NCBI GenBank assembly: GCA_965205025.1 | Contig: CBDBFU010000027.1 | Span: 32,001 to 96,000 of the forward strand | Origin: Candidatus Poribacteria bacterium | Lineage (GTDB): Bacteria > Poribacteria > WGA-4E > WGA-3G | Direction of reading: 5' to 3' | DNA: 64,000 nt | In this document: positions 1 to 64,000 of the stretch, one piece after another | How positions within the stretch are numbered: the first letter of the stretch is position 1 | How the letters are laid out: each line of letters opens with the position of its first letter | Notes under the pieces: model-generated | What the model saw: only the letters and a program-made list of their open reading frames with translations | What the model was told of the DNA's origin: nothing | Database searches by the model: none | Made by a program: the position numbers and the translations under genes

Positions 1-653
1 ATATTGATGCTTTTGAGGTGACGAATGCCCAATTCAAAGCTTTTATTGATGCGAATCCAGAGTGGCGTAAAGACACTATTCCACGGGAATATCATAATGG
101 TCGTTATTTACGCCTTTGGGATGGGGACAACTATCCGGAGGGTAAAGGGAATCATCCTGTTGTGTATGTGAGTTGGTATGCGGCGATGGCTTATGCTTCT
201 TGGGTAGGTAAACGTCTTCCGACTGAGGCGGAATGGGAGAAGGCGGCACGTGGTGGCGTTGTGGGTCAAAGGTATGTTTGGGGTGATGTACGTGATCCAA
301 GTAAATCGAACTATGGGTATTTTGATACGAATACGTTGGCAGTTGGTAGTTATTTACCTAATGGGTATGGTTTGTATGATATGGGTGGAAATGTGTTGGA
401 ACTATGCTTGGATGAATATGATAAGGATTATTATAAGAGTTCTCCGAAAGAGAATCCACTCTGTGGGGATATGGATAAGGATGTTTTGTTGAGAGATTTT
501 TTGGATGTGCGTACACGTCGTGTTTCGCGTGGGGGTTCTTGGAATTCGCCTGGTCCAGCGCAGACGGCTGACCGTGGTAGGGGTTTACCGTCAAATACGA
601 ATAGTTGGGTTGGGTTTCGCTGTGTTAAAGATGGTATACAATTGGTTGATTAG
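1..653 (+). CDS. Formylglycine-generating enzyme (FGE-sulfatase/SUMF1) domain protein, 5' truncated by window edge
   Basis: Motifs (IDAF)EVTNAQF, HPVVYVSWYAAMAYASWVGKRLPTEAEWEKAARGG, NGYGLYDMGGNV, RGGSW and GFRC; the frame is open to the window start. Confidence 0.9.
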   Translation, partial: IDAFEVTNAQFKAFIDANPEWRKDTIPREYHNGRYLRLWDGDNYPEGKGNHPVVYVSWYAAMAYASWVGKRLPTEAEWEKAARGGVVGQRYVWGDVRDPSKSNYGYFDTNTLAVGSYLPNGYGLYDMGGNVLELCLDEYDKDYYKSSPKENPLCGDMDKDVLLRDFLDVRTRRVSRGGSWNSPGPAQTADRGRGLPSNTNSWVGFRCVKDGIQLVD

Positions 654-774
654 TTATTGGTTTTTGGTTGTTGGTTATCAGTTTTCAGCCAACTTTACCC
701 ATCCTTTACTTATCTTTTTGTTGATTTTTATAGATTATTATTGTATTATCTTAATAGTGCTAACCTGGTGATTA

Positions 775-1176
775 ATGAGTGATGAAAAAGAAGATTCAAT
801 CTTATCTGAAATATTAATAGAATGGACACCATCTGTTCTCTGGCGTTCATTCACTATTGTCTTAATTTATTTTATCTGGCAATTAATAGATACAAACGGT
901 GATTTTAATAAAGTCCTATTGAACATAGGTACAATAATGCCATTAACAATTCTATTGGCTTCACTTACTTTAGAAAGGAGAGGTTTTGTTATGTTCACTG
1001 AATTATGGGTTAAGCGTAGAATCGCCAAAGCAAAAGCCGAAGGTAAAGCCGAAGGTAAAGCCGAAGGTAAAGCCGAAAGTAAGACTAAGTTACAAAATCT
1101 TCAATCCGAATGGGAAACTTGGGTAAAAAATGGAAAAGATCCTAAAAATATGCCTGAACTCCCAAAGGATCTATAA
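775..1176 (+). CDS. Hypothetical membrane protein with C-terminal (KAEG)n repeat
   Basis: Two hydrophobic segments; 12-bp tandem repeat AAAGCCGAAGGT at ~1033-1078. Confidence 0.6.
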   Translation: MSDEKEDSILSEILIEWTPSVLWRSFTIVLIYFIWQLIDTNGDFNKVLLNIGTIMPLTILLASLTLERRGFVMFTELWVKRRIAKAKAEGKAEGKAEGKAESKTKLQNLQSEWETWVKNGKDPKNMPELPKDL

Positions 1177-1374
1177 TCTACAATTACGCTTTTGCCAGGC
1201 TTCTCTCACTGACAAACTTATCAAATATGCTATCCATATCACGATAATTGTATTTATACCATTTCTATTTAAATAGTTCACATTACGGGTGTTCTTAGTA
1301 ATCACTAAAGGTCTGTGGTACAAAGATTTGTGGGATTCGGGAATTGGAATTCCCTCCTACAGAAGAGGTGTGTT

Positions 1375-3615
1375 TTAATAACGGCTTAGCAGTTCTATAC
1401 CCCAGAATCGTGGTTCATTGACATAACCCGTTAGGTTGTTGAAATCTATGCCACCTGTGGGGGATGTGTCGTTGAGTATGTTTCTTCCAAAGATGGCTAT
1501 CTCTGAATATGCATGTGGGAATTGACATGCAAGGCGTATCCCTCCCTCTAAGAGTGAATCATCACTATATTCCACAGAGTCATATAGAAAGAAGTGGACT
1601 CGACTACGATATGCCCAGTCTGTGGATGCGATAAGACGGTAGCCTGCAGGTAGTTCGATAAGATAACTTGCCTCAATGTCTGCAATCCATGCGGGTGCTT
1701 GCGGTAAAGTGTTACCGTCAATAGAATATGTATTCTCTACCGAACCGACAGGATCAAGCACAGTACATGGGGCACCACACCCTTGTATTGCTAAATTTGG
1801 ATCATCAATTTGGGTGTGGTTGTAACTGAATCCTGTTGTTATTGCGAATGTGTATATTGGGTTAAAAGCAATTTCTACCTCCACCCCGCGCCCGATTGTG
1901 TTTTCAACGTTAACCAACCGATTGAAATTCGCTTCTCCACCGACAGCCGTAAGTTGTTGATCCTGCATAGTGTAGTTGAATGCTGCGAGATTTAGGTGTA
2001 ATCGTTGATCCCATAGGCGCATCTTTGTTCCAAGTTCAACTGAATGTATGGTTTCTGTATCTGCTACCGTAACTTCGTTTCCAAAGAGTAAGCGTCCCTG
2101 TATGCTGGGAGCGCGGAAGCCTCGTGCACCCCGTAGATATGTCTGCATGTTTGAGGTGATCTCATATCGTAGGTTTAGGTCTCCACTCCAGACTGTGTCT
2201 TGTGGGTTTTTATGAATGGGACCGAGTGTGCCAGCTTCTGTAGTGGCAGGTGCTTGGTCTCTCCATGCGGTGTAATCCTTTACATCATTAGACAATCGTA
2301 TACCAGCCCCTAATTCCAGAGGATCCGCCAGTTGGTATGTCATTGCGGCAAATGCTGCACTTCCGGTAGCAGTTTGTTCTTGGCGTACGATTCCATCCAA
2401 AGACCCACCCGCCAATGTGTTGTAATTGAAATCCTCCATCTCAACGAATTCATGGAAGTAGTATAGTCCGAAGAGATATGTAATGGGAAGGTTTTCTGGA
2501 CTCATGAATCTGAGTTCTTGACTGAATTGCTGTAAGCGGGGTATACCGGAAGCTGTTTCTGAAGGAAAAGGGATATTACCTGGTCCGCTTGGTTGATCGG
2601 ATAAGAAGGCTGCCCCGTATCCGCCATCTATATCTCCGCGAGAAAATGTGGTAAGCCGTTCTATGCCAGTGAGTGATATGATTTCGTGATTTCCAATATC
2701 ATAACTGATTTGAAGGTTCATACCGAATGATTTTAGTGTTTGCTCATTCTGCCCGTCTTGCGAGACGTTTGTTCTATCAAAGTCGTCTATCAATCCACCT
2801 TCTTTTGGTTTGAGTATGTTTGCTCGAAATAGGCGTGCTGTCCCATCAAGATCGCGTGCCTGGAGTTTGAACCATGCTTCCAATTCTGGTGTTGGTGTCC
2901 ATAATAACTGAATCCGTGAGGCTATATCGCGGTGTCCACCCAATGCATATTCTTCGTTAGTGTGTTGATTGTTTACCCAATCACGGCGTGTTTGTGTTAA
3001 TCCTGATATGCGTGCCGATAGAACGTATGGGATGAAAGGTATAGATACTGCTCCTTCAATATTTATTGTGTTTAGGCTGCCATAATTCACACGGCTAAAT
3101 CCATCAGGTTCGTGTGTGGGACGTGCGGATTCAAATTTTACTGTTCCGGCAGGTGTGTTACGTCCGAATAGTGTGCCTTGGGGTCCGCGTAATATTTCAA
3201 TTCGATTTAAGTCAAATGCGGGGAAACCTTTTAGTAATGGGTTTTCCAATACGACTCCATCGTAGAGTACTGATACGGGTTGTGATGCATTGAGATCGAA
3301 GTCTGTGTTGCCGAGTCCTCGAATGTAAAAGCGAGGGAAGACTCTACCGAAGGACGATTCCATTTGTAGACTGGGTGTTCGGTTGGATAGAAATCGAAGA
3401 TCTAATCCTGATGCGCGTATAGCGTTGGATTTATCCCCATATATTGTGGAAACGGATAGGGGTACGTTAAAAGGTTGTTGGGTGCGTTTTTGGGCAGTTA
3501 CCACAATATCATCTAAGGTATAGATTTCGTCTGTGTTTTCGTTGGCAATGGCGGATATGGATATGATTAATATTGCTAAGATAGATATGATGGTGAGTTG
3601 TTTGGTTTGGTGCAT
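1375..3615 (-). CDS. TonB-dependent outer-membrane receptor
   Basis: Signal peptide, TonB box DDIVVTAQKR, plug motif RIEILRGPQGTLFGRNTPAG, C-terminal PRFWGIELLSRY. Confidence 0.93.
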   Translation of the reverse strand: MHQTKQLTIISILAILIISISAIANENTDEIYTLDDIVVTAQKRTQQPFNVPLSVSTIYGDKSNAIRASGLDLRFLSNRTPSLQMESSFGRVFPRFYIRGLGNTDFDLNASQPVSVLYDGVVLENPLLKGFPAFDLNRIEILRGPQGTLFGRNTPAGTVKFESARPTHEPDGFSRVNYGSLNTINIEGAVSIPFIPYVLSARISGLTQTRRDWVNNQHTNEEYALGGHRDIASRIQLLWTPTPELEAWFKLQARDLDGTARLFRANILKPKEGGLIDDFDRTNVSQDGQNEQTLKSFGMNLQISYDIGNHEIISLTGIERLTTFSRGDIDGGYGAAFLSDQPSGPGNIPFPSETASGIPRLQQFSQELRFMSPENLPITYLFGLYYFHEFVEMEDFNYNTLAGGSLDGIVRQEQTATGSAAFAAMTYQLADPLELGAGIRLSNDVKDYTAWRDQAPATTEAGTLGPIHKNPQDTVWSGDLNLRYEITSNMQTYLRGARGFRAPSIQGRLLFGNEVTVADTETIHSVELGTKMRLWDQRLHLNLAAFNYTMQDQQLTAVGGEANFNRLVNVENTIGRGVEVEIAFNPIYTFAITTGFSYNHTQIDDPNLAIQGCGAPCTVLDPVGSVENTYSIDGNTLPQAPAWIADIEASYLIELPAGYRLIASTDWAYRSRVHFFLYDSVEYSDDSLLEGGIRLACQFPHAYSEIAIFGRNILNDTSPTGGIDFNNLTGYVNEPRFWGIELLSRY

Positions 3616-3660
3616 TTTAGTTATTTAGCTGTTGGCTATTGGCATTTAGCTATCAGTTGT

Positions 3661-3954
3661 TTAGTTATTGGTTTTATTGAATTCTATTTTTTCTCGTGCC
3701 TCAATTATTGCTTGTTCTATATCGTTTTGTGCCTCTTCCTCATCGACTTTAGGTATTTTATCCCATATTTTTTCCAGTATAGCAAATGATGTTTTTTGCT
3801 GTGTGAATATACGTTCATAAATGTCAATTGGAACAATAGCAGCAAGGGGTTTATCGTCATCTTTTATTATCAATCTATCTCCATTATGGTGAACCCTGTT
3901 CAGAAATTCATTTAACTTCAGTTGTAATTCTACAGTAGAAACTTCTTTACTCAT
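3661..3954 (-). CDS. Phd/YefM-family antitoxin
   Basis: N-terminal pattern EVSTVELQLKLNEFLNRVHHNGDRLII..DKPLAAIVP; GGAG RBS upstream. Confidence 0.75.
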   Translation of the reverse strand: MSKEVSTVELQLKLNEFLNRVHHNGDRLIIKDDDKPLAAIVPIDIYERIFTQQKTSFAILEKIWDKIPKVDEEEAQNDIEQAIIEAREKIEFNKTNN

Positions 3955-4150
3955 TTGTTGCTCCTAATATCATTTTAATGTCTACTTGTGTCCTTCTCAA
4001 GTATAGCATAAGTTATTTGGAAAATCAAAATAGTTATTGGTTATTGGCTTTCAGCTTTCAGTACTCAGTTAATCTGACTGAATCTCGGATTTCACGGAGG
4101 GATGTAAGGGTCGGGAATCGGAGTTCCAGCATACAGAAGAATCGGAATGA

Positions 4151-4178
4151 TGTAACCTTTTTATCTGATTTTCATTCT
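4151..4178 (+). promoter_or_regulatory. Candidate ECF sigma promoter TGTAAC-N16-CATTCT
   Basis: The same motif with the same spacing occurs at 6316-6343; the two flank the ECF sigma gene. Confidence 0.5.
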
Positions 4179-4247
4179 TACTTGCAATGATGGTTGAAAA
4201 CAATCTGTTTCATATATATATACTATACGCAAAAATGGAGAAATGTC

Positions 4248-5555
4248 ATGGATAAACATAAGGTTGATGTGTGGGAAACTTTTCTGAATACAATGCAAAA
4301 TCGTGGGGTGTCACATAGTTGGGAGGTGTCTCCAGAGACACAAAGGGAACTGATTGAGTATTTCAAGATGAAAATTGATGCTGGGGTTGTGGATGGCAAG
4401 ACTACTTTTCCAACAGATCTTATTTGGAATGAGTATGTCTGGCGGTTTCCTGATGAAATGCGAGAAGAATTGACCGAATATGCGAGACAGGTTTTTGAAT
4501 CTGATTCGAATAACGGGGCAGCAGCGAAATTCTTGGCAATTGTGACTGCGGGTGTGTCTTACGATTTTCCAACCGATGAATTTTGGGATCTGTATGAAAA
4601 GGTAATGGAATTGATGCCATACGAAGTGGATATGTGCTATTATGCGTTCGAGAATTCCACCCTTGAGATACTCCATGAAGAAGGTGTTGTTGCTCTTGAG
4701 AGGATGTTTGAACGGTATCGTGAAGGTGAGAAACCGACTTTGTATCAGTTGTTGTATCGGTGTTGTTACGACTATTTACATGTTACCTCAAGACCTACAG
4801 ATTTCTATGAGAGGCTTGATCGGGATGATCCGCTTTTCGATCGCTGGACATCGGTATTCGGTAAGATTCAGAATGTGTTTGAAAAACAGTTAGAGAAAAC
4901 CCCTGATCATTGGCATACTGTGCGGATGCTGGGTGAAATTCTTGAGGCGGTAGGTGATACCGATGGTTTGGAAAGGGTATATAAAGAAGCACAGGTTGTC
5001 TTTGAAAGAAAACTGGAACTGGATGAAAATGATTCTGAGGCTTTATACGGATTAGGGAATATCCATGAGAAGTTCGGGAATGCAACGCTTGCCAGAGAAT
5101 ATAGGGTGAGAAAGAATCCGAGTTTGGGTTTTGAAGGTCAACTCATGCCTGATTTCCCTTCTGGTACGGTTGATCTTGATGGGAATCCGATTTCGCTTGC
5201 GGATTATCGTGGTAAATTAGTGTTGGTTGATTTCTGGGCAGTGTGGTGTGGTCCTTGTGTTGGTGAGATTCCGCATATCAAATCTGTCTACGAAAAATAT
5301 CACGATAAAGGTTTCGATGTCATTGGTGTGAGTTTGGATGATGATGTCGATATGTTGCGGAAGTTCAGTACGGAGAAAGGTATATCGTGGCGTCAGGTTA
5401 AGGATGATGGTGGTTTCAGTGGTGGTTTTGCAAAGCAGTATGGTATTCGTAGTATTCCAGCACCGTTTTTGATTGATCCTGATGGTAAGGTTTTAACTAC
5501 AAAAGCGCGTCGTCACGTATTGGATGAGTTGGTTATGAAGGCTATTGGTTGTTAG
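4248..5555 (+). CDS. TPR-like plus TlpA/ResA thioredoxin-like (redoxin) protein
   Basis: DLDGNPISLADYRGKLVLVDFWAVWCGPC...YGIRSIP; helical TPR-like segment EALYGLGNIHEKFG; ATG at 4248 after GGAG. Confidence 0.85.
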   Translation: MDKHKVDVWETFLNTMQNRGVSHSWEVSPETQRELIEYFKMKIDAGVVDGKTTFPTDLIWNEYVWRFPDEMREELTEYARQVFESDSNNGAAAKFLAIVTAGVSYDFPTDEFWDLYEKVMELMPYEVDMCYYAFENSTLEILHEEGVVALERMFERYREGEKPTLYQLLYRCCYDYLHVTSRPTDFYERLDRDDPLFDRWTSVFGKIQNVFEKQLEKTPDHWHTVRMLGEILEAVGDTDGLERVYKEAQVVFERKLELDENDSEALYGLGNIHEKFGNATLAREYRVRKNPSLGFEGQLMPDFPSGTVDLDGNPISLADYRGKLVLVDFWAVWCGPCVGEIPHIKSVYEKYHDKGFDVIGVSLDDDVDMLRKFSTEKGISWRQVKDDGGFSGGFAKQYGIRSIPAPFLIDPDGKVLTTKARRHVLDELVMKAIGC

Positions 5556-5696
5556 TTGTTGGTTTACAGTTTAAATGTAGAATGGACTTTTTTGTAGGAG
5601 CGATCTCCGAATCGCGACCCCCAAATACAGTCGGGAATCGGAGTTCCCTCCTACAGAAGAGTAAGGATTACACGTATATAGTAGAGGATTGTTGTA

Positions 5697-6293
5697 ATGG
5701 ATGAATATCAAGATGATGAATTAGTGCATCAGAATTTGGATGACGCTGATGAGGGTGCATTTGAAATTCTATATCATAGGTATGAAGGTCCTCTACTCAG
5801 TTTTTTCTACCGTCGTGTAAATAATTGGGAGACGGCACAAGATCTTGTGCAAGAGACGTTTATCAAGGTCCACCAAAATCTTGAGAATTTGAAGAAACCG
5901 AAGAGTTTTTCAAGTTGGTTGTTTAGTATTGCGTATCAACTTGTGGCTGCGCATTTCCGTGAAGCACAAAGAAAACTGGAAACGGGGTCGTTGGAGGGGA
6001 ATCCTGAAGCGTATTTGGTGGATCTTGAACATCGATCGCCGATCTATCGGATTATCGGTAAGGAGCAGATGGAGATTGTTATGTCTTTGGTGAAACGGCT
6101 ACCGAAGTCTGAACAGGAGGTCTTTGCGTTGAAGCTTGCGAACCCGAAGATGATGCTTGTTGAGATTGCGGATCGGTTGAATATTGCTGTGTCCGCGACG
6201 AAGGTTCGTATGTATCGTGCAAAAAAAAAGATTGTTGGGTGGATGAAAACGGAATATCCTGGTGAATTTGACCATATATTGGAAGGGAAGTAG
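5697..6293 (+). CDS. ECF RNA polymerase sigma-70 factor
   Basis: Region 2 AFEILYHRY..AQDLVQETFIKV..FSSWLFSIA; region 4 LPKSEQEVF..EIADRLNIAVSATKVRMYRA. Confidence 0.92.
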   Translation: MDEYQDDELVHQNLDDADEGAFEILYHRYEGPLLSFFYRRVNNWETAQDLVQETFIKVHQNLENLKKPKSFSSWLFSIAYQLVAAHFREAQRKLETGSLEGNPEAYLVDLEHRSPIYRIIGKEQMEIVMSLVKRLPKSEQEVFALKLANPKMMLVEIADRLNIAVSATKVRMYRAKKKIVGWMKTEYPGEFDHILEGK

Positions 6294-6315
6294 GCTGTTG
6301 GCTATTGGCTATTTA

Positions 6316-6343
6316 TGTAACCTATTTTGTTGTTTTACATTCT
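6316..6343 (+). promoter_or_regulatory. Candidate ECF sigma promoter TGTAAC-N16-CATTCT
   Basis: Matches 4151-4178; lies upstream of the AAGGAGG RBS of the 6367 ORF. Confidence 0.5.
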
Positions 6344-6366
6344 GATTATTATAAAGGAGGATATGC

Positions 6367-7089
6367 ATGGTTCCGAATGATGTGAAGGAATTGCTAAAGT
6401 CATTAATTGCGGAAGAATCTCTGCCGATTGATGTTGTTAATGTAACACCGATTGAGAATTATTCGATGTCATCGGATCATACCACGGAGTGCCGTATTAA
6501 AGATGTTATTCAGCAGTGGAATGCCGTGAATGCTGTGAGAAAGAGCCATTCGCGTTCCTCTGGAAAAACGGATATTATGCAATTTTATTCGAAAACTGAT
6601 GTGTCTTCTGCAGGTAAAGAGTTGTTGGAGTCGTTAGATGTTGAATTATTACTTGAATCCATTATTGCTGAACGTGAACTCCCTGTGCGTTATGCGGATC
6701 GCGGGTTCCGATTGGCTACGTTAGCGGAAGAAGATACATCACGGTATCCTGTTAAGATTCTTCATGGGGGTATTCGGTTTGAGAAACGAATTGGAACTCA
6801 GGTGCGGTCATCTGATCTTGAAGGTGTTGTTCATCGGTTTGAAGAGATTTTGAAGGAGAGACGGACGAAATCGAAATTGTTTCATCGTGGGTTTAAGTTG
6901 TTGAAGACTTCTGAAGATAATATCCCGTTACCAGAGATTAAAAGGATTGCGGATGAGATTGTAGGTAGGTTGGGTATTAATTATGTTTTGGATTCGTATA
7001 ATACGCCTGTCTCTGAGGATGTGTATCAATCTACGGATTGTACGAGTGCGAAAATATGTGTGTCTCTGTGGCGGTTTCCGAGGCGATGA
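6367..7089 (+). CDS. Hypothetical protein with internally duplicated motif (LLxSxIAExxLP)
   Basis: Strong AAGGAGG RBS, 240-aa ORF, no recognised family. Confidence 0.7.
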   Translation: MVPNDVKELLKSLIAEESLPIDVVNVTPIENYSMSSDHTTECRIKDVIQQWNAVNAVRKSHSRSSGKTDIMQFYSKTDVSSAGKELLESLDVELLLESIIAERELPVRYADRGFRLATLAEEDTSRYPVKILHGGIRFEKRIGTQVRSSDLEGVVHRFEEILKERRTKSKLFHRGFKLLKTSEDNIPLPEIKRIADEIVGRLGINYVLDSYNTPVSEDVYQSTDCTSAKICVSLWRFPRR

Positions 7090-7255
7090 AGAGAAGATAG
7101 AAGGATGGAAGGAGTAAGATCACAAACTAAAAGTTTGTGGTACAAAGAGAGGGAAGTGTAAGATTCGGGAATCGGAGTTCCCTCGTACAGAAGAGGTGGA
7201 AGATAAAAAGAGTATTTACAAACAATCAAGTTACGTGTAAAATGGAGAATAATAA

Positions 7256-7519
7256 ATGACGTATGTAATCTGTGAACCGTGCATTGATGTTAAAGATCAT
7301 GCGTGTGCGGATGTGTGTCCCGTTGAATGTATACACCCGATGCGTGATGAGGATGCGGAGAAGTTTGAAGAAGTTGACATGCTTTATATTGACCCTGAGG
7401 AGTGTATTGATTGTGATGTATGTGTGCCGGAATGTCCCGTTGAGGCTATCTTTATGGAAGAAGATGTGCCTGAAGAATGGGAACATTTCATTGAGATAAA
7501 TGCTGAATATTTTGAATGA
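7256..7519 (+). CDS. Dicluster (7Fe-type, FdxA-like) ferredoxin, copy 1
   Basis: CEPC..CADVCP..CIH..CIDCDVCVPECP motifs; acidic. Confidence 0.93.
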   Translation: MTYVICEPCIDVKDHACADVCPVECIHPMRDEDAEKFEEVDMLYIDPEECIDCDVCVPECPVEAIFMEEDVPEEWEHFIEINAEYFE

Positions 7520-7599
7520 CTTATATCGGATGGGGTAAGAAAGCCTATTGTTCTGGTTGACTACTTCTCCGTGAAATCCTAAGAAAGGAGATTACTCAA

Positions 7600-7863
7600 A
7601 TGACGTATGTGATTTGTGAACCTTGCATTGACGAGAAAGATAGTTCTTGTGTTGATGTGTGTCCTGTCGATTGCATTCATCCGCATCCAACGGATGCTGA
7701 GGATGAATTTGAAGAGGTTGAAATGCTCTACATTGATCCTGAAGAATGCATTGATTGTGGTGTATGTGAACCGGAATGTCCTGTTGAGGCTATCTTTATG
7801 GAAGAAGATGTGCCTGAAGAGTGGGAACATTTCATTGAGATTAATGCTGCGTATTTTGAATAA
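7600..7863 (+). CDS. Dicluster (7Fe-type, FdxA-like) ferredoxin, copy 2
   Basis: CEPC..CVDVCP..CIH..CIDCGVCEPECP; tandem paralog of copy 1. Confidence 0.93.
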   Translation: MTYVICEPCIDEKDSSCVDVCPVDCIHPHPTDAEDEFEEVEMLYIDPEECIDCGVCEPECPVEAIFMEEDVPEEWEHFIEINAAYFE

Positions 7864-7886
7864 ATAGCAGTGTGTATTATATATTA

Positions 7887-7930
7887 AAGGCGTTGTCTGA
7901 ACGGTTGTTTGGATGACGTCTTTTTTTTTT
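7887..7930 (+). terminator. Intrinsic terminator after the ferredoxins
   Basis: G-U-rich stem AGGCGTTGTCTGAAC/GTTTGGATGACGTCT followed by a poly-T run. Confidence 0.65.
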
Positions 7931-8085
7931 GCTGTTGGCTTTCAGCTATCGGCTATCAGTTAATATGGCTGTGCCTCGGATTTCGCGGATAAAAGGGTTT
8001 TGGGGACGGTTAAGTGTGAGATCACAAACTAAAAGTTTGTGGTACAAAGAGATGTTTTTTCTGAAAAACCAATTTTAAATGAAGA

Positions 8086-8160
8086 TACCCCCGACGAGAT
8101 TTGAACTCGTGTCGCCGCCGTGAAAGGGCGGTGTCCTTGGCCAGGCTAGACGACGGGGGC
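8086..8160 (-). tRNA. tRNA-Glu(TTC)
   Basis: Reverse complement GCCCCCGTCGTCTAGCCTGGCCAAGGACACCGCCC-TTC-ACGGCGG...GTTCAAATC..CGGGGGTA folds as a cloverleaf. Confidence 0.95.
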
Positions 8161-8166
8161 ATAATT

Positions 8167-8242
8167 TGGTGAGCCGTACAGGAATCGAACCTGTGACCAC
8201 CTGATTAAAAGTCAGATGCTCTACCTGCTGAGCTAACGGCTC
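8167..8242 (-). tRNA. tRNA-Lys(TTT)
   Basis: Reverse complement GAGCCGTTAGCTCAGCAGGTAGAGCATCTGACT-TTT-AATCAGG...GTTCGATTCCTGTACGGCTCACCA with encoded CCA. Confidence 0.96.
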
Positions 8243-8257
8243 AAAGCACAACGTATT

Positions 8258-8286
8258 ATTATACATAGATTTTGACGGATTGTCAA
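8258..8286 (-). promoter_or_regulatory. Sigma70 promoter of the tRNA-Lys-Glu operon
   Basis: TTGACA (8286-8281), 17 bp spacer, TATAAT (8263-8258) on the minus strand. Confidence 0.85.
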
Positions 8287-8322
8287 GTTAATTTGTCTGA
8301 ATCGCAGATTACGCGGAGAAGA

Positions 8323-8426
8323 GGCGGGAGGTTTAGCGTCTCTCCCGCAAGGACGTTCTTGAATAACACAAGTGCCAGTAATTTATACACGCGACTGGCG
8401 GCGACGAGAGATTATGTATGATCCTA
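8323..8426 (-). repeat. 3' trailer of B gene; inverted copy of 34909-35012, with two hairpins (terminator-like)
   Basis: About 100 bp identical by eye to the reverse complement of 34909-35012; stems GCCAGT/ACTGGC and GCGGGAG/CTCCCGC. Confidence 0.85.
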
Positions 8427-11400
8427 CTTCAGGATCAACATTTTACGGGTAGCAGAAAACTCGTTTGCAGTGAATACGTAGAAATACACACCACTTGCCA
8501 CTTGCTCACCGATAGCATTGCGTCCATCCCAATAGGCTGCACGGCTCCGGTCTGTGTAGTAGCCCTCGGATTGATGTCCAAGTTTCAAGGTGCGTACCAC
8601 GTTTCCTGTTGTGTTGAAAATCGTAATCTGTACATTGGAATCCGTTGCTAACTGATACGGTATCCATGTTTCCGGATTAAACGGATTGGGATAGTTCGCA
8701 AGCAAACGTGTTTTTTCTGGTGATACGACTTCTAACAGACTCTGTAGATATGCCAGCGTATGTTGTGCTGTGAGCGAGTCGTTGTTGGAAGCAATCAACA
8801 GATCAATTTGCTTCTGAACTTCCTCACGTGATACCTTTGGAAGTTTCGCATCTGCGATTGGTGCAGCGTTGGTATCATCACGGTTATCAAACACAAGGAG
8901 CAGATCAAGGAAATTCACACGACCATCACCGTTGACATCAAGGCGTGCATTATCCGGATTCGTCTCTCCGAGTGCATCTGCTACTAATGCAGCATCTGTG
9001 TTATCAACCACGCCATCCTTATTGACATCGTATTTAGAGAAAGTTCCCGGTGGACGTGTCGGTGTTGTGCCGGCTGGCACAGAGATATCTCCGAGTGAAA
9101 CAAGGTCTGCGACGACAGCCTTGGCAGACTTACCGTTGATGTTGCTCTGCATGATTTTCCCACGGATGTTTGTCCAATACAGCTTTTTACCAGCTACATC
9201 AACGGAAATACCGTAGGGGGCAGCGCTTAATGAAATGAGCTCTTGAACATTACTGCCATCAAGATTAGCACTGTGGATTTTCCCTGCTGAACCGCTGGTT
9301 TCCTCTGTCCAGAACACTTTGCCAGCCCCAACAGCGATACTCCCCAATGTGTTATAACCTCTGGCGATTTGCCTTTCCCCTGATCCATCCACATTTGCCA
9401 AATGCACAGTTCCGCGCTCCGTTATCCAGAATATCTTGCCGGAACCAGTGTCAATCGCAACATCTTTGGGGGTGGTCAGACCGATAATCAGGTTCGCTTC
9501 ATATTGTGAACCGTCTATGTTGATGGCTTGTATCTTCCCGCGTTCGGTTGTAACGTAAATCTTACCGTTGACGGTATCGACAGTAATACCCGCAGGAACG
9601 GTCGAGAGATTCCGAATCAGCTGAATGTTTCCACCATTTAGGTTTGCGCTTCGGATTCTACCACTACTACTGGATGATCTTTCAACCCAGAAGAGTTTGT
9701 TGTTTGTAGCAACAAGACTCACAACATTTTGTACACTGGGAGCAACGGCTTCCACACTGCTGCCAACAAGTCGGTGTATTGTGCCGCTGTCCGTGTTAAT
9801 CCAATATGTATCTGCACGCTGTGATGCTGGCAGACGGATATCGGGTTCTGGGGGTGCTGGGTCTTCCGCTGTGGCGGTAAATGTGACACGATCAGAAACA
9901 CCTGAGACGCTTGCACGGACAGTGTTCCGTCCGGGATCATCCCCGAGGGTGAGGTCTGTTTGTGCACGTCCTCTTGAATTTGTGGTGACCGATGTTGACG
10001 AAAGGCTACCGCCTCCTGCTGTTACGCTAAATGTCACGGTAACACCTGAAACAACATCGTCATCTTCGTCAAGTACTTCAACAACAAGCGGGATTGTTAA
10101 GTTCTGTTCCCGGGTCACCGCGTTGGTTATTACCTGAAACGATCTCAATAGAATCGGCTAAATCACCGACTGTAATGGTAAAGCGAACAGATGAAAGTCC
10201 TGGAACTCTTGCATCTATAAAGTGTGTACCTGCAGCACGTGGTCGGAATTCTGCTTCGGCTTCACCGTTCCGATCGGTTGTTGCACTGCGCGTAACTGTG
10301 CCACTACCTCTTAAACTGAACGTGACGGTTACACCTTGCAGATCGTTACCATCTTCATCTGTGACGTGGACGATGAGGGGTTGGTCAAGATAACGGTTCG
10401 GTGTTCCGCGCTGGTTATTCCCTGAAACGATTACGATATCGCCTGGTACAAGTGCACCTGTAGCGTCAAAGAACACATCTGTCACAGTAGTGATGCCGAC
10501 GCTTGCGCGAACCCTGTTATCTTCGTCATCATCACCTAAGACAAGGTATGCACGCACTTCACCGTTTGTATCACTGTCGACTGTTAAGGTATTACTACCA
10601 CTTGTAGCACTTCCTGAAGTTGAAAGTTCACCATCGCCATCTACGATTGTAAACGTCACCTGTATACCTTGTACAGTAGTCGCAGCATTGGTATCCCGAA
10701 CGACTTTGAGGACAAATGGATCGTCAAGTACTTCGCCGCGATTTCCTTCTTGGTTGTCACCGGAAACGCTATCGCTCCGCGTCTTTCAATAGCCGAATAC
10801 CGAATACCGTAACCGTTGCAGTACCAGTATTCACACCTGTGGTAGACGTCACGGTAGCGGTGATGGTATATTGTCCAGGTGTAGTCGGTAGTCTGAACGT
10901 ATTTGGTGTAGTTGCTGTGCCAGTGACATCTGAGGTTAAGATATACGTACCGACATTCGTTCGATCACTGGTTCTGACCACGTCAAGTATGACACGTTGG
11001 TTCGCTGTCCTTTGTGGCAGCAGTATCCCTGATTGTGTGAGGTGCACCTGGTGCGCCAGAAGTACTCGTTTGTCCAGCGTTATTCGTTTGGATAATAGTG
11101 AGTGTACCTGTCGTTGGTGGTTGTTGCGTACCTGTAGACGATATTGTGAAAGTTACATAGTTTCTTCCACTGACTGTAACATTTGAATCTACAACCACTG
11201 CAGTTACCGTCTGTGTTGTAGGACTTGAAAGAATTCTATATGAATAGGAAGCAATACCGTTACTATCCGTTCTATCTGATCCAATGCGTACATTGTTGTT
11301 ATTGCGGAACTCGACATTAACATTGCGAACAGCTCTCTGGGAACTATCCACAACACGTGCCGACAATGTAACAGAACTGTTAGCAGATCCCGATAAAGAA

Positions 11401-14378
11401 CTTCTGCCCGAGATCTGTATACTTACATCGGTTTGCGTTGGTGTAGGTATTGTGGTACCTGTAACCGTAAGGCTTAGTGTTGCGTCTCTATAGTTTCCTG
11501 CTGTGTCAATGACTTGAGCAGTACGAGTCGTACCAGAAGGAAGATTGGGTATTCTTAGTGTGAAAGACACGGAGCCGTTGGCATCGGTTCGTTTAGCAGG
11601 TACGGTAAACGGTGACAAAATATCAATATTTATGCCTGATTGTCGAGGATTGGTGGTTACACTCACGTTCACGACTTCATTCGGGGCGCCACTAACAGAA
11701 CTTGGAAAAACTACGAGACTTCCTGTTTGTGGTTGCGTAGACCGTTGAACGTTAAGTGTGAGAGGTGCTGTCCTCCCACCAGAAGATACAGTAACGTTAT
11801 GTGTTCCGGTAGTGCTTGGTAAGTTAAAAGTTATTACAGCACGACCGTTGGCATCTGCCGTTCCAGAGGCTAATCCTGGTAGACTAAAACTACCTATCTG
11901 AACTGCTGCATGAGGAGTTGCTCCAGTAACAGTAACACTTACCGATGCCCCAGGTGCTCCTGTCCTTGACGTTGGTGAAACGCGGAGGGTTCCTGTGCCT
12001 GGATCTCGTGTGGTTGTTCCGGTACCATTGATATTAAACGTCACTCGCCGGATTATATCATCATAAACACCTGTTGTAATAGTTGCATGAACGACTCTTG
12101 CCCCTGTTGTTGCACCTACGTTGTATCGAACGGAAGCTTCACCGTTTGCATCCGTTGCGACCGTTATTCTACGATCAGAATTAGCAGGAGTAGGAGTCGA
12201 TGCAGGAGCCTGCCCCGGATCACCAGTTCTACGATCCAGTAATCTTCCACTACTGTCAACAGTGAAAACAACATCTTTACCTTCAACAATGGCCCCTGCA
12301 GCATCTCTAACAATAATAACTAATGGTTCTGCAAGTTCATGGCTCGCGGCAGCGCGTTGATTATTGCCGCTGACGATCTCAATTCTTGCAAGGTCTTCGG
12401 GATCTCCCGCAACAGCAGTGAACTCTCTCCTGTAACCGCCAAATTCAGCCCTAACAGTGTGTCCGCCAGTAGAACCACTCAGCTGCAAAAGAACATTGGC
12501 TCTGCCGCTGTTATCTGTCATAACTGTTGTAGCGGTATCAGCGGCGACAGGAAAACCATCAGCATATAATTCATCGGGGAAATTGGGATCTTTAACTAGT
12601 GTACCTTGCGAGACTGCAGTAAATGTAACTGCTTGTCCAGAAACAGGTCTTGTGCCATCAAGCACTTGAACAACAAAAGGTTCTACAAGATTTGTACTTG
12701 TATTTCCAACCTGATCATCACCGGATACCTTTTTAAAAGTAATTGGTCCGTTGAAATAAGTAACAACTCGTGTCGCACTATCTCCTCCTATAGATCCGCG
12801 AATATGTGCTGTAACCTTAGCTGTAGAATTGGGATTCACACGGACAAATGCGCTGGCGACGCTACCAGAACCAGAACTGACATAGAGGTTGGAAACATAA
12901 TTTGGTCTTGTCAAATCCAAAACATCAGGATCCAAATGAAGGGTTCCACCAGTAATTGAGAGATTAACACCAACATTAGCGGCACTTGTTGCAATACTAA
13001 TCAGGCTTCCCTGCGTATATTGAGTACCTCCATAGGTCTGTGGTGTTGGTGTTGTACCGGTTGAAGCAATAGTCGCACCCCTTGCTGCATCACTACTTAA
13101 CGCTTCTACTACATAAGCGGTGAAAGTTTGTGATGCTGTAGTACCACTAACAGGACCAGAAGGTACACTTGCAGTTACAGTAGTTGGAGCAGCAGTAGTA
13201 GGTAGATTACTGTAGTTTACGCGCGCCCTACCGCTTCCATCTGTTAAAATCTCAATTGAATTCACGTTTCCAGATGTTGATCGGAAGCCAGTCTGGCCAG
13301 ATGGAGTTGCAACTGTATACGTAACTGTCTGACCGGAAACACCCCGATTGTTTGTCCCGCTATCTACAACTCTCACCTCAAGAGGTGTATTTAGACCACC
13401 AGCACCAACATTTTGTACCTGACTATTACCGGACACTCTTTGAATTTCTACTTTACCATAAAAAATCGTAACTTCATGTGTTGCCCCACTCTGCGTAGAA
13501 CCAGGAATTGTCACCCTAACCTTGGAAGTAGAGGCTGAACTTGCTTGGTATGTCACAGCAGCAACACCGCTACTGTCAGTGAAAGCGGTAATTGTTCTGG
13601 AACCGGAATTCAAACTTGTATGTATTCTTGACCCACTCACATAATAATAATCCCCGCTTGTCGGTTCGGTTGTATAGAGATTTCCACTTCCGGTACTAAT
13701 AGTAAACTGAACCTTGGTCCATGCGGATGCAGTAGTACCGTCGGTAGATGCCGTAACTTCAATTCTTTTGGCGCTCGCTCTGGCAAGTGTCTGGGGTGAT
13801 GCAGTTTGAGCTGAAAATGAGTAAAAATTAGTTTGACTACGGTTCCGGACAACATAAGCACTGATTGTTTTAGTCTCAGGATCACTATCATCATCCCAAT
13901 CTGGATCTACTGCTACTTCAAAAAGTCCATAGTCGGTAACACTATAGTTGACAGTAATAGTACCAGACCAACGCCACGCTTCAGTCCATGCAGTCCGGGC
14001 GTCAGGATCTGTTATAGAAGCGGGTGGATCAGGGGCAGTAAAAGTAATTCTTGCAGTCCCATCACCATCACTTGCTCCTACCGGTGCATCTGGTACATCT
14101 ATTGACCTTGCAGCGGCAGGACTACTATAAGTAATATCGATTGTATCACCAGTTGCCGCTCTGTTTACTCGAATGTTAAAGGAACGTTGAATTGGATCTG
14201 TAGACGACGGATCATCGGATACCTCAATGAACGTGACCCCAGCAGTTGAGGACGTAATAGCATTATCCCCACTGACTGATAAACTCTGTGCGTCTGCCAC
14301 GCCGTGCACACCAACTGCCAACACCAATGCTATGAGTATGCAGAGGACGGACTTTCGTGTGAAAAATGTGTTATTCAT
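8424..14378 (-). CDS. Large secreted protein B1: Ig-like (Big_1-type) repeats, YWTD/LDLR-B-like propeller, dockerin/EF-hand-like pair, C-terminal T9SS-A-like/FlgD-Ig sorting domain; frameshifted
   Basis: Four ORF pieces (14378-10983, 11047-10769, 10659-10078, 10148-8424) are collinear with intact paralog 30355-34911; extra bases near 10775 and 10090 relative to the paralog. Confidence 0.85.
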
Positions 14379-14753
14379 TATATGTCTCCTGAATATAAAA
14401 TATATAATGTCTTCTGATAATGGTTTCTGAAAAGTGAAAAGGTTTTACGTAATCTTGTGTTTCTTCAATAACGGTAGGGCAGTTTCCTATTTTCGCATGC
14501 CCGGTAGGTTCGGTTTCCCGGGGAATGCCTAATGGCATTCATACCGTTGATTCACCGAACCGGGTTTGTTCCAATTGCGTACATAAAGTTTTTCGCGAAG
14601 GATCCAGTGCGATTAGGAAATCGCACCTACCGGTCTGGGAAAACCACTAAATTGACGCCTATATGGCATTCATACCGTTGATTCACCGCACCTACCGTAA
14701 ATCATAAATATCGCGATCAGGAGGTTGCTCCTACAGAATGTATTCTTGTGTAT

Positions 14754-14954
14754 ATAAAGTAAGGACATTGCAAGCAATGTCCTTACTTTATTGAATAGCT
14801 TAGGTTAGCTAAGTATTCCCATTAGGAAACTGTTGTACCGGTTTCTCAACAGCCTCCTAACTGGGGAATAGTTTTAGTTAGATTTCCTACAGTAAGGATA
14901 CTGCAGCATCCTTACTGAGAGGAGAATTGGTTAAATTATCCCTGAAATTCAACC
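14754..14954 (-). terminator. Four-hairpin 3' trailer of cassette A1 ending in a long terminator-like stem
   Basis: Near-identical inverted copy of 29674-29873; perfect 18-bp stem ATAAAGTAAGGACATTGC/GCAATGTCCTTACTTTAT at 14754-14791. Confidence 0.75.
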
Positions 14955-17900
14955 TTATTGTGAAGCTTTTAGCTCACTCCACGTCGTTGTAAGTCTGTTC
15001 TTCGCTGAGATGAGGCCTTTCAACTTGGTTATAGCAAGTGCTTGGCGTTCACCGGCGAAGGATACATCTTCAATCTGGTAGTAGTACACAACACCTGGTT
15101 TGGCGGTCTGATCAACCCATTTATAGGTGTTACGTTCACCTGTTGTACCAGCACCTTCGATAAGCTCAGCGTTGACCTGTTTGTACTCACCGTTCCGAGT
15201 ATCACTACGTAGGATATTAAATCCAGCGTTGTCAAGTTCGGATTCGGTTGTCCAACGGACAGTCACTTTACCATCTTCAAGTGTTGGACGGAAGTGTGAT
15301 AATTCAACAGGTAGCACCATACCCGGACGGTTTCCAGGTGTACCGTAATCATCTTCAACACCAAACCAAGTAGACTTGATAGTGATTTTGAATTCCCGTT
15401 CAGTATTCACAGCAGGAATCCAACTATACTTCGCATCAATCTCACCTGGCGTTTTGACTGTCTTGTCACCGGTACCCATGATTGGCTGAACATTACTTTC
15501 TGCTGTGTTCACACCAGCGCGTGCAACGCCTGGTTCGCCGCCAAGACCATCAGCATCATCATAGATACGTATGATAGAAGTACGGTTACCGTCAGCAGCT
15601 ACGCCTGCGGGGAACTCCCATTCAGCATCATCACTGGTTCGGGCATCACCGTCAAGGTTACCAACCATGTCTGCTACATCGCCAGCATTGTCAACAAGTG
15701 CGATATTGAATGCTTTCGGATTGAAGAACATATAACGTGTGTTTGCACCGAATTTATTCGCGCCACCATAATCTCTGAAGACATTGAAGACACGATTGTC
15801 ATTAAACACATCGCCACCAGTTGCAGAGTCACTATTTGCCTGTCTGGCATTACCCGCAACAATCAGAACTGTCTGTTGTGGGAGAATAGTTTTCACTCTA
15901 CCTTTATCTTTGAAACTAAGAGACAGTAGACTATCCATCGGATTGCCATCAGCATCAAGCATTTCAAAGACCAGTTTCCAGCCTTCGCCGAGATCAACAG
16001 CGTTTGTCGGTGAACTGTTGTAAAGCTCAATCCACTGTGGTAATATCGGATTTTCGGGGTTAGGACCGGTGGAATACATGATCTCACTGATGGTCACTGA
16101 AGCATCCGCAGCTTTGGTCTTAACGATACCAGAATTTACAACACTGTTACCGTCGTATCCCGGTGTGCCGTTGTGATAACTGACACGTGCTCTGGCTGTG
16201 CGCCTATAACCGATACCGGTATAAATTGCATCACGGAAAGCGTAGTGTCCAACACCTTCATCTTTGTGTGTGACACCTGTACCTGCACGGTTACCGGGTG
16301 TTCCACCATCAGCATCATTTTTCGCATAAGTAGAAACGTGTTGACGGAAACGAACTCTGTTTACCTCAAGACGATTATGACGTCTGTGATTCAGGTCACC
16401 ATGCCCATAATGTGGTCTCATGTCACCGTTGAAGTTCCACAATGGCCAGAGGGTCGTACTATTGAGACCTGATGGCGTTGATGCTGGATAGTTGGATTTA
16501 TCCAATCCTGTATGGGACCCGGCAATATCCATGATTTTGTCAATATCATGTTCACCAACATCAGCAACACCCTCACCGTCGTTACCACCTGTATTAGACC
16601 TATTACCGTTATATTTGTCATGTCTACGCAGGATCAGTATATAATCGCCACCATTAGGCAGACCACCATTTTCAAAAGTTATCACTTTTTGTCTCGGCGG
16701 TTTACGATTACTGTTATCTCCTTCAACAAGACCCAAACCATCTGCCTGATCACTTGCATGTGCAATATCAACGTTCAGACCGACAGCGATCGGGTGATCA
16801 TCGTCATATCGCGGATCCGTAGCAAGTAATAGAAGAACTTCTCCAGGTTCAATCTGTGCATTATCGTCATTCGGAAATTGAACCAATGGGAGGTCAGTTC
16901 CAACAGCAGTTACCATTGAAATCATCCAGTTCCGTAAATTGACCTTGCTACTACCGACGTTCTTGAGTTCAATCCATTCATACTCGGCATTAGCATTGTC
17001 ACGGTTAGCAACTTCATTGATAATAACAGTAGGTTCACTTCTGAAGATGGTCTTACCGTTACCATCCTTCTGTCCCGTATCTACCCTTGCAACCATTGTT
17101 GTACGTTCACGTGTGCTCGCTCTTGAAAGATTAATGCTATGTGGACGACCCCGGTGAACCTATATAATGATAAAGCGCATTATCGGTATCGCTTCTTGTT
17201 GTTGATGCAAGATACTCTCTATCAGATTCATGCCAATGACCCGCTGATGTACCATTTACATAACCGCGGTTTTTATCGCCAACATAACTTCTGTGCATAG
17301 AGATAAAGTTCACACCTGTATAACTATTACCGTTCTGCCCCTTACTATTATTGTCCGTGCTGTCATCTTCCTCCCGAACTGCCCACGCTGCAGAACCAGG
17401 ACTACCGTTATAGGCATTACCAATTCTATCTTTTACACCTTCGTTATGGGTAACAGCAGAATCTAAACCAGTTCTGGCATACAGGAAGATTTCAACAGCT
17501 TTTCCTGTATCATTACTAAGTTCAATCCACTGTTCAGCAGCTTCTTCGTCGTTAGTGGCACCACGCATGGATAGATCAGATGCCCACATCACTTCAGAAA
17601 TACGGACAGTTTCTCTTTGGTTCTCGCCACCATACGGTACCTGATTAGCGAGGTTTGATTGCCCCGGTGCTTCTTTTAAGTTCAGTGTGCCACCAAACCC
17701 TTGATTAGTACCGGAAGGTTTAAGCCTAAAGAGCACTTCTAAATCAGGCATATTACACCAAACAACTGTTTCAATATTTGGAGCAGGCGTCGGGGGTTGT
17801 TGGTTAACTGGGAGTCTCGGTTGATCTGAAAGATAATCATAAGTCATTCCTGCTGTTTTGGTGACAACCATAATTGTGTTGACGGGAATATGGAATATGG

Positions 17901-19866
17901 GACCAACATTAAATGGCATCTTTTTCTCTGCGTTCCCATTCCCCGCGTCATCGTGCACTACATTCGCCTTTACCACGACTTCCACGGTCGTCTCACCGAT
18001 GTTTGGGATAAGCGTGAAGGTTGCAGTTTTTGGATTCGCGCTCGCATTCCATTTGAAACTACCTGCCTTTATGCTGCCTCTATTCACATCAACTTCATTT
18101 CTAGCAATTGCTGCGTTGCTTGCCAGAGCTACATTGTCCATCGGTGTAATAGTGATCATTGCACCATCAAGTGAATCAACATCACCAGCTTTATTAGGCG
18201 CTACAGGCTCTGGACAAAGGTCGGTATATTGAACAAGATTGCGTGCCGCAATTGTAACAGTCGGAGCATCACCTTCTGGGTTATATACACCTTCCGCACC
18301 GGGTGTGCGATTACCTGCCAGGTCTTGTGCAGCATTAGCTCTCACTTCAACCCTGACTGCTGTATTCGCTGCTCTGGGACGGACATATAACGTGTAACTC
18401 TCTGCAGAATCTCCGTGTGCGGTGGTATCCTTCGTAAGATCGCCATCGGCTAACGGATACGCATCACCAGTATCAATATCAATATCATTGATCGTAAGTG
18501 CTGGAATTTCTGCGGTAAGGTCAGTACGAGTAGAATAAAGTTTTTCGTTAGAAAGAATTCTGAACATCAACAAACCTTTTTCGTTACGATCAGTCGTAGC
18601 TGGATCATCTACAGCGGTGGGTGCTCCAGGCGGTACAACTGTCAATACCGGTGAATCGTTATCTATAACATGAACCGTCACCGTTTCAGATTTTGCGTCC
18701 GATGTCATACCGTTGTTGTTTGTGATCGCTCCTGCTTCAACTGTTAATTTCACATCTCCAGCAGCAGCAGGCGTAACTGTTATTGTCGTTACCATACCAG
18801 CTGTAGCGAAGTTTTTAATGGTTCCGCCTTCAACTGAAACCTCATTGAAGGACAGAACTAAATCCGCACCGGTACCAGCAACAGTATCACTAACAGTTAC
18901 AGTAAACGTGACATCTGTAGTTGCCAAGTCAGAGGCTGCGATCGGACCCGTTGACGGAGCAGGATCGTTCTTTGCAATGGCTACTGTTGGTTTTGTGGTT
19001 ACAGGTGCATCTGGTAAAAAAGGAACGAGTGTAAAGATATCCGGCGTCCCCGTGCACTATTATCAGCATTTCGACTTGATGGAAGGTTGTTCCAACGTGC
19101 AAGTGGATCTACTGCTCGAAAATCGGGCAACGCTTGTGCAGAACCACCTTCTACGACTACTTCAAACAGAATGTTTTTCCCGTCAATAGCGGGTTCCGTA
19201 GAAGCATCGTCTCCAGCTGCCTCTGCAGCCACTGGCAGTGCCCCGTTAGCAAGCGTAAATGTTACATCAAACATCCTTTTAGAATTATTTGCTGTAGCAG
19301 TATCATTGTCCGTATCAACAGGAGCAAATGCAACACTACTTATAGCAGTCGTGAGACTTCCAAAACCACCGCCAGTAGCAGCACCGTAATAAAGCAGCTC
19401 ATTGGTTCCTTCAACACCGATTTTGACGGTGAGTAGATCGCCCAAGGGTTCCGCCATCAGATGTAAATAAACCATCAACAGTAGTGGGTGCCTCGTAAAG
19501 CACGTCTTCACTAAATGTAATTCTAAAGGTAGCAGCAGTTACTGCTGGATAAACAGCAGAATCAGGATCCATTAGGCGTGTGGTTGCGACCCTAGCCAGT
19601 ACATACGTTGTACCACCAAATGTTATGGAGGTAGCTGGTTCAGCATCAGCACCGGTAGCTCCAACAGTAACCGTCGGATGGTCACCTAAGACGTGATCTG
19701 CTGTGGGTGCATTTACCAAGTTACCGTCTGCATCAGTATCAGTGTGTGAGTTATCATCTGCATTTTCATGTGCCATCACAGATGTTCCAACAAACACACC
19801 CCCAAGTGCAAGCAGTAAAATTAAAGTTGTTATACAATATGTCAATTTATTTGACAATAACATCAT
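14955..19866 (-). CDS. Cassette A1: giant secreted Ig-like plus lamin-tail-domain protein; frameshifted
   Basis: Pieces 19866-19411, 19511-18999, 18927-17137 and 17096-14955 are collinear with 24868-29673; LTD-like motifs ISEVMWA..QWIEL, IINEVANR..YEWIELKN, ISEIMY..PQWIELYN; LPVELSHF..WTTESE..LTTTWSELK C-terminus. Confidence 0.85.
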
Positions 19867-19947
19867 ATACTCCTTATAAAGTTGTTGAATTCAAGTTAAA
19901 GATTCAGGGAAAATTAAATCTTCTTAACCTAATCTTCTAAACTAAAT
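19823..19947 (-). repeat. 125-bp inverted repeat (5' UTR, RBS and first 14 codons) shared with 24787-24911
   Basis: Reverse complement matches ATTTAGTTTAGAAGATTAGG...TATAACAACTTT at 24787-24911. Confidence 0.92.
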
Positions 19948-19950
19948 TAA

Positions 19951-20031
19951 ACAGACAGGGATAACCTGTTTGTCTGTCTTTTGATTGATTTCGCTATTTT
20001 GAATTAGACAAAAGGGGATTTTTGTCTAATT
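19951..20031 (-). other. Putative recombination site 1 (expression position): 25-mer dyad 19951-19975 plus perfect 12-6-12 dyad 20002-20031
   Basis: AATTAGACAAAA-ATCCCC-TTTTGTCTAATT and AGACAAACAGGTTATCCCTGTCTGT on the minus strand; homologous elements precede all four A genes. Confidence 0.7.
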
Positions 20032-20177
20032 GCGTCAATTCACGGTAGTCAATCATCTTCACATTGGATTGTCGAAGCTAAACTTTTCTTAGGTCTGTTG
20101 CTTCGTTCCAATCCACAATATCCTTAAACTTATGTTGCAGTCGGTGTTTAGAACCGTTATCCGCAAACTTGTCAGTA

Positions 20178-20206
20178 ATTATAGGTTATTAATAATATAA
20201 TGTCAA
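20178..20206 (-). promoter_or_regulatory. Consensus sigma70 promoter P1 directed at site 1/cassette A1
   Basis: TTGACA (20206-20201), 17 bp spacer, TATAAT (20183-20178). Confidence 0.88.
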
Positions 20207-20434
20207 ATGTTTTTTCTATTGTTTATGTATTAAACATTAGAACCGGGGCTTCAATCTGTTTAAAATTCTGTTTTTCAATGTTGTGTGTATGCTTTTCTGT
20301 ACCCGTTCTATACACCGTTTCGGCTGTACCGTTTTTGAAGTTCCCCTATGAACAGATTTTCATTTTAACATTATTAAAAAATTTAATCAACAATTTTTTT
20401 GCGTTTTATTACTTTATACGCACAATTGTGGATT

Positions 20435-20463
20435 ATTATACACTATTATACGTTTTATGTCAA
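20435..20463 (-). promoter_or_regulatory. Second consensus sigma70 promoter P2, same direction as P1
   Basis: TTGACA (20463-20458), 17 bp spacer, TATAAT (20440-20435). Confidence 0.8.
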
Positions 20464-20689
20464 GCAATAATTACAAAAAAACATACACCTCTGTTTAAAT
20501 AGAGTGTTTTACATTTATGACGGTTTGTTAGGTTTGTATCCTAACATTCCCGTATTATACATTATATATATACGTTATAAGTCAAATAATGGATACAAAA
20601 AAATTGAAAAAAGTTTCTGAACGATGGATTACGCGGATTTCACGGAGAAGAGGAAAGCCCGGGGCTTATTGTTTTGCGTTTTTACGTTT

Positions 20690-20985
20690 TCTACACACCT
20701 TTCGCCCCTCTGGGGCTTACGGTATTGGTGATAACGACTTCTATAAACATTCCGTCCCTACGGGACTCAAGAACATGGATCAAGCATTTTTGCTATAGAC
20801 ATTTCGTTCCTACGGAACTCAGGAATATGGAGCAAATATCTTTGCTATAAACATTTCGTAGACAGGTCTATTGAAGACACCCATGTGTTTTTAGAACGGA
20901 TATAGTCCCGTAGGGACGGAATGTCTATAGAAAACGTGTGTATCCCCATAAGTGAGTCCCGTAGGGACGGAATGTCTATATCAAC
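20690..20985. repeat. REP/REPIN cluster (GTCCCGTAGGGACGGAATGTCTATAG family) flanking tnpA
   Basis: Multiple copies in both orientations. Confidence 0.8.
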
Positions 20986-21019
20986 ATATAGGTGGAGTTT
21001 TCAAGAGACGTATGATCTT

Positions 21020-21493
21020 CTAAGAATCGCTCTCTAACACTGGATGAAAAATATATCTTTCATCATAATCAACATTAAATCGTTTTAACAACTCAATATA
21101 TTCTTCTCTAAACGACTTCTGCTTATGGTGCTTTTCTTGATTAAGGATATAATTTGATACACTCTCTATTTGTGAATGTGCGTAAGTAAAGGCAGAATAA
21201 CCTTCTTGCCATTTGAATTGACCGGCAACCCATTGCTTCTTGTTTATGAATCGTGATGAATTTGCTTTAATATCTTTTACCAATTCCGATAGTGCCATTG
21301 AAGGATCTATACCAACAAAAATGTGTATATGGTCTGGCATAGAATTGATTTGGATCACTTTATGTTTATTATTGGTGATTATACCTGTAATGAATTTGTG
21401 AAGTTCTTCTTTATGTTCCTTCGGAATTAGGTTTTGACGATGTTCAACTGCAAAAACAATATGTATATATAATTGTGTATATGTGTTTGCCAT
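21020..21493 (-). mobile_element. tnpA: IS200/IS605-family Y1 (HUH) transposase TnpA, REP-associated (RAYT-like), copy 1
   Basis: YTQLYIHIVFAV, MPDHIHIF (HUH), WQEGYSAF, YILNQEKHH; flanked by REP hairpins. Confidence 0.9.
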
Positions 21494-21554
21494 AGTATTA
21501 CTCCTTACGGTTTGTATTTTATCATTTTGTCCTTACCCAATCAACGAGAAATGT

Positions 21555-21810
21555 GCTATAGACATTCCGTCCCTACGGGACTCAAGAATATGGAGCAAAT
21601 ATCTTTGCTATAGACATTCCGTTCCTACGGAACTCAGGAATATGGAGCAAACATCTTTTCTATAAACATTTCGTAGATAGGTTTATTGAATACTCCCATG
21701 TGTTTTTAGAATGGATACAGTCCCGTAGGGACGGAATGTCTATATCAACATATAGGTGGAGTTTTCAAGACACGTATGATCTTCTATAAACATTTCGTAG
21801 ATAGGTCTAT
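21555..21810. repeat. REP cluster on the other side of tnpA copy 1
   Basis: CTATAGACATTCCGTCCCTACGGGACTC units and an inverted copy. Confidence 0.8.
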
Positions 21811-21958
21811 TCACCCAGGTGTCTTTACATCCGCTGAAGTATATGTTTCTACAGGTTGAGTATTAGGAAAGTTGACTCTAACTATTCAATTTCAATGGTA
21901 TGAAATAGTATAGCCAAAGAAGGTATTTACAGATTAATAGCAGAAAAAGATAATAGTA

Positions 21959-22210
21959 TTAGGAGAGATTGACAAGATGATGCCCACGTTCAAGTTTAAC
22001 CTGATGTAAATCAAATTCAACAAGTCGAATTACACCCGGTTCATCGTCATATACTACACCGATAGATGCAATTGTTTCTTCGGTTCCTAAAGGATCTTTA
22101 AATTCAACTATATCACGGACTTTTCCAGGATTCCCGTCAACAACAATTCTATCACCAACATTTAAGTCTTTTACATTCTGGAAAGGAATATACTTTATAG
22201 TATCTGTCAT
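21959..22210 (-). CDS. Small hypothetical protein (83 aa; beta-rich, possibly SH3/KOW-like)
   Basis: Clean ORF with AAGGA RBS; LNVGDRIVVDGNPGKV pattern. Confidence 0.6.
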   Translation of the reverse strand: MTDTIKYIPFQNVKDLNVGDRIVVDGNPGKVRDIVEFKDPLGTEETIASIGVVYDDEPGVIRLVEFDLHQVKLERGHHLVNLS

Positions 22211-22514
22211 TTTAGATTCCTTATAATATTATATTTGAATATATGAAATAGGATTGTCAGGATGTAAATTACAAATTGAATCTGTATTGCCAAATTACTT
22301 TACTGAACTAACAAGTAGTTTTATTTTGAAATACAATAGACGGTAAAGAAATAATCAACACATTCTGATTATAAACTATAAAGTTCAAAATGTCAAATTA
22401 CAATTCATTCTTATACCATTTCCAATTGATAGATTTACATTATGATTTAAGTAAAACAGGGACAATCATATACAGATCTATGAGTCCTGGGCTAATTTCT
22501 TTTTTATTTGCTTT

Positions 22515-23095
22515 TCTACGCACCTTTCGCCCCTCTGGGCTTATTGTTTTGCGTTTTTACGTTTTCTACACACCTTTCGCCCCTCTGGGGCTTATACATT
22601 ATAATAGTCACGTTTTCTACACACCTTTCGCCCCTCAAATCAACGGTATGAATGCGCGTATGGCATTCCCCGGGGCTTAGGGTATTGGTGATAACGACTT
22701 CTATAAACATTCCGTCCCTACGGGACTCAAGAATGTGTAGCACGCATTTTTGCTATAGACATTTCGTCCCGATGGGACTCAAGAATGTGTAGCACGCATT
22801 TTTGCTATAAACATTCCGTCCCTACGGGACTCAAGAATGTGTAGCACGCATTTTTGCTATAGACATTCCGTCCCGATGGGACTCAAGAATGTGTAGCACG
22901 CATTTTTGCTATAGACATTTCGTTCCTGCGGAACTCAGGAATATGGAACAAATATCTTTGCTATAAACATTTCGTAGATAGGTTTATTGAAGACACCCAT
23001 GTGTTTTTAGAATGGATATAGTCCCGTAGGGACGGAATGTCTATAGAAAACGTGTGTATTCCATAATTGAGTCCCGTAGGGACGGAATGTTTATT
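22515..23095. repeat. REP arrays: TTTTCTACACACCTTTCGCCCC units and a 52-bp tandem unit (~5 copies, 22701-22980)
   Basis: CTATARACATTYCGTCCCKAYGGGACTCAAGAATGTGTAGCACGCATTTTTG with period 52. Confidence 0.85.
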
Positions 23096-23142
23096 GAAAT
23101 CCGCGAATCAAAAAACTGATAGCCAACAGCTGATAGCCAAAC

Positions 23143-23191
23143 AAAAACAACAAGGAAACACAGACATCAAATCGGCTTCCTTGTTGTTTTT
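23143..23191 (-). terminator. Terminator-like hairpin downstream of the recombinase
   Basis: AAAACAACAAGGAA...TTCCTTGTTGTTTT stem. Confidence 0.6.
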
Positions 23192-23298
23192 GCTTGTTAA
23201 GTATATATATATTAATGTATTGTGTAGAGTGAATACGTTTCCGAACACCTACCAATCACCAATACAGATTATTCGTATAAAATTAACAGGTTTCAGTT

Positions 23299-24045
23299 TC
23301 ACGCTACTGCAGATGTATTTATATTTTGGATTCCTTTCTTATTGACCATCTCCTCAGGATCATACCCACGCCGAACCAGTTCTCCAAATAAAATATCATC
23401 CGCCACCTCTCCAACAGATGTTGAAGTATAGGTTTTCGGTTTTTCTGCCATTACAGAGATGGCTTCGCTTGCTTGCCTCAGTTTTGTATAGTTTACGCCA
23501 AGATATCTTTGTGTAGTCTTAACGTCGTTATGCCCGAGCATCTCACGTACCGTATATATATCGTTAGTTTGCTCATAAAGACGTTGTGCGTAACTTTTAC
23601 GCAAAGAATGTGTAGCAAGCTTCCCGTTGAGTCCGGCTTTTTTAAAGGCAACCTTTAATATAAGGTGTGCGGATTTCCGTGTCATCGGTTGTTTTCCCTG
23701 TCCGTTCCTTGAAGGGAAAACCGGTCGTGACATATTAAGTCGCTTCCCATACTGTTCTTGATGCCACTTGATAATTTCTTGAACCGCTATAGCTCCATCA
23801 GAATTCAGTGGCACTGCGCGTGATGTTTCTTTCCCCTTAACAATAGATTTGTCAAAAAGCAGATCCGTTACAGGCGCATTGTTCTGATAGACATCTGTGA
23901 GTCGAAGCCCCAACAGTTCAGAAATCCGTCCACCGGTAGAAACACCGAGTATAAACAGACATTTATTGCGTATGGCGAAAGTGCCTTCAAAGCATGCCAT
24001 AACCCGGCGTATTTCATCGTTCATGAGAGGTCTTGTACCTTTCAT
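23299..24045 (-). CDS. Tyrosine recombinase/invertase, catalytic-domain-only (FimB/FimE-like architecture)
   Basis: RNKCLFILGVSTGGRISELLGL, HSLRKS and LGHNDVKTTQRY supply the R-HxxR-H-Y residues; no N-terminal SAM domain; ATG at 24045 after GGAGG. Confidence 0.93.
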   Translation of the reverse strand: MKGTRPLMNDEIRRVMACFEGTFAIRNKCLFILGVSTGGRISELLGLRLTDVYQNNAPVTDLLFDKSIVKGKETSRAVPLNSDGAIAVQEIIKWHQEQYGKRLNMSRPVFPSRNGQGKQPMTRKSAHLILKVAFKKAGLNGKLATHSLRKSYAQRLYEQTNDIYTVREMLGHNDVKTTQRYLGVNYTKLRQASEAISVMAEKPKTYTSTSVGEVADDILFGELVRRGYDPEEMVNKKGIQNINTSAVA

Positions 24046-24700
24046 GGACACCTCCTAAAATAGATTTTATGTATAAAATTTATGTATAAGTATGTGTAAA
24101 TATGTATAAAGCAGTATATGCCGTATATTATGGTTATACGCTTTAATATATAAGCGTGTTGCAAGATAATTTGGCAGTAGTAGACATATTAAACACTGTT
24201 CTAATCACGCTTTAACCCGTGTGTCCCAACGCTCATACCTCCTCTGTATGGGGCGCTTCGATTCCCATTAGCGTCAATTTAGGAAAAAAATTTTGTATCC
24301 CAGGCCGGTAGGTGCGGTTTCCCAACCGCACCGAATTTGTGCCAAATCTTTGATTGAAAGCCTTCGTGTATAATCCACTTCGGTGAATCAACGGTATGAA
24401 TGCCATAAGGCATTCCCCGGGAAACCGAAGCTACCATTATTAAAGGTGAACTAAATTGACGCCTATAATGAAGGACCTCCAATTCCCGACGCTTCCATCC
24501 TTCCACCTCCTCTGTAGGAGGGAATTCCGATTCCCGATTCTTCCGATATATGATTTTCAAATATATAGTTAATCATATTAAGACAATAAACTTTTTATTA
24601 AGTAATATATTATTTATATATGACTTAATACGAATACATTTATTAACAGATACAATGTTTATAGGTAATTATCAATTACTTTTTATGAAATCATTATTTG

Positions 24701-24780
24701 AATGTGACAAAAATCCCCTTTTGTCAGGTTTAGACATGGTGGTCATAGATCAAAAAGACAAACAGGTTATCCCTGTCTGT
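24701..24780 (+). other. Putative recombination site 2
   Basis: AATGTGACAAAA-ATCCCC-TTTTGTCAGGTT (24701-24730) and invariant 25-mer (24756-24780); inverted relative to site 1. Confidence 0.7.
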
Positions 24781-24867
24781 TTAAATATTTAGTTTAGAAG
24801 ATTAGGTTAAGAAGATTTAATTTTCCCTGAATCTTTAACTTGAATTCAACAACTTTATAAGGAGTAT

Positions 24868-27800
24868 ATGATGTTATTGTCAAATAAATTGACATATTGT
24901 ATAACAACTTTTATTTTCCTGGTGGCGTTTGTAGCGGTGCCGGTGATGGCACACACGCCTGGTGACGGTCATGACGCTGCGCATGATGGTGATAATCCTG
25001 CAACTGCTGATGTAGTAGAAACAGATTTTGCAGAAGAAGTCAATCACACTCACACAGCCGCGCCAATGGTATCTGCTATTACAGCAGTTGACACAAAGGG
25101 TCTCCCCGCAGTGGGTGGTACATTAGTCAGCAATGTAGACGGAAGAGATATAGTGCTTGTGGATGATCTAACAGCAGCTGATGATGCACGCTTAGTTATT
25201 GCTCTTACTGATCATGATAATGATGCCACAACTGGCACTCCCCCAACTCCTGAGCAGCTCGCGGCGGGTGCTTTTCAATTGAAGATCACGTTTAATGAGG
25301 ATGTGTATCCCGTAGCTCAGGCTGGTACTACTGCTGGTGTAGCACCTGCCATTGCTGTTGATACTGGTGCTTTTACTGGTGTGACATTCCTCGCAGCAAC
25401 TAAAAATGGAGTGGATGTTTCTACCTCATTCACCCTTGGTACACTTACACGCGTACAAACTGCAGGGGCTGATACTACTGAAGCTACAGATGATGAATTT
25501 TCTTTAAGAGAATTTCTGGTACCGGTTACGGTGGGTGCAGGTTTAACGGAGCTTCAGCTCCCTGTATCGCTTTGGGTAACCGTGGGTGCTAATCAAGTAT
25601 ATACCTTATCGAAAATTGTCAATGGTGAAACAGTACAAGGTCGTGGAAACACAGAATATAGCACTCCTGGATCAGATCCGTTCTCCGTGGATGGTTATGT
25701 GGCACCAACAATAACAACACCAGATGATACTGCAGGTCCGGATATTGTTACATTCACTTCTTCCGCAGCTGATTCTGATGGTAATGTAACTTTTACGCTT
25801 ACCTTTAGTGAGGCTCTTGGAACAAGTGGTCTTATTCCAGCGGACCTTACGATTACTGGTGGAACGTTAGTAACAGACGGTATTACACCGGCAGGTTCAG
25901 CAACGGTTTATATGATAAAGGTTACCCCAGACGATGATCCGACAGAGGCTGAAGTTACAGTAAGGCTTAATGATGGGTCTGTATCAGATAAAGTCGATGG
26001 AGCTCGTTATGTGGAACCTATGGACGAAGCCGATGTGAAGATAGGTAGATATGATACCGTGAACCCAACGGTGAATGCAGTTGCTACAGGTGTTGTTGGA
26101 ACAGGTACAGGAACTGATGGCAACGGTATAGCAGTTGGCATGGTGAAACTTAGCGTCACTTTCAGTGAAGAACTTGGTAGTGACATGGCTGGTTTCGAAA
26201 ATGATGATATTGATAGAACGAATAGTAATGTGTTGTTAACTAACACCGATCCTATGTTAGCTACAATGCCTGAAGGCAACAAAACTGTTTGGGAATTGAC
26301 GGTTACACCTGTGCCAGCAAATGCCGCACAAGTTGTGATTGTTATTAAAGCAGGTTCAGTCATGGACATGGCTACTAATCCGTTATTGCAGGATACGATT
26401 GTAACGTGGACACGTCCTGGGGCTGACACAGAGAGTGATAATCCGGTCGTTACGATTGCACTCGATGCTGGTATGACTTACATTGACTCTGTGAGTGGTG
26501 GTACAGTTACCGTTACAGCCTCTGATAGTGGTAGTGGACTTGCGACCGGTGCGGAAATTATTGAAACTGAAGTCACTATTGAAAATGGAAGCATCATGGC
26601 AGGTAGTTTCACGAAAGGTGCAACTGCAACGTTCACTCTTATTCCAAATGTCGGTGCCATATCGGTAAAAGTGACGGTCGCCGCAGGTGCTGTGGCTGAC
26701 GCTGATGGTAATACCAATGTCCTTCAAACGGACATGACTAAGCCGAACGCGAACCCGATGACATTCAAAGTCGGTCCGACATTCACGATTCCCGCAAATA
26801 CAATATTGGTTGTCACCAAAACAGAAGGGTTGACACATCAATATCTTTCAGATCAACCGAGATTGCCGGTTACCTCAAATCCACCTGTGCCTGCTCCAGA
26901 TATTCAAACGGCTGTTTGGGATAATATGCCGGATTTAGAAGTGCTCTTTAGTCTATCTGGTGGCGGTAACGGCGGTACAATTAACTTAACGGAAGCAATG
27001 GGTCAGGACGAACTTTCACAGACACGTGATGGAGACAAACAACAAAGGAACTCTGTCCGTATATCTGAAGTGATGTGGGCATCTGATCTATCCATGCGTG
27101 GTGCACAAGACGACGCAGAAGCCGCTGAACAGTGGATTGAAATTAGTAATGATACAGGCGAAGAGGTTGAAATCTTCTTGTTCGCCAGAACAGGACGAGA
27201 TTCTGCTATCAACGTTGATGATGTAGAAGATAGAGTCGGTAACGCATATAATGGTAGTCCTGGTTCTGCACCGTGGGCAGTTAAGGGTCAGAACGGGAAT
27301 AGTTATACTGGTGTAGACTTTATCTCAATGCACAGAAGTTACGTGACCGGTGATAATCGCGGTTATGTGAATGGAACATCAAGTGGTCATTGGCATAATT
27401 CGGATAGAGAGTATCTCACACTGGCGACAAGAAACCCGAATGATGGTGCGCTTTATAATTATATCGGTTCACCGGGTCGTCCACATACTTTCAATCTAAC
27501 ACTACCGAATACCCGTGAACGTACTACAATGGTTGCGCGAGTAAAAGAGAAAAATGATGACGGCTCGGACAAAAAAGATGGAAACGGTAAGCAGATATAC
27601 AAAAGTGTGCCTACTGTTATCATCAATGAAGTTGCGAACCGTGACAATGCTAATGCCGAGTATGAATGGATTGAACTCAAGAACGTTAGCAGTAGCAATG
27701 TTAATTTACGGAACTGGATGATTTCAATGGTAACAGAAGTCGGAACAGACCGTCCATTAGTTCAGTTTCCGAATAACAATAATGCCCAGATTGGACCTGG

Positions 27801-29673
27801 AGAAGTTCTCCTGCTACTTGCTACGGATCCGAGACATGACGATGATCACCCGATCGCTGTCGGTCTGAACGTTGATATTCCTCATGCAAGTGATCAAGTA
27901 GATGGTCTGGGTCTCGTTGAAGGAGATAACAGTAACCGTAAACCACCAAGACAAAAAGTGGTAACTTTCGAAAATGGTGGTCTGCCTGATAATGGCAATT
28001 ATATATTGATTCTCCGTAGACATGACAACCATGAAGGTCATAGATCTGGTGTTGATGGCGGTAAAGGTGTTGCTGAAACCGGTGAAGCAGACATTGATAA
28101 AATCATGGATATTGCCGGGCACCATGAAGGATTGAGTAAATCCAACTATCCAGCGTCAACCCCAGAAGGTCTCAATAGTACAACCCTCTGGCCCTTGTGG
28201 AACTTCAACGGTGATATGCGTCCGCATCGTGGACATGGCGACTGGAATCACAGACGTCATAATCGTATTGAGGCAAACAAGGTTCGTTATCGTCAACACG
28301 TTTCTACTTATGCGAAAAACGATGGTGATGGTGGAACACCCGGTAACCGTGCAGGTACAGGTACAAATCACAAAGATGAAAATGTTGGAAACTACGCTTT
28401 CCGTGATGCAGATTATACCGGCCTCGGTTATAAACGTACTGCCAGAATAGCTGGCTACAATCACGGTACACCCGGATACGATGGTAATAGTGTTGGGAAT
28501 ACCGGTATTGTCAAAGCTACGGCTGCAGATGCTATGGTAACCATCAGTGAGGTCATGTATTCCACTGGTCCTGATGCTGATAATCCGATATTACCGCAGT
28601 GGATTGAGCTTTACAATAGTTCACCTACCGTCGCGGTTAATCTGAGAGGTTGGAAACTCCGCTTTGAAATGCTTGATGCTGATGGCAATCCGATGGATAG
28701 CCTCATGTACCTCGAATTCAATAAGAGTCGGGTGAAAACTATCCTTCCACAACAGACAGTTCTGATTGTTGCGGGGAATGCCAGACAAGCAAATAGTGAT
28801 TCTGCGACAGGTGGCGATGTGTTTAATGACAATCGTGTCTTCAATGTCTTCAGAGATTATGGTGGCGCGAATAAGTTCGGCGCGAACACACGTTATATGT
28901 TCTTCGATCAGAAAGTATTTTACATCGGAGTCATTGACAAAGATGGCAAGGTCGTAGACGAAGTCGGTAACCTTGACGGTGATTCCAGAACAAGTGATAC
29001 GAATAACTGGGAATTCCCATCTGGTATCGCTGCTGACGATAACCGTACATCTATCATCCGTGTCTATGATGATGCTGATGGTCTTGGCGGTGAATCTGGT
29101 AAGGCACGCACTGGAAAGAACACAGCAGAAAGTAATGTCATGCCTATTTTCGGAAGCGGTGACAAGAAAATGACAGATGATGACGGCATTGCTGATAAGT
29201 GGAGTTGGATACCCGCTGTGAATACCGAACGGGAATTCAAAATCACTATCAAGTCTACTTGGTACGGTGACGAAGACGATTACGGTACACCTGGAAACCG
29301 TCCGGGTATGGTGCTACCTGTTGAGTTATCACACTTCCGTCCCACACTTGAAGATGGCGAAGTTACGATCCGTTGGACAACCGAATCCGAACTTGACAAC
29401 GCCGGATTTAATATCCTTCGTAGTGAAACTCGGGACGGTGAGTATACACAGATCAACGCTGAGCTTATCGAAGGTGCTGGTACCACAGGTGAACGTAACA
29501 CCTATAAATGGGTTGATCAGACTGCCAAACCAGGTGTTGTGTACTACTACCAAATTGAAGATGTATCTTTTGCTGGTGAACGCCAAGCACTTGCTATAAC
29601 CAAGTTGAAAGGCTTAATCTCAGCAGAGAACAAACTTACAACGACGTGGAGTGAGCTAAAAGCTTCACAATAA
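24868..29673 (+). CDS. Cassette A2: giant secreted Ig-like plus lamin-tail-domain protein (1601 aa)
   Basis: Signal peptide (VMA-H), acidic Ig-like repeats, three LTD-like modules, LPVELSHF...KLTTTWSELK C-terminus; AAGGAG RBS. Confidence 0.92.
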   Translation: MMLLSNKLTYCITTFIFLVAFVAVPVMAHTPGDGHDAAHDGDNPATADVVETDFAEEVNHTHTAAPMVSAITAVDTKGLPAVGGTLVSNVDGRDIVLVDDLTAADDARLVIALTDHDNDATTGTPPTPEQLAAGAFQLKITFNEDVYPVAQAGTTAGVAPAIAVDTGAFTGVTFLAATKNGVDVSTSFTLGTLTRVQTAGADTTEATDDEFSLREFLVPVTVGAGLTELQLPVSLWVTVGANQVYTLSKIVNGETVQGRGNTEYSTPGSDPFSVDGYVAPTITTPDDTAGPDIVTFTSSAADSDGNVTFTLTFSEALGTSGLIPADLTITGGTLVTDGITPAGSATVYMIKVTPDDDPTEAEVTVRLNDGSVSDKVDGARYVEPMDEADVKIGRYDTVNPTVNAVATGVVGTGTGTDGNGIAVGMVKLSVTFSEELGSDMAGFENDDIDRTNSNVLLTNTDPMLATMPEGNKTVWELTVTPVPANAAQVVIVIKAGSVMDMATNPLLQDTIVTWTRPGADTESDNPVVTIALDAGMTYIDSVSGGTVTVTASDSGSGLATGAEIIETEVTIENGSIMAGSFTKGATATFTLIPNVGAISVKVTVAAGAVADADGNTNVLQTDMTKPNANPMTFKVGPTFTIPANTILVVTKTEGLTHQYLSDQPRLPVTSNPPVPAPDIQTAVWDNMPDLEVLFSLSGGGNGGTINLTEAMGQDELSQTRDGDKQQRNSVRISEVMWASDLSMRGAQDDAEAAEQWIEISNDTGEEVEIFLFARTGRDSAINVDDVEDRVGNAYNGSPGSAPWAVKGQNGNSYTGVDFISMHRSYVTGDNRGYVNGTSSGHWHNSDREYLTLATRNPNDGALYNYIGSPGRPHTFNLTLPNTRERTTMVARVKEKNDDGSDKKDGNGKQIYKSVPTVIINEVANRDNANAEYEWIELKNVSSSNVNLRNWMISMVTEVGTDRPLVQFPNNNNAQIGPGEVLLLLATDPRHDDDHPIAVGLNVDIPHASDQVDGLGLVEGDNSNRKPPRQKVVTFENGGLPDNGNYILILRRHDNHEGHRSGVDGGKGVAETGEADIDKIMDIAGHHEGLSKSNYPASTPEGLNSTTLWPLWNFNGDMRPHRGHGDWNHRRHNRIEANKVRYRQHVSTYAKNDGDGGTPGNRAGTGTNHKDENVGNYAFRDADYTGLGYKRTARIAGYNHGTPGYDGNSVGNTGIVKATAADAMVTISEVMYSTGPDADNPILPQWIELYNSSPTVAVNLRGWKLRFEMLDADGNPMDSLMYLEFNKSRVKTILPQQTVLIVAGNARQANSDSATGGDVFNDNRVFNVFRDYGGANKFGANTRYMFFDQKVFYIGVIDKDGKVVDEVGNLDGDSRTSDTNNWEFPSGIAADDNRTSIIRVYDDADGLGGESGKARTGKNTAESNVMPIFGSGDKKMTDDDGIADKWSWIPAVNTEREFKITIKSTWYGDEDDYGTPGNRPGMVLPVELSHFRPTLEDGEVTIRWTTESELDNAGFNILRSETRDGEYTQINAELIEGAGTTGERNTYKWVDQTAKPGVVYYYQIEDVSFAGERQALAITKLKGLISAENKLTTTWSELKASQ

Positions 29674-29873
29674 GGTTGAATTTCAGGGATAATTTAACCA
29701 ATTCTCCTCACAGTAAGGATGCTGCAGTATCCTTACTGTGGGAAATCTAACTAAAACTATTCCCGTTTAGGAGACTGTTGAAAATCCGGTGCAACAGTTT
29801 CCTACTGGGAATACTTAGCTAACCTAAGCTATTCAATAAAGTAAGGACATTGCTTGCAATGTCCTTACTTTAT
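29674..29873 (+). terminator. Four-hairpin 3' trailer of A2 with terminal stem 29836-29873
   Basis: Stems GGTTGAATT/AATTTAACC, CACAGTAAGGAT/ATCCTTACTGTG, TAGGAGACTGTTG/CAACAGTTTCCTA and ATAAAGTAAGGACATTGC/GCAATGTCCTTACTTTAT. Confidence 0.75.
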
Positions 29874-30354
29874 ATACACACAGTTTCCTACGATATGATT
29901 TATGGTAGGTTCGGTGAATCAACGGTATGAACACCTTTAGGCGTTCCCCGGGAAACCGCATCATATAGGCGTCAATTTAGTGGTTTTCCCAGGCCGGTAG
30001 GTGCGATTTCCTAATCGCACTGGATCCTTCGCGAAAAAATTTATGAACGCAATTGGAACAAACCCGGTTCGGTGAATCAACGGTATGAACACCTTTAGGC
30101 GTTCCCCGGGAAACCGAACCTACCGACCTGAAATTTATAGCGTACTTCTCCTTAAATTGACGCTAATGAATCAACGGTATGAATGCCTTATGGCATTCCC
30201 TGTGGTTAGGAAAACGCATCTACCGGGCATGAAAAAATAGGAAACGGCACTACCTTTGTTGAAGAAACACAAGATTACATAAAACCTTTTTCAAATTTCA
30301 GAAGACATTATCGAAGACATCATATTTTTCTTATATTTATTTAGGAGACATACA

Positions 30355-33300
30355 ATGAATAACACATTTTTCACGCGAAAGCTTGGACTCGGTATCCTCA
30401 TAGCGCTTGTATTCGCGTTTGGTGTGCAGAGCGTAGCAGACGCACAGTTGCGAGTTAGCAGCAGCAGAGGTGATTTACAAGTCAAACCTTTGGTTGCGAA
30501 CCAAACATTTGAGTTCTCGTTTTATATAAGCGGTATTCCAGGAAGCAGACCTGATACTTCTCCTGGGACTGCCGATACTGAGCGGGAAGAGATAACGATA
30601 ACTCCAACTGGCGGGGCTTTCACTGAAGTAAGAATGGGTAGCACACGCTACACATCAGCAACCAAAACTCTTACAGGGGCTTTCACGCTACAAGAATGGC
30701 ATGCCGATAATACCAATGGGATTGCTACTACCGCGGATGATACTGATCTTGGTGCTACTGAAGGTGACCTTGCTACCGGCACTGTAACTGTGACGGTTGA
30801 ACCTACAGCTGTCGGACCTATTACAGTTACAGTTGCTGCAGCAGGCGATTCAACCGGCGATTTTGAAACACTAACATTCACGGTTTATGCTGTACAAATT
30901 CCTACGGACGTTCAAGGTCTCAGGTTTGCAGCAAGCACTCCGACCGTAAATCCAACAACTAAAACAACCTATCCACCATTCGATCCGAATGTTCCCTTAT
31001 ATGATGAGGAAGTTATTGTCACGGTATTTGATGCTTCTGACGCAGCTGGAGGCAATCGGGCGTATGCACTTGTTGATTTTGAAGTTTTTGAGGGACCCGG
31101 ATTTGTTTATCAGGATCTGAACGATGACTCAGAACCTGACCCTGGTGAAAGCAGAAATTCAAAAACTACAAGAACATTAACTCGTCTGGGTACAGATAAC
31201 GATATGGCAAGGGTAAGACTGCGGACGAATGGCGGCACTAACAAAGTTCGCGCAACAATTACTAACACACAACCACCCCAAACCTACGAGATTACTTATC
31301 TCTATCAAGGAGACGGGACAACGACGACACCACCGCCACAACCAGGAGGTCCACAACTTACTGTTAACGCACCTGCCACCGGCACTGTCGGGCAACCGAT
31401 TACTGTTACAGCGACTGTCTCTGATAATCGCGCCCGTCGAGTGGTCGCTTTCTCAAGTAATAGAGGTGGCACTTTTTCACAAACTCCTATACTAACGGAG
31501 AGTAACGGTGTTGCAACAATACAGTTCACACCGAGTACTCCCGGGACAGTAACCATCACCGCACGCTCGACCGGCTATACAAACGGTACCGATACGGTTC
31601 AGGTCTCGTCAGCCCTCCCTCGCCTCACAGTGCTTACACCGACACCACCCATCAGAGGAAATACGGGGCAAAGACTAAACATAGTTATTGGCACAGGAGC
31701 TCCTGCGGGTCTAACAGTCACACTGACAGGCACCAATTTTCAACCTGCCATTGCCCAAGGTGTCACACTTTCCAACGGTTCCGTTACGATCCCCGTTACG
31801 CTACCGAATAATCCTGGGGGTCATCTACTCACTGCCAGTGCTCCTGGATATCAAAATACGAGTATCTCAGTGATTGTTGGAGGGGCAACGACTGGTGGCC
31901 CAGTGCAGTTAACGATTCCCAGCGGACAAACACAAACCGTGTCTATCGGGAGTAATGCTCCGTTGCGGGTACGTGTAACAAGTACAGTGTCGAATGTAAG
32001 GCAATCGGGTGTTACTGTCACGTTCCGCAATGCCAGTGGAACTACCATTCATACAGCTACTACCGTTAACGGCGAAGCCACCTATAACTTTCCTGTAGTT
32101 ATACTGGGTCCACACACGGTATCGGCAACTCTACTCGCGGCGAATAATGCTAATTTTGATGTAAGTGGCGTAACCCCTGTAACCTTTACGATCACAGGAA
32201 CAAGACAACAGCCAACGCAATCCACGCGACTCACAATTCTTCCTCCACGGAACAGTCTCAATCAAATATTGACCAGTGGGGGTCCAGGGGCATCCTATCC
32301 GTTGACAATTCTGTATAATAATACGCCGGCTCTCAACCAATTAATTACACTTACCGTTACGAACATCGCACAACCAACACAAATACCTGTCCAACCCATT
32401 ACGTTAATAACGGATGCAAATGGCAGAGCCACCACGCCGGATACATTCAGACTACCGACCACCCCCGGAACGTATACTATTAGAGCCACTATCGGCACCG
32501 AATTCCGAGAAATTACGGTTACAGTACTGGCGATTAGACTCGTGAAAGATGCAAGCGATAGCGTCTCTGGTGATAACCAGGAAGGGGACCGCGGCAAAGT
32601 GCTTGATGATCCGTTTCTCCTCAAAGTCATTCGGGACGTCGCTAATGTTGAAACCGCTGTACAAGGCGTACCGGTAACGTTTACGGTAGTTGATGGCGAT
32701 GGGGAACTTTCAACTTCAGGTAGTGCTACAAGCGGTTCCAATTCACTAACCGTCAACAGTGATACGAACGGTGAAGTGCGTGCATACCTTGTCTTGGGTG
32801 AAGACGATGAAGATAATAGGGTTCGCGCAAGCGCTGGGGATACTACTGTGACAAGTGTGTTCTTTGACGCTACAGGATCGCTCGTTCCAGATGCCATTGA
32901 AATCGTATCTGGTAATAACCAACGGGTAACACCGAACCGGTATACCGATCCGATGGTCGTCCGGGTTACAGATGAGGACGGCGACGATCTGCAAGGCGCA
33001 ACAGTGACCTTCAGTTTGAGAGGTCCCAGTGGCACCTTAACACCACGTACCGCAACGACAGATCGCAATGGTGAAGCAGAGGCAGAATTATTGCCACGTA
33101 GTGCCGGCACATACTTCGTTGAGGCAAGGGTTACGGGCGTCACATCTGTTCGCTTTACAATAACAGTCGGTGATTTAGCAGATTCTATAGAAATCTATTC
33201 CGGGAATAACCAGAGTGGTGACCCAGGAACAGAACTTGACGATCCACTTGTTGTTGAAGTGCTTGACGAAGATGACGATGTTGTTTCAGGTGTTACCGTA

Positions 33301-34911
33301 ACGTTTAGCATAACAGCAGGAGACGGTAGCCTTTCGGATACATCGGTCAACACAAATTCAAGGGGACGCGCACAAACAGAACTTACCCTCGGTGATGAAC
33401 CCGGTCGGAACACTGTCCGTGCAAGTGTCTCAGGCGTTTCTGAACGTGTCACATTTACCGCCACAGCGAAAGACCCAGCACCACCAGAACCCGATATCCG
33501 TCTGCCTGTAGCACAGCGTGCAGACACATATTGGATAAACACGGACAGCGGTACAATCCACCGCCTTGTTGGCAACAGCGTGGAAGACGTTGCTCCCAGT
33601 GTCCAAGATGTCGTTAGTCTCGTGGCTACAGACAATAGACTCTACTGGGTTGAGAAAACTACCAATAATAGTGGAAGAATTCGACGCTCTAACCTGAGTG
33701 GAGGAAACATTCAGCTGATTCGGAGTCTCACAACTGCCCCCGCAGGTATTACTATTGACACTGTCAACGCTAAACTTTACGTTACAACCGAACGGGGTAA
33801 AATCCAGCAAATCAATGTAGACGGTTCTGAATATGAACCGAACCTGCTTGTCGGTTTGGACACCCCAACAGATATTGCTGTTGATGCTGGATCCGGCAAA
33901 TTGTTCTGGATATCGGAGTCCGGGACTGTGCATTATGCAAACGTTGATGGTTCAGGTGAAACACAATTCGCCAGTGGATATAACATGTTGGGTAGCATCG
34001 CCGTTGGGGCTGGTAAAGTGTTCTGGACAGAGGAAACCAGCGGTTCAGCAGGGAAAATCCACAGTGCTGACATTGATGCCACTAATGTTGATGAACTTGT
34101 GTCACTGAACGCTGCCCCTTACGGCATTTCCGTTGACGCGGATGGTAAAAAGTTGTATTGGACAAACAGTCGCGGGAAAATCATGCAGAGCAACATCAAC
34201 GGTAAGTCTGCCAAGGCTGTCGTTGCAGACCTTGTTTCACTCGGAGATATCTCAGTGCCAGCAGGTACAACGCCGATACGGCCACCGGGAACTTTCTCCA
34301 AATACGATGTCAACAGGGATGGTGTGGTTGATAATACAGATGCTGCATTAGTAGCAGATGCACTCGGCGAAACGAATCCGGATAATGCACGCCTTGATGT
34401 CAACGGTGATGGTCGTGTGAATTTCCTTGATCTGCTCCTTGTGTTTGATAACCGTGATGAAACCAACGCTGCCCCAATCGCAGATGCGAAACTTCCAAAG
34501 GTATCACGTGAGGAAGTTCAAAAGCAAATTGATCTGTTGATTGCTTCCAACAACGACTCGTTGACAGCACAGCATACGCTTGCATATCTGCAGAGTCTGT
34601 TAGAAGTCGTATCCCCAGAAAAAACCCGTTTGCTTGCGAACTATCCTAATCCGTTTAATCCGGAAACATGGATACCGTATCAGTTGGCAACGAGTTCTGA
34701 AGTGCAGATTACGATTTTCAACACAACAGGCAACGTGGTACGCACCTTGAAACTCGGACATCAATCCGAGGGCTACTACACAGACCGTAGCCGTGCAGCC
34801 TATTGGGATGGACGCAATGCTATCGGTGAGCAAGTGGCAAGTGGTGTGTATTTCTACGTATTCACTGCGAATGAGTTTTCTGCTACCCGTAAAATGTTGA
34901 TTCTGAAGTAG
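30355..34911 (+). CDS. Large secreted protein B2 (1518 aa): Ig-like repeats, YWTD-like propeller, dockerin/EF-hand-like pair, T9SS-A-like/FlgD-Ig C-terminal domain
   Basis: IVSGNNQ..PLVVEV..GVTVTF repeats; KLYWT/KVFWT repeats; DVNRDGVVDNTD and DVNGDGRVNFLD; LLANYPNPFNPETWIPYQL...RKMLILK. Confidence 0.92.
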   Translation: MNNTFFTRKLGLGILIALVFAFGVQSVADAQLRVSSSRGDLQVKPLVANQTFEFSFYISGIPGSRPDTSPGTADTEREEITITPTGGAFTEVRMGSTRYTSATKTLTGAFTLQEWHADNTNGIATTADDTDLGATEGDLATGTVTVTVEPTAVGPITVTVAAAGDSTGDFETLTFTVYAVQIPTDVQGLRFAASTPTVNPTTKTTYPPFDPNVPLYDEEVIVTVFDASDAAGGNRAYALVDFEVFEGPGFVYQDLNDDSEPDPGESRNSKTTRTLTRLGTDNDMARVRLRTNGGTNKVRATITNTQPPQTYEITYLYQGDGTTTTPPPQPGGPQLTVNAPATGTVGQPITVTATVSDNRARRVVAFSSNRGGTFSQTPILTESNGVATIQFTPSTPGTVTITARSTGYTNGTDTVQVSSALPRLTVLTPTPPIRGNTGQRLNIVIGTGAPAGLTVTLTGTNFQPAIAQGVTLSNGSVTIPVTLPNNPGGHLLTASAPGYQNTSISVIVGGATTGGPVQLTIPSGQTQTVSIGSNAPLRVRVTSTVSNVRQSGVTVTFRNASGTTIHTATTVNGEATYNFPVVILGPHTVSATLLAANNANFDVSGVTPVTFTITGTRQQPTQSTRLTILPPRNSLNQILTSGGPGASYPLTILYNNTPALNQLITLTVTNIAQPTQIPVQPITLITDANGRATTPDTFRLPTTPGTYTIRATIGTEFREITVTVLAIRLVKDASDSVSGDNQEGDRGKVLDDPFLLKVIRDVANVETAVQGVPVTFTVVDGDGELSTSGSATSGSNSLTVNSDTNGEVRAYLVLGEDDEDNRVRASAGDTTVTSVFFDATGSLVPDAIEIVSGNNQRVTPNRYTDPMVVRVTDEDGDDLQGATVTFSLRGPSGTLTPRTATTDRNGEAEAELLPRSAGTYFVEARVTGVTSVRFTITVGDLADSIEIYSGNNQSGDPGTELDDPLVVEVLDEDDDVVSGVTVTFSITAGDGSLSDTSVNTNSRGRAQTELTLGDEPGRNTVRASVSGVSERVTFTATAKDPAPPEPDIRLPVAQRADTYWINTDSGTIHRLVGNSVEDVAPSVQDVVSLVATDNRLYWVEKTTNNSGRIRRSNLSGGNIQLIRSLTTAPAGITIDTVNAKLYVTTERGKIQQINVDGSEYEPNLLVGLDTPTDIAVDAGSGKLFWISESGTVHYANVDGSGETQFASGYNMLGSIAVGAGKVFWTEETSGSAGKIHSADIDATNVDELVSLNAAPYGISVDADGKKLYWTNSRGKIMQSNINGKSAKAVVADLVSLGDISVPAGTTPIRPPGTFSKYDVNRDGVVDNTDAALVADALGETNPDNARLDVNGDGRVNFLDLLLVFDNRDETNAAPIADAKLPKVSREEVQKQIDLLIASNNDSLTAQHTLAYLQSLLEVVSPEKTRLLANYPNPFNPETWIPYQLATSSEVQITIFNTTGNVVRTLKLGHQSEGYYTDRSRAAYWDGRNAIGEQVASGVYFYVFTANEFSATRKMLILK

Positions 34912-35410
34912 GATCATACATAATCTCTCGTCGCCGCCAGTCGCGTGTATAAATTACTGGCACTTGTGTTATTCAAGAACGTCCTTGCGGGAGAGACGCT
35001 AAACCTCCCGCCTTTTCTTTTCTGTATGCGGGAACTCCCATTCCCGACCCTTCCATCCTTACCCTCTCTTTGTACCACAAACTTTATGAGGATTAAGTTT
35101 TAAATTCAGCAATTCCCATTTTCCCAAACTTGGTAGGTTCGGTTTCCCGGGGAATGCCTAATGGCATTCATACCGTTGATTCACCGAACCGAATTTCTAA
35201 CACATTACCGAATTATTATTTTAATCTTCATTTAGTTTGTGATCTTCCATCTTTTCTGTATGAGGGAATTCCGATTCCCGACTCTTCCATCCTTCACTTC
35301 CAATATGTGACTTCAAAAATATATAAATCATAATATGACATATATATTTTTATTATCAGATACAATTTTTTAGGTATTTCTCAATTACATTTCAAAAAAT
35401 AAAAAATATA

Positions 35411-35490
35411 AATGTGACCCAAATCCCCTTTTGTCATGTTCAAGCCTTGTAGTCAATTAAAAGATAGACAAACAGGTTATCCCTGTCTGT
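35411..35490 (+). other. Putative recombination site 3
   Basis: AATGTGACCCAA-ATCCCC-TTTTGTCATGTT (35411-35440) and invariant 25-mer (35466-35490). Confidence 0.68.
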
Positions 35491-35614
35491 AAACAAAGCA
35501 AATATCAATATTGATATTTGAGTATTTTTAGAAGATTTAGATATACAGGATTTAAATTCCCTGAATCTTAACATGACTTGAATAACTTTTTTTTAAATAA
35601 AAGGAGTTTATGAA

Positions 35615-38600
35615 ATGAATATGTCAAATCGATTGACATTTAGTATTTTAAGTATATTTTTACTACTTGCATTTGTGGCAGTACCGGTGATGGCACACGG
35701 ACCAGAAAGTGCTGAAACGGTAGGACCGCACACACATCCAGTGACGGAAGCAGTTGACGCAGATGCATCTGCAACCCCTCCTGTTTTAGCGGTGCCTGTT
35801 CATGGTACTCATCCGACCGCAACGATTAGCCTAAAATCGGGGCAGAGCAATGTTAGAGACAAAATGGTTGCTGTTATTGCAGATGATACCGATACCGCAG
35901 ATGTTATGGAACATGAATTTACCTTGCTTGTTACGTTTGATGTAGATGTGACTGATGACGCATCTAAAACCGAAATTGCAGATGATTTTTCTAACATTGC
36001 TCTTGCTGATTTAGTTCTTGCTGATTTGTTGTTTCGGCGGTAGGTAGGAACAATGTAGCGACTGCTACCGCGCCAAGTTTAGCGATTACTCGTGTTAATG
36101 ATGGTGCTGCTAGCCCTGCTATTGTTGCCGCAGGTAAAAAACAATTTGAGGTAACAGTAAGTATCACCGATCTACCATCTGGAACAGAGAATGCAAACGA
36201 TGAGACGCTGACATTTAGAATAAGATTGCTGGCTGACAAAGTATTTGCTTTGCAAACAGCAGTAATTCCAACAGGTGAGGTTACACCAGTAGATGTTCCT
36301 GGTGGTGGGAATTTGCGGTCAAGTGTCCTTACGCTTACGTTAGTCAAAGAGTTGCCAGCAGCGCCTCCTACACCAGACACAGAAGACCCAACAGTAGAAA
36401 CGCTTACTGCCCCCACAGCAGCAGAGTCTGATGGCAAACTCAAATTTGCTTATACTGTATCTGATGAAACAGGTAAGGACGTGTTGATCACCTCAGCTGA
36501 AGTTGAAGTTGAAAACGGAGACGTTGCTGAGGTCACAGACGAACATATAATTGTTACGCCTGACTCTGCTACTTCAAAAGTAACAGTAACAGTGAAGGCA
36601 GGTGCATTGACAGATGCTGAGGACAATACGAGTCCAGCGAAAGGGCCTGTATCTTTCACACCAGCAGGTTATGTACCCAGAATTACAATCACGTCTGCTG
36701 ATGGCACAGGTGACGATGCCGGTAAGATTATCTTCACAATTGACTTCAGTGAAGCACCTGCAAGTTTTAATGTAAATCATATTACAACTGAGAACGCACC
36801 AGACTTGAGACTTGCTGATCTCATGAAGGTTGATGTCCCTGATGACGTTAATGATGTTGCCGAGCGTCATACATTGACAATTGATCCTGTTGATGATTCC
36901 AAAGCAGTAAAAGTAACGATTAAAGCAGCTGTCCTGATGGCAAAAGATGGTGGTCATTCATTTGACCTTGCAACAGATTCCCGTACGTTAGCAGGTGCAC
37001 CGCCTACCACAGTCAAGGATCCGACAACAGACACCATCCCAAGCATATTTGGGTTCAGCATTCCAGCGAATTCTTACGTTGTTCTTACGAGAAACGCACT
37101 AGCCACGCCACGGCAAGATGGTCTGAACTTCCGAGACGTGCCTGATAGTAAGGTAGTCGTTTGGGAGAACATGCCTGATTTATGGGAGCGCCTATTTGAT
37201 AGAGGTTATGAAGGTGGTGGCGCACTTGTTTTGAGATCCTCTTACGGCGATGCCGCTGCAGATAGACCCAAAGTTGGTACCGTTGGTATTAGCGAGATTA
37301 TGTGGGCTATTGATGTAGGAAAATATGGTGATTTTAGAGGAACCGATCGCACAGATCCCCGCAATAAAACGTGGTTAGATTCACAGTGGGTTGAAGTTCA
37401 CAATCTCAATGCGAAAGCCGTGAAGGTCTTGATATATGCGCAAACAGGACGCGATCTTGTTGGCACTGGCAACGTTGTTGGCAATACGAAGGCTGGCGAT
37501 ACAATCCACGGCAACCCCGGTGGTATGGTCGTTGATGTCATGACAAACTTCTTTAACGGTGCAGACCGTGGAAGCGGTGGTTGGGATGTACCCGGCGCGA
37601 ACGGTAATAGCAAAGCAGGTGTTGATTTCATCTCAATGGCACGGCAGCCGAAGCGTGGTTCATTTAACTTGACCCGTAGACACGAGAATAAGGCTGATAA
37701 ACCGTTGGATGGCTTATATGCCAAAACAGGCGGAAGTGAGCAGAGTTTAGATGGCAGAGCTTCCGGTAGTTGGGCAGCGGGCAGTGTGATTTATGAAAGG
37801 GAAGATACGGATATACCTTCTGGTACTACAGCTGCTCTCCCGTTAACTTATGAATATTTAGGTACACCGGGACATCCGAATACAAGGGCACCTGCAAGTC
37901 ATATCACCCGAAATGCTCGGACAAGTGTGCCAAGCAATACTGTTATCATCAACGAGGTTGCGAACCGTAATGATGTACATAAAGCTTACGAATGGATTGA
38001 GCTTCGCAATGTTTCTACTGCTGAAATAAACCTGCGGAATTATCTCATTTCAATTGTACAGGCTGTGGACAGTGATAAAGTCTTGTATCAATTCCCAGCA
38101 AACGATAATGCCAAGATTGCTGTAGGCGGAGTGTTCCTCTTAGTCGCCTCTGATCCGAGTGGCAATCCGAGCCATCCCTTAGCAGCAGGATACAACGTTG
38201 ATAAAAATGACGAAGATCAAGTGCCAGGTTCGCGCAAAAACCCTGTGCGATATAAGGTCGCTGATGTTGGTGGTGTCCCCGGTTTTGGTAATGGTCGAAA
38301 CACAGGTGAGAGTGTAACAACCTTACCAGACAGTGGTAAATTCGTCCTGATCCTACGTAGACCAGACAACCATGAAGGTCACAGGTCTGGTGCTGATGGT
38401 GGCAAAGGTGTTGCTGAACGCGGTAAAGATGACGTTGATAAGATCGTTGATATCGCTGGATGGCACGATAACTTGAAGAAAACCGGTTTTGACAATGCGG
38501 TGTCTTCAACGGATTTATGGCCACTTCGAAGTTTCCGTGCACCTAATTTTAATCTGAATTCGTTCCAACCAGAGACGGTTCACTTCCGCCAACGCGGTGC

Positions 38601-39927
38601 CCATGGTCTTGGAGGCGTCAACGATGGTGCCAGTGGTGTTGGTGCGCATGAAAATAAGAATGAAGGTGGCAAAGCCGCGTTCCGTGATGAAGGTTATTCC
38701 GGTATCGGTTACAAACGCCAAGCTTCCAAAACCAATTTCCACGGCGGAAGTCCTGGCTACCACGGTAACGTGAGCGGACGAGTTGATGCTACTGCGAAAG
38801 TTGTTATCAGTGAAATTATGTTGTCTCAAGGCAACGGTCGTGTGAAACTGCCACAGTGGATTGAACTCTACAATCCTTCTAAGACGCATGCAGTCAACCT
38901 CACGGATAATGCTGGCTGGAGACTCGTTATCGAAAATCCAAATCGTGCACCTATCAGAACTATCCACTTCAAGAGTGGTAAGCATGATGTGAAAACGATC
39001 CTGCCGAATCAAACAGTGCTCATCGTTTCATCGGCGGCAAGGGATTATGGTAGTGATACCTTATCGAGAGGTACGGTATTTCCAAATACTCGTGTCCTGA
39101 ATGCATATACAGTCCTGAAGGGTGAAACTTTTGAGATGGCAAGCCGGACAGATGTGCTCCTTGATCCAAAGGCTTTCAACGTCAGATTGTTGGATGGTAA
39201 AACACACGACAATAAGCCTGGTGGACGCTATATTGGTGACGTATCAGACGAAGTTGGTAACCTTGACGGTAACCCGCGAACGAATGATGCGGCTGCATGG
39301 GAATTCCCAGACGGTGTGACTGAAGAGGGTGATCGCACTTCACTCATCCGTATCTTTGATGAAGGTATGGCTCGCAGTGGCACAGGCATGGTGAAACCGC
39401 TTGGTGGCACAGATGGTGTCGGTGTTGACGGAATGCCCGGTATTGATGCCAAGTATAGTTGGGTTCATGCCGCTGATACAGAAGACTTTGAGAAGCTCTT
39501 TGTCCGTCATACGTGGTATGGTGCTGAAACTGATTACGGCACACCCGCAGACCGTACAGGTCAAGTCTTACCTGTTCAATTATCACACTTCCGTCCGACG
39601 CTTGAAGATGGTAAAGTTACGATCCGTTGGACAACCGAATCCGAACTTAACAACGCTGGATTTAATATCCTTCGTAGTGAAACACGGTACGGTGAGTACA
39701 AGCAGGTAAATGCTGAACTGATTCAAGGTCACGGAACAACCGGTGAACGTCATACCTATAAATGGGTTGACGAATCCGCTAAACCGAATGTAGTTTACTA
39801 CTATCAAATTGAAGACGTATCCTTCGCCGGCGAGCGTCAAACGCTTGCTCTAACCAAGTTGAAAGGACTTATCTCAGCCGTAGGTAAAGCCACAACAACG
39901 TGGGGCGATATTAAAGAGGTACAATAG
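35615..39927 (+). CDS. Cassette A3: giant secreted lamin-tail-domain protein; one frameshift near 36025
   Basis: ORFs 35615-36043 and 36226-39927 join; the signal peptide is identical to A4 and the C-terminal ~970 aa are essentially identical to A4. Confidence 0.87.
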
Positions 39928-40143
39928 GGTTAAATTTCAGGGATAATTTAACCGTTCTCCTCAACGCATGGACACTGCAGGGTCTCGATTGAGGAATCTA
40001 TCTAAACAATATTCTACAATAAGAGCCGGCTGTGATCTCAAAAATGCAGCACTCTTATTGTAGAATACCTCACATACCCAATCCCAATGATCTTAAACAA
40101 GAAACAGGGTCTCGTAGGCAACTACAAGACCCTATTTCTTTTT
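39928..40143 (+). terminator. Four-hairpin 3' trailer of A3 ending in a terminator (40099-40143)
   Basis: GGTTAAATT/AATTTAACC, TCCTCAA/TTGAGGA, TATTCTACAATAAGAG/CTCTTATTGTAGAATA and AGGGTCT..AGACCCT followed by a T-run. Confidence 0.75.
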
Positions 40144-40285
40144 CCCACCCCTTGATAGGTTTTCTTTTTCCCACCCTTTGGTAGGTTCGGTTTCCCGGGG
40201 AATGCCTAATGGCATTCATACCGTTGATTCCTTGATTCGAGGGGCGAAAGGTGTAATATATCTGAACAGCGGATTATACCATTTT

Positions 40286-40560
40286 CAAATGTCTATAGCA
40301 AAGATGGTGCTCCATGTTCTTGAGTTCCGTAGGAACGGAATGTCTATAGCAAAGATTGTTGTTCCATATTCTTGAGTTCCGTAGGAACGGAATGTCTATA
40401 GCAAAGATTATTGCTCCATATTCTTGAGTTCCGTAGGAACGGAATGTCTATAGCAAAGATGGTGCTCCATGTTCTTGAGTCCCATAGGGACGGAATGTCT
40501 ATAGCAAAGATTATTGCTCCATATTCTTGAGTCCCGTAGGGACGGAATGTCTATAGCACA
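40286..40560 (+). repeat. Tandem 51/52-bp REP units (6 ATGTCTATAGCA cores)
   Basis: GGAATGTCTATAGCAAAGAT...TTCTTGAGTYCCRTAGGRAC. Confidence 0.88.
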
Positions 40561-40618
40561 TTTCTCGTTGATTTGGTAAGGACAAAATGATAAAATACAA
40601 ACCGTGAGGAGTAATACC

Positions 40619-41092
40619 ATGGCAAACACATATACACAATTATATATACATATTGTTTTTGCAGTTGAACATCGTCAAAACCTAATTCCGAAGGAACATA
40701 AAGAAGAACTTCACAAATTCATTACAGGTATAATCACCAATAATAAACATAAAATGATCCAAATCAATTCTATGCCAGACCATATACATATTTTTGTTGG
40801 TATAAACCCTTCAATGGCATTATCAGAATTGGTAAAAGATATTAAAGCAAATTCATCACGATTCATAAACAAGAAGCAATGGGTTTCCGGTCAATTCAAA
40901 TGGCAAGATGGTTATTCAGCCTTTACTTATGCACATTCACAATTAGAGAGTGTATCAAATTATATCCTTAATCAAGAAAAGCATCATAAGCAGAAGTCGT
41001 TTAGAGAAGAATATATTGAGTTGTTAAAACGATTTAATGTTGATTATGATGAAAGATATATTTTTCATCCAGTGTTAGAGAGCGATTCTTAG
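40619..41092 (+). mobile_element. tnpA: IS200-family/REP-associated TnpA, copy 2
   Basis: A few substitutions relative to copy 1; GAGGAG RBS; HUH motif and catalytic Tyr. Confidence 0.9.
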
Positions 41093-41210
41093 AAGATCAT
41101 ACGTGTCTTGAGAACTCCACCTATATGTTGATATAGACATTCCGTCCCTACGGGACTCAATTATGTGGGTATACACGTTTTCTATAGACATTCCGTCCCT
41201 ACGGGACTCA

Positions 41211-41785
41211 ACACCCTTAATGAAACCACCTGAAGACTTGAACACGGAAGCATGGCTTCAAAAATGTGTTGAAACGACAGAATCCGCCCAGGTTGACTCA
41301 CAGACGCGTGGCACACTACTGTTTGCCTTATCAACATTAGGTAGTTTAACCCATGACGCAAATCTTTTTCAAAAACTCATATCGGAGGAAATGATGCAAG
41401 AATCTCCTTTTTACAAACTTATACCATTTCTAAAATATAATGTCTCATTGATTGTGGAGATTCTGCAGGAGCAATCTCCAAGTCGCGACCGGGAGGTCGC
41501 TCCTACAGAAGATAGTTTCCAATAATATTCAATTTCATAAAATTTATGTGATGGCATATTATTTATTAGAATTGGTATTATATATCAGCAAGTTTCACTT
41601 GCAAACTGTATCAAGAATATTCTATCTGTTCTCTCAAAACGTTTTCAGTTTGAGGATGTACAACCAATAAAAGAAGCATTGGAATCTATTGAGGATCTTG
41701 ATCGTATGACAGAATTACATGACACCTCAATTGACATACCGAGTATTAAGGAATTCCTACAAGAAGTAAAAGCATCCGAAGAATA
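41211..41785 (+). pseudogene. Fragments of an Rpn (YhgA-like) gene and its C-terminal domain
   Basis: TPLMKPPEDLNTEAWLQKC...ISEEMMQESPF matches 57629-58522; it is interrupted at ~41412 and a C-terminal fragment resumes at ~41590. Confidence 0.8.
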
Positions 41786-41791
41786 AAGGAA

Positions 41792-42040
41792 ATGATGCAA
41801 GAATCTCCTTTTATAGAACTCATAATGCAGCGCTATATAGAACAAGGTTCACGTGAAACGTATGTAAAAAATATTCTATCTGTTCTCTCAAAACGTTTTC
41901 AGTTTGAGGATGTACAACCAATAAAAGAAGCATTGGAATCTATTGTGGATCTTGATCGTATGACAGAATTACATGACACCTCAATTGACATACCGAGTAT
42001 TAATGAATTCCTACAAGAAGTAAAAGCATCCGAAGAATAA
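41792..42040 (+). CDS. Stand-alone Rpn C-terminal-domain small protein (RpnS-like)
   Basis: MMQESPFIELIMQR...FLQEVKASEE, homologous to the Rpn C-terminus; AAGGA RBS. Confidence 0.75.
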   Translation: MMQESPFIELIMQRYIEQGSRETYVKNILSVLSKRFQFEDVQPIKEALESIVDLDRMTELHDTSIDIPSINEFLQEVKASEE

Positions 42041-42089
42041 AAACTCCAGATTCACCCTTGTTGATATAGCATTCCCCGGGGCTAACCCC

Positions 42090-42640
42090 TTCTCCGCGCA
42101 ATCCGCGATTCAGAATACGTTTCTACACACCTTTCGCCCCGCTGGGGCTTTTACTGGAAGGTTCAACGTTTTCTACACACCTTTCGCCCCGCTGGGGCTC
42201 AATTATGGGTGAACACGTTTTCTATAGACATTCCGTCCCTACGGGACTCAACACTCTTCTCCGTGTAATCTGCGTAATCCGTGTAATCTGCGATTCAGAC
42301 AAACAAAACCATCCACCCAAAACCCTCTTCTCCGCGCAATCCGTGTAATCTGCGATTCAGAAACCAAAACCCCTCTTCTCTGCGTAATCTGCGTAATCTG
42401 CGATTCAGAAACTAAAACCATCCGCACCAAACCCCTCTTCTCCGCGTAATCTGCGTAATCCGTGTAATCTGCGATTCAGACAAACAAAACCATCCACCCA
42501 AAACCCTCTTCTCCGCGCAATCCGCGCAATCCGTGTAATCTGCGATTCAGAAAATCGCCTCTTTGTACCACAAACTTTTAGTTTGTGTTCTTACTCCAAC
42601 CCTCTCCACTGCGCAATCCGCATAATCCGCGATTCAGACA
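42090..42640. repeat. Repeat cluster CTCTTCTCCGCG-(TAATCCGYG)n-ATTCAGA and other REPs
   Basis: At least six units with variable 9-bp iterations. Confidence 0.85.
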
Positions 42641-42696
42641 AATAACTGATAGCCGACAGCCAAGAGCCAATTAAGACAGCCAAGAGCCAATTAATT

Positions 42697-42725
42697 TTGA
42701 CAACCCTATATTAATATAGTATAAT
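42697..42725 (+). promoter_or_regulatory. Sigma70 promoter of rplM-rpsI
   Basis: TTGACA, 17 bp spacer, TATAAT. Confidence 0.88.
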
Positions 42726-42788
42726 ACAGTCACACTTGTGAACATCATAAAGATGAGGAATATAACCTTATCCAAAAGGTCAAGAACA

Positions 42789-43226
42789 ATGGTATTGAAA
42801 ACGAAAACCAAATTCCCTAAATCCGACAAAGACATAAAATGGTACGTCGTAGATGCAGAAGGACAAATATTGGGACGCTTAGCAACACGCATCGCACATA
42901 TACTCAGAGGAAAACACGACCCAAATTTTACGCCACATGCAGATTTAGGCTATCGAGTCGCAGTGATTAACGCCGAAAAAATCGTTGTCACTGGCAATAA
43001 AGCTGAACAGAAAACATACTTCCGACATAGTGGATACCCAGGTGGCGATAAATACAAAACATTTAATCAACAAATTGAACGCCAACCAGAATACATCATC
43101 ACATCCGCAGTCAAAGGAATGATCCCAAAAAATAGCCTCGGCGCAAAATTGATGACGGGATTAAAAGTATATACCGGTCCCAACCATCCCCACCAAGCAC
43201 AAGAACCAGAAGTATTAACATTCTAA
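42789..43226 (+). CDS. rplM: 50S ribosomal protein L13
   Basis: WYVVDAEGQILGRLATRIAHILRGKH..HSGYPGG..AVKGMIPKN..HPHQAQ. Confidence 0.97.
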   Translation: MVLKTKTKFPKSDKDIKWYVVDAEGQILGRLATRIAHILRGKHDPNFTPHADLGYRVAVINAEKIVVTGNKAEQKTYFRHSGYPGGDKYKTFNQQIERQPEYIITSAVKGMIPKNSLGAKLMTGLKVYTGPNHPHQAQEPEVLTF

Positions 43227-43242
43227 TAAACAAAGGTGCTGA

Positions 43243-43437
43243 CTTGTAGCATAAACTTCCAGTTTGTGCATCTTTAATTCTTGTAGCATAAACTTCCAGT
43301 TTGTGTATCTTTGTTTGGTGAACTTAAAATCAATAGAACGGTAATCCAGTTTGTGCATCTTTGATTCTTGTAGCATAAACTTCCAGTTTGTGCATCTTTG
43401 ATTCTTGTAGCATAAACTTCCAGTTTGTGCATCTTTG
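43243..43437 (+). repeat. 37-bp tandem REP units between rplM and rpsI
   Basis: CTTGTAGCATAAACTTCCAGTTTGTGCATCTTT at 43243, 43280, 43367 and 43404. Confidence 0.85.
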
Positions 43438-43470
43438 TAAGGACGAAAGGTGTAAAGAAGAGGAATATAT

Positions 43471-43867
43471 ATGGCATTAGAACAATTTTGGGGAACAGGC
43501 AGACGGAAAACATCCGTCGCACGCGTTAGAATCATCCCCGGCAGTGAAGACGGTTTCATCGTAAATAAAAAAACCTATTGACGAATATTTCGACCGGTCT
43601 GACCATGTACAGGAAGCAAAACAACCCATAGAGCATGCCGAACGAACAGGTGAATATGCTGTTCATGTAAATGTACGCGGCGGTGGAAATACAGGACAAG
43701 CAGGCGCAATTTCACACGGACTCGCACGCGCACTCGTAAAAGCAGACGAATCCTTGAAACCAACTCTCAAAAAAGCAGGATTTCTGACGCGCGACCCACG
43801 AATGGTTGAAAGAAAGAAATACGGACAAAAAGGCGCACGCGCAAGATTCCAATTTTCAAAACGATAG
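43471..43867 (+). CDS. rpsI: 30S ribosomal protein S9 (apparent +1 frameshift in A7 run 43567-43573; missed by the ORF track)
   Basis: Manual translation gives [19 protein letters not shown]...[21 protein letters not shown]...[29 protein letters not shown]. Confidence 0.95.
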
Positions 43868-43942
43868 AATGGTTTTCAGCAGTTGGCTATCGGCTATCAG
43901 GACAAATCCCAACAACTAAAAACTATTAACTAAAAATATTAA

Positions 43943-45241
<1,299 letters not shown>

Positions 45242-45416
45242 GCCCCAGCGGGGCGAAAGGTTTGTAGAAAAGGAAGTAAAAAACGAAGTTAGCCCCAGAG
45301 GGGCGAAAGGTGTGTAGAAAACGTGCTATCCTAAACACTAAGCCCCAGCGGGGCGAAAGGTGTGTAGAAACGCCATACCTCACCGAGGCCTAAGCCCCAG
45401 CGGGGCGAAAGGTGTA
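45242..45416 (+). repeat. REP array GCCCCAGMGGGGCGAAAGGT (4 copies)
   Basis: Direct repeats with short variable linkers. Confidence 0.85.
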
Positions 45417-45606
45417 TTCTTAAATTGACACCTATGAGGTTTCGCTTCGCTCTACCCGACCTACAGTTTATTTTGATAATTTGTTAATTAGAAATGGTAT
45501 AATAATTAAAATATGATACAATATAACAAAGAATATAATAACATACCGAACCCACATTAACACCAAAACCAATATTCTTAATCTTCAGATATATAACCAA
45601 TATCCT

Positions 45607-48600
45607 ATGAATTCATTAAAAAATATTATTGAACGATGCCACCGACGGAGAGAAAAACCACTCCAACAGCGAAAAACAACTGTCGTCGCTGCACCATATA
45701 AGGGAGGCCATCCATACGAACATACTGTCTATTACGCACACGGATACTCTGAAACACTCTATGCATTAGAAAAAGTGAATATCTCCTTTATGCCAATAGG
45801 ACGCGCCCCAGGAAATGACCGCGGTCCAAGATCTTATGATGCACCTCATAGGTACGAAGAACGACAAGGATGGGAAAATTGGGCACTACGACGATGGATA
45901 GATTCCTGGGGAATTCAAATATATACCGGGACACCCTCTCAACAACATGGCGCACAATGGCATGATGTCCTAATTAAATATGAAGCACTCTGTGAGGCAC
46001 CAAAACTTGTTATAGATTGTATCACCGCACTCGCAGAAAGTGTCGTCAACCCACTTATAACATTGACAAAATCAGGAGACCTACGCTTTTCTTATCGAAT
46101 CACAAATTACCTACATCCACAATTCAAAGAAGACCAATCTTATATCTATAAAGAAACACAAAACCAACAAACTGTATACCTGCAAATCTTAGGTGAAAAA
46201 GGAGTTAGTTGTTGGGACGCACGCTACGAGATAATCATGGGGGACCTCTTAGATCCGCCTATCATTTCAAAAAATTCGCTCTTTGAACCTATTGATACCC
46301 TACGGAAGATTCTCCACCAACCTAAATCTTCCACTATAGTCGAAATCACTAATCAAAAAGAAAAAATCTATATTACTACACCACCCATATCCCTCGGATC
46401 ACATAGACTTGACCTCGCAAAAGAAGCTTTTATAAGACGCGGTTTTACCTACCTACAAGAATACAACGGGTTTCACCAAATGACACCCATTCACAATAAA
46501 GATCCAAATAGGCATGTCTCTTTATGGGAACGCGACAGAATCGTATGGGTTCGCGCATCTACAATTGACTTCGGTATACCCATTGAAACTACACCAATCA
46601 CAGACATCTGGGATGATACAGGCATTATTACAATACGATCTTCAAAAGCACAACACCATACCGGGATTTATCACAATGTTCGGACAACAAACCTTAGTCC
46701 TTTGACAATTAAGCGACCTGCCACCATACTAAAAAAACAGACAAATCCCACAGAAAAACAGAAACACTTTAATCAGCAGGATTGTCAAGACTTATTAAAC
46801 GGGGACACACGCATACTTGTCATACAGGCTGATACATTTCATCAACTTAATAACCTAATACAATCTATATTGTCTAATGGGACACCGATATGTCTAAATG
46901 TAGAACCGGATCATCTCGTAGAAAAGGTTGAGGAACACTTTAAAGATAAAAAAATAAACTTTACACGACTTAAACCCCGGATGCACCTATGGGAAAAGGT
47001 CAAGAATATTCACATTAACCAACGCATGCAAAATCCATTTAAACATGGGAACGTCTGTGAAGATGCTGAACGGTGCGATACCCTTGAGAGAAAAGGCGGA
47101 GATCCAAACATACATATCTGTCCACACTGTCCCGTCTACACCACATGCCAAGAAAAAGGGTATTTGTCTCAACCCCTTCAATTACAGCAAGCACAAACAC
47201 AACTATTAACAGATACTCAACTGTTTTTCAATTCTGATTCAATAAACTCAGATAGTCAACTCATGAAAAATGTTGACAATACCGACAGACTTTATATCCT
47301 TCATCAACCGAATGTGACGAGTCAAACTACTATATGTGAACTCTTTATAGAGAGATTGCAGGAGTGGATCGTCAATTGGCGGGGAGAGGCACTCGGAAAC
47401 TTCGCCAATTTCTTGATGAACGCTTTTGAACCCGATAAAATGTACTATAGCGATACCATTAAGCGAATACGATCAACGGTTCAAGCATTTGAATGGCAGG
47501 AAGAAGAAATTGTCAGACAAATGCAACAGGTAAATGTTACATGTCAAGTTACAGAACCGGGGTATGTTGATCCTGACACGGGACAAGAATTAGCAAAATT
47601 CACGATAAAATTCAAAGGAGGGGCATCGGCGTATTTACCCTTAAACAGCGAGGCAAAAGAACTTTTGATAGCACGCAAAATTCCTGTCTTTATCCTTAAA
47701 TCCTTTGAACTTAATACTAACATGAAAATTCCGATGTCAATGTCAAAGGCTATTGAGTTAGGGATATTGAAAACAGATACTGTTGACCATATAGAAGATT
47801 TTCCCACTGTCTGTAAAAACTCAAACCAGACAATTTGGCATCAACTCAAACAGTTCTTCAACCATTACGCTCGTAATGAAGATGTACGCGTTCGATGGTA
47901 TGAAGAAATGCTGTTATTCAGGTGGGCAAACACAATACATCCATCAATAAAACGACTTATTATCACAACCACTACCCTTAATCAAACACAGATTCAAAGA
48001 TTATTTCCTGATGAGACAATTGAAGTCCGAACCCTAAAACCTAAAAAGTGGAAGAAAGGAAACAGAGTTTTTCAGATACGCACGGGTTTGTATCCAAGAG
48101 AAAGGATCTTAGACTATCGTGGGAACTGGGATGTCCTGGGGTTAACCAACATTGGGGGACGAATATTCTCACGAATCTTAGCAGAAATTGAAAAGGATCA
48201 GAACATTTTCCATACGATTATCACCTATGGGGGTGCTCTAAAACAAATAAAGGAATTGGTTAAGACAGAGAATGTCACTTTTTTTAAGAATACTGACAAA
48301 AACTTCATATATCACCTTCTTGTCGAACAAAATTTTCAGCAAGCTATAGAAAAATCACAAGTCGTTTGGATCGTCGGGAGTCCAGAACCTTCAAAAGGAA
48401 ATGTTTGGCGCCAAGTTCAAACACTCTACGGAAATGACAAGACCCCACTACACTATGAAAAAGATGCCGGTTCCGGACTCTATAAAGATGAAAGATTACA
48501 ACATGTCTATCAACAGATGATCGTCAATTCTATTAAATTTATCATTGATTCTATAAAGTTAGATCAAATAGCAAATAAAACCATTGTCATCGTCAGCGGC

Positions 48601-49029
48601 GTAAACATTCCAAACATCACGAATAGACCAGAAACCGTACTTTTTGATTGGGAAGATTTTGAGGTAGCAAGTGAACTAAACACCCTTCCTGAAACGATTG
48701 CTATACGCGAACGTTTTGAGGTAGAACGCGAAAAATTAAATGCCAATTCCAGCAGAGAAACTGTAGAACGGGTTTTAGGGTGTTCACGAAGACAAGCAAA
48801 CCGTAAATTACAAAAGTTTAGAGGCGGCACACCTTTGCGAGTTTCATTCCGTGATCAAATCTTGGAAATGCTTACTGATGGAGATAAGAAAACCGCTGAA
48901 TTGGTACAAGCCATTGACGGCAATCCAGAAGCCATTAAAAACGAACTCAAACGCCTCGTCGATAAAGGTGAAATCATCAGAGTCGAAAGAGGCATCTATT
49001 CCGCACCTGCAACCTCAAACACCAAATAA
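45607..49029 (+). CDS. Large hypothetical protein (1140 aa) with a Cys cluster and C-terminal HTH/winged-helix
   Basis: VCEDAERC...ICPHCPVYTTC; C-terminal DQILEML..KTAELVQAI..AIKNELKRLVDKGEIIRVERGIY. Confidence 0.8.
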   Translation: MNSLKNIIERCHRRREKPLQQRKTTVVAAPYKGGHPYEHTVYYAHGYSETLYALEKVNISFMPIGRAPGNDRGPRSYDAPHRYEERQGWENWALRRWIDSWGIQIYTGTPSQQHGAQWHDVLIKYEALCEAPKLVIDCITALAESVVNPLITLTKSGDLRFSYRITNYLHPQFKEDQSYIYKETQNQQTVYLQILGEKGVSCWDARYEIIMGDLLDPPIISKNSLFEPIDTLRKILHQPKSSTIVEITNQKEKIYITTPPISLGSHRLDLAKEAFIRRGFTYLQEYNGFHQMTPIHNKDPNRHVSLWERDRIVWVRASTIDFGIPIETTPITDIWDDTGIITIRSSKAQHHTGIYHNVRTTNLSPLTIKRPATILKKQTNPTEKQKHFNQQDCQDLLNGDTRILVIQADTFHQLNNLIQSILSNGTPICLNVEPDHLVEKVEEHFKDKKINFTRLKPRMHLWEKVKNIHINQRMQNPFKHGNVCEDAERCDTLERKGGDPNIHICPHCPVYTTCQEKGYLSQPLQLQQAQTQLLTDTQLFFNSDSINSDSQLMKNVDNTDRLYILHQPNVTSQTTICELFIERLQEWIVNWRGEALGNFANFLMNAFEPDKMYYSDTIKRIRSTVQAFEWQEEEIVRQMQQVNVTCQVTEPGYVDPDTGQELAKFTIKFKGGASAYLPLNSEAKELLIARKIPVFILKSFELNTNMKIPMSMSKAIELGILKTDTVDHIEDFPTVCKNSNQTIWHQLKQFFNHYARNEDVRVRWYEEMLLFRWANTIHPSIKRLIITTTTLNQTQIQRLFPDETIEVRTLKPKKWKKGNRVFQIRTGLYPRERILDYRGNWDVLGLTNIGGRIFSRILAEIEKDQNIFHTIITYGGALKQIKELVKTENVTFFKNTDKNFIYHLLVEQNFQQAIEKSQVVWIVGSPEPSKGNVWRQVQTLYGNDKTPLHYEKDAGSGLYKDERLQHVYQQMIVNSIKFIIDSIKLDQIANKTIVIVSGVNIPNITNRPETVLFDWEDFEVASELNTLPETIAIRERFEVEREKLNANSSRETVERVLGCSRRQANRKLQKFRGGTPLRVSFRDQILEMLTDGDKKTAELVQAIDGNPEAIKNELKRLVDKGEIIRVERGIYSAPATSNTK

Positions 49030-49682
49030 TACCATTTCTGGTAATTAAAGTCTCATTAATAGAATCTCTTTAATGTACCACAAACTTTATGAGGATTAAG
49101 TAAATATTTCGGTAATCCAGTCCATAAACTTATCGTAGGGGCGGGGTTAACCCGCCCGTATATTACCGATTTAATAAATTAATCTTCATTTAGTTTGTGA
49201 TCTTCCACCCCTCTCTTTGTACCACAAACTTTTAGTTTGTGATCTTCCACTCTTCTGTATGAGGGAATTCCAATTCCCGACCCTTCCATCCTTTATGTCA
49301 GAATCGCGGATTACGCGGATTACACAGATTTCACGGAACGGTTTTTGCTTGTGGTAAATGTTCATGTGAATGAAAAAGTGTTTGTGTTGCTTAAAAAACA
49401 ACATCATTTTTACCAAAACAACTCTTCTCCGCGTAATCCGAGAATCAAAAAACCCTCTCTTTGTACCACAAACTTTATGAAGATTAAGAAAATATTTCGG
49501 TAATTCTAATTTCCCAAACCCGGTAGGTGCGGTTTCCTAACCGCACTGGATCTTATCTTTAAAATTACCGAATTTAAAAATTAATCTTCATTTAGTTTGT
49601 GATCTTCCACTCTTCTGTATGAAGGAACTCCCATTCCCGACCCTTCCAATATATAACTTCAAATATACATATAAATCATATT

Positions 49683-49762
49683 AAAGATACAATAATCCCC
49701 TTTTGTCATGTTCAAGCCTGGTAGTCATAACACAGATAGACAAACAGGTTATCCCTGTCTGT
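49683..49762 (+). other. Putative recombination site 4 (left arm of the upstream dyad degenerate)
   Basis: AAAGATACAATA-ATCCCC-TTTTGTCATGTT (49683-49712) and invariant 25-mer (49738-49762). Confidence 0.65.
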
Positions 49763-49885
49763 AAACAAAGCAAATATCAATATTGATATTTGAGTATTTA
49801 GAAAGATTTAGATATAAGGATTTAAATTCCCTGAATCTTAACATGACTTGAATAACTTTTTTTAAAAATAAAAGGAGTTTATGAA

Positions 49886-52800
49886 ATGAATATGTCAAAT
49901 CGATTGACATTTAGTATTTTAAGTATATTTTTACTGCTTGCATTCGTGGCAGTGCCGGTGATGGCACACGCGCCAGATGACGACACGGTAGGACCGCACA
50001 CCACACATCCAGTGGAGGTAGCAGTTCCTGAAGTTACAGGAGATAACCGTGTACCAGCGGTGCCTGTACACGGTCCACATCCGATGGTAACGAGTATTGC
50101 CCTAAAACCCGCTGCTGGTAAGGTTCGGGACAATATGGTAGTGGTTGGTGTCGCACCTGCTACGCCAACTGATGGCATTGATGCAAATGAGTTTGTCCTA
50201 ATCGTTACTTTTGACCGTCCTGTCGTTGGTGCAACAGGTTCTACAGATCAGGATACGGATGGTGATGGTGATAAAGATGCTGTTGATGCTGCAGCGATTC
50301 TTACTGCTTCAACTGGTAATGATAATGAGGTATTGTATTCTGTCCGAGATAAAATGCGTGTTGCACTTGCCACGCAAACTGATATTACCTTTAAAGATGT
50401 CAAATTTATGGGGACTACCTATGACAAATTTGAAGTCACAGTAGAGGTTGGCACAAGTGCTGTCCCTACAGGCACGGCAACTGATGCGACCGAAAAGGTG
50501 ATCCTCATAGTGCAAATTGGGGCTGGTGCTGTGTTTAGTGCACAAACATCAATACCGGATCCTCAGGGTGGTGTAACAGATGTAATCGTTCCTGGTGGAG
50601 CGAATTTGGCGTCAAATGCAAGAAATTCAGAGTTTATGTTGGTCAAAGCGTTGCCAACAGTTACAGTCGCTGATACAACAAAACCGACACTGACGATTAC
50701 ACATGCCCCCGCTGATAACATGCCCCTTCCCGATAGTGGTAATGTGACATTTACCTTTACTTTTAATGAGGAGCCTGGTGAAAATGATGCCGCTTTCACA
50801 CTCGGTGATGTTACTATTGACGGTGGTAGGGCTGTTGACTTTGGTGGTAGTGGCATGGTGTATACGGTGGAAGTAACGCCTGATGATCCAATGATGTCTG
50901 TGACAGTAACCGTTGCTGCGACCGCAGTATCGGATGCCGCTGGCAATAACCTTGCTGAAGGTCAAACAGAAACATATATGGCTGATGATACTGTAGCTCC
51001 AACAGTCGAAATTACTGCTAAAAAGATCGCAGATGGTGATAATGCAGGTAAAATTCTTTTCACATTAACATTTAGTGAACCGCTTGGAGCGGGTGAATCT
51101 GCCTTGTCAAGGAATGACCTTGCACTCAGCACTGGTGCTTCGGTGGCAAGAATTCCTATGAAGGATGATAATGATGATAAAGTATGGACGGTAATTGTCA
51201 CCCCATCTGCCTCAGGTCCGACAACACTAACAATCGAAGGTGGTTCGGTTAAGGACGTGCAAGAGAATGCATTGTTAGCAGATAAGTCACATACGTATGT
51301 AGCACCTGATGCACCTGTGGTTGCTGCCAAGGATCCGACAACGGCAACCATCCCAAGCATATTTGGGTTCAGCATTCCAGCGAATTCTTACGTTGTTCTT
51401 ACGAGAAACGCACTAGCCACGCCACGGCAAGATGGTCTGAACTTCCGAGACGTGCCTGATAGTAAGGTAGTCGTTTGGGAGAACATGCCTGATTTATGGG
51501 AGCGCCTATTTGATAGAGGTTATGAAGGTGGTGGCGCACTTGTTTTGAGATCCTCTTACGGCGATGCCGCTGCAGATAGACCCAAAGTTGGTACCGTTGG
51601 TATTAGCGAGATTATGTGGGCTATTGATGTAGGAAAATATGGTGATTTTAGAGGAACCGATCGCACAGATCCCCGCAATAAAACGTGGTTAGATTCACAG
51701 TGGGTTGAAGTTCACAATCTCAATGCGAAAGCCGTGAAGGTCTTGATATATGCGCAAACAGGACGCGATCTTGTTGGCACTGGCAACGTTGTTGGCAATA
51801 CGAAGGCTGGCGATACAATCCACGGCAACCCCGGTGGTATGGTCGTTGATGTCATGACAAACTTCTTTAACGGTGCAGACCGTGGAAGCGGTGGTTGGGA
51901 TGTACCCGGCGCGAACGGTAATAGCAAAGCAGGTGTTGATTTCATCTCAATGGCACGGCAGCCGAAGCGTGGTTCATTTAACTTGACCCGTAGACACGAG
52001 AATAAGGCTGATAAACCGTTGGATGGCTTATATGCCAAAACAGGCGGAAGTGAGCAGAGTTTAGATGGCAGAGCTTCCGGTAGTTGGGCAGCGGGCAGTG
52101 TGATTTATGAAAGGGAAGATACGGATATACCTTCTGGTACTACAGCTGCTCTCCCGTTAACTTATGAATATTTAGGTACACCGGGACATCCGAATACAAG
52201 GGCACCTGCAAGTCATATCACCCGAAATGCTCGGACAAGTGTGCCAAGCAATACTGTTATCATCAACGAGGTTGCGAACCGTAATGATGTACATAAAGCT
52301 TACGAATGGATTGAGCTTCGCAATGTTTCTACTGCTGAAATAAACCTGCGGAATTATCTCATTTCAATTGTACAGGCTGTGGACAGTGATAAAGTCTTGT
52401 ATCAATTCCCAGCAAACGATAATGCCAAGATTGCTGTAGGCGGAGTGTTCCTCTTAGTCGCCTCTGATCCGAGTGGCAATCCGAGCCATCCCTTAGCAGC
52501 AGGATACAACGTTGATAAAAATGACGAAGATCAAGTGCCAGGTTCGCGCAAAAACCCTGTGCGATATAAGGTCGCTGATGTTGGTGGTGTCCCCGGTTTT
52601 GGTAATGGTCGAAACACAGGTGAGAGTGTAACAACCTTACCAGACAGTGGTAAATTCGTCCTGATCCTACGTAGACCAGACAACCATGAAGGTCACAGGT
52701 CTGGTGCTGATGGTGGCAAAGGTGTTGCTGAACGCGGTAAAGATGACGTTGATAAGATCGTTGATATCGCTGGATGGCACGATAACTTGAAGAAAACCGG

Positions 52801-54241
52801 TTTTGACAATGCGGTGTCTTCAACGGATTTATGGCCACTTCGAAGTTTCCGTGCACCTAATTTTAATCTGAATTCGTTCCAACCAGAGACGGTTCACTTC
52901 CGCCAACGCGGTGCCCATGGTCTTGGAGGCGTCAACGATGGTGCCAGTGGTGTTGGTGCGCATGAAAATAAGAATGAAGGTGGCAAAGCCGCGTTCCGTG
53001 ATGAAGGTTATTCCGGTATCGGTTACAAACGCCAAGCTTCCAAAACCAATTTCCACGGCGGAAGTCCTGGCTACCACGGTAACGTGAGCGGACGAGTTGA
53101 TGCTACTGCGAAAGTTGTTATCAGTGAAATTATGTTGTCTCAAGGCAACGGTCGTGTGAAACTGCCACAGTGGATTGAACTCTACAATCCTTCTAAGACG
53201 CATGCAGTCAACCTCACGGATAATGCTGGCTGGAGACTCGTTATCGAAAATCCAAATCGTGCACCTATCAGAACTATCCACTTCAAGAGTGGTAAGCATG
53301 ATGTGAAAACGATCCTGCCGAATCAAACAGTGCTCATCGTTTCATCGGCGGCAAGGGATTATGGTAGTGATACCTTATCGAGAGGTACGGTATTTCCAAA
53401 TACTCGTGTCCTGAATGCATATACAGTCCTGAAGGGTGAAACTTTTGAGATGGCAAGCCGGACAGATGTGCTCCTTGATCCAAAGGCTTTCAACGTCAGA
53501 TTGTTGGATGGTAAAACACACGACAATAAGCCTGGTGGACGCTATATTGGTGACGTATCAGACGAAGTTGGTAACCTTGACGGTAACCCGCGAACGAATG
53601 ATGCGGCTGCATGGGAATTCCCAGACGGTGTGACTGAAGAGGGTGATCGCACTTCACTCATCCGTATCTTTGATGAAGGTATGGCTCGCAGTGGCACAGG
53701 CATGGTGAAACCGCTTGGTGGCACAGATGGTGTCGGTGTTGACGGAATGCCCGGTATTGATGCCAAGTATAGTTGGGTTCATGCCGCTGATACAGAAGAC
53801 TTTGAGAAGCTCTTTGTCCGTCATACGTGGTATGGTGCTGAAACTGATTACGGCACACCCGCAGACCGTACAGGTCAAGTCTTACCTGTTCAATTATCAC
53901 ACTTCCGTCCGACGCTTGAAGATGGTAAAGTTACGATCCGTTGGACAACCGAATCCGAACTTAACAACGCTGGATTTAATATCCTTCGTAGTGAAACACG
54001 GTACGGTGAGTACAAGCAGGTAAATGCTGAACTGATTCAAGGTCACGGAACAACCGGTGAACGTCATACCTATAAATGGGTTGACGAATCCGCTAAACCG
54101 AATGTAGTTTACTACTATCAAATTGAAGACGTATCCTTCGCCGGCGAGCGTCAAACGCTTGCTCTAACCAAGTTGAAAGGACTTATCTCAGCCGTAGGTA
54201 AAGCCACAACAACGTGGGGCGATATTAAAGAGGTACAATAG
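49886..54241 (+). CDS. Cassette A4: giant secreted Ig-like plus lamin-tail-domain protein (1451 aa)
   Basis: Signal peptide VMA-H, unique N-terminal ~480 aa, LTD-like modules, LPVQLSHF...KATTTWGDIK. Confidence 0.92.
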   Translation: MNMSNRLTFSILSIFLLLAFVAVPVMAHAPDDDTVGPHTTHPVEVAVPEVTGDNRVPAVPVHGPHPMVTSIALKPAAGKVRDNMVVVGVAPATPTDGIDANEFVLIVTFDRPVVGATGSTDQDTDGDGDKDAVDAAAILTASTGNDNEVLYSVRDKMRVALATQTDITFKDVKFMGTTYDKFEVTVEVGTSAVPTGTATDATEKVILIVQIGAGAVFSAQTSIPDPQGGVTDVIVPGGANLASNARNSEFMLVKALPTVTVADTTKPTLTITHAPADNMPLPDSGNVTFTFTFNEEPGENDAAFTLGDVTIDGGRAVDFGGSGMVYTVEVTPDDPMMSVTVTVAATAVSDAAGNNLAEGQTETYMADDTVAPTVEITAKKIADGDNAGKILFTLTFSEPLGAGESALSRNDLALSTGASVARIPMKDDNDDKVWTVIVTPSASGPTTLTIEGGSVKDVQENALLADKSHTYVAPDAPVVAAKDPTTATIPSIFGFSIPANSYVVLTRNALATPRQDGLNFRDVPDSKVVVWENMPDLWERLFDRGYEGGGALVLRSSYGDAAADRPKVGTVGISEIMWAIDVGKYGDFRGTDRTDPRNKTWLDSQWVEVHNLNAKAVKVLIYAQTGRDLVGTGNVVGNTKAGDTIHGNPGGMVVDVMTNFFNGADRGSGGWDVPGANGNSKAGVDFISMARQPKRGSFNLTRRHENKADKPLDGLYAKTGGSEQSLDGRASGSWAAGSVIYEREDTDIPSGTTAALPLTYEYLGTPGHPNTRAPASHITRNARTSVPSNTVIINEVANRNDVHKAYEWIELRNVSTAEINLRNYLISIVQAVDSDKVLYQFPANDNAKIAVGGVFLLVASDPSGNPSHPLAAGYNVDKNDEDQVPGSRKNPVRYKVADVGGVPGFGNGRNTGESVTTLPDSGKFVLILRRPDNHEGHRSGADGGKGVAERGKDDVDKIVDIAGWHDNLKKTGFDNAVSSTDLWPLRSFRAPNFNLNSFQPETVHFRQRGAHGLGGVNDGASGVGAHENKNEGGKAAFRDEGYSGIGYKRQASKTNFHGGSPGYHGNVSGRVDATAKVVISEIMLSQGNGRVKLPQWIELYNPSKTHAVNLTDNAGWRLVIENPNRAPIRTIHFKSGKHDVKTILPNQTVLIVSSAARDYGSDTLSRGTVFPNTRVLNAYTVLKGETFEMASRTDVLLDPKAFNVRLLDGKTHDNKPGGRYIGDVSDEVGNLDGNPRTNDAAAWEFPDGVTEEGDRTSLIRIFDEGMARSGTGMVKPLGGTDGVGVDGMPGIDAKYSWVHAADTEDFEKLFVRHTWYGAETDYGTPADRTGQVLPVQLSHFRPTLEDGKVTIRWTTESELNNAGFNILRSETRYGEYKQVNAELIQGHGTTGERHTYKWVDESAKPNVVYYYQIEDVSFAGERQTLALTKLKGLISAVGKATTTWGDIKEVQ

Positions 54242-54457
54242 GGTTAAATTTCAGGGATAATTTAACCGTTCTCCTCAACGCATGGACACTGCAGGGTCTC
54301 GATTGAGGAATCTATCTAAACAATATTCTACAATAAGAGCCGGCTGTGATCTCAAAAATGCAGCACTCTTATTGTAGAATACCTCACATACCCAATCCCA
54401 ATGATCTTAAACAAGAAACAGGGTCTCGTAGGCAACTACAAGACCCTATTTCTTTTT
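54242..54457 (+). terminator. Four-hairpin 3' trailer of A4
   Basis: Same sequence as 39928-40143. Confidence 0.75.
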
Positions 54458-54983
54458 CCCACCCCTTGATAGGTTTTCTTTTTCCCACCCTTTGGTAGGT
54501 TCGGTTTCCCGGGGAATGCCTAATGGCATTCATACCGTTGATTCCTTGATTCGAGGGGCGAAAGGTGTAATATATCTGAACAGCGGATTATACCATTTTC
54601 AAATGTCTATAGCAAAGATGGTGCTCCATGTTCTTGAGTTCCGTAGGAACGGAATGTCTATAGCAAAGATTGTTGTTCCATATTCTTGAGTTCCGTAGGA
54701 ACGGAATGTCTATAGCAAAGATGGTGCTCCATGTTCTTGAGTCCCATAGGGACGGAATGTCTATAGCAAAGATTATTGCTCCATATTCTTGAGTTCCGTA
54801 GGAACGGAATGTCTATAGCAAAGATGGTGCTCCATGTTCTTGAGTCCCATAGGGACGGAATGTCTATAGCAAAGATTATTGCTCCATATTCTTGAGTCCC
54901 GTAGGGACGGAATGTCTATAGCACATTTCTCGTTGATTTGGTAAGGACAAAATGATAAAATACAAACCGTGAGGAGTAATACC

Positions 54984-55457
54984 ATGGCAAACACATATAC
55001 ACAATTATATATACATATTGTTTTTGCAGTTGAACATCGTCAAAACCTAATTCCGAAGGAACATAAAGAAGAACTTCACAAATTCATTACAGGTATAATC
55101 ACCAATAATAAACATAAAATGATCCAAATCAATTCTATGCCAGACCATATACATATTTTTGTTGGTATAAACCCTTCAATGGCATTATCAGAATTGGTAA
55201 AAGATATTAAAGCAAATTCATCACGATTCATAAACAAGAAGCAATGGGTTTCCGGTCAATTCAAATGGCAAGATGGTTATTCAGCCTTTACTTATGCACA
55301 TTCACAATTAGAGAGTGTATCAAATTATATCCTTAATCAAGAAAAGCATCATAAGCAGAAGTCGTTTAGAGAAGAATATATTGAGTTGTTAAAACGATTT
55401 AATGTTGATTATGATGAAAGATATATTTTTCATCCAGTGTTAGAGAGCGATTCTTAG
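54984..55457 (+). mobile_element. tnpA: IS200-family/REP-associated TnpA, copy 3
   Basis: Translation identical to copy 2. Confidence 0.9.
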
Positions 55458-55575
55458 AAGATCATACGTGTCTTGAGAACTCCACCTATATGTTGATATA
55501 GACATTCCGTCCCTACGGGACTCAATTATGTGGGTATACACGTTTTCTATAGACATTCCGTCCCTACGGGACTCA

Positions 55576-56051
55576 ACACCCTTAATGAAACCACCTGAAG
55601 ACTTGAACACGGAAGCATGGCTTCAAAATGTGTTGAAACGACAGAATCCGCACCCGTTGACACACAAACGCGTGGCACACTACTGTTTGCCTTATCAACA
55701 TTAGGTAGTTTAACCTATGACGCAAATCTTTTTCAAAAACTCATATCGGAGGAAATGATGCAAGAATCTCCTTTTATAGAACTCATAATGCAGCGTAGCA
55801 GAGAACAAGGTATAGAACAAGGCAGAGAACAAGGTAGAGAACAAGGCAGAGAACAAGGTTCACTTGAAATGTCTGTTAAACATATACTGTCAATCCTTAC
55901 TGAGCGTTTTCCGTTGAGTGATACGGAACCTGTAGCAGAAGTCCTTGAACCTATTCAAGACCTTGATCGCTTAACAAAACTGCTTCGCATAGCGGTTCGA
56001 ACATCCAGCGTTGAAACATTTCTACAAGAAGTAGAAACATCCGAAGAATAA
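55576..56051 (+). pseudogene. 5'-truncated Rpn gene retaining an intact internal small ORF (55755-56051)
   Basis: Begins at the REP junction; GGAGG-AA-ATGATG internal start; (EQGR)n repeats. Confidence 0.8.
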
Positions 56052-56055
56052 GGAA

Positions 56056-56304
56056 ATGATGCAAGAATCTCCTTTTATAGAACTCATAATGCAGCGCTAT
56101 ATAGAACAAGGTTCACGTGAAATGTCTGTTAAAAATATACTGTCTATCCTTACTGAACGTTTTCCATTAGAGGATGTGCAACCTGTTTTAGAAGCACTTG
56201 AACCTATTCAAGACCTTGATCGTTTATCAAAACTGCTTCGCATAGCAGTTCGAACATCCAGCGTTGAAACATTTCTACAAGAAGTAGAAACATCCGAAGA
56301 ATAA
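56056..56304 (+). CDS. Stand-alone Rpn C-terminal-domain small protein
   Basis: MMQESPF...FLQEVETSEE; AAGGA RBS overlaps the previous stop. Confidence 0.75.
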   Translation: MMQESPFIELIMQRYIEQGSREMSVKNILSILTERFPLEDVQPVLEALEPIQDLDRLSKLLRIAVRTSSVETFLQEVETSEE

Positions 56305-56710
56305 AAACTCCAGATTCACCCTTGTTGATATTGCATTCATACCAGGGGCTAACCCTCTTCTCCGCGCAATCCGCGCAATCCGTGATTCAGACAACCAAGA
56401 ACGCTCTTCTCCGCGTAATCCGCGTAATCCGCGTAATCCGCGATTCAGACAACCAACAACAACATGCAGAGCACGCACTCCAGCGGAGTGCTATATATCT
56501 CAAATCTCTTGATGTGGTGCAAGTTATTAATCCCAACTACTTCTTCCATCCAAATTTAATACATAAAAAGAAGGTTATCATAATTATGATTAGAAAAACA
56601 ATAACATGTATATTTAATTCAAAACCAAATAAGGATGTAAAACCAGTTCCAAATATTGTAGTTCCTCCTATGACCCATCGCCATTCCTTAACAAAATTAA
56701 GAATTTTTTT

Positions 56711-56866
56711 TTAAACTGAAGTGTCACTTTTAGGATCCGAATTATCATGAAAAATTATGGTTATTTCATTTGGAAAATCAATATTAATTTCAGATATTCG
56801 ATCTATTAGTTCTGGTTCGAGCTCAACCTCCCACGTATTTTGTGTTTTAGGATTTTTAATTCTCAT
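56711..56866 (-). CDS. Small low-GC hypothetical protein
   Basis: MRIKNPKTQNTWEVELEPEL...; ORF evidence only. Confidence 0.35.
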   Translation of the reverse strand: MRIKNPKTQNTWEVELEPELIDRISEINIDFPNEITIIFHDNSDPKSDTSV

Positions 56867-56975
56867 AATTATATAAGGAAAATATAATAGTAAAAATGCT
56901 CTCAAAACTCATAATTATAGTTGAGTTAAGAGAGCATAATCATAATGAAGTTAGATATCTAATGATTCAGATCTG

Positions 56976-57206
56976 CTAACCATCCTTTAATATAAAGTTA
57001 ATTTTGCCGTTTTTTACGATATATTGCTTTAACTCACGATTATTCAAATCCAGTTTAAGCTCTTTATTTTTATCAATACGCTCAACAATAACAGGACCTT
57101 CTGAAGTCTCTGGCATACTAACTTTAATATTTTTAGATACATCCTTAAAAATAACTTTATTACCTTTAAGAATTTTATCTGTAAGTTTAGACATATCAAA
57201 CCCCAT
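56976..57206 (-). CDS. Small low-GC hypothetical protein
   Basis: 76-aa Lys-rich ORF in an AT-rich patch. Confidence 0.45.
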   Translation of the reverse strand: MGFDMSKLTDKILKGNKVIFKDVSKNIKVSMPETSEGPVIVERIDKNKELKLDLNNRELKQYIVKNGKINFILKDG

Positions 57207-57562
57207 AGATTATTAAAGTGACTTATTCGCCCGATACTGAATTAACATGTAAAATTGATTTTGCATAAAAAACCCCTAAATATCTAATAATCATTATATC
57301 ATGAATACATGGAATACACCAATATTTTTCACAATTATTAACTTTGTGAAATCTGCTTCTATTCCTCTTCTGTAGGAGGGAACTCCGATTCCCGACTCTT
57401 CCATCCTTCCGTGTAATCCGTGATTCAGAAAATAAAACAATCCGCACCAAAAAACCCTCTTCTCCGCGTAATCCGCGTAATCCGCGATTCAGAAACCAAA
57501 ACCCCTCTTCTCCGCGCAATCCGTGTAATCCGTGTAATCCGCGATTCAGACACCTGATTAAC

Positions 57563-57592
57563 TTGACAACACACAACCCCAGAATATATAAT
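57563..57592 (+). promoter_or_regulatory. Sigma70 promoter of the Rpn gene
   Basis: TTGACA, 18 bp spacer, TATAAT. Confidence 0.75.
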
Positions 57593-57628
57593 AAATAAAA
57601 AACTATCGGAAAAGGCAAAACACTTTAC

Positions 57629-58522
57629 ATGGCACAATACGATGAAATCGTGAAGCACTTGATGGACAGGTTCGCCGATGACTTTGCCATGTTATCCTTT
57701 GCTACATCCGATGTCGAAGTTTTAGAGACACTTGACACGGAGCAACAAACCGTAAAAGTCCATCGTAACGACATGACATTTAAGGTACGATGGCACAATG
57801 AAATAGTACTACTTCATATAGAAGTACAAACCCAAGACAGTCGAGATAAACCGATGCCGTTGCGTGTTCTCGCGTATGCTGCTGAACTTCTACTACGGTA
57901 CGAACTTCCTGTCTATTCAGTCGTACTCTATTTAAGTGCAAACGCCGGACAAACGGATCCAGGTGGCTATAGTTATGGGGATGACACGTTCGGTTTGCAA
58001 CATAAATATCAGGTAATTCGATTGGCAGAATTAGAAGGTGAATCATTTTTAGATGCAGCATCGGTTGGACTGTTACCGTTCACACCCTTAATGAAACCAC
58101 CTGAAGACTTGAACACGGAAGCATGGCTTCAAAAATGCATCGAAAAGACAGAATCCGCCCATGTTGACACACAAACGCGTGGCACACTACTGTTTGCCTT
58201 ATCAACATTAGGTAGTTTAACCCATGACGCAAATCTTTTTCAAAAACTCATATCGGAGGAAATGATGCAAGAATCTCCTTTTATAGAACTCATAATGCAG
58301 CGTAGCAGAGAACAAGGTATAGAACAAGGTTCACTTGAAATGTCTGTTAAACATATACTGTCAATCCTTACTGAGCGTTTTCCGTTGAGTGATACGGAAC
58401 CTGTATCAGAAGTCCTTGAACCTATTCAAGACCTTGATCGCTTAACAAAACTGCTTCGCATAGCGGTTCGAACATCCAGCGTTGAAACATTTCTACAAGA
58501 AGTAGAAACATCCGAAGAATAA
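57629..58522 (+). CDS. Rpn family recombination-promoting nuclease/putative transposase (PD-(D/E)XK)
   Basis: YDEIVKHL..RNDM..LLHIEVQT..MPLRVLAY..LLPFTPLM..MMQESPF..EQGIEQG. Confidence 0.88.
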   Translation: MAQYDEIVKHLMDRFADDFAMLSFATSDVEVLETLDTEQQTVKVHRNDMTFKVRWHNEIVLLHIEVQTQDSRDKPMPLRVLAYAAELLLRYELPVYSVVLYLSANAGQTDPGGYSYGDDTFGLQHKYQVIRLAELEGESFLDAASVGLLPFTPLMKPPEDLNTEAWLQKCIEKTESAHVDTQTRGTLLFALSTLGSLTHDANLFQKLISEEMMQESPFIELIMQRSREQGIEQGSLEMSVKHILSILTERFPLSDTEPVSEVLEPIQDLDRLTKLLRIAVRTSSVETFLQEVETSEE

Positions 58523-58527
58523 AGGAA

Positions 58528-58776
58528 ATGATGCAAGAATCTCCTTTTATAGAACTCATAATGCAGCGCTATATAGAACAAGGTTCACGTGAAAACTGTA
58601 TCAAGAATATTCTATCTGTTCTCTCAAAACGTTTTCCGTTGAGTGATACGGAACCTGTAGTAAAAGTCCTTGAACCTATTCAAGACCTTGATCGCTTAAC
58701 AAAACTGCATCGCATAGCGGTTCGAACATCCAGCGTTGAAACATTTCTACAAGAAGTAGAAACATCCGAAGAATAA
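58528..58776 (+). CDS. Stand-alone Rpn C-terminal-domain small protein
   Basis: Tandem variant of the last 86 aa of the preceding gene. Confidence 0.75.
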   Translation: MMQESPFIELIMQRYIEQGSRENCIKNILSVLSKRFPLSDTEPVVKVLEPIQDLDRLTKLHRIAVRTSSVETFLQEVETSEE

Positions 58777-58824
58777 AAACTCCAGATTCACCCTTGTTGA
58801 TATAGCATTCATACCAGGGGCTTA

Positions 58825-59150
58825 CCCTCTTCTCCGCGCAATCCGCGCAATCCGTGTAATCCGTGATTCAGAAAAATCGCCTCTTTGTACCACAAACTTT
58901 TAGTTTGTGTTCTTACTCCAACCCTCTTCTCTGCGCAATCCGCGTAATCTGCGTAATCCGTGATTCAGAAAAACATCTCTTTGTACCACAAACTTTTAGT
59001 TTGTGTTCTTACTCTAACCCCTCTTCTCCGCGCAATCTGCGTAATCCGTGATTCAGAAACCAAACCCCTCTTCTCCGCGCAATCTGCGTAATCTGCGATT
59101 CAGAAAAATCGCCTCTTTGTACCACAAACTGTTAGTTTGTGATCTTCCAC
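58825..59150. repeat. Cluster of 9-bp-iteration repeats and GTACCACAAACT..AGTTTGTG REPs
   Basis: Same families as at 42090-42640 and 57365-57550. Confidence 0.85.
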
Positions 59151-59188
59151 CCTCCCCAGATTGCACACCCAAACCATTCTGATAATAA

Positions 59189-59337
59189 TACCATTTCTAT
59201 TTAAATAGTTCACATTATGAGCACTCTTAGTAGTCCCCCTGATAAGGGGCGGGGAATGCCCTAAGGCATTCATACCGTTGATTCTTTAGGGGGTTTCTTC
59301 AATCAGTAATGAGCAATCATCATTTAGAAATGGTATA
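59189..59337. mobile_element. MITE-like element with ATACCATTTCTA/TAGAAATGGTAT terminal inverted repeats
   Basis: 12-bp inverted ends; the left ~30 bp recur at 1256-1290, and the end motif recurs at 45489, 49029 and 63400. Confidence 0.5.
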
Positions 59338-59439
59338 ACTTTCCTTCAACCAAATTACAAAAATAGTGTCAAAAACAATACGCATAATTAGACTTGCCTT
59401 GAAAATGCAAATATAAAAATTACCGAAAACGAATAGAGA

Positions 59440-60814
59440 ATGACGAAAAAACGAAATTATCAGAGATGGAATTTTGGATTTGCATTACTTCAAGGTACAT
59501 TTATGCGCATCAACCTTGCCTTCGCAGATTCATCTACTGTCCTATCCGCATTTATCTATAAACTCACCCAATCAGACACAATGGTTGGTTTATCTGGTTC
59601 ATTGATGACAGCTGGCTGGATGTGGCCACAGTTGTTAGTCTCGAATCTACTCGAACACCGACCTCGCAAAATGCCGTACTACGCTCTGGGTATGGCAATC
59701 CGTGTGTTTGCGTGGCTTGCTATCTCCTTTTGCACAATAAGGATAGGGGACAAAAAACCAATTTTACTCGTCGGCTGCTTTTTAGGGTTATACTTCTTAT
59801 CCTCATCAGCCATGGGAGTTTCAACACTTCCTTATATGGATATTGTCTCAAAATCAATTGCCCCAAACCGGCGGGCACGCTTTTTTAGTTTACGCCAAAT
59901 TTGTGGGGGTTTCTTCTCCATTTGGGTCGGATTTCTCGTCCACGCTGTACTCGGAAATGAAGCGGAATTCACAGGTGTACTCGGATTTATTACGCATTCT
60001 TTCAAAACTCTAACCATGTATCTTATCAAGACAATTTTTCTACTTGAGACGAATCTTGGTTTTCCTGATAACTATGCATTTCTATTTATCTGTTCTGTAA
60101 GTGCTGCACTCCTCTCATTTATAAGTTTCCTGGCAGTACGCGAACCGATACATCCTGTCAACGCAAGCCGTCAACCAATCATGCAGCACCTAAAACAAGG
60201 TCCCACACTTTTTGCGTACAGATGTCAATTATCGACGATTCTTGTGGTTTCGTATCTGTTTACATATATCAGGTATGGCAACACCGTTCTATGCAAGATA
60301 TGCATTGTATGAATTAGGTCTATCTGAAGGTACAATTGGTTTTTTTATTGTATGTTCAGCACTAAGTGGTGTCGTATCAAATGCAATGTGGGGGTATGTC
60401 GGAGAAAAATACGGTGTACGATGGGTATTGATTGTAACTGCCTGCTTAATGGTGTTCCCTCCAATTATAGCGTTCTTCTCAGGTATCCTACCGATAAAGT
60501 ACATTCAGCCTGCATACTTTCTAATTTTTGCAATTAGTGGTATCTTAACAAATGGTATGATGGTTGGCTTTATGGCATATATGTTGAATATTGCCCCACC
60601 CCGAAGTCGACCCAGTTATATCGGTTTTATGAATACACTCCTATTGCCATTCAGTTTCGCGCCAACTTTTGCTGGTTTCCTTGTTTCTATAATTGGGTTT
60701 CAGAGTCTGTTTGGTATATGTTTTGGTATTTGCATTGTCGCAATCCGAATTGGAACTGGATTGCAAGAAATTATGCACGAGGATGAAACTGAAATAGAAT
60801 CCCTTGAGACATAA
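59440..60814 (+). CDS. MFS transporter (frameshift in T5 run 60209-60213)
   Basis: Overlapping hydrophobic ORFs 59440-60312 and 60212-60814; WGYVGEKYGVR loop motif and APPRSRPSYIG. Confidence 0.85.
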
Positions 60815-60890
60815 TAAAATCTGTAATCCAGTCCATAAACTTATCGTAGGGGCGGGATTTCCCGAGCCGAATTTCAGCATTGTCTGATTT

Positions 60891-61667
60891 CTATTTTCCC
60901 ATCTCCTTTAGTGCTTTTAAGCAACGTTCCACCGCTTCTAATGGTGGATAGGCATCACTTTCATATTCCACAATATACCACTGAGTACCACCTGTCGTTT
61001 CGCATATCTGGAATATCTCTGACCACGGCACACTATCTTCACCGATGATAGGACGGAATGCGTTGTGTCCATCATCTTCATTATCTGAGATCGTATAAGG
61101 TTTTAGGTGTACGGTTCCACCCCGACCGGGATACTTTTTAAGTATTTCAACAAGATCCGCACCACCAGACATAGCATTCCCCATGTCCAACTGCATTACA
61201 ACACCTTCGTTTGTATTTCCAAAGAACGTATCCCACGGGATTTCTCCATCCAACGGAGTGAATTCAACGTGGTGGTTATGGTAACCTGTTACCATACCGT
61301 GTGGAGCAAGTTTGTCAGCAAGATCATTAAAGAAATCTGCTAATTTCAACCAATCTGCCCGAGATTGACGAAGTTCACCTGGTATACCTGGGATAATTAT
61401 ATACCGGTTTTCCAGAATTTTGTTGAATTCTATAGTATCCTCAAGAGCATCTTCTTGCACCATATTAAAGGGTGTATGCCACCCACAACAGACTAAATCG
61501 AATTCGTCCAGATATCCTTTCAACTCTTCTGCTGAATGCTGCGGTGGACCCGCGAATTCCACTCCTTCATAACCCATTTCTGCAACAGCTTTTATAGTGC
61601 CACGGGCATCTTCTGATAACTCATTGCGAACCGAAAATAACTCTAAACCAATTGGTACTCTTGCCAT
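60891..61667 (-). CDS. Sugar phosphate isomerase/epimerase (xylose-isomerase-like TIM barrel)
   Basis: GLELFSVR..GYEGVEFA..YHNHHVEF..QLDMGN..HLK..WYIVEYE. Confidence 0.9.
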   Translation of the reverse strand: MARVPIGLELFSVRNELSEDARGTIKAVAEMGYEGVEFAGPPQHSAEELKGYLDEFDLVCCGWHTPFNMVQEDALEDTIEFNKILENRYIIIPGIPGELRQSRADWLKLADFFNDLADKLAPHGMVTGYHNHHVEFTPLDGEIPWDTFFGNTNEGVVMQLDMGNAMSGGADLVEILKKYPGRGGTVHLKPYTISDNEDDGHNAFRPIIGEDSVPWSEIFQICETTGGTQWYIVEYESDAYPPLEAVERCLKALKEMGK

Positions 61668-61735
61668 AATTCACCTTTCATTTTAATTTCTGATAAAACC
61701 ATTTCAATCAATTGCTTGTTAATATTGTTGAAAAC

Positions 61736-63172
61736 CTATCGTGCAGTGTAATTTGGTGGTAAAGGACAACTGTTTGAGGATGTTTTATACATTTCTACCA
61801 ATGCAGCTCTTGCCAAACCGTGTATCAAGAATGCAGGACCAATTTGTGAATCATACCAGTCAATTCCTGATGCTCCATAAGGGAGGGTTTTGGGAAAATA
61901 GATATCCAATGCCGTTTGTGATAGTTTTGTTGCACCTTCTAACCATTTAGATTCATCGGTGATATCGTATAGATCAGTAAGGAGTTCAAGTGCTAATCCT
62001 ATATCTGATGCAGGTATTTTAAATTCTTCTGCTTGAACACGAGCAACGGGAAAGTCCTCATCAAGATAGGTTTCACCAATCGCACGGGCAAAATCCATGA
62101 ATCTTTCATCCCGTGTTAATCGCCAGCCACCGAGACATAACACACCAGTACTGCATGAAGTTCCCGCACCATATACACTTCCCCAGACAGACATGTTTTC
62201 CACCACACGGTCTGTTCCGCTTTGGCATAAACTAACGAAAACACGTTCTTCAAGGTCATGCGGGGCATTGAAAAAACCATCAATATAAACCGAACCGTAT
62301 TGGATCATCTTATCTGCTAAGTCTGGTAGGTATGATTCAATCAACTCAGCAGATTCCAATAAGCTTATTCCTAACGAGAGTGTTTGGGTAGGAGCATTGT
62401 TTTCATAGAAACGTTCATCCTCTGTAGGAGAACGACTTTCAATGAGGAGGAGTCCTTCTTCATCTCTTTTCTCCCACCAATATTCGAGGTAATTCTCTAT
62501 CTGTTGCAGTGTTTCAGAACGCTGGGCTTGTGCATAGGCAAACGATAGATCGAAGATATAAAATCCTGAATGGCGAGGAAAATCACATGAACGACCACCA
62601 CGTTCAAGTTGTGCATCAATCTCTATATTTGCATGACGGATATATTCAAATCCTTCACCGTCAGTCCAGTGATAATCCAGTCCATCTGCAAAACTTTGGA
62701 TACATGCTCGATTATATTGATATAACTTTAGCCATAACCAGTGTGGAACCTGTCGAAGATGGTCATGGATTGCTGTACCTCCATCCGGGTTTCGTGAACA
62801 CCCGACCCGTTCTTCCACGACCTGCCAAAATGAGTGTTCTCCCCAAGGAAACAATCCTGTAGTCGTACTTGTACAATTTCTCGCAAAATGGTTTAAGTAA
62901 CGATCAACTGCATAGGCGTATACCGGATTGGACTGGCTTTCAGCAAATGCGATCATCGTTTGGAGTAGGGGTTCATCGTGAATTAAATTACACCCAAGAT
63001 GAGCGCGATCACCATCTCTTTGACCCGGAATCTTCGGTGGTTTATCCATCAACATCTCACCCGTTTCAGGATCAAGAATAGATGGAAATAATCCTTTGTA
63101 TTGTGTACTACGTTCGATCATGAGATCTATTGCATTGCAGATTTTTGTGATTATTACTTCCGGGTTCATCAA
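61736..63172 (-). CDS. Hypothetical protein, possible (alpha/alpha)-toroid carbohydrate-active enzyme
   Basis: 478-aa helical ORF; GLFPWGEH, FPRHSG and DLYDITDESKWL. Confidence 0.65.
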   Translation of the reverse strand: MMNPEVIITKICNAIDLMIERSTQYKGLFPSILDPETGEMLMDKPPKIPGQRDGDRAHLGCNLIHDEPLLQTMIAFAESQSNPVYAYAVDRYLNHFARNCTSTTTGLFPWGEHSFWQVVEERVGCSRNPDGGTAIHDHLRQVPHWLWLKLYQYNRACIQSFADGLDYHWTDGEGFEYIRHANIEIDAQLERGGRSCDFPRHSGFYIFDLSFAYAQAQRSETLQQIENYLEYWWEKRDEEGLLLIESRSPTEDERFYENNAPTQTLSLGISLLESAELIESYLPDLADKMIQYGSVYIDGFFNAPHDLEERVFVSLCQSGTDRVVENMSVWGSVYGAGTSCSTGVLCLGGWRLTRDERFMDFARAIGETYLDEDFPVARVQAEEFKIPASDIGLALELLTDLYDITDESKWLEGATKLSQTALDIYFPKTLPYGASGIDWYDSQIGPAFLIHGLARAALVEMYKTSSNSCPLPPNYTAR

Positions 63173-63394
63173 CTGCTTCCTTAATAAACTGGTGATGTTA
63201 ACAAGGTATCACAAGAACTATATTTGGTCAAGTCACACATAACAAAGGCAGGGATATTTAGTATTCGATATTTTTAGCTAAAATGTTCACATTCGTGAAT
63301 AATCTTTGTAGGTCGGGTAGAGCGGAGCGAAATCAGACATCTTTGGTTCCTGTTATGTTTCGCAAAGTCAACCTAACTTACAAGACAAACTCTA

Positions 63395-64000
63395 AGTAAC
63401 ACCATTTCTGGTAATTAAAGTCCCATTACAAAAATCTCTTTAATGTAGCACAAACTTCATAAAGATTAATTTTTTAAATCGGTAATTCTAATTCCCCCAA
63501 ACCCGGTAGACGGGGAATGCTATATAGCATTCATACCCGGGGAATGCCATAAGGCATTCATACCGTTGATTCCTTGATTCCTTGAGTCCCATATGAAGTT
63601 AAAAAAATAAAATAGGTAATTTGGACCCAGAGCTGGTAGGTGCGGTTTCCTAACCGCACTATTAGCGTCAATTTAGGGAAAAAATTGTTATATCCCAGGC
63701 CGGTAGGTGCGGTTTCCCAACCGCACAATTAGCGTCAATTTTATGATATATTGCTATTGGTTTTGGAATATTGAGTCCAATAGGAACAGAATTTTCATAG
63801 AAGGTGTTATCACCAATATCTCAATCCCCAGCGGGGCGAAATGTGTGTAGTAAACGTACAACCCCCTAAACACTAAACCCCAGCGGGGTGAAAGGTGTTC
63901 CTAAATTGACGCCTATGGTGCGGTTTCCTAACCACACCGGATTCTACAAGAAACTGGAAATTACCCGAATAAATTCTTTAACTTCATTAGGGACGGAATG
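63395..64000. repeat. Composite REP/MITE cluster
   Basis: GTAGGTGCGGTTTCCTAACCGCAC, GGGGAATGCC..GGCATTCATACCGTTGATTC, TAGCGTCAATTT and CCCCAGCGGGG units. Confidence 0.8.

Follow-up and report, generated by a model that had tools for sequence, protein, structure and literature searches.

The window, a 64,000-nt stretch, probably carries a site-specific promoter-inversion switch serving the major secreted envelope protein, a lamin-tail-domain (LTD) protein, of a Candidatus Poribacteria symbiont, a lineage that the original prediction had named correctly. Most of the genus appears to have a single LTD gene with two tandem near-consensus promoters and a long conserved leader. Within one such group of few members, the clade of G000 (the source genome), G018 and G025, the promoters and a gene for a small tyrosine recombinase lie together on a segment of 3-4.7 kb, flanked by two inverted 30-bp sites that are located inside the leaders of two divergent cassettes. 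Strand exchange by the recombinase at the spacer of these sites would flip the segment, and the promoters would then read into one or the other cassette, the choice in the source genome being A1-B1 or A2-B2. Three further, apparently promoterless cassettes have the same site (A3, A4 and, on contig C7, A5-B5); exchange between sites 1 and 3 would give a nested inversion of ∼15.4 kb that places the promoters before A3, and exchange between sites 1 and 4 one of ∼29.7 kb that places them before A4. The two-state flip between A1-B1 and A2-B2 is well supported by the genome comparisons, and nested switching that reaches cassettes 3-5 is plausible. The recombinase is predicted to be the agent of flipping, and switching presumably continues in the present-day locus; cassettes 3-5 may take part in it, and cassettes not joined to the promoters would be silent.

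The invertible segment (20014..24718, ∼4.7 kb) extends from the spacer of site 1 to the spacer of site 2 and contains the promoters, REP arrays with a RAYT-like gene, an 83-aa ORF and the recombinase gene; inverted homology within the window pairs 19813-20026 with 24921-24706. The RAYT-like gene (21020..21493, minus strand) encodes an IS200-like Y1 transposase (Y1_Tnp, 99.9 bits) and is flanked by 52-bp REP-like arrays. The transposase and the arrays are a passenger, missing from the segment of G018, in which a copy of the transposase (67% amino-acid identity) is found outside the segment, upstream of tRNA genes. A comparison of cassette order in related genomes, which had been proposed as a check, revealed the promoter-recombinase segment reversed between collinear flanks. 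G018, of the same genus, is collinear with the source genome on both flanks, the left one, which carries the tRNA genes, at 97% identity, and the right one with rplM, purA and a 1140-aa ORF; its recombinase and promoter-leader block match the source genome in reverse orientation. The perfect promoter pair faces the rplM-side cassette in G018 and the tRNA-side cassette in the source genome. The segment of G025 was obtained as a separate 3403-bp contig, which ends exactly at terminal inverted repeats of 149 bp (99.3% identical). Both relatives, G018 and G025, possess exactly two sites.

Nine sites from the three genomes were aligned across the exchange point. The sequence upstream of an invariant 12-mer was of the promoter, recombinase or another type, and the spacer downstream was of the TAATTC or ATGTTC type. 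The promoter type was paired with TAATTC and the recombinase type with ATGTTC in G000 and G018, and the opposite pairing was found in G025; the linkage therefore breaks within 12 invariant bases. Twelve bases are too short for RecA-type homologous exchange, and a breakpoint of this size would be consistent with the core site of a recombinase. Because the orientation is reversed in G018 and the partners of the 12-mer are swapped in G025, the comparison supports an inversion of the promoter and recombinase segment between its inverted sites during the evolution of the genus. This evidence spans evolutionary time and comes from three assemblies, two of which (G018 and G025) are short-read MAGs.

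According to the original prediction, the same composite site precedes all four A genes of the window, and recombination would take place between its copies. The composite site was confirmed at each of the four genes, with the A1 copy inverted relative to the others (site 1 on the minus strand; sites 2, 3 and 4 on the plus strand), but it consists of two separate parts, a leader hairpin and a 30-bp dyad. The hairpin, the invariant 25-bp core of the composite site, lies at 19951..19975 (minus strand) in site 1 and is an exact 25-mer found at five places in the genome, and its other copies in the window are at 24756-24780, 35466-35490 and 49738-49762 (plus strand). Across 15 genus leaders the stem (AAACAGG/CCTGTTT) is nearly invariant and the loop variable, and 18 of the 40 genus genomes have the motif, some of them lacking the recombinase. 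Given its occurrence throughout the genus irrespective of the recombinase, the 25-bp core was ruled out as the recombination site, and that element of the inversion reading was dropped; the promoters and the recombinase between inverted sites, with the segment reversed in G018, were retained.

The exchange point maps to the 12-mer, ∼40-50 bp upstream of the hairpin core. The invariant 12-mer, TCCCCTTTTGTC, is surrounded by a 30-bp dyad that was found solely in the three genomes with a close recombinase orthologue, and the 5.66-Mb genome has five copies of it, compared with an expectation of 0.49, every one of them at these sites. The site 1 dyad, the putative recombination site (20002..20031, minus strand), consists of a 12-bp arm, a 6-bp spacer (ATCCCC) and a second 12-bp arm, which are complementary at 12/12 positions. 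The arms are complementary at 10/12 positions in site 2 (24701..24730, plus strand), at the recombinase end of the segment, at 8/12 in site 3 (35411..35440, plus strand) and at 7/12 in site 4 (49683..49712, plus strand), the right arm and spacer being conserved in sites 3 and 4. The layout of the sites is a variable left arm, an asymmetric 6-bp spacer, (A/T)TCCCC, and a conserved right arm starting with TTTTGTC. The homology that site 1 shares with site 2 and the C7 site stops at the inner edge of the site 1 dyad. The pattern of 12-mer plus hairpin was detected in 3 of the 40 genus genomes and in 0 of the other 37, and the same three encode the recombinase at an identity of at least 85%; with one mismatch allowed, a 12-mer-like motif was found in 4 of 25 leaders, all from genomes with the recombinase or a remnant of it. 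A search for the composite site pattern among metagenome contigs gave 0 matches.

The recombinase gene (23299..24051, minus strand) encodes a protein of 250 aa. As proposed, it is a catalytic-domain-only tyrosine recombinase that shares the segment with the promoters: PF00589 (100.1 bits, cut-off 27.1) covers residues 9-188, so that eight residues precede the catalytic domain, and the protein has no N-terminal core-binding domain and a conserved tail of ∼55 aa. R42, K72, H148, R151, H174 and Y183, presumably the catalytic residues from knowledge of the fold, are invariant in seven aligned recombinase sequences. The whole genome has two PF00589 matches, this recombinase included, and the protein is 85-87% identical across the three species; judged by its sequence, it looks active and dedicated. 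The FimB and FimE models (NF007371 and NF007370) gave 53.8 and 46.7 bits, below their cut-offs of 222 and 221, and the XerC and XerD models (TIGR02224 and TIGR02225) gave 92-96 bits against ∼330, with model positions ∼106-285 alone aligning. The protein is best placed in the tyrosine recombinase superfamily, outside the FimB/FimE and XerC/XerD families. In G005, the recombinase has an internal stop and one degenerate site is present. No flanking inverted repeat of at least 24 nt was found within 7 kb at seven genus loci with recombinase paralogues of at most 75% identity. Relatives were detected at no fewer than 80 loci in metagenome contigs (best identity 64%); the 11 of these that were examined (49-64% identity) had no flanking inverted repeat of at least 20 nt and no exact 12-mer-like motif, and showed one match to the 12-mer with 1 mismatch and one perfect promoter. 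Since these distant homologues are without flanking inverted repeats, the proposed invertase role may not extend to the whole recombinase family.

The two perfect TTGACA-17-TATAAT promoters predicted to point at A1 were confirmed (20178..20463, minus strand). They are tandem sigma-70 promoters with 12/12 matches, P1 at 20206-20178 and P2 at 20463-20435, reading out of the segment toward A1, and the pair is also present in G018 and G025, spaced by 257 and 235 bp. A third perfect promoter inside the segment (22396-22368, minus strand) points inward. Genome-wide, 46 perfect promoters were counted against ∼3 estimated from composition, and three of them lie in the 4.7-kb segment. Sites 2-4 had been described as lacking a consensus sigma-70 promoter upstream, in agreement with a best match of 9/12 over the ∼690-860 nt scanned; within 1,010 nt upstream of the fifth (C7) site, no match of 9/12 or better was found. 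Above 9/12, the consensus scan finds promoters solely at site 1 among the five sites, a result that applies to the sigma-70 consensus, and the cassettes could use other promoter types. Promoter blocks are conserved across the genus. The genus leader set comprised 30 loci, 25 of them with a conserved pre-RBS block, and a promoter of at least 11/12 was located within 700 nt upstream in 24 of these 25 leaders (12/12 in 19). Promoterless LTD copies are accordingly the exception in the genus. A perfect promoter on the strand of A5 lies 1.9 kb upstream of this gene, and read-through into A5 might occur. Two tRNAs were the only known RNA families at gathering scores in the window, and the leader (19800-20520) matched no known RNA family at E up to 1.

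The four paralogous A genes of the original prediction (A1 on the minus strand; A2, A3 and A4 on the plus strand) were all found to encode the LTD domain (PF00932, 72-87 bits, cut-off 34.3), which A5 matches too. A1 (14955..19866, minus strand; LTD 79.6 bits) is currently joined to the promoters and encodes 1635 aa after removal of three homopolymer indels. A2 (24868..29673, plus strand; 1601 aa) and A4 (49886..54241, plus strand; 1451 aa) are intact LTD cassettes, and the LTD cassette A3 (35615..39927, plus strand) encodes 1437 aa after a missing T at 36024 is restored. The site, leader and signal peptide are common to the five A genes. The expected variable N-termini and conserved C-termini were also observed, with 20-55% identity between pairs over the N-terminal ∼600 alignment columns and 67-100% over the C-terminal halves within the subfamilies A1/A2/A5 and A3/A4. 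From ∼column 800 onward, A3 and A4 are 100% identical, and a DNA repeat (37014-41411 and 51328-55775, 98.6% identity) points to their origin in a recent duplication of 4.4 kb.

Cassettes 1, 2 and 5 are two-gene units, in which an A gene is accompanied by a T9SS-tailed B gene; the fifth, A5-B5, lies with the same site on contig C7, outside the window. The 8.3-20 kb arm, previously taken for a single gene, actually comprises two, B1 and A1, as revealed by the ORF map, Pfam and the similarity to B2. B1 (8424..14444, minus strand), present as three ORFs in the assembly, has Big_1 (Ig-like), dockerin and T9SS-type C-terminal sorting domains and is 78-88% identical in amino acids to residues 731-1518 of B2. 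B2 (30355..34911, plus strand) is intact, with 1518 aa, three Big_1 domains, a dockerin and a T9SS type A sorting domain that scores above the cut-offs (TIGR04183, 30.2 bits against 23; PF18962, 27.5 against 27). The A C-terminus matched no Pfam family and did not align to the B C-terminus. Three large ORFs match a PorU-type T9SS sortase below the cut-off (at most 300 bits against 420), and the presence of a T9SS is therefore not claimed.

The frame changes in A genes, three in A1 and one in A3, are all in short single-base runs of the assembly. Locus DNA was found in the public runs X5 and X6, as Logan contigs, and in small shares in X1 and X2, as short fragments only. The X5/X6 contigs have 1, 2 and 1 bases fewer at 17149, 19048 and 19441 in A1 and otherwise match the assembly with 0 other letter differences; edited in this way, the A1 frame is open over 1635 aa. 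The A1 and A3 frameshifts stem from homopolymer errors in the assembly, and with these corrected A1-A4 are all intact. A1 as a pseudogene facing the promoters was ruled out, given that the breaks in A1 and A3 are in homopolymers and are missing from the X5/X6 contigs. Because the Logan contigs break inside repeats (∼19852-19918 and 24328-24888), neither the orientation nor alternative joints can be read from X5 and X6; the strand-changing joints in the read contigs (20743/22800 and 21594/35241) lie in REP arrays, away from the sites.

Whether the switch extends beyond two states bears on cassettes 3-5. It is possible, though rather unlikely, that only A1-B1 and A2-B2 are flipped and that A3, A4 and A5-B5 are ordinary paralogues, which inherited the leader and site by duplication and are self-expressed, gene-conversion donors or silent. 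The two sites each in G018 and G025, the degenerate left arms at sites 3 and 4 (8/12 and 7/12), the recent A3/A4 duplication and the perfect promoter upstream of A5 would fit such a restriction, as would the fact that an inversion to site 4 would reverse rplM-rpsI-purA. Sites 2, 3 and 4 are also direct repeats of one another, so that A2-B2, or the essential rplM-rpsI-purA block, would be lost by excision if the recombinase were unconstrained. However, none of the five sites shows any change in the 12-mer, the spacer or the beginning of the right arm, despite diverged surroundings; the C7 site and site 1 share 99% identity across 219 bp, against ∼76% for the gene bodies; and the three extra cassettes have no promoter above 9/12, as opposed to the 24 of 25 genus leaders with one. 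The 150-220 bp at 88-99% identity downstream of the sites show that the locus is also subject to gene conversion or homologous recombination.

That the locus is now static, without phase variation, and records occasional past inversions by the recombinase or by homologous recombination is improbable. All inversion evidence is indeed between species, stretches of 2.6-3.5 kb (82-85% identity) and of 145-219 bp (90-99% identity) are common to the arms, enough for RecA-dependent exchange, and G005 is an example of decay of the system. Against this, the breakpoints are at the invariant 12-bp motif and not inside the long homologies, all catalytic residues are kept in a recombinase conserved across the three species, and the sites are conserved while their surroundings drift. 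A merely regulatory 5' leader, combined with a mobile-element remnant as recombinase and assembly artefacts as orientation differences, is disfavoured and very improbable, for although the 25-bp core is a recombinase-independent leader hairpin, the segment is crowded with REP/RAYT elements and G018 and G025 are short-read MAGs, the 12-mer is missing from leaders of genomes lacking a close recombinase orthologue, no phage or integrative-element genes were found beside the recombinase in G018 or G025, and the upstream and downstream linkage of the 12-mer is readable within single k-mers and so cannot be an assembly choice.

The promoter-inversion switch would be a new instance of vpma/Xer1-like switching logic, which is itself already known. 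The vpma/Xer1 type is outlined in PMC2268961 as a family of surface genes that are alike in their 5' UTR and signal-peptide region, have recombination sites in the 5' UTRs and depend on one promoter, behind which silent genes are placed through inversions by an adjacent tyrosine recombinase. Like Mycoplasma agalactiae vpma/Xer1, M. bovis vsp/Mbr and M. pulmonis vsa/HvsR, the Poribacteria locus has paralogous surface genes, a shared site of the 5' UTR type and a recombinase in the locus. Unlike in vpma/Xer1, the recombinase gene is carried, together with the promoters, on the invertible segment itself, and the cassettes, found in an uncultivated sponge symbiont, encode not lipoproteins but LTD/Ig-like proteins of 1400-1600 aa, three of them with a second gene. 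The recombinase is set beside Xer1 and HvsR by locus layout alone, vpma-like switching is here predicted from sequence, and the alternative arrangements of the vpma type were seen between species (G018 and G025).

As in Campylobacter fetus sapA, a promoter segment lies between oppositely oriented surface-protein homologues, and nested inversions would proceed via conserved 5' regions. Inversion of C. fetus sap depends mainly on RecA acting on 5' repeats of ∼600 bp, with no known dedicated recombinase. Inversion of sap without RecA is cited in PMC5634654. The Poribacteria locus differs in its exchange point, a 12-bp motif, and in its putative dedicated enzyme, and the LTD proteins may be S-layer-like by analogy. 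With E. coli fimS/FimB-FimE the locus shares a catalytic-domain-only tyrosine recombinase of 200-250 aa, a promoter segment and short inverted repeats. The FimB and FimE NCBIfam models align nearly end to end, weakly (positions 5-194 of 198 and 13-181 of 200), and with scores far under the cut-offs the Poribacteria recombinase, unlike the fimS enzymes, is not a family member. The fimS element is an ON/OFF switch for one operon, with the recombinase genes outside the segment.

The R64 shufflon (Rci/sfx) is a multiple-inversion system driven by a tyrosine recombinase; PMC11852207 describes its sites as conserved in the spacer and right arm but variable in the left arm, an asymmetry thought to limit Rci to inversion. 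The Poribacteria system has a tyrosine recombinase, the same site asymmetry and an extra conserved C-terminal tail, and is likened to Rci by these features alone; the shufflon swaps C-terminal coding segments of one gene, whereas here the promoter would be swapped between whole genes. As in the H segment of Salmonella, the recombinase gene and an outward promoter share an invertible segment. Hin is a serine recombinase, and only one end of the H segment faces a target gene.

Programmed variation of the surface through DNA inversion is typical of pathogens and gut commensals exposed to immunity or phages. No published account of phase variation, invertible promoters or LTD proteins in Poribacteria or sponge symbionts was found. 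Should the switch be active, the most strongly promoted secreted protein of an abundant, uncultivated sponge symbiont would be variable, which suggests that the coat of a symbiont is varied as in some pathogens and would bear on how sponges discriminate symbionts from food and on phage pressure inside the sponge. The compact recombinase with its 30-bp site is a candidate inversion tool, and the series within the genus (no switch, two cassettes, five cassettes, decayed) lends itself to studying the origin of such systems. More speculatively, this series may capture an expression-site system at birth, in which a single constitutive copy gave way to a two-cassette flip-flop and then to five cassettes with one movable promoter block, one cassette being unlinked and requiring a chromosome-scale inversion. 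On this tentative reading, the enzyme would represent a new clade of minimal tyrosine recombinase, asymmetric sites would enforce inversion over excision, and an obligate sponge symbiont would switch its coat, presumably against host recognition or phages. With respect to the nature of this coat, the LTD proteins matched no S-layer family in Pfam or NCBIfam; indirect hints toward an S-layer are the signal peptide, the very strong promoters and the presence of one conserved copy per genome in the genus.

The locus opens on the left with tRNA-Glu and tRNA-Lys (8084-8242, minus strand), followed by a left arm composed of B1 (8424-14444, minus) and A1 (14955-19866, minus), a central segment of 4.7 kb, and a right arm composed of A2 (24868-29673) and then B2 (30355-34911). 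Farther to the right lie A3 (35615-39927) with a RAYT-like gene after it, then rplM, purA and a 1140-aa ORF, and finally A4 (49886-54241), followed by a second RAYT-like gene. When the window was compared with itself, the two arms were found to form an imperfect inverted repeat, with matches of 85% (8317-10930 against 35018-32413), 82% (14502-17920 against 30125-26757) and 90% (19813-20026 against 24921-24706). The window covers 32001-96000 of contig C27; a fifth pair, A5-B5, is located elsewhere in this genome of 5.66 Mb and 33 contigs, on contig C7 (197.7-208.1 kb), with an identity of 61% between A5 and A2 and of 77% between B5 and B2. The A proteins, which may be S-layer-like, carry two lamin-tail domains (LTD) and Ig-like Big_12 domains; Big_1, dockerin-like and T9SS type A sorting domains were recognised in the B proteins. 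As originally predicted, the A genes are paralogues with variable N-termini and conserved C-termini: identity was 20-55% over the first ~600 alignment columns, and between members of one subfamily (A1/A2/A5 or A3/A4) it was 67-100% in the C-terminal half, A3 being the same as A4 from about column 800 on. A 4.4-kb direct repeat (37014-41411 and 51328-55775, 98.6% identity) flanks rplM, rpsI, purA and the 1140-aa ORF and makes the C-terminal ~800 aa of A3 and A4 identical, their N-terminal ~600 aa being 28-53% identical. The 1140-aa ORF (45607-49029, plus), kept beside purA in the related genome G018 (81% DNA identity), belongs to no family except for a weak AbiEi-like helix-turn-helix at its extreme C-terminus. 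C-terminal sorting domains of the T9SS type, similar to the one in B2, occur at about 45 loci of the genome, together with three PorU-like ORFs, all under the family cut-off.

Three perfect TTGACA-17-TATAAT promoters were found in the central segment, all on the minus strand. P1 (20206-20178) and P2 (20463-20435), the pair originally predicted, are directed out of the segment towards A1; the third, P3 (22396-22368), lies inside the segment and faces an 83-aa ORF (21959-22210, minus) without a family match in the NCBIfam search and a RAYT-like gene. No DNA-level match to either P3 or this ORF was seen in G018. Perfect promoters number 46 in the genome, against roughly 3 expected from base composition, and further ones in the window precede tRNA-Lys and rplM, so that in this genome a perfect match is a mark of genes with strong expression. 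In the assembly, A1 has three frame changes and A3 has one. Relative to the assembly, contigs derived from the reads of two public sequencing runs (X5 and X6) are shorter by 1, 2 and 1 bases at 17149, 19048 and 19441, respectively, and longer by one T after 36024. All four places are short single-base runs, and no other letter differs over the stretch covered; the frameshifts are therefore not real. After correction A1 is open for 1635 aa, so that the promoters face an intact gene, and A3 for 1437 aa. The breaks in B1 (about 10081-10985), outside the A1 and A3 stretch compared, are probably assembly indels of the same type. Because such indels falsely break long ORFs, other apparent pseudogenes of this genome may be artefacts too.

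The segment also encodes, as predicted, a catalytic-domain-only tyrosine recombinase (23299-24051, minus; 250 aa); the genome has a single further PF00589 gene. The Phage_integrase domain of the recombinase is preceded by 8 residues and followed by a conserved tail of about 55 aa, and R42, K72, H148, R151, H174 and Y183 are invariant among seven aligned sequences (58-100% identity). Although a tyrosine recombinase like Xer and the Fim-type invertases, it falls far under the NCBIfam cut-offs for XerC/XerD and for FimB/FimE-type enzymes, while aligning nearly end to end to the latter models. No flanking inverted repeats were found at seven loci of the genus with relatives of at most 75% identity, nor at 11 of 80 metagenome loci with relatives of 49-64% identity; nothing is claimed for the wider family. 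In genome G034, a 16-kb direct duplication (C12:1-33035, 99.96% identity) holds a recombinase paralogue of 53-58% identity in each copy, one with an internal TGA.

A 25-bp hairpin is common to the five A genes, each of which also has the 12-mer TCCCCTTTTGTC 40-50 bp farther upstream. The hairpin is the invariant core of the composite site in the original prediction; it occurs in 18 of 40 genus genomes (at most 1 mismatch), some without a close recombinase orthologue, and is therefore not taken as the recombination site. In 15 aligned leaders the stem AAACAGG/CCTGTTT was almost invariant and the 4-5-nt loop variable. Of 30 genus loci returned, the 25 with a conserved pre-RBS block were counted: the hairpin was present in 24, a promoter of at least 11/12 within 700 nt in 24 (12/12 in 19), and a 12-mer-like motif (1 mismatch allowed) in only four, those of G000 (the genome under study), G018, G025 and G005. 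An LTD gene with a hairpin leader and its own strong promoters is thus the norm of the genus, and on this sequence evidence the hairpin is a leader element of LTD genes. Throughout the genus this leader (19866-20480, minus; loci L053-L076) conserves two near-perfect tandem promoters, the hairpin AAACAGG-N4-5-CCTGTTT, often with a T run after it, and another inverted repeat, TGTCAA-N5-TTGACA, which spans roughly codons 5-10 in the signal-peptide sequence; no Rfam match was obtained, and these features may form an operator or RNA control element. The candidate recombination site is the 12-mer, found five times in the genome (0.49 expected) and at the A genes only, LTD domains being present at at least 12 loci. 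A 30-bp dyad is centred on it; at site 1 the two arms of the dyad are complementary at 12/12 positions and are separated by the asymmetric spacer ATCCCC.

Comparison of cassette order with related genomes, as the original prediction had proposed, revealed the segment in the opposite orientation. G018, which belongs to the same genus and whose contig matches PYJD01000043.1 of a Candidatus Poribacteria MAG, has a simple form of the locus: tRNAs, an LTD gene (minus), a first site, the recombinase, two perfect promoters spaced by 257 bp, a second site, an LTD gene (plus) and rplM-purA. Both flanks are collinear with the window, and the block of recombinase and promoter-leader matches in reverse, the promoters pointing to the rplM side in G018 and to the tRNA side in G000. 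In G025 a contig of 3403 bp carries the entire segment, with the recombinase and two perfect promoters separated by 235 bp, and its ends coincide exactly with terminal inverted repeats of 149 bp, 99.3% identical. These between-species comparisons are evidence that the segment has inverted. Nine sites were then aligned and classed on both sides of the 12-mer: upstream as promoter type, recombinase type or neither, and downstream by the spacer. Promoter type was paired with TAATTC and recombinase type with ATGTTC in G000 and G018, and the pairing was reciprocal in G025, which places the exchange point inside the 12 invariant bases. This position is compatible with strand exchange at the core site of a recombinase. 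The near-identical stretch of 150-220 bp lies to the gene side of the hairpin, and homologous recombination there does not fit a point at the 12-mer. The composite pattern was present in 3 of 40 genus genomes, exactly those with a recombinase at least 85% identical. G005 has a recombinase gene that is interrupted by a stop codon and placed outside the segment, and one of its two sites is degenerate, apparently a case of enzyme and site decaying together; there (C1:2052900-2066600, L017 and L018) two divergent LTD genes flank a 2.7-kb promoter segment, and the stop is TAA. The X5 and X6 contigs end within repeats, at 19852/19918 and 24328/24888, and the composite site had no match in the metagenome collection. 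The probable reading is that the recombinase flips the promoters between the A1-B1 and A2-B2 cassettes.

In Hin the recombinase and promoter share one segment, as they do here, and in C. fetus sap, as here, the segment is flanked by two divergent targets. The logic is also that of vpma/Xer1 and its mycoplasma relatives, in which the 5' UTR and signal peptide are conserved, the promoter is unique, the sites lie in the 5' UTR and a tyrosine recombinase gene is adjacent (PMC2268961); in Poribacteria the switching is a prediction. A catalogue-level literature search found no paper tying Poribacteria or sponge symbionts to phase variation, invertible promoters or LTD proteins; a known inversion logic would thus be placed in a lineage and protein family without an earlier description in that search.

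Participation of the further cassettes is a more doubtful proposal. In its favour, spacer and right arm are conserved across the sites while the left arm drifts, the C7 site matches site 1 at 99% over 219 bp, against about 76% for the gene body, and the consensus scan gave no promoter match above 9/12 upstream of sites 3, 4 and C7, a sigma70 promoter having been originally predicted to be lacking at sites 3 and 4; use of these sites could be inferred from such features. Against it, the left arms are weak at sites 3 and 4 (arm complementarity 8/12 and 7/12, compared with 11/12 at C7 and 10/12 at site 2), a perfect promoter 1.9 kb upstream of A5 may allow read-through, and sites 2-4 are direct repeats, so that excision between sites 3 and 4 would delete rplM-rpsI-purA. 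In shufflon sfx sites, a variable left arm is thought to confine Rci to inversion (PMC11852207); the asymmetry of the sites here, likewise with a variable left arm, resembles that of the sfx sites by analogy.

Three RAYT-like genes for IS200-like Y1 transposases (21020-21493, minus; 40604-41092 and 54969-55457, plus) are 97% identical copies within tandem arrays of 52-bp palindrome-bearing repeats (20660-21760, 22480-23060, 40290-41220 and 54600-55580), a REP/RAYT arrangement. The 52-bp repeats reach depths of thousands in metagenome contigs. Copies of a 746-nt repeat (96% identity) are mutually inverted and could themselves mediate large inversions.

Follow-up and report, generated by a model that had tools for sequence, protein, structure and literature searches.

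The leaders of the four large secreted-protein genes at this Candidatus Poribacteria locus share a composite site at which a site-specific inversion switch probably recombines. The locus most likely represents a switch of the Mycoplasma vpma/Xer1 kind, with one promoter, several silent cassettes and sites in the 5' leaders. In the window, by which we mean the whole 64-kb stretch of DNA analyzed, sites 1 and 2 are inverted relative to each other, one in the leader of A1 and the other in that of A2, and they bracket a proposed 4.8-kb invertible segment (19976–24755). On either side of the segment lies a divergent operon, A1-B1 or A2-B2, for giant proteins that are secreted or on the surface. The segment encodes a recombinase, and one of its ends bears tandem consensus sigma-70 promoters reading outward. 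Recombination between sites 1 and 2 would flip the segment, so that the promoters would drive the other cassette, whereas recombination between site 1 and either site 3 or site 4, both oriented like site 2, would produce larger inversions that place A3 or A4 under the promoters. Because most differences among the A proteins lie in the N-terminal half, such switching would yield surface variation. From the sequence we infer that the recombinase of the locus performs the inversion and that strands are exchanged in the asymmetric center of the downstream motif (TTATC with its flanking G and C); the upstream motif may be a second binding or exchange site.

Composite sites and gene cassettes

Each composite site comprises an upstream 12-mer, TCCCCTTTTGTC (motif U), and a downstream 25-mer, AGACAAACAGGTTATCCCTGTCTGT (motif D). 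The initial annotation had placed an invariant 25-mer at four positions, and exact matching recovered all of them: 19951–19975 on the minus strand, and 24756–24780, 35466–35490 and 49738–49762 on the plus strand, with no copy expected by chance. No further match with up to three mismatches was present in the 64-kb window, and none of 100 shuffled sequences contained any match. The 16-nt core of D, AACAGGTTATCCCTGT (up to three mismatches), and the U 12-mer (up to one mismatch) were each restricted to the same four places in the window, and neither reached four matches in any of 100 shuffles. The composite site is present in the leader of every large secreted A gene (4/4) and nowhere else in the 64 kb. 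Its geometry in the window is nearly fixed, with 42 bp between the first bases of U and D at sites 2–4 and 43 bp at site 1, and the 25-mer precedes the ATG of the A gene by 84, 87, 124 and 123 nt at sites 1, 2, 3 and 4, respectively. In two related Poribacteria genomes, L001 and L002, the corresponding U-to-D distance is 41–51 bp (46–56 bp when measured to the 16-nt core, whose first base is 5 bp further on). Across the eight sites of the three genomes (W1–W4 in the window, L001a and L001b, L002a and L002b), the 12-mer and the 16-mer core are invariant and the surrounding DNA diverges; further leader blocks, such as TTCCCTGAATCTTAAC, are also invariant at all eight.

The two motifs differ in shape. 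D, which lies about 45 bp downstream of U, is a dyad centered on AACAGG-TTATC-CCTGT. At site 1 it forms the left end of the segment, within the A1 leader, and at site 2 the right end, within the A2 leader. The perfect 12-6-12 palindrome previously described for U at site 1 was recovered at 20002–20031 on the minus strand, with a 12-bp stem around ATCCCC and the invariant 12-mer at 20018–20007. Across the sites, however, U is not the second conserved dyad of the earlier description: a core and one half-site (ATCCCC or TTCCCC plus TTTTGTC) alone are invariant, at near-fixed spacing, and the left arm reads GACAAAA in sites 1 and 2 but GACCCAA in site 3 and TACAATA in site 4. At site 2, U occupies 24706–24725 on the plus strand (GACAAAA-ATCCCC-TTTTGTC). 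Composite sites 3 (35424–35490, U at 35424–35435) and 4 (49696–49762, U at 49696–49707) lie on the plus strand before A3 and A4, respectively, and the DNA upstream of both lacks a strong promoter.

The A genes form a family of four paralogues with conserved leaders and signal peptides and variable mature parts, the N-terminal halves being divergent and the C-terminal halves conserved. Cassette 1 (8424–19866, minus strand), which now faces the promoters, contains A1 (19866 to 14955) and B1 (14378 to 8424), both broken over several frames in this assembly. Cassette 2 (24868–34911, plus strand) contains A2 (24868–29673), which is intact and encodes 1601 aa with lamin-tail and Ig-like domains, and B2 (30355–34911), whose 1518-aa product carries Ig-like and dockerin domains and a T9SS C-terminal sorting domain. 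Cassettes 3 (35615–39927) and 4 (49886–54241), both on the plus strand, consist of A3, broken over two frames, and A4, intact at 1451 aa; the 3' 3.2 kb of these genes are 99.9% identical, whereas the 5' ~1.2 kb differ. Sites 3 and 4 flank rplM and purA in direct orientation, and recombination between them would therefore delete probably essential genes. Both this and the broken frames of the cassette facing the promoters weigh against the proposed switch.

The proposed invertible segment and its recombinase

The proposed invertible segment contains a promoter-bearing flank (P-flank), an IS200/RAYT-type transposase gene with REP-like arrays, an 83-aa ORF, the recombinase gene and a promoterless flank (S-flank). 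A perfect sigma-70 promoter (TTGACA-17-TATAAT) at 20178–20206 on the minus strand points at site 1 and A1, and a second at 20435–20463 on the same strand also points at site 1. The 29-mer of the first promoter is identical in L002 and differs by one spacer base in L001, within the same flank in both genomes. The window contains six perfect 12/12 promoters, compared with a total of one in 20 shuffles. These lie ahead of the tRNAs, of rplM and of two further ORFs; two are directed at site 1. Upstream of sites 2–4, the consensus scan found no match of at least 10/12 on the sense strand, although weak 9/12 matches do occur in these promoterless flanks, so that among the A-gene sites perfect promoters face site 1 only. 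In L001, three perfect promoters face site b.

The recombinase gene (23299–24045, minus strand) is preceded by GGAGGTG and encodes a 248-aa tyrosine recombinase with PF00589 as its sole Pfam hit (E 1.6e-28). The protein consists of the catalytic domain alone followed by a 67-aa tail, without an N-terminal core-binding domain. It aligns with XerD across the Arg, Lys, His-x-x-Arg, His and Tyr positions, giving a complete catalytic set, and R40, K70, H146, R149, H172 and Y181 are invariant in 37/37 aligned relatives. Its alignment to the NCBIfam model 'tyrosine-type DNA invertase' (NF007371) is near full length (residues 5–204 against model positions 5–194 of 198). Membership of the FimB/FimE family was nevertheless rejected, with scores of 53.7 bits against a cut-off of 222 for NF007371 and 46.5 against 221 for NF007370. 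The XerC/XerD resolvases were set aside because only the C-terminal half of the XerD and XerC models was matched (108–283 of 290; 96 against 330 bits), and a serine invertase of the Hin/Gin type because no Resolvase-type domain was found. Orthologues with 60–65% identity occur at 42 other Poribacteria loci (L005–L046), where neither comparable flanking inverted repeats nor nearby A genes were found; the enzyme family is thus not tied to this type of locus. At the three of these loci that were checked, the gene adjoins holA.

Inversion between genomes and ancestry of the flanks

In L001 and L002, the composite site likewise forms an inverted pair around an orthologous recombinase (87% and 85% identity, respectively), with the 25-mer equivalents at 9279–9303(-) and 13257–13281(+) in L001 and at 120–144(-) and 3260–3284(+) in L002. 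The internal order of promoterless flank, recombinase and promoter flank is the same in all three genomes with the site. Outside the sites, L001 is collinear with the window, with a TonB receptor, ECF sigma factor, anti-sigma factor and tRNAs on the left and rplM and purA on the right. Between them, the recombinase and the promoter flank are both reversed: L001 9977–10748, containing the recombinase, matches window 24070–23298, and the promoter flank at L001 12623–13459 matches window 20616–19803. The inter-site DNA is therefore found in both orientations, in a comparison between genomes rather than within one population. As read from these alignments, the difference is a natural inversion with its ends in the composite sites. 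It was observed by comparing two assemblies at species level, and assembly programs can place a segment in the wrong orientation when inverted repeats border it. The inversion places the exchange only at or downstream of D. The initial annotation had put forward the composite site as the crossover, with one of two dyads performing the exchange; the L001 and L002 pairs, the L001 orientation and the one-sided promoters support the sites as ends of a recombinase-bearing invertible segment, but not the single-dyad crossover or the conserved upstream dyad.

The flanks of the motifs have different histories. The sequences that follow the 25-mer are 93–96% alike between sites 1 and 2 and 95–96% alike between sites 3 and 4, compared with 30–54% between the groups, which agrees with the division into {A1,A2} and {A3,A4} made earlier. 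In the upstream flank, sites 2 and 3 are 66% alike and either is 24–38% similar to site 1, whereas site 4 shares the word AGATACAAT, which abuts the 12-mer, and some more distal similarity to site 3, and nothing more. The upstream flank that had been attributed to sites 2–4, to the exclusion of site 1, accordingly holds for sites 2 and 3 but is reduced mostly to this word at site 4. Block comparison bears out the proposed ancestry breakpoint within ~80 bp and resolves three blocks, with changes at both U and D. The upstream flank separates P {W1, L001b, L002b}, at 76–85%, from S {W2, W3, L001a, L002a}; the stretch between the motifs separates {W1, L001b, L002a} from {W2, L001a, L002b}; and the downstream leader clusters by genome. 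In L002, the inter-motif stretch is swapped relative to the outer flanks. Together, the block boundaries at both motifs and this swap hint at exchange on both sides, and they leave the earlier division of labor, in which the crossover falls at one dyad and the other has an accessory role, unsupported as written. The first 15 nt after U match at 14/15 positions between L001a and L002b (counted by eye), and it is this short signature that hints at exchange at U.

Alternative explanations

The segment could instead invert by RecA-type recombination over the inverted homology of the leaders and signal peptides, as at the Campylobacter fetus sap locus. U and D would then owe their conservation to something else, for instance regulation, and the recombinase gene would be a passenger; we regard this as unlikely. 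The inverted arms in the window share ~170 nt (the 25-mer plus ~145 nt beyond it at 96%), over which homologous exchange could cause inversions by itself, and a crossover anywhere in this homology would explain the difference between the window and L001 equally well. Moreover, the inverted arms are 86–100% identical within L001 and within L002 (98–100% beyond D in L002, over the part covered) yet differ between genomes, a pattern of concerted evolution expected of homologous exchange or gene conversion, and most Poribacteria orthologues of the recombinase reside elsewhere, beside holA in the three loci checked. Against this, every genome with the site carries the recombinase gene within the segment and shares one internal order, and the arm homology in the window begins exactly at the 25-mer. 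The arms of sites 1 and 2 differ at the base just before it and carry a 3-nt indel 4 nt after it; the identity at D spans ~27 bp. Homologous exchange would also not maintain U, a 12–20-bp island of identity that stands alone, with unrelated DNA between it and D. Finally, the inter-motif swap in L002 requires exchange inside a shared stretch of 13 bp at U, and efficient RecA recombination needs longer homology.

It is still less probable that U and D are solely transcription-control sites common to the paralogous family, namely an operator or a promoter for an alternative sigma factor such as the neighboring ECF factor. Both motifs are present in every A-gene leader, an ECF sigma/anti-sigma pair lies 13 kb away, and its candidate motif, TGTAACC-N15-CATTCT, occurs at 4151 and 6316 and is conserved at L001 1077. 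At site 3 and L001a, the promoterless flank together with U reads TGTGAC/T-N16-CATGTT. However, the motif itself matched at no composite site, and even the relaxed pattern TGT[AG]A[CT]-N14-18-CAT[TG][CT]T is found at 2/5 promoterless sites, failing at site 2, site 4 and L002a, which leaves the ECF promoter suggested by the initial annotation a weak alternative. A regulator site would also leave unexplained the inverted pairing around the recombinase in three genomes, the orientation of L001 and the change of ancestry at the motifs, although the regulatory and recombination-site readings are not mutually exclusive.

A role of the dyads as RNA hairpins that affect stability, attenuation or the control of translation is very improbable. 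In its favor, a leader from the promoter at 20206–20178 would be ~300 nt long and cover both motifs. With DNA folding parameters, a hairpin forms in D (z -2.3 to -3.0) and a strong one in U at site 1 (z -6.0). D at site 1 is flagged on both the sense and the antisense strand as a weak terminator-like hairpin, and leader blocks are unchanged at 8/8 sites. Against it, no Rfam family matched in the region, and the left arm of U is not conserved at 5/8 sites, so that the hairpin would not form there. The arm changes in D between genomes are non-compensatory: the sixth pair is A-C in the window but A-T in L001 and L002, and the eighth is C-G in the window but T-T in L001b.

Comparison with known switches

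The vpma/Xer1 system of Mycoplasma agalactiae has relatives in M. bovis (vsp/Mbr) and M. pulmonis (vsa/HvsR). According to a published account, vpma/Xer1 is an experimentally defined switch in which every gene has a recombination site no more than 72 nt before its start codon. The promoter is unique, the leaders and signal peptides are conserved, and inversions by the adjacent recombinase place another gene behind the promoter (PMC2268961). The Poribacteria locus resembles it in having paralogous genes for surface proteins whose leaders and signal peptides are conserved, a short leader site per gene and a locus-encoded tyrosine recombinase. It differs in its host phylum and in its proteins, which are unrelated, 1400–1600 aa long and not lipoproteins. 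Its site is bipartite (U and D ~45 bp apart), its recombinase and promoters lie inside the invertible segment, and its recombinase lacks an N-terminal core-binding domain.

Other inversion systems share individual features. Salmonella Hin and phage Mu Gin also have the recombinase gene on an invertible segment bounded by short inverted sites, with an outward promoter in the case of Hin, but these enzymes belong to the serine recombinases and require an enhancer together with Fis, whereas the Poribacteria enzyme is a tyrosine recombinase (PF00589). FimB and FimE of Escherichia coli are, like it, small tyrosine recombinases with little beyond the catalytic domain, and they flip a promoter, as the Poribacteria enzyme would; fimS, however, is ~0.3 kb long with the recombinase genes outside, whereas the Poribacteria segment is 4–4.8 kb long and includes its recombinase gene, which scores far under the family cut-off. 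The sap inversion of Campylobacter fetus similarly involves a promoter segment of several kb between opposed surface-protein homologues with conserved 5' regions, and larger inversions can reach further cassettes, but it is RecA-dependent and is not known to have a dedicated recombinase, in contrast to the recombinase within the segment and the short invariant motifs seen here. For the R64 shufflon, two reports describe multiple inversion by a tyrosine recombinase (Rci) at asymmetric sfx sites, with inversion favored over deletion between sites of the same orientation (PMC11852207, PMC11850598). U resembles the sfx sites in conserving a core and one arm only; unlike the Poribacteria locus, the shufflon rearranges 3' coding segments of pilV rather than promoters against whole genes, and Rci is larger.

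A switch of the proposed kind would be new for the phylum Candidatus Poribacteria. With sites 3 and 4 in direct repeat, the locus would need a bias of inversion over deletion to spare rplM and purA. If the reading is correct, this uncultivated marine member of the Poribacteria could change which giant surface protein is made.

Composite sites before the large surface-protein genes

The locus is most likely a site-specific inversion switch. Four composite sites, each consisting of an upstream 12-mer element (U) and a downstream 25-mer (D), lie in front of a large A gene, 84–124 nt from its start codon: A1 (19866-14955, − strand), A2 (24868-29673, +), A3 (35615-39927, +), and A4 (49886-54241, +). 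The 25-mer AGACAAACAGGTTATCCCTGTCTGT, which the initial annotation had described before all four cassettes as part of a candidate crossover sequence, was confirmed in exactly four copies in the window, all exact matches, at 19951-19975 (−, site 1), 24756-24780 (+, site 2), 35466-35490 (+, site 3), and 49738-49762 (+, site 4). No fifth copy occurs in the window at ≤3 mismatches, and none was obtained in 100 shuffles. The 12-mer TCCCCTTTTGTC is located 42–43 bp upstream of every 25-mer and has no other copy in the window. The second dyad described there is indeed a perfect 12-6-12 palindrome at site 1 (20002-20031), but it does not hold as a conserved dyad elsewhere; its left arm is degenerate at the other sites, so that U really amounts to a conserved core plus a right arm. 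D is an imperfect dyad with an asymmetric centre (ACAGG-TTATC-CCTGT) and partly symmetric outer bases. Both TCCCCTTTTGTC and AACAGGTTATCCCTGT are invariant in all eight sites of three genomes, represented by the window and two related Poribacteria loci, L001 and L002, each with an inverted site pair (a and b).

Sites 1 and 2 are mutually inverted and bound a 4.8-kb segment (19976-24755), and sites 3 and 4 are oriented as site 2. Arms 1 and 2 can be told apart by the base immediately preceding the 25-mer, by a 3-nt indel 4 nt beyond it, and by approximately six further positions over the following 145 nt. On the antisense strand at sites 1–3, D is scored as a terminator-like hairpin with T-rich sequence after it. 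Additionally, the leader block TTCCCTGAATC(T)TTAAC-TGA, situated between D and the ribosome-binding site (for example, 24826-24850), is invariant in eight of eight leaders across the three genomes. A perfect AT-rich palindrome, AAATATCAATATTGATATTT, lies just 3' of D in the A3 and A4 leaders (35491-35530, 49763-49802); variants of it are found in the L001 and L002 leaders, and it is deleted from those of A1 and A2.

The A genes encode a signal peptide with Ig-like and lamin-tail domains, and A1 and A2 are followed by a second large gene, B, encoding Ig-like, dockerin, and type-IX-secretion C-terminal domains; an A gene with or without its B gene is termed a cassette. The A proteins have common C-terminal halves and strongly divergent N-terminal halves. 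A3 and A4 are 99.9% identical over their last 3.2 kb and differ in the first ~1.2 kb, a sequence pattern that looks as if the variable N-terminal part alone had been swapped. A1, B1, and A3 are broken across several frames in this assembly, and these split frames may be real pseudogenes or assembly errors. A dispersed duplication (~35200-42300 / ~49400-56500, offset ~14.3 kb) comprises the site, A gene, RAYT gene, and repeats, and brackets rplM, purA, and a 1140-aa ORF.

The proposed invertible segment and its recombinase

The segment 19976-24755 encodes a 248-aa tyrosine recombinase (23299-24045, −; PF00589) with the ribosome-binding site GGAGGTG, together with an IS200/RAYT-type transposase gene with REP-like arrays and an 83-aa ORF. 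The recombinase starts directly at the catalytic domain, without a core-binding domain; Xer models match it with their C-terminal half only, and a FimB/E-type invertase model matches over its full length at a score far below the cut-off. The protein has every one of the XerD positions Arg, Lys, His-x-x-Arg, His, and Tyr, and R40, K70, H146, R149, H172, and Y181 are invariant in 37 of 37 relatives. The tyrosine is followed by a poorly modelled 67-aa tail. In the structure prediction, where one of five models folded well, the catalytic domain was confident and the tail past approximately residue 197 was not (mean pLDDT 73.6). In a fold search, the matches were generic catalytic domains of tyrosine recombinases (integrase 3nkh, XerH, XerA, and IntI4), with nothing more specific among them.

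The IS200/RAYT-type Y1 transposase genes (PF01797) are present in three copies, the first of which lies inside the segment (21020-21493, −; 40604-41092, +; 54969-55457, +). Arrays of ~52-bp REP-like hairpin repeats (GTCCCGTAGGGAC...) adjoin each RAYT gene (20741-21022, 22701-23062, 40288-40559, and 54602-54924). L001 and L002 also contain RAYT-type genes, at positions and in orientations other than those of the window. The 83-aa ORF (21959-22210, −) has its own perfect sigma-70 promoter (22396-22368, −); it matches nothing in Pfam or NCBIfam and lacks a counterpart in both L001 and L002. Short tandem and dispersed repeats occur between rplM and purA and elsewhere (42254-42602, 43206-43438, and 57451-57530), in families of units with CTGCGTAATC and of 37-bp units CTTGTAGCATAAACTTCCAGTTTGTGCATCTTTGA.

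Relatives of the recombinase and natural inversion

A recombinase-based search of genome contigs yielded 67 loci, 46 of them from Candidatus Poribacteria at 60–87% identity. An inverted pair of copies of the composite site surrounds the recombinase in the two closest of these, L001 (87%; 9279-9303, −, and 13257-13281, +) and L002 (85%; 120-144, −, and 3260-3284, +), the latter being a contig of 3403 bp in total whose ends lie within the two inverted arms. The promoter-bearing flank (P-flank) of the window segment is homologous to one flank each in L001 and L002 (76–85%). L001 and the window are collinear on either side: the TonB receptor, ECF sigma, anti-sigma, and tRNA genes lie to the left, rplM and purA lie to the right, and these outer genes have the same orientation. 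The L001 recombinase and P-flank, however oriented there, are reversed relative to the window: L001 9977-10748 matches window 24070-23298 and L001 12623-13459 matches window 20616-19803, both in reverse orientation. The promoters face the tRNA-side cassette in the window and the rplM-side cassette in L001. Thus, the site-bounded segment occurs in both orientations in nature, as seen in two species-level metagenome assemblies rather than one population. The two A genes of L001, of 1414 and 1413 aa, are intact and 70% identical, with divergence mostly in the first ~500 residues.

Among the 46 Poribacteria loci, U and D were found in L001 and L002 only; in a third locus, L003, a single copy of the 12-mer with 1 mismatch follows the recombinase gene, and D is absent. 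Long inverted repeats within 7 kb either side of the recombinase were likewise confined to L001 and L002. The scattered 12–18-nt repeat matches in the remaining loci were taken for chance, with the exception of a 43-nt repeat in L039. Neither inverted repeats of this sort within 7 kb nor A genes were seen in the more distant loci (L005–L046, 60–65% identity). In all three loci examined for gene context (L005, L007, and L013, ~8300-10800), the recombinase gene follows holA (DNA polymerase III delta); hisS was identified in L007, and an ORF occupies the corresponding position in two of these three loci. This context is housekeeping-like. The recombinase family also occurs apart from loci of the present type. 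Most of the closest recombinase homologues are on short contigs (<1.8 kb), which were rejected as a sign of heterogeneity because the sources hold short contigs anyway and REP arrays adjoin the gene.

Ancestry blocks across the sites

The eight sites (W1–W4 in the window, L001a/b, and L002a/b) were cut into blocks for comparison. Upstream of U, they group by flank type, with the P-flanks (W1, L001b, and L002b) set against the promoterless S-flanks (W2, W3, L001a, and L002a). Between U and D, one type begins with TAATTCA (W1, L001b, and L002a) and the other with ATGTTCA or AGGTTTA (W2, L001a, and L002b), W3 and W4 being nearer the second. Downstream of D, they group by genome (W1 and W2, 93–96%; W3 and W4, 95–96%; L001a and b, 86–94%; L002a and b, 98–100%). 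These three different groupings place boundaries at U and at D, in agreement with the earlier proposals that an ancestry breakpoint lies in the composite site and that the downstream sequences divide into {A1, A2} and {A3, A4}. In the window and L001, the inter-motif block goes with the P- or S-flank, so the exchange separating them would lie at D or downstream. The inter-motif blocks of L002 have changed places with respect to the flanks, which would need an exchange within the 13 bp common to the sites at U; such an exchange is only suggestive because it shows in a short stretch, mainly the 15 nt that follow U.

RecA-type homologous exchange, akin to sap-like RecA-dependent inversion, would suit the inverted homology that runs on for ~145 nt past D and evolves in concert within each genome, a mark of homologous exchange. 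We nevertheless regard it as unlikely, given that the arms become homologous precisely at D, U stands alone as an island of identity, the swap in L002 requires an exchange at U, and the recombinase is kept inside the segment in all three genomes.

Promoters facing the sites

Textbook sigma-70 promoters are found in this organism: the window contains six perfect TTGACA-17/18-TATAAT matches, compared with one in 20 shuffles together. Two face site 1 and A1 (20206-20178 and 20463-20435, both −), and perfect promoters also precede the two tRNA genes, rplM, and two other ORFs. Sites 2, 3, and 4 have no sense-strand promoter match of ≥10/12 upstream, the best being 9/12. By this consensus criterion, one site appears to have strong promoters and three appear to have none. 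The promoter 29-mer of the P-flank is identical in L002 and differs by one spacer base in L001, whose P-flank contains three perfect promoters, all facing outward through the site. The S-flank, beside the 5' end of the recombinase gene, is conserved in the three genomes and has no strong promoter. Bacteroidetes-type promoters (TTTG / TAnnTTTG) were not seen by eye in the flanks; Shine-Dalgarno sequences and canonical sigma-70 promoters are used by this organism. A conserved inverted repeat (GGATTGGAACGAAGC ... GCTTCGACAATCC) at 20100-20060 (−), between the promoter and U in the leader, is common to the P-flanks of the window, L001, and L002. An 11/12 promoter-like match lies antisense at the A1 and A2 starts (19851-19880, +; 24883-24854, −), reading back toward the site.

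The motif TGTAACC-N15-CATTCT occurs at 4151-4178 and 6316-6343, before a TPR-thioredoxin gene and an anti-sigma gene; the latter adjoins an ECF sigma gene (5697-6293), and the motif is kept in L001 at 1077. It is probably the promoter of the neighbouring ECF sigma. The suggestion in the initial annotation that the upstream dyad of sites 2 and 3 resembles this motif and could be a promoter or operator fared poorly, and a regulator site or ECF promoter is a very unlikely explanation: just two of five promoterless sites match this motif, and in relaxed form only. RNA hairpins are a still more improbable explanation of the dyads, since an Rfam scan of the whole window gave two tRNAs only, conservation does not extend to the left arm of U, and the D arms vary between genomes without compensatory changes.

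Discussion

In the proposed inversion switch, the recombinase would pair two inverted composite sites, with strand exchange most likely at the asymmetric D centre, and inversion would turn the outward-reading promoters from one cassette to the other. Because sites 3 and 4 are oriented as site 2, two further cassettes could be reached through larger inversions with site 1. Sites 3 and 4 are direct repeats flanking rplM and purA; therefore, inversion may be favoured over deletion, or such deletions may simply be lost.

In the Hin system, the recombinase and a promoter lie on the invertible segment, as they do here, whereas the enzyme of the present locus is a tyrosine recombinase. For Rci, a preference for inversion over deletion is described in the available parts of two reports (PMC11852207, PMC11850598). 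The design of the Mycoplasma agalactiae vpma/Xer1 locus, as far as the available part of its description extends, matches this one: a unique promoter at the locus, recombination sites ≤72 nt upstream of the start codons, conserved leaders and signal peptides, and a recombinase gene beside the locus (PMC2268961).

A broader reading, which we consider possible but doubtful, treats U and D as two exchange points. One small, catalytic-domain-only recombinase, conserved across the phylum Poribacteria, would use them alternately, thereby shuffling the ~30-bp leader module independently of the promoter flank and cassette. If true, two exchange points would explain both the three-block mosaic and the swapped L002 block. 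In most Poribacteria, the holA-side enzyme would then work in trans at other genomic sites, and programmed inversion affecting giant surface proteins would be typical of the phylum in general.

Poribacteria are uncultivated, and the phylum includes sponge symbionts; to our knowledge, no description exists of the ways in which their cell surface varies. In full-text literature searches, no paper was found connecting Poribacteria to phase variation, inversion systems, or recombinase systems, and the phylum is absent from the main text of a broad survey of programmed inversions. The kind of system is known; new with respect to the searchable literature are the phylum, the bipartite site, and the recombinase–site pair. 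The recombinase (248 aa) and site (~80 bp) of the inversion switch proposed here form a compact pair open to testing, with natural markers on either side of each motif, so that the point of strand exchange can be located experimentally. A switch of 1400–1600-aa secreted proteins would bear on the dealings of these bacteria with hosts, grazers, or phages.

Follow-up and report, generated by a model that had tools for sequence, protein, structure and literature searches.

A 248-aa tyrosine recombinase from a Poribacteria genome is, with a probability that we put at roughly 0.6, the dedicated invertase of a promoter-shuttling surface-protein switch, whose segment spans about 20019-24713 of the window (the whole 64,000-nucleotide stretch of DNA that was analysed). 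The host is an uncultured sponge symbiont, represented by a MAG of 5.66 Mb. Judged from sequence, this enzyme would catalyse the inversion of the segment that encodes it, and the segment would still be switching.

The proposed mechanism begins with a change in one lineage, in which a 12-bp core, TCCCCTTTTGTC, would have come to lie in a transcribed leader, some 150 nt past the last promoter and before a conserved leader palindrome, a RBS and a signal peptide. On the opposite side, an inverted second copy of the core would be followed by a leader and a paralogous lamin-tail-domain (LTD) gene. Strand exchange within the core would flip the segment, and the promoters would leave LTD1, which they serve in the present state, and drive LTD2. 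Each LTD gene would retain its own leader and signal peptide, and what would differ is a variable N-terminal region of ~2 kb. Three further sites (sites 3 and 4, and one on contig C7), whose inner arms are degenerate or different, may be weaker partners or relics.

Layout of the segment, its sites and its promoters

The segment, about 4.7-4.8 kb long, lies between the inverted 5' cassettes of two divergent LTD genes. Its features and those around it are the following.

14955-19866, minus strand: LTD1, lamin-tail-domain surface-protein gene now joined to the promoters; four ORFs, with three frame changes in the assembly
19803-19975, minus strand: left arm, with the leader palindrome (19951-19975), conserved leader, RBS and first 21 codons of LTD1
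19976-20616, minus strand: promoter-bearing inner end, non-coding and conserved, its two perfect promoters directed outward through site 1
20007-20026, minus strand: site 1, a 20-bp imperfect palindrome, GACAAAAATCCCCTTTTGTC; its outer 12 bp (20007-20018) are the invariant core
20178-20206, minus strand: promoter P3, perfect TTGACA-N17-TATAAT, about 310 nt before the start codon of LTD1
20435-20463, minus strand: promoter P2, perfect TTGACA-N17-TATAAT
21020-21493, minus strand: IS200-like/REP-associated Y1 transposase gene, a passenger amid REP-like arrays (PF01797, E 1.4e-28)
22368-22396, minus strand: third perfect promoter, window-specific, upstream of an orphan 83-aa ORF (21959-22210)
23299-24045 (stop included), minus strand: tyrosine recombinase CDS, catalytic domain only plus tail; open frame, 248 aa
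24068-24109, plus strand: cluster of four TATGTATAA-like repeats in the 5' region of the recombinase gene (starts at 24068, 24081, 24091 and 24101)
24111-24175 (approximate), minus strand: conserved block 5' of the recombinase gene, probably its promoter region, also found 5' of the L003 and L004 orthologs
24706-24725, plus strand: site 2, the site 1 element inverted (core 24714-24725)
24756-24931, plus strand: right arm, with the leader palindrome (24756-24780), leader, RBS and first 21 codons of LTD2
24868-29673, plus strand: LTD2, intact, 1601 aa, without a consensus promoter of its own
35416-35435, plus strand: site 3, core kept (35424-35435), inner arm degenerate, GACCCAAA
35615-39927, plus strand: LTD3 paralogue, read as two ORFs, behind site 3
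49688-49707, plus strand: site 4, core kept (49696-49707), inner arm degenerate, TACAATAA
49886-54241, plus strand: LTD4 paralogue, 1451 aa, behind site 4

The arms match in inverted orientation over 145 nt at 96% and 29 nt at 100% identity and flank the recombinase ORF, which places it between sites 1 and 2, as an earlier, sequence-only reading of this DNA had it. A 5' cassette of ~220 nt is 86-99% identical among LTD1, LTD2 and the C7 copy; it is followed by ~2 kb without detectable nucleotide similarity, and then by a conserved 3' part. The LTD family combines a conserved 5' UTR and signal peptide with a divergent mature region, as is the case in Vpma/Xer1-type switches. A Rfam scan of 19000-25500 gave one sub-threshold chance match only.

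The core occurs five times in the 5.66-Mb genome, always at LTD 5' sites (four in the window and one on C7, where the inner flank is unrelated). Sites 2, 3 and 4 are in direct orientation, so that exchange between any two of them would excise the DNA in between instead of flipping it. Homology breakpoints and a linkage swap in L004 (see below) fall at the core, and the core, not the nearby palindrome, is likely to be the crossover site. The leader palindrome was considered as the recombination site and rejected: it is single-copy upstream of LTD genes in same-genus genomes, including complete ones with no match to the recombinase family. Together with the downstream leader block and the signal peptide it is conserved family-wide even where the recombinase is missing, and we read it as an ancestral element, part of the transcribed leader. 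Counts of 7-6-7 palindromes like site 1 in other genomes were at control level.

Arms as long and as similar as these (96-100% identical) raise the question of whether general homologous recombination across the 175-220-nt 5' cassettes, or another enzyme, inverts the segment, while the recombinase has a general job such as Xer-like dimer resolution. Within each genome the arms are 89-99% alike, against 48-69% between genomes; this suggests ongoing exchange between them, and it counts for homologous recombination too. Crossovers in the outer arms, however, would leave each spacer with its own inner flank, and L004 presents the opposite. With the distribution data given further on, we consider this explanation unlikely.

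Three promoters matching the consensus at 12 of 12 positions lie in the segment, against about 0.04 expected from the 46 present genome-wide (5.66 Mb). All are on the minus strand and read out of one end; the recombinase is linked to these promoters, as the earlier reading had it. The segment's known elements share one reading direction: the recombinase gene, then passenger DNA (REP arrays and the Y1 transposase), then the two conserved outward promoters, of the sigma-70 consensus type. Perfect consensus promoters face LTD1 only, the matches toward LTD2, LTD3 and LTD4 reaching 9/12 at most. P2 and P3, which their consensus matches suggest to be active, are conserved in L003 and L004, the loci of the two closest orthologs; the promoter flank is 82% identical over 677 nt to that of L003, at a synonymous divergence of 0.53 between the two genomes, and 76% identical to that of L004.

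In seven LTD 5' regions from relatives without the core, a TTGACA-N17/18-TATAAT promoter, perfect or nearly so, precedes the palindrome by 150-290 nt, and the promoter flank of the segment is homologous to such fixed LTD promoters of relatives without the recombinase. We read the segment promoters as the ancestral promoters of the LTD gene family. Since none of these regions (0/7), all from genomes outside the clade of recombinases at least 85% identical, carries the core, the core is an addition specific to genomes with recombinases of that clade.

This absence also weighs against a static reading, in which there is no switch: the divergent LTD genes would be fixed paralogues, the core would serve as an operator or leader element, and the recombinase would be either a relic or unrelated. 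Such a reading draws on the family-wide conservation of palindrome, leader block and signal peptide without the recombinase, on the alternative orientation not being seen in contigs of two runs, and on LTD1, which faces the promoters, being frameshifted in the assembly. Contigs of these two runs, however, lack one base at 19441 and contradict at least one of the LTD1 frameshifts. The one-sidedness of the consensus promoters, the purifying selection on the recombinase and the linkage swap in L004 likewise speak against it, and we regard a static locus as improbable.

Very improbable, in our view, is a third possibility, that the segment (3.2-4.8 kb) is a small mobile cassette that integrates into LTD leaders at the core, the inverted cores being its ends. 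The promoter flank has its homologue in the fixed LTD promoter and leader native to relatives, and therefore is not foreign DNA; moreover the repeat runs outward into the paralogous genes, with no element termini, and the three core-bearing genomes have a single recombinase copy each. A mobile cassette would fit the patchiness of the recombinase family and its several copies in some genomes (up to 6 matches, some with stop codons), the core-bearing site with an unrelated inner flank on C7, and the PHROGs classification of the recombinase among integrases. The initial statement that no phage, ICE or plasmid genes accompany the enzyme stands as far as such families are concerned, none being found among the seven segment ORFs compared with PHROGs besides the integrase and the transposase. 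It needs amending for the Y1 transposase and the REP-like arrays within the segment. This transposase also matches the NCBIfam models IS200 and REP_Tyr_transpos; in L004 it lies inside the segment in the opposite orientation, and in L003 outside it.

The recombinase

The CDS starts at an ATG preceded by GGAGGTG, with an alternative GTG two codons upstream that would give 250 aa. All 54 extracted family members begin with MKG(T/V)RPL, and therefore the start is genuine and the protein is not truncated. Pfam PF00589 matches aa 7-186 (profile positions 3-170 of 172, E 1.5e-28) with 100.1 bits against a gathering cut-off of 27.1, which places the protein in the tyrosine recombinase superfamily. 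As this match starts at aa 7, the enzyme begins directly with the catalytic domain, in line with what had been noticed at first sight. The catalytic residues R40, K70, H146-x-x-R149, H172 and Y181 are invariant in an alignment of 30 family sequences and align with those of XerD; the R..HxxR..H..Y signature had thus been rightly described as intact. The C-terminal tail is real, and at ~60 aa (residues 187-248) somewhat longer than the ~50 aa proposed. It contains a conserved D-x-x-L-x-x-E-L-x-x-R-G-Y motif (D216, L219, E222, L223, R226, G227, Y228). Between this genome, L003 and L004, dN/dS is 0.07-0.14 at a dS of 0.53-0.75; by this measure the recombinase is under purifying selection, and it looks intact. 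An AlphaFold model (mean pLDDT 69, below 50 in the tail) confirms the fold and is uninformative for the tail. Foldseek matched integrase, XerA, XerD, XerH and Cre chains, all with probability 1.00.

The minimal architecture attributed to the enzyme, like that of FimB/FimE without an N-terminal core-binding or arm domain, was confirmed: it aligns end to end with the FimB/E-type models of ~198 positions (aa 5-204 against positions 5-194). Its scores of 53.7 and 46.5 bits with the NCBIfam FimB/FimE-type models (NF007371 and NF007370) are far under the cut-offs of 222 and 221, and it is therefore no FimB/E orthologue. With the XerC/XerD models TIGR02224 and TIGR02225 it reaches 92-96 bits (E 2e-27 for TIGR02225) against cut-offs of 330-335; the match is limited to model positions ~106-285, and the protein does not have the two-domain architecture. 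A match to XerD has an E of 2e-11. For the integron integrase model TIGR02249, only aa 119-184 match, with 61 bits against 265.

Repeated TATGTATAA-like motifs had also been noticed upstream of the gene. The four copies at 24068-24109 are there, three exact and one with 1 mismatch; the motif is not enriched above chance across the window (32 observed against 25.4 +/- 5.2), and the cluster is not conserved 5' of the two closest orthologs. Outside the block at 24111-24175, the upstream region as a whole is not conserved in L003 and L004.

Co-occurrence of enzyme and site, and a candidate footprint of inversion

The composite site formed by core and palindrome is found in 3 of 112 genomes from the host's taxonomic family, which are exactly those with a recombinase at least 85% identical to that of the window (87% for L003 and 85% for L004). 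All three loci have the recombinase between inverted composite sites, with two perfect promoters at its 3' end reading outward, and each genome has a single recombinase copy. The LTD genes on either side of the L003 segment are both intact (1414 and 1413 aa). No copies of the composite site besides the inverted pair around the recombinase gene occur in the L003 and L004 genomes.

More distant orthologs have other surroundings. At 60-65% identity, 41 of 46 Poribacteria loci are in a holA synteny block without LTD genes, where neither a flanking inverted repeat nor the core nor the palindrome was found, local inverted repeats being limited to chance-like pairs in 3 loci. Within the same genus, family members at 49-75% identity are in yet other genomic contexts. 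The expectation that orthologs would be consistently flanked by divergent LTD genes thus held in part only, and the view of a dedicated invertase can apply at most to the close clade, where sites and enzyme co-occur, and not to the holA-linked, siteless relatives.

The family was found in 74 of the 151 phylum genomes sampled: 55/57 of one genus, 14/37 of the host's own genus, and almost none elsewhere. It is missing, at E <= 1e-30, from 23 of the 37 sampled own-genus genomes, single-contig ones included; with such patchy presence, the recombinase is no universal housekeeping gene, and a phylum-wide housekeeping or Xer role is weakened, the family being almost confined to two genera. In three complete chromosomes (G003, G004 and G042) it is nevertheless the sole PF00589 match above the cut-off, which would fit a general, non-dedicated role, and because of this 'dedicated' holds at most for the subclade at 85% identity or above. 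The general-job explanation thus has these chromosomes in its favour, and we also count for it, or for homologous recombination, that the window's own genome has no canonical dif-like motif, only poor 4-mismatch matches to the consensus patterns used. Against a general job stand the absence of the family from those 23 genomes, the strict co-occurrence of the core with the close clade, and a second minimal recombinase of 201 aa (contig C20 of the window's genome), which occurs in the same genomes and in 28/40 genus genomes and could fill the housekeeping role. This second enzyme could alternatively be the catalyst of the inversion; no inverted repeats of note surround its gene.

A comparison between L003 and L004 bears on inversion itself. 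Both inner flanks are common to the two loci, as is the inner half of the site. Directly after ...TTTTGTC, the spacers of L004 are exchanged between the two ends relative to L003. The promoter-end ('dn') spacers share 70 and 78% identity with L004_up but 57 and 70% with L004_dn; the recombinase-end ('up') spacers share 71 and 68% with L004_dn but 57 and 64% with L004_up. We interpret this swap at the core, carried by two spacers of ~35 nt on one short contig (L004), as the footprint of one historical site-specific inversion. Taken with the co-occurrence of enzyme and site, this single comparative footprint leads us to predict that the recombinase probably inverts the promoter element between its short inverted repeats.

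Logan contigs from two runs with the locus span both cores in the assembled configuration only (X5, 19918-20691 and 24420-24816; X6, 19993-20713). No core-to-core joints were present among the joints listed (15 of 34), in data where contigs drop rare variants, unitigs break in repeats and one run has about 5x depth. Two scans of metagenomes, one with the composite site and one with the junction at the promoter flank, gave 0 matches each.

Significance and relation to known switches

Poribacteria are abundant, unculturable sponge symbionts, whose surface is exposed to a host that is phagocytic and filter-feeding. If our reading is right, a heritable, reversible choice between giant LTD proteins would be a concrete mechanism of surface variation in sponge symbiosis. 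The origin of the switch would also be documented, as a fixed strong promoter and leader, kept in sister genomes, that the 12-bp core split and that gained an inverted paralogue and a recombinase as partners. Within the sister genus, the recombinase family is a fixed gene adjoining holA. It is a tentative proposal, which we rate as rather doubtful, that this is the first programmed surface-protein variation seen in Poribacteria, and that a lineage-specific family without an N-terminal domain, and with a conserved C-terminal helix, entered the leader of a giant LTD adhesin gene in one lineage, giving a self-contained promoter shuttle, the same family perhaps also acting as a general recombinase, possibly as an Xer stand-in. 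Among the papers listed by full-text searches, none dealt with phase variation or LTD proteins in Poribacteria, and the main text of an inverton survey (PMC11602134) mentions neither Poribacteria nor sponges.

A promoter-flipping switch is of a known type, closest to Mycoplasma Vpma/Xer1 and E. coli fim, and not yet described in this phylum. The dimer resolvases XerC/XerD give the best sequence and structure matches of the catalytic domain, but the Poribacteria enzyme lacks their N-terminal domain and its gene is patchy within the genus. The resemblance to E. coli fimS with FimB and FimE lies in a minimal tyrosine recombinase without the N-terminal core-binding domain, and in a promoter-bearing element between short inverted repeats that controls a surface structure. 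The fimS element is about 0.3 kb long, whereas that of Poribacteria is 4.7 kb, would toggle two genes instead of switching one ON and OFF, and contains the gene of its enzyme, which has an extra conserved C-terminal tail.

In Campylobacter fetus, opposed surface-layer gene homologues (sapA) flank an invertible element of several kb that carries a single outward promoter, and its inversion is reported to use homologous recombination between long 5' conserved regions. The Poribacteria locus is similar in having opposed surface-gene homologues with conserved 5' regions around a promoter element, and differs in its recombinase and 12-bp core, the sole detectable breakpoint being in the core.

The Vpma/Xer1 system of Mycoplasma agalactiae, a multigene surface-antigen switch like Vsp of M. 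bovis and Vsa/HvsR of M. pulmonis, is proven experimentally. Its genes have a 5' UTR and signal peptide that are conserved, one promoter serves the locus, the sites lie within the 5' UTR, and a tyrosine recombinase is encoded next to them (PMC2268961). By comparison, the proposed Poribacteria switch, known from sequence, belongs to another phylum and concerns giant LTD proteins instead of lipoproteins. It has two or three consensus promoters instead of one and only two full sites, and its enzyme is without the N-terminal domain and is encoded inside the inverting segment rather than beside the locus. Both have in common a family of surface genes with a conserved 5' UTR and signal peptide and divergent mature parts, a locus-encoded tyrosine recombinase and, for Poribacteria as proposed here, sites of recombination within the 5' UTR and a promoter moved between genes by site-specific inversion.

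The recombinase and its relatives

Our analysis makes it probable, at odds of roughly 60%, that the tyrosine recombinase encoded between sites 1 and 2 inverts the 4.7-kb segment around it at a 12-bp core. The sequence-only reading, which took the enzyme for an invertase, is supported in part, and is sharpened by a core site, by promoters and by an inversion footprint. The genome analyzed measures 5.66 Mb (33 contigs, 95% complete), and the principal features of the window (contig C27, 32001-96000) are as follows.

14955-19866, minus strand: LTD1, large lamin-tail-domain protein
19803-19975 and 24756-24931: inverted arms enclosing the recombinase gene, which are the 5' ends of the divergent LTD1 and LTD2
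23299-24045, minus strand: recombinase, 248 aa, GGAGGTG before the ATG
24868-29673, plus strand: LTD2, 1601 aa, Pfam LTD E 1.3e-24
20640-20990, 21550-21790, 22480-23100, 24230-24540, 40290-40560 and 54600-54925: REP-like arrays

The proposal of an intact minimal enzyme that starts with its catalytic domain is confirmed: the ORF is complete, the Pfam search aligns PF00589 to aa 7-186 (profile positions 3-170 of 172, E 1.5e-28), and R40, K70, H146, R149, H172 and Y181 are invariant in an alignment of 30 family sequences, as is a C-terminal motif around D216, L219, E222, L223, R226, G227 and Y228. All 54 extracted family members begin with MKG(T/V)RPL, so that the N-terminal domain is genuinely missing. 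The catalytic motifs can be aligned to those of XerD, and an AlphaFold model, with a mean pLDDT of 69 that drops under 50 in the tail, matches integrase, XerA, XerD, XerH and Cre chains. Against NCBIfam, the XerD, XerC, XerA, integron integrase and two FimB/E-type invertase models all remained below threshold; the alignment to the FimB/E models runs end to end (aa 5-204 on positions 5-194 of 198) and scores 53.7 bits for a cut-off of 222.

The family to which the enzyme belongs comprises 2672 matches, with members of about 255 aa. Of the genomes sampled, 55 of 57 from the sister genus and 14 of 37 from the own genus have a member; in the rest of the phylum the family is almost absent. The expectation that orthologs would be consistently flanked by divergent LTD genes did not hold: at 41 of 46 Poribacteria loci (60 to 65% identity), the gene sits in a one-strand block made of an SGL/NHL-like gene, a CARDB gene, holA, the 255-aa recombinase and two small ORFs (about 4400-11900 of each sister-genus locus, L007-L047), with neither LTD gene nor flanking repeat. 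In the own genome, holA is on another contig (C22), with no recombinase beside it. Other own-genus members (49 to 75% identity) are found in different contexts, one of them convergent with an LTD gene. In a quick IQ-TREE tree, the three LTD-linked genes form one clade (support 100), nested in an own-genus clade (98) that is itself sister to the holA-linked one. Since the wider family occurs in holA-linked and other contexts, calling the enzyme a 'dedicated invertase' can be justified for no more than the subclade of at least 85% identity.

Six complete or near-complete chromosomes (G003, G004, G042, G045, G029 and G036) were checked for PF00589 genes. Each has one or two, with a single one above cut-off that is mostly short and devoid of an N-terminal domain; in three of the six this gene belongs to the recombinase family. 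No canonical XerC or XerD was seen in these six chromosomes, and a search of the own genome with consensus patterns found no dif-like motif.

The segment and its surroundings

Each inverted arm contains a 25-nt palindrome, a conserved leader, an RBS and the first 21 codons. Two further window paralogues, whose sites lie around 35.4 and 49.7 kb, have the same 5' cassette, as does one on contig C7. What the LTD paralogues have in common is this cassette of about 220 nt and a conserved 3' part; no nucleotide similarity among them was detectable over the first 2 kb or so of coding sequence. The recombinase had also been said to travel without phage, ICE or plasmid genes. Integrase and transposase aside, none of the seven segment ORFs scanned matched a phage or plasmid family. 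The segment also houses a Y1 transposase gene of the IS200-like/REP-associated kind, besides REP-like arrays.

Several observations concern the neighborhood. The proposed switch is the center of an inverted segmental duplication of about 12 kb (8317-19975 versus 24756-35018, arm identity 79 to 96%). In both arms, an LTD gene precedes another giant gene; on the left, the copies appear as several ORFs. For the right copy of the second gene (30355-34911, 1518 aa), a sorting domain of T9SS type A scores above cut-off. LTD1 has three frame changes (19441, about 19030 and about 17150), at least one of which is probably an assembly error or a strain difference, because contigs from two public runs, over a stretch that takes in the first of the three positions, have one base fewer at 19441. 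LTD3 and LTD4 lie in a tandem duplication (35400-40650 versus 49670-54920, spacing 14.3 kb); their 3' 3 kb are 99.9% identical, and codons 130 to 550 or so are entirely different. The fifth paralogue (C7:197746-202534, 1551 aa, 67% identical to LTD2) has a cassette 99% identical to that of LTD1 over 219 nt, core and spacer included, behind an unrelated upstream flank that has no perfect promoter. The last 150 aa or so of the LTD proteins (window 29170-29673) end in KLTTTWSELK-like motifs and matched no Pfam or NCBIfam model; C-termini 55 to 60% identical are found on at least ten other large proteins of the own genome, and this part is possibly a lineage-specific sorting or anchoring domain. 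The REP-like arrays are dense in palindromic units of about 52 nt with the core GTCCCGTAGGGAC, and their unitig depth reaches thousands in sponge metagenomes. The Y1 transposase gene (21020-21493) recurs in almost identical form around 40.5 and 54.9 kb, with 96% identity over 746 nt.

Promoters, core and inversion footprint

Three perfect matches to TTGACA-N17-TATAAT lie within the segment, each of them on the minus strand (22396-22368, 20463-20435 and 20206-20178). With 46 such matches in the whole genome, a length of 4.8 kb should by chance hold about 0.04. The second and third are within a 640-nt non-coding stretch adjoining site 1, and are perfect and outward-reading also in L003 and L004, the loci of the two relatives G048 and G108. 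Its identity is 82% against L003 and 76% against L004 despite a synonymous divergence of 0.53 to 0.75 in the recombinase gene, which argues that it is constrained. Toward LTD2, LTD3 and LTD4, the consensus-promoter matches found reach no more than 9 of 12 positions. Behind the promoter at 22396-22368 is an orphan 83-aa ORF (21959-22210, minus strand), for which no homologue was found in the fetched loci or elsewhere in the own genome.

Which element is the recombination site? The leader palindrome was one candidate, but it is found in 18 of 40 genus genomes, mostly as a single copy, including complete genomes without any match to the recombinase family. Seven of ten fetched places are starts of LTD-type genes. 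There the palindrome precedes the gene, and a fixed consensus promoter, perfect or nearly so and homologous to the one at 20206-20178, lies 150 to 290 nt upstream of the palindrome. We therefore reject it as the specific site; its place between a fixed promoter and an LTD gene in genomes without the recombinase marks it, by sequence comparison, as an ancestral leader element.

The specific element is a second one, 35 to 45 nt further upstream, whose invariant part is the 12-mer TCCCCTTTTGTC, extended at window sites 1 and 2 to the 20-bp palindrome GACAAAAATCCCCTTTTGTC. This core has five copies in the own genome, only at the five LTD sites, and none of the seven leaders from relatives with the palindrome alone has it. 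Among 112 genomes in the taxonomic family, three combine core and palindrome, namely the own genome (five copies), G048 and G108 (two each), and no others encode a recombinase of 85% identity or more. In G048 and in G108, the copies form an inverted pair enclosing the recombinase gene. A second minimal recombinase of the own genome (G000:C20:260595-261200; 1477-2082 of locus L002, minus strand; 201 aa, catalytic domain only) has a distribution that does not follow the core, being single-copy in 28 of 40 genus genomes (76 to 98% identity). It is upstream of two small secreted proteins ending in a ...TTTWG.(L/I)K motif, and no inverted repeats were found flanking it.

Aligning eight sites from the three genomes, we could tell apart two classes of inner flank, one at the promoter end (69 to 85% alike between genomes) and one at the recombinase 5' end (58 to 78%). 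The core-palindrome spacers likewise form two classes, starting with TAATTCA or with ATGTTCA/AGGTTTA. In the window and L003, the promoter flank goes with the TAATTC spacer and the other flank with the ATGTTC type; in L004 this is reversed. The linkage changes right after ...TTTTGTC, the inner half-site staying with its flank. The L004 swap, a single event seen in spacers of about 35 nt on a 3.4-kb contig, is the product predicted for a reciprocal exchange that takes place within the core. As another source we considered crossover in the outer, long repeat, which would not yield an exchange at the core. The locus is present in two public runs (shares 0.80 and 0.67) as Logan unitigs, which cover the two cores as arranged in the assembly but are interrupted within the outer repeat, and so can neither show nor exclude a minority orientation; no core-to-core joint was among the unitig joints listed for these runs, and two metagenome scans for the sites gave no match.

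In the proposed mechanism, the segment is a one-directional unit: recombinase gene, then passengers, then promoters predicted to fire across the core into a leader of about 300 nt and LTD1. An exchange between the cores of sites 1 and 2, which are inverted relative to each other, would turn the unit around so that its promoters face LTD2; neither gene would lose its leader, RBS or signal peptide, and promoters and recombinase would stay together. Sites 3 and 4 repeat site 2 in direct orientation and retain the core with degenerate inner arms; they may be inefficient substrates or remnants of duplication.

Comparison with known switches

A full-text search of the literature found no published account of such a switch in Poribacteria. 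Among proven systems, the Vpma/Xer1 switch of Mycoplasma agalactiae comes closest: 5' UTR and signal peptide are conserved between its genes, there is one promoter, the sites are in the 5' UTR, and disruption of the adjacent tyrosine recombinase locks the phase (PMC2268961). FimB and FimE resemble the present recombinase in architecture, although it falls below their family cut-offs. Unlike both systems, the Poribacteria enzyme lies inside a 4.7-kb element and has a conserved C-terminal tail, an array of promoters replaces the single one, the targets are giant LTD proteins, and the host is an uncultured sponge symbiont.
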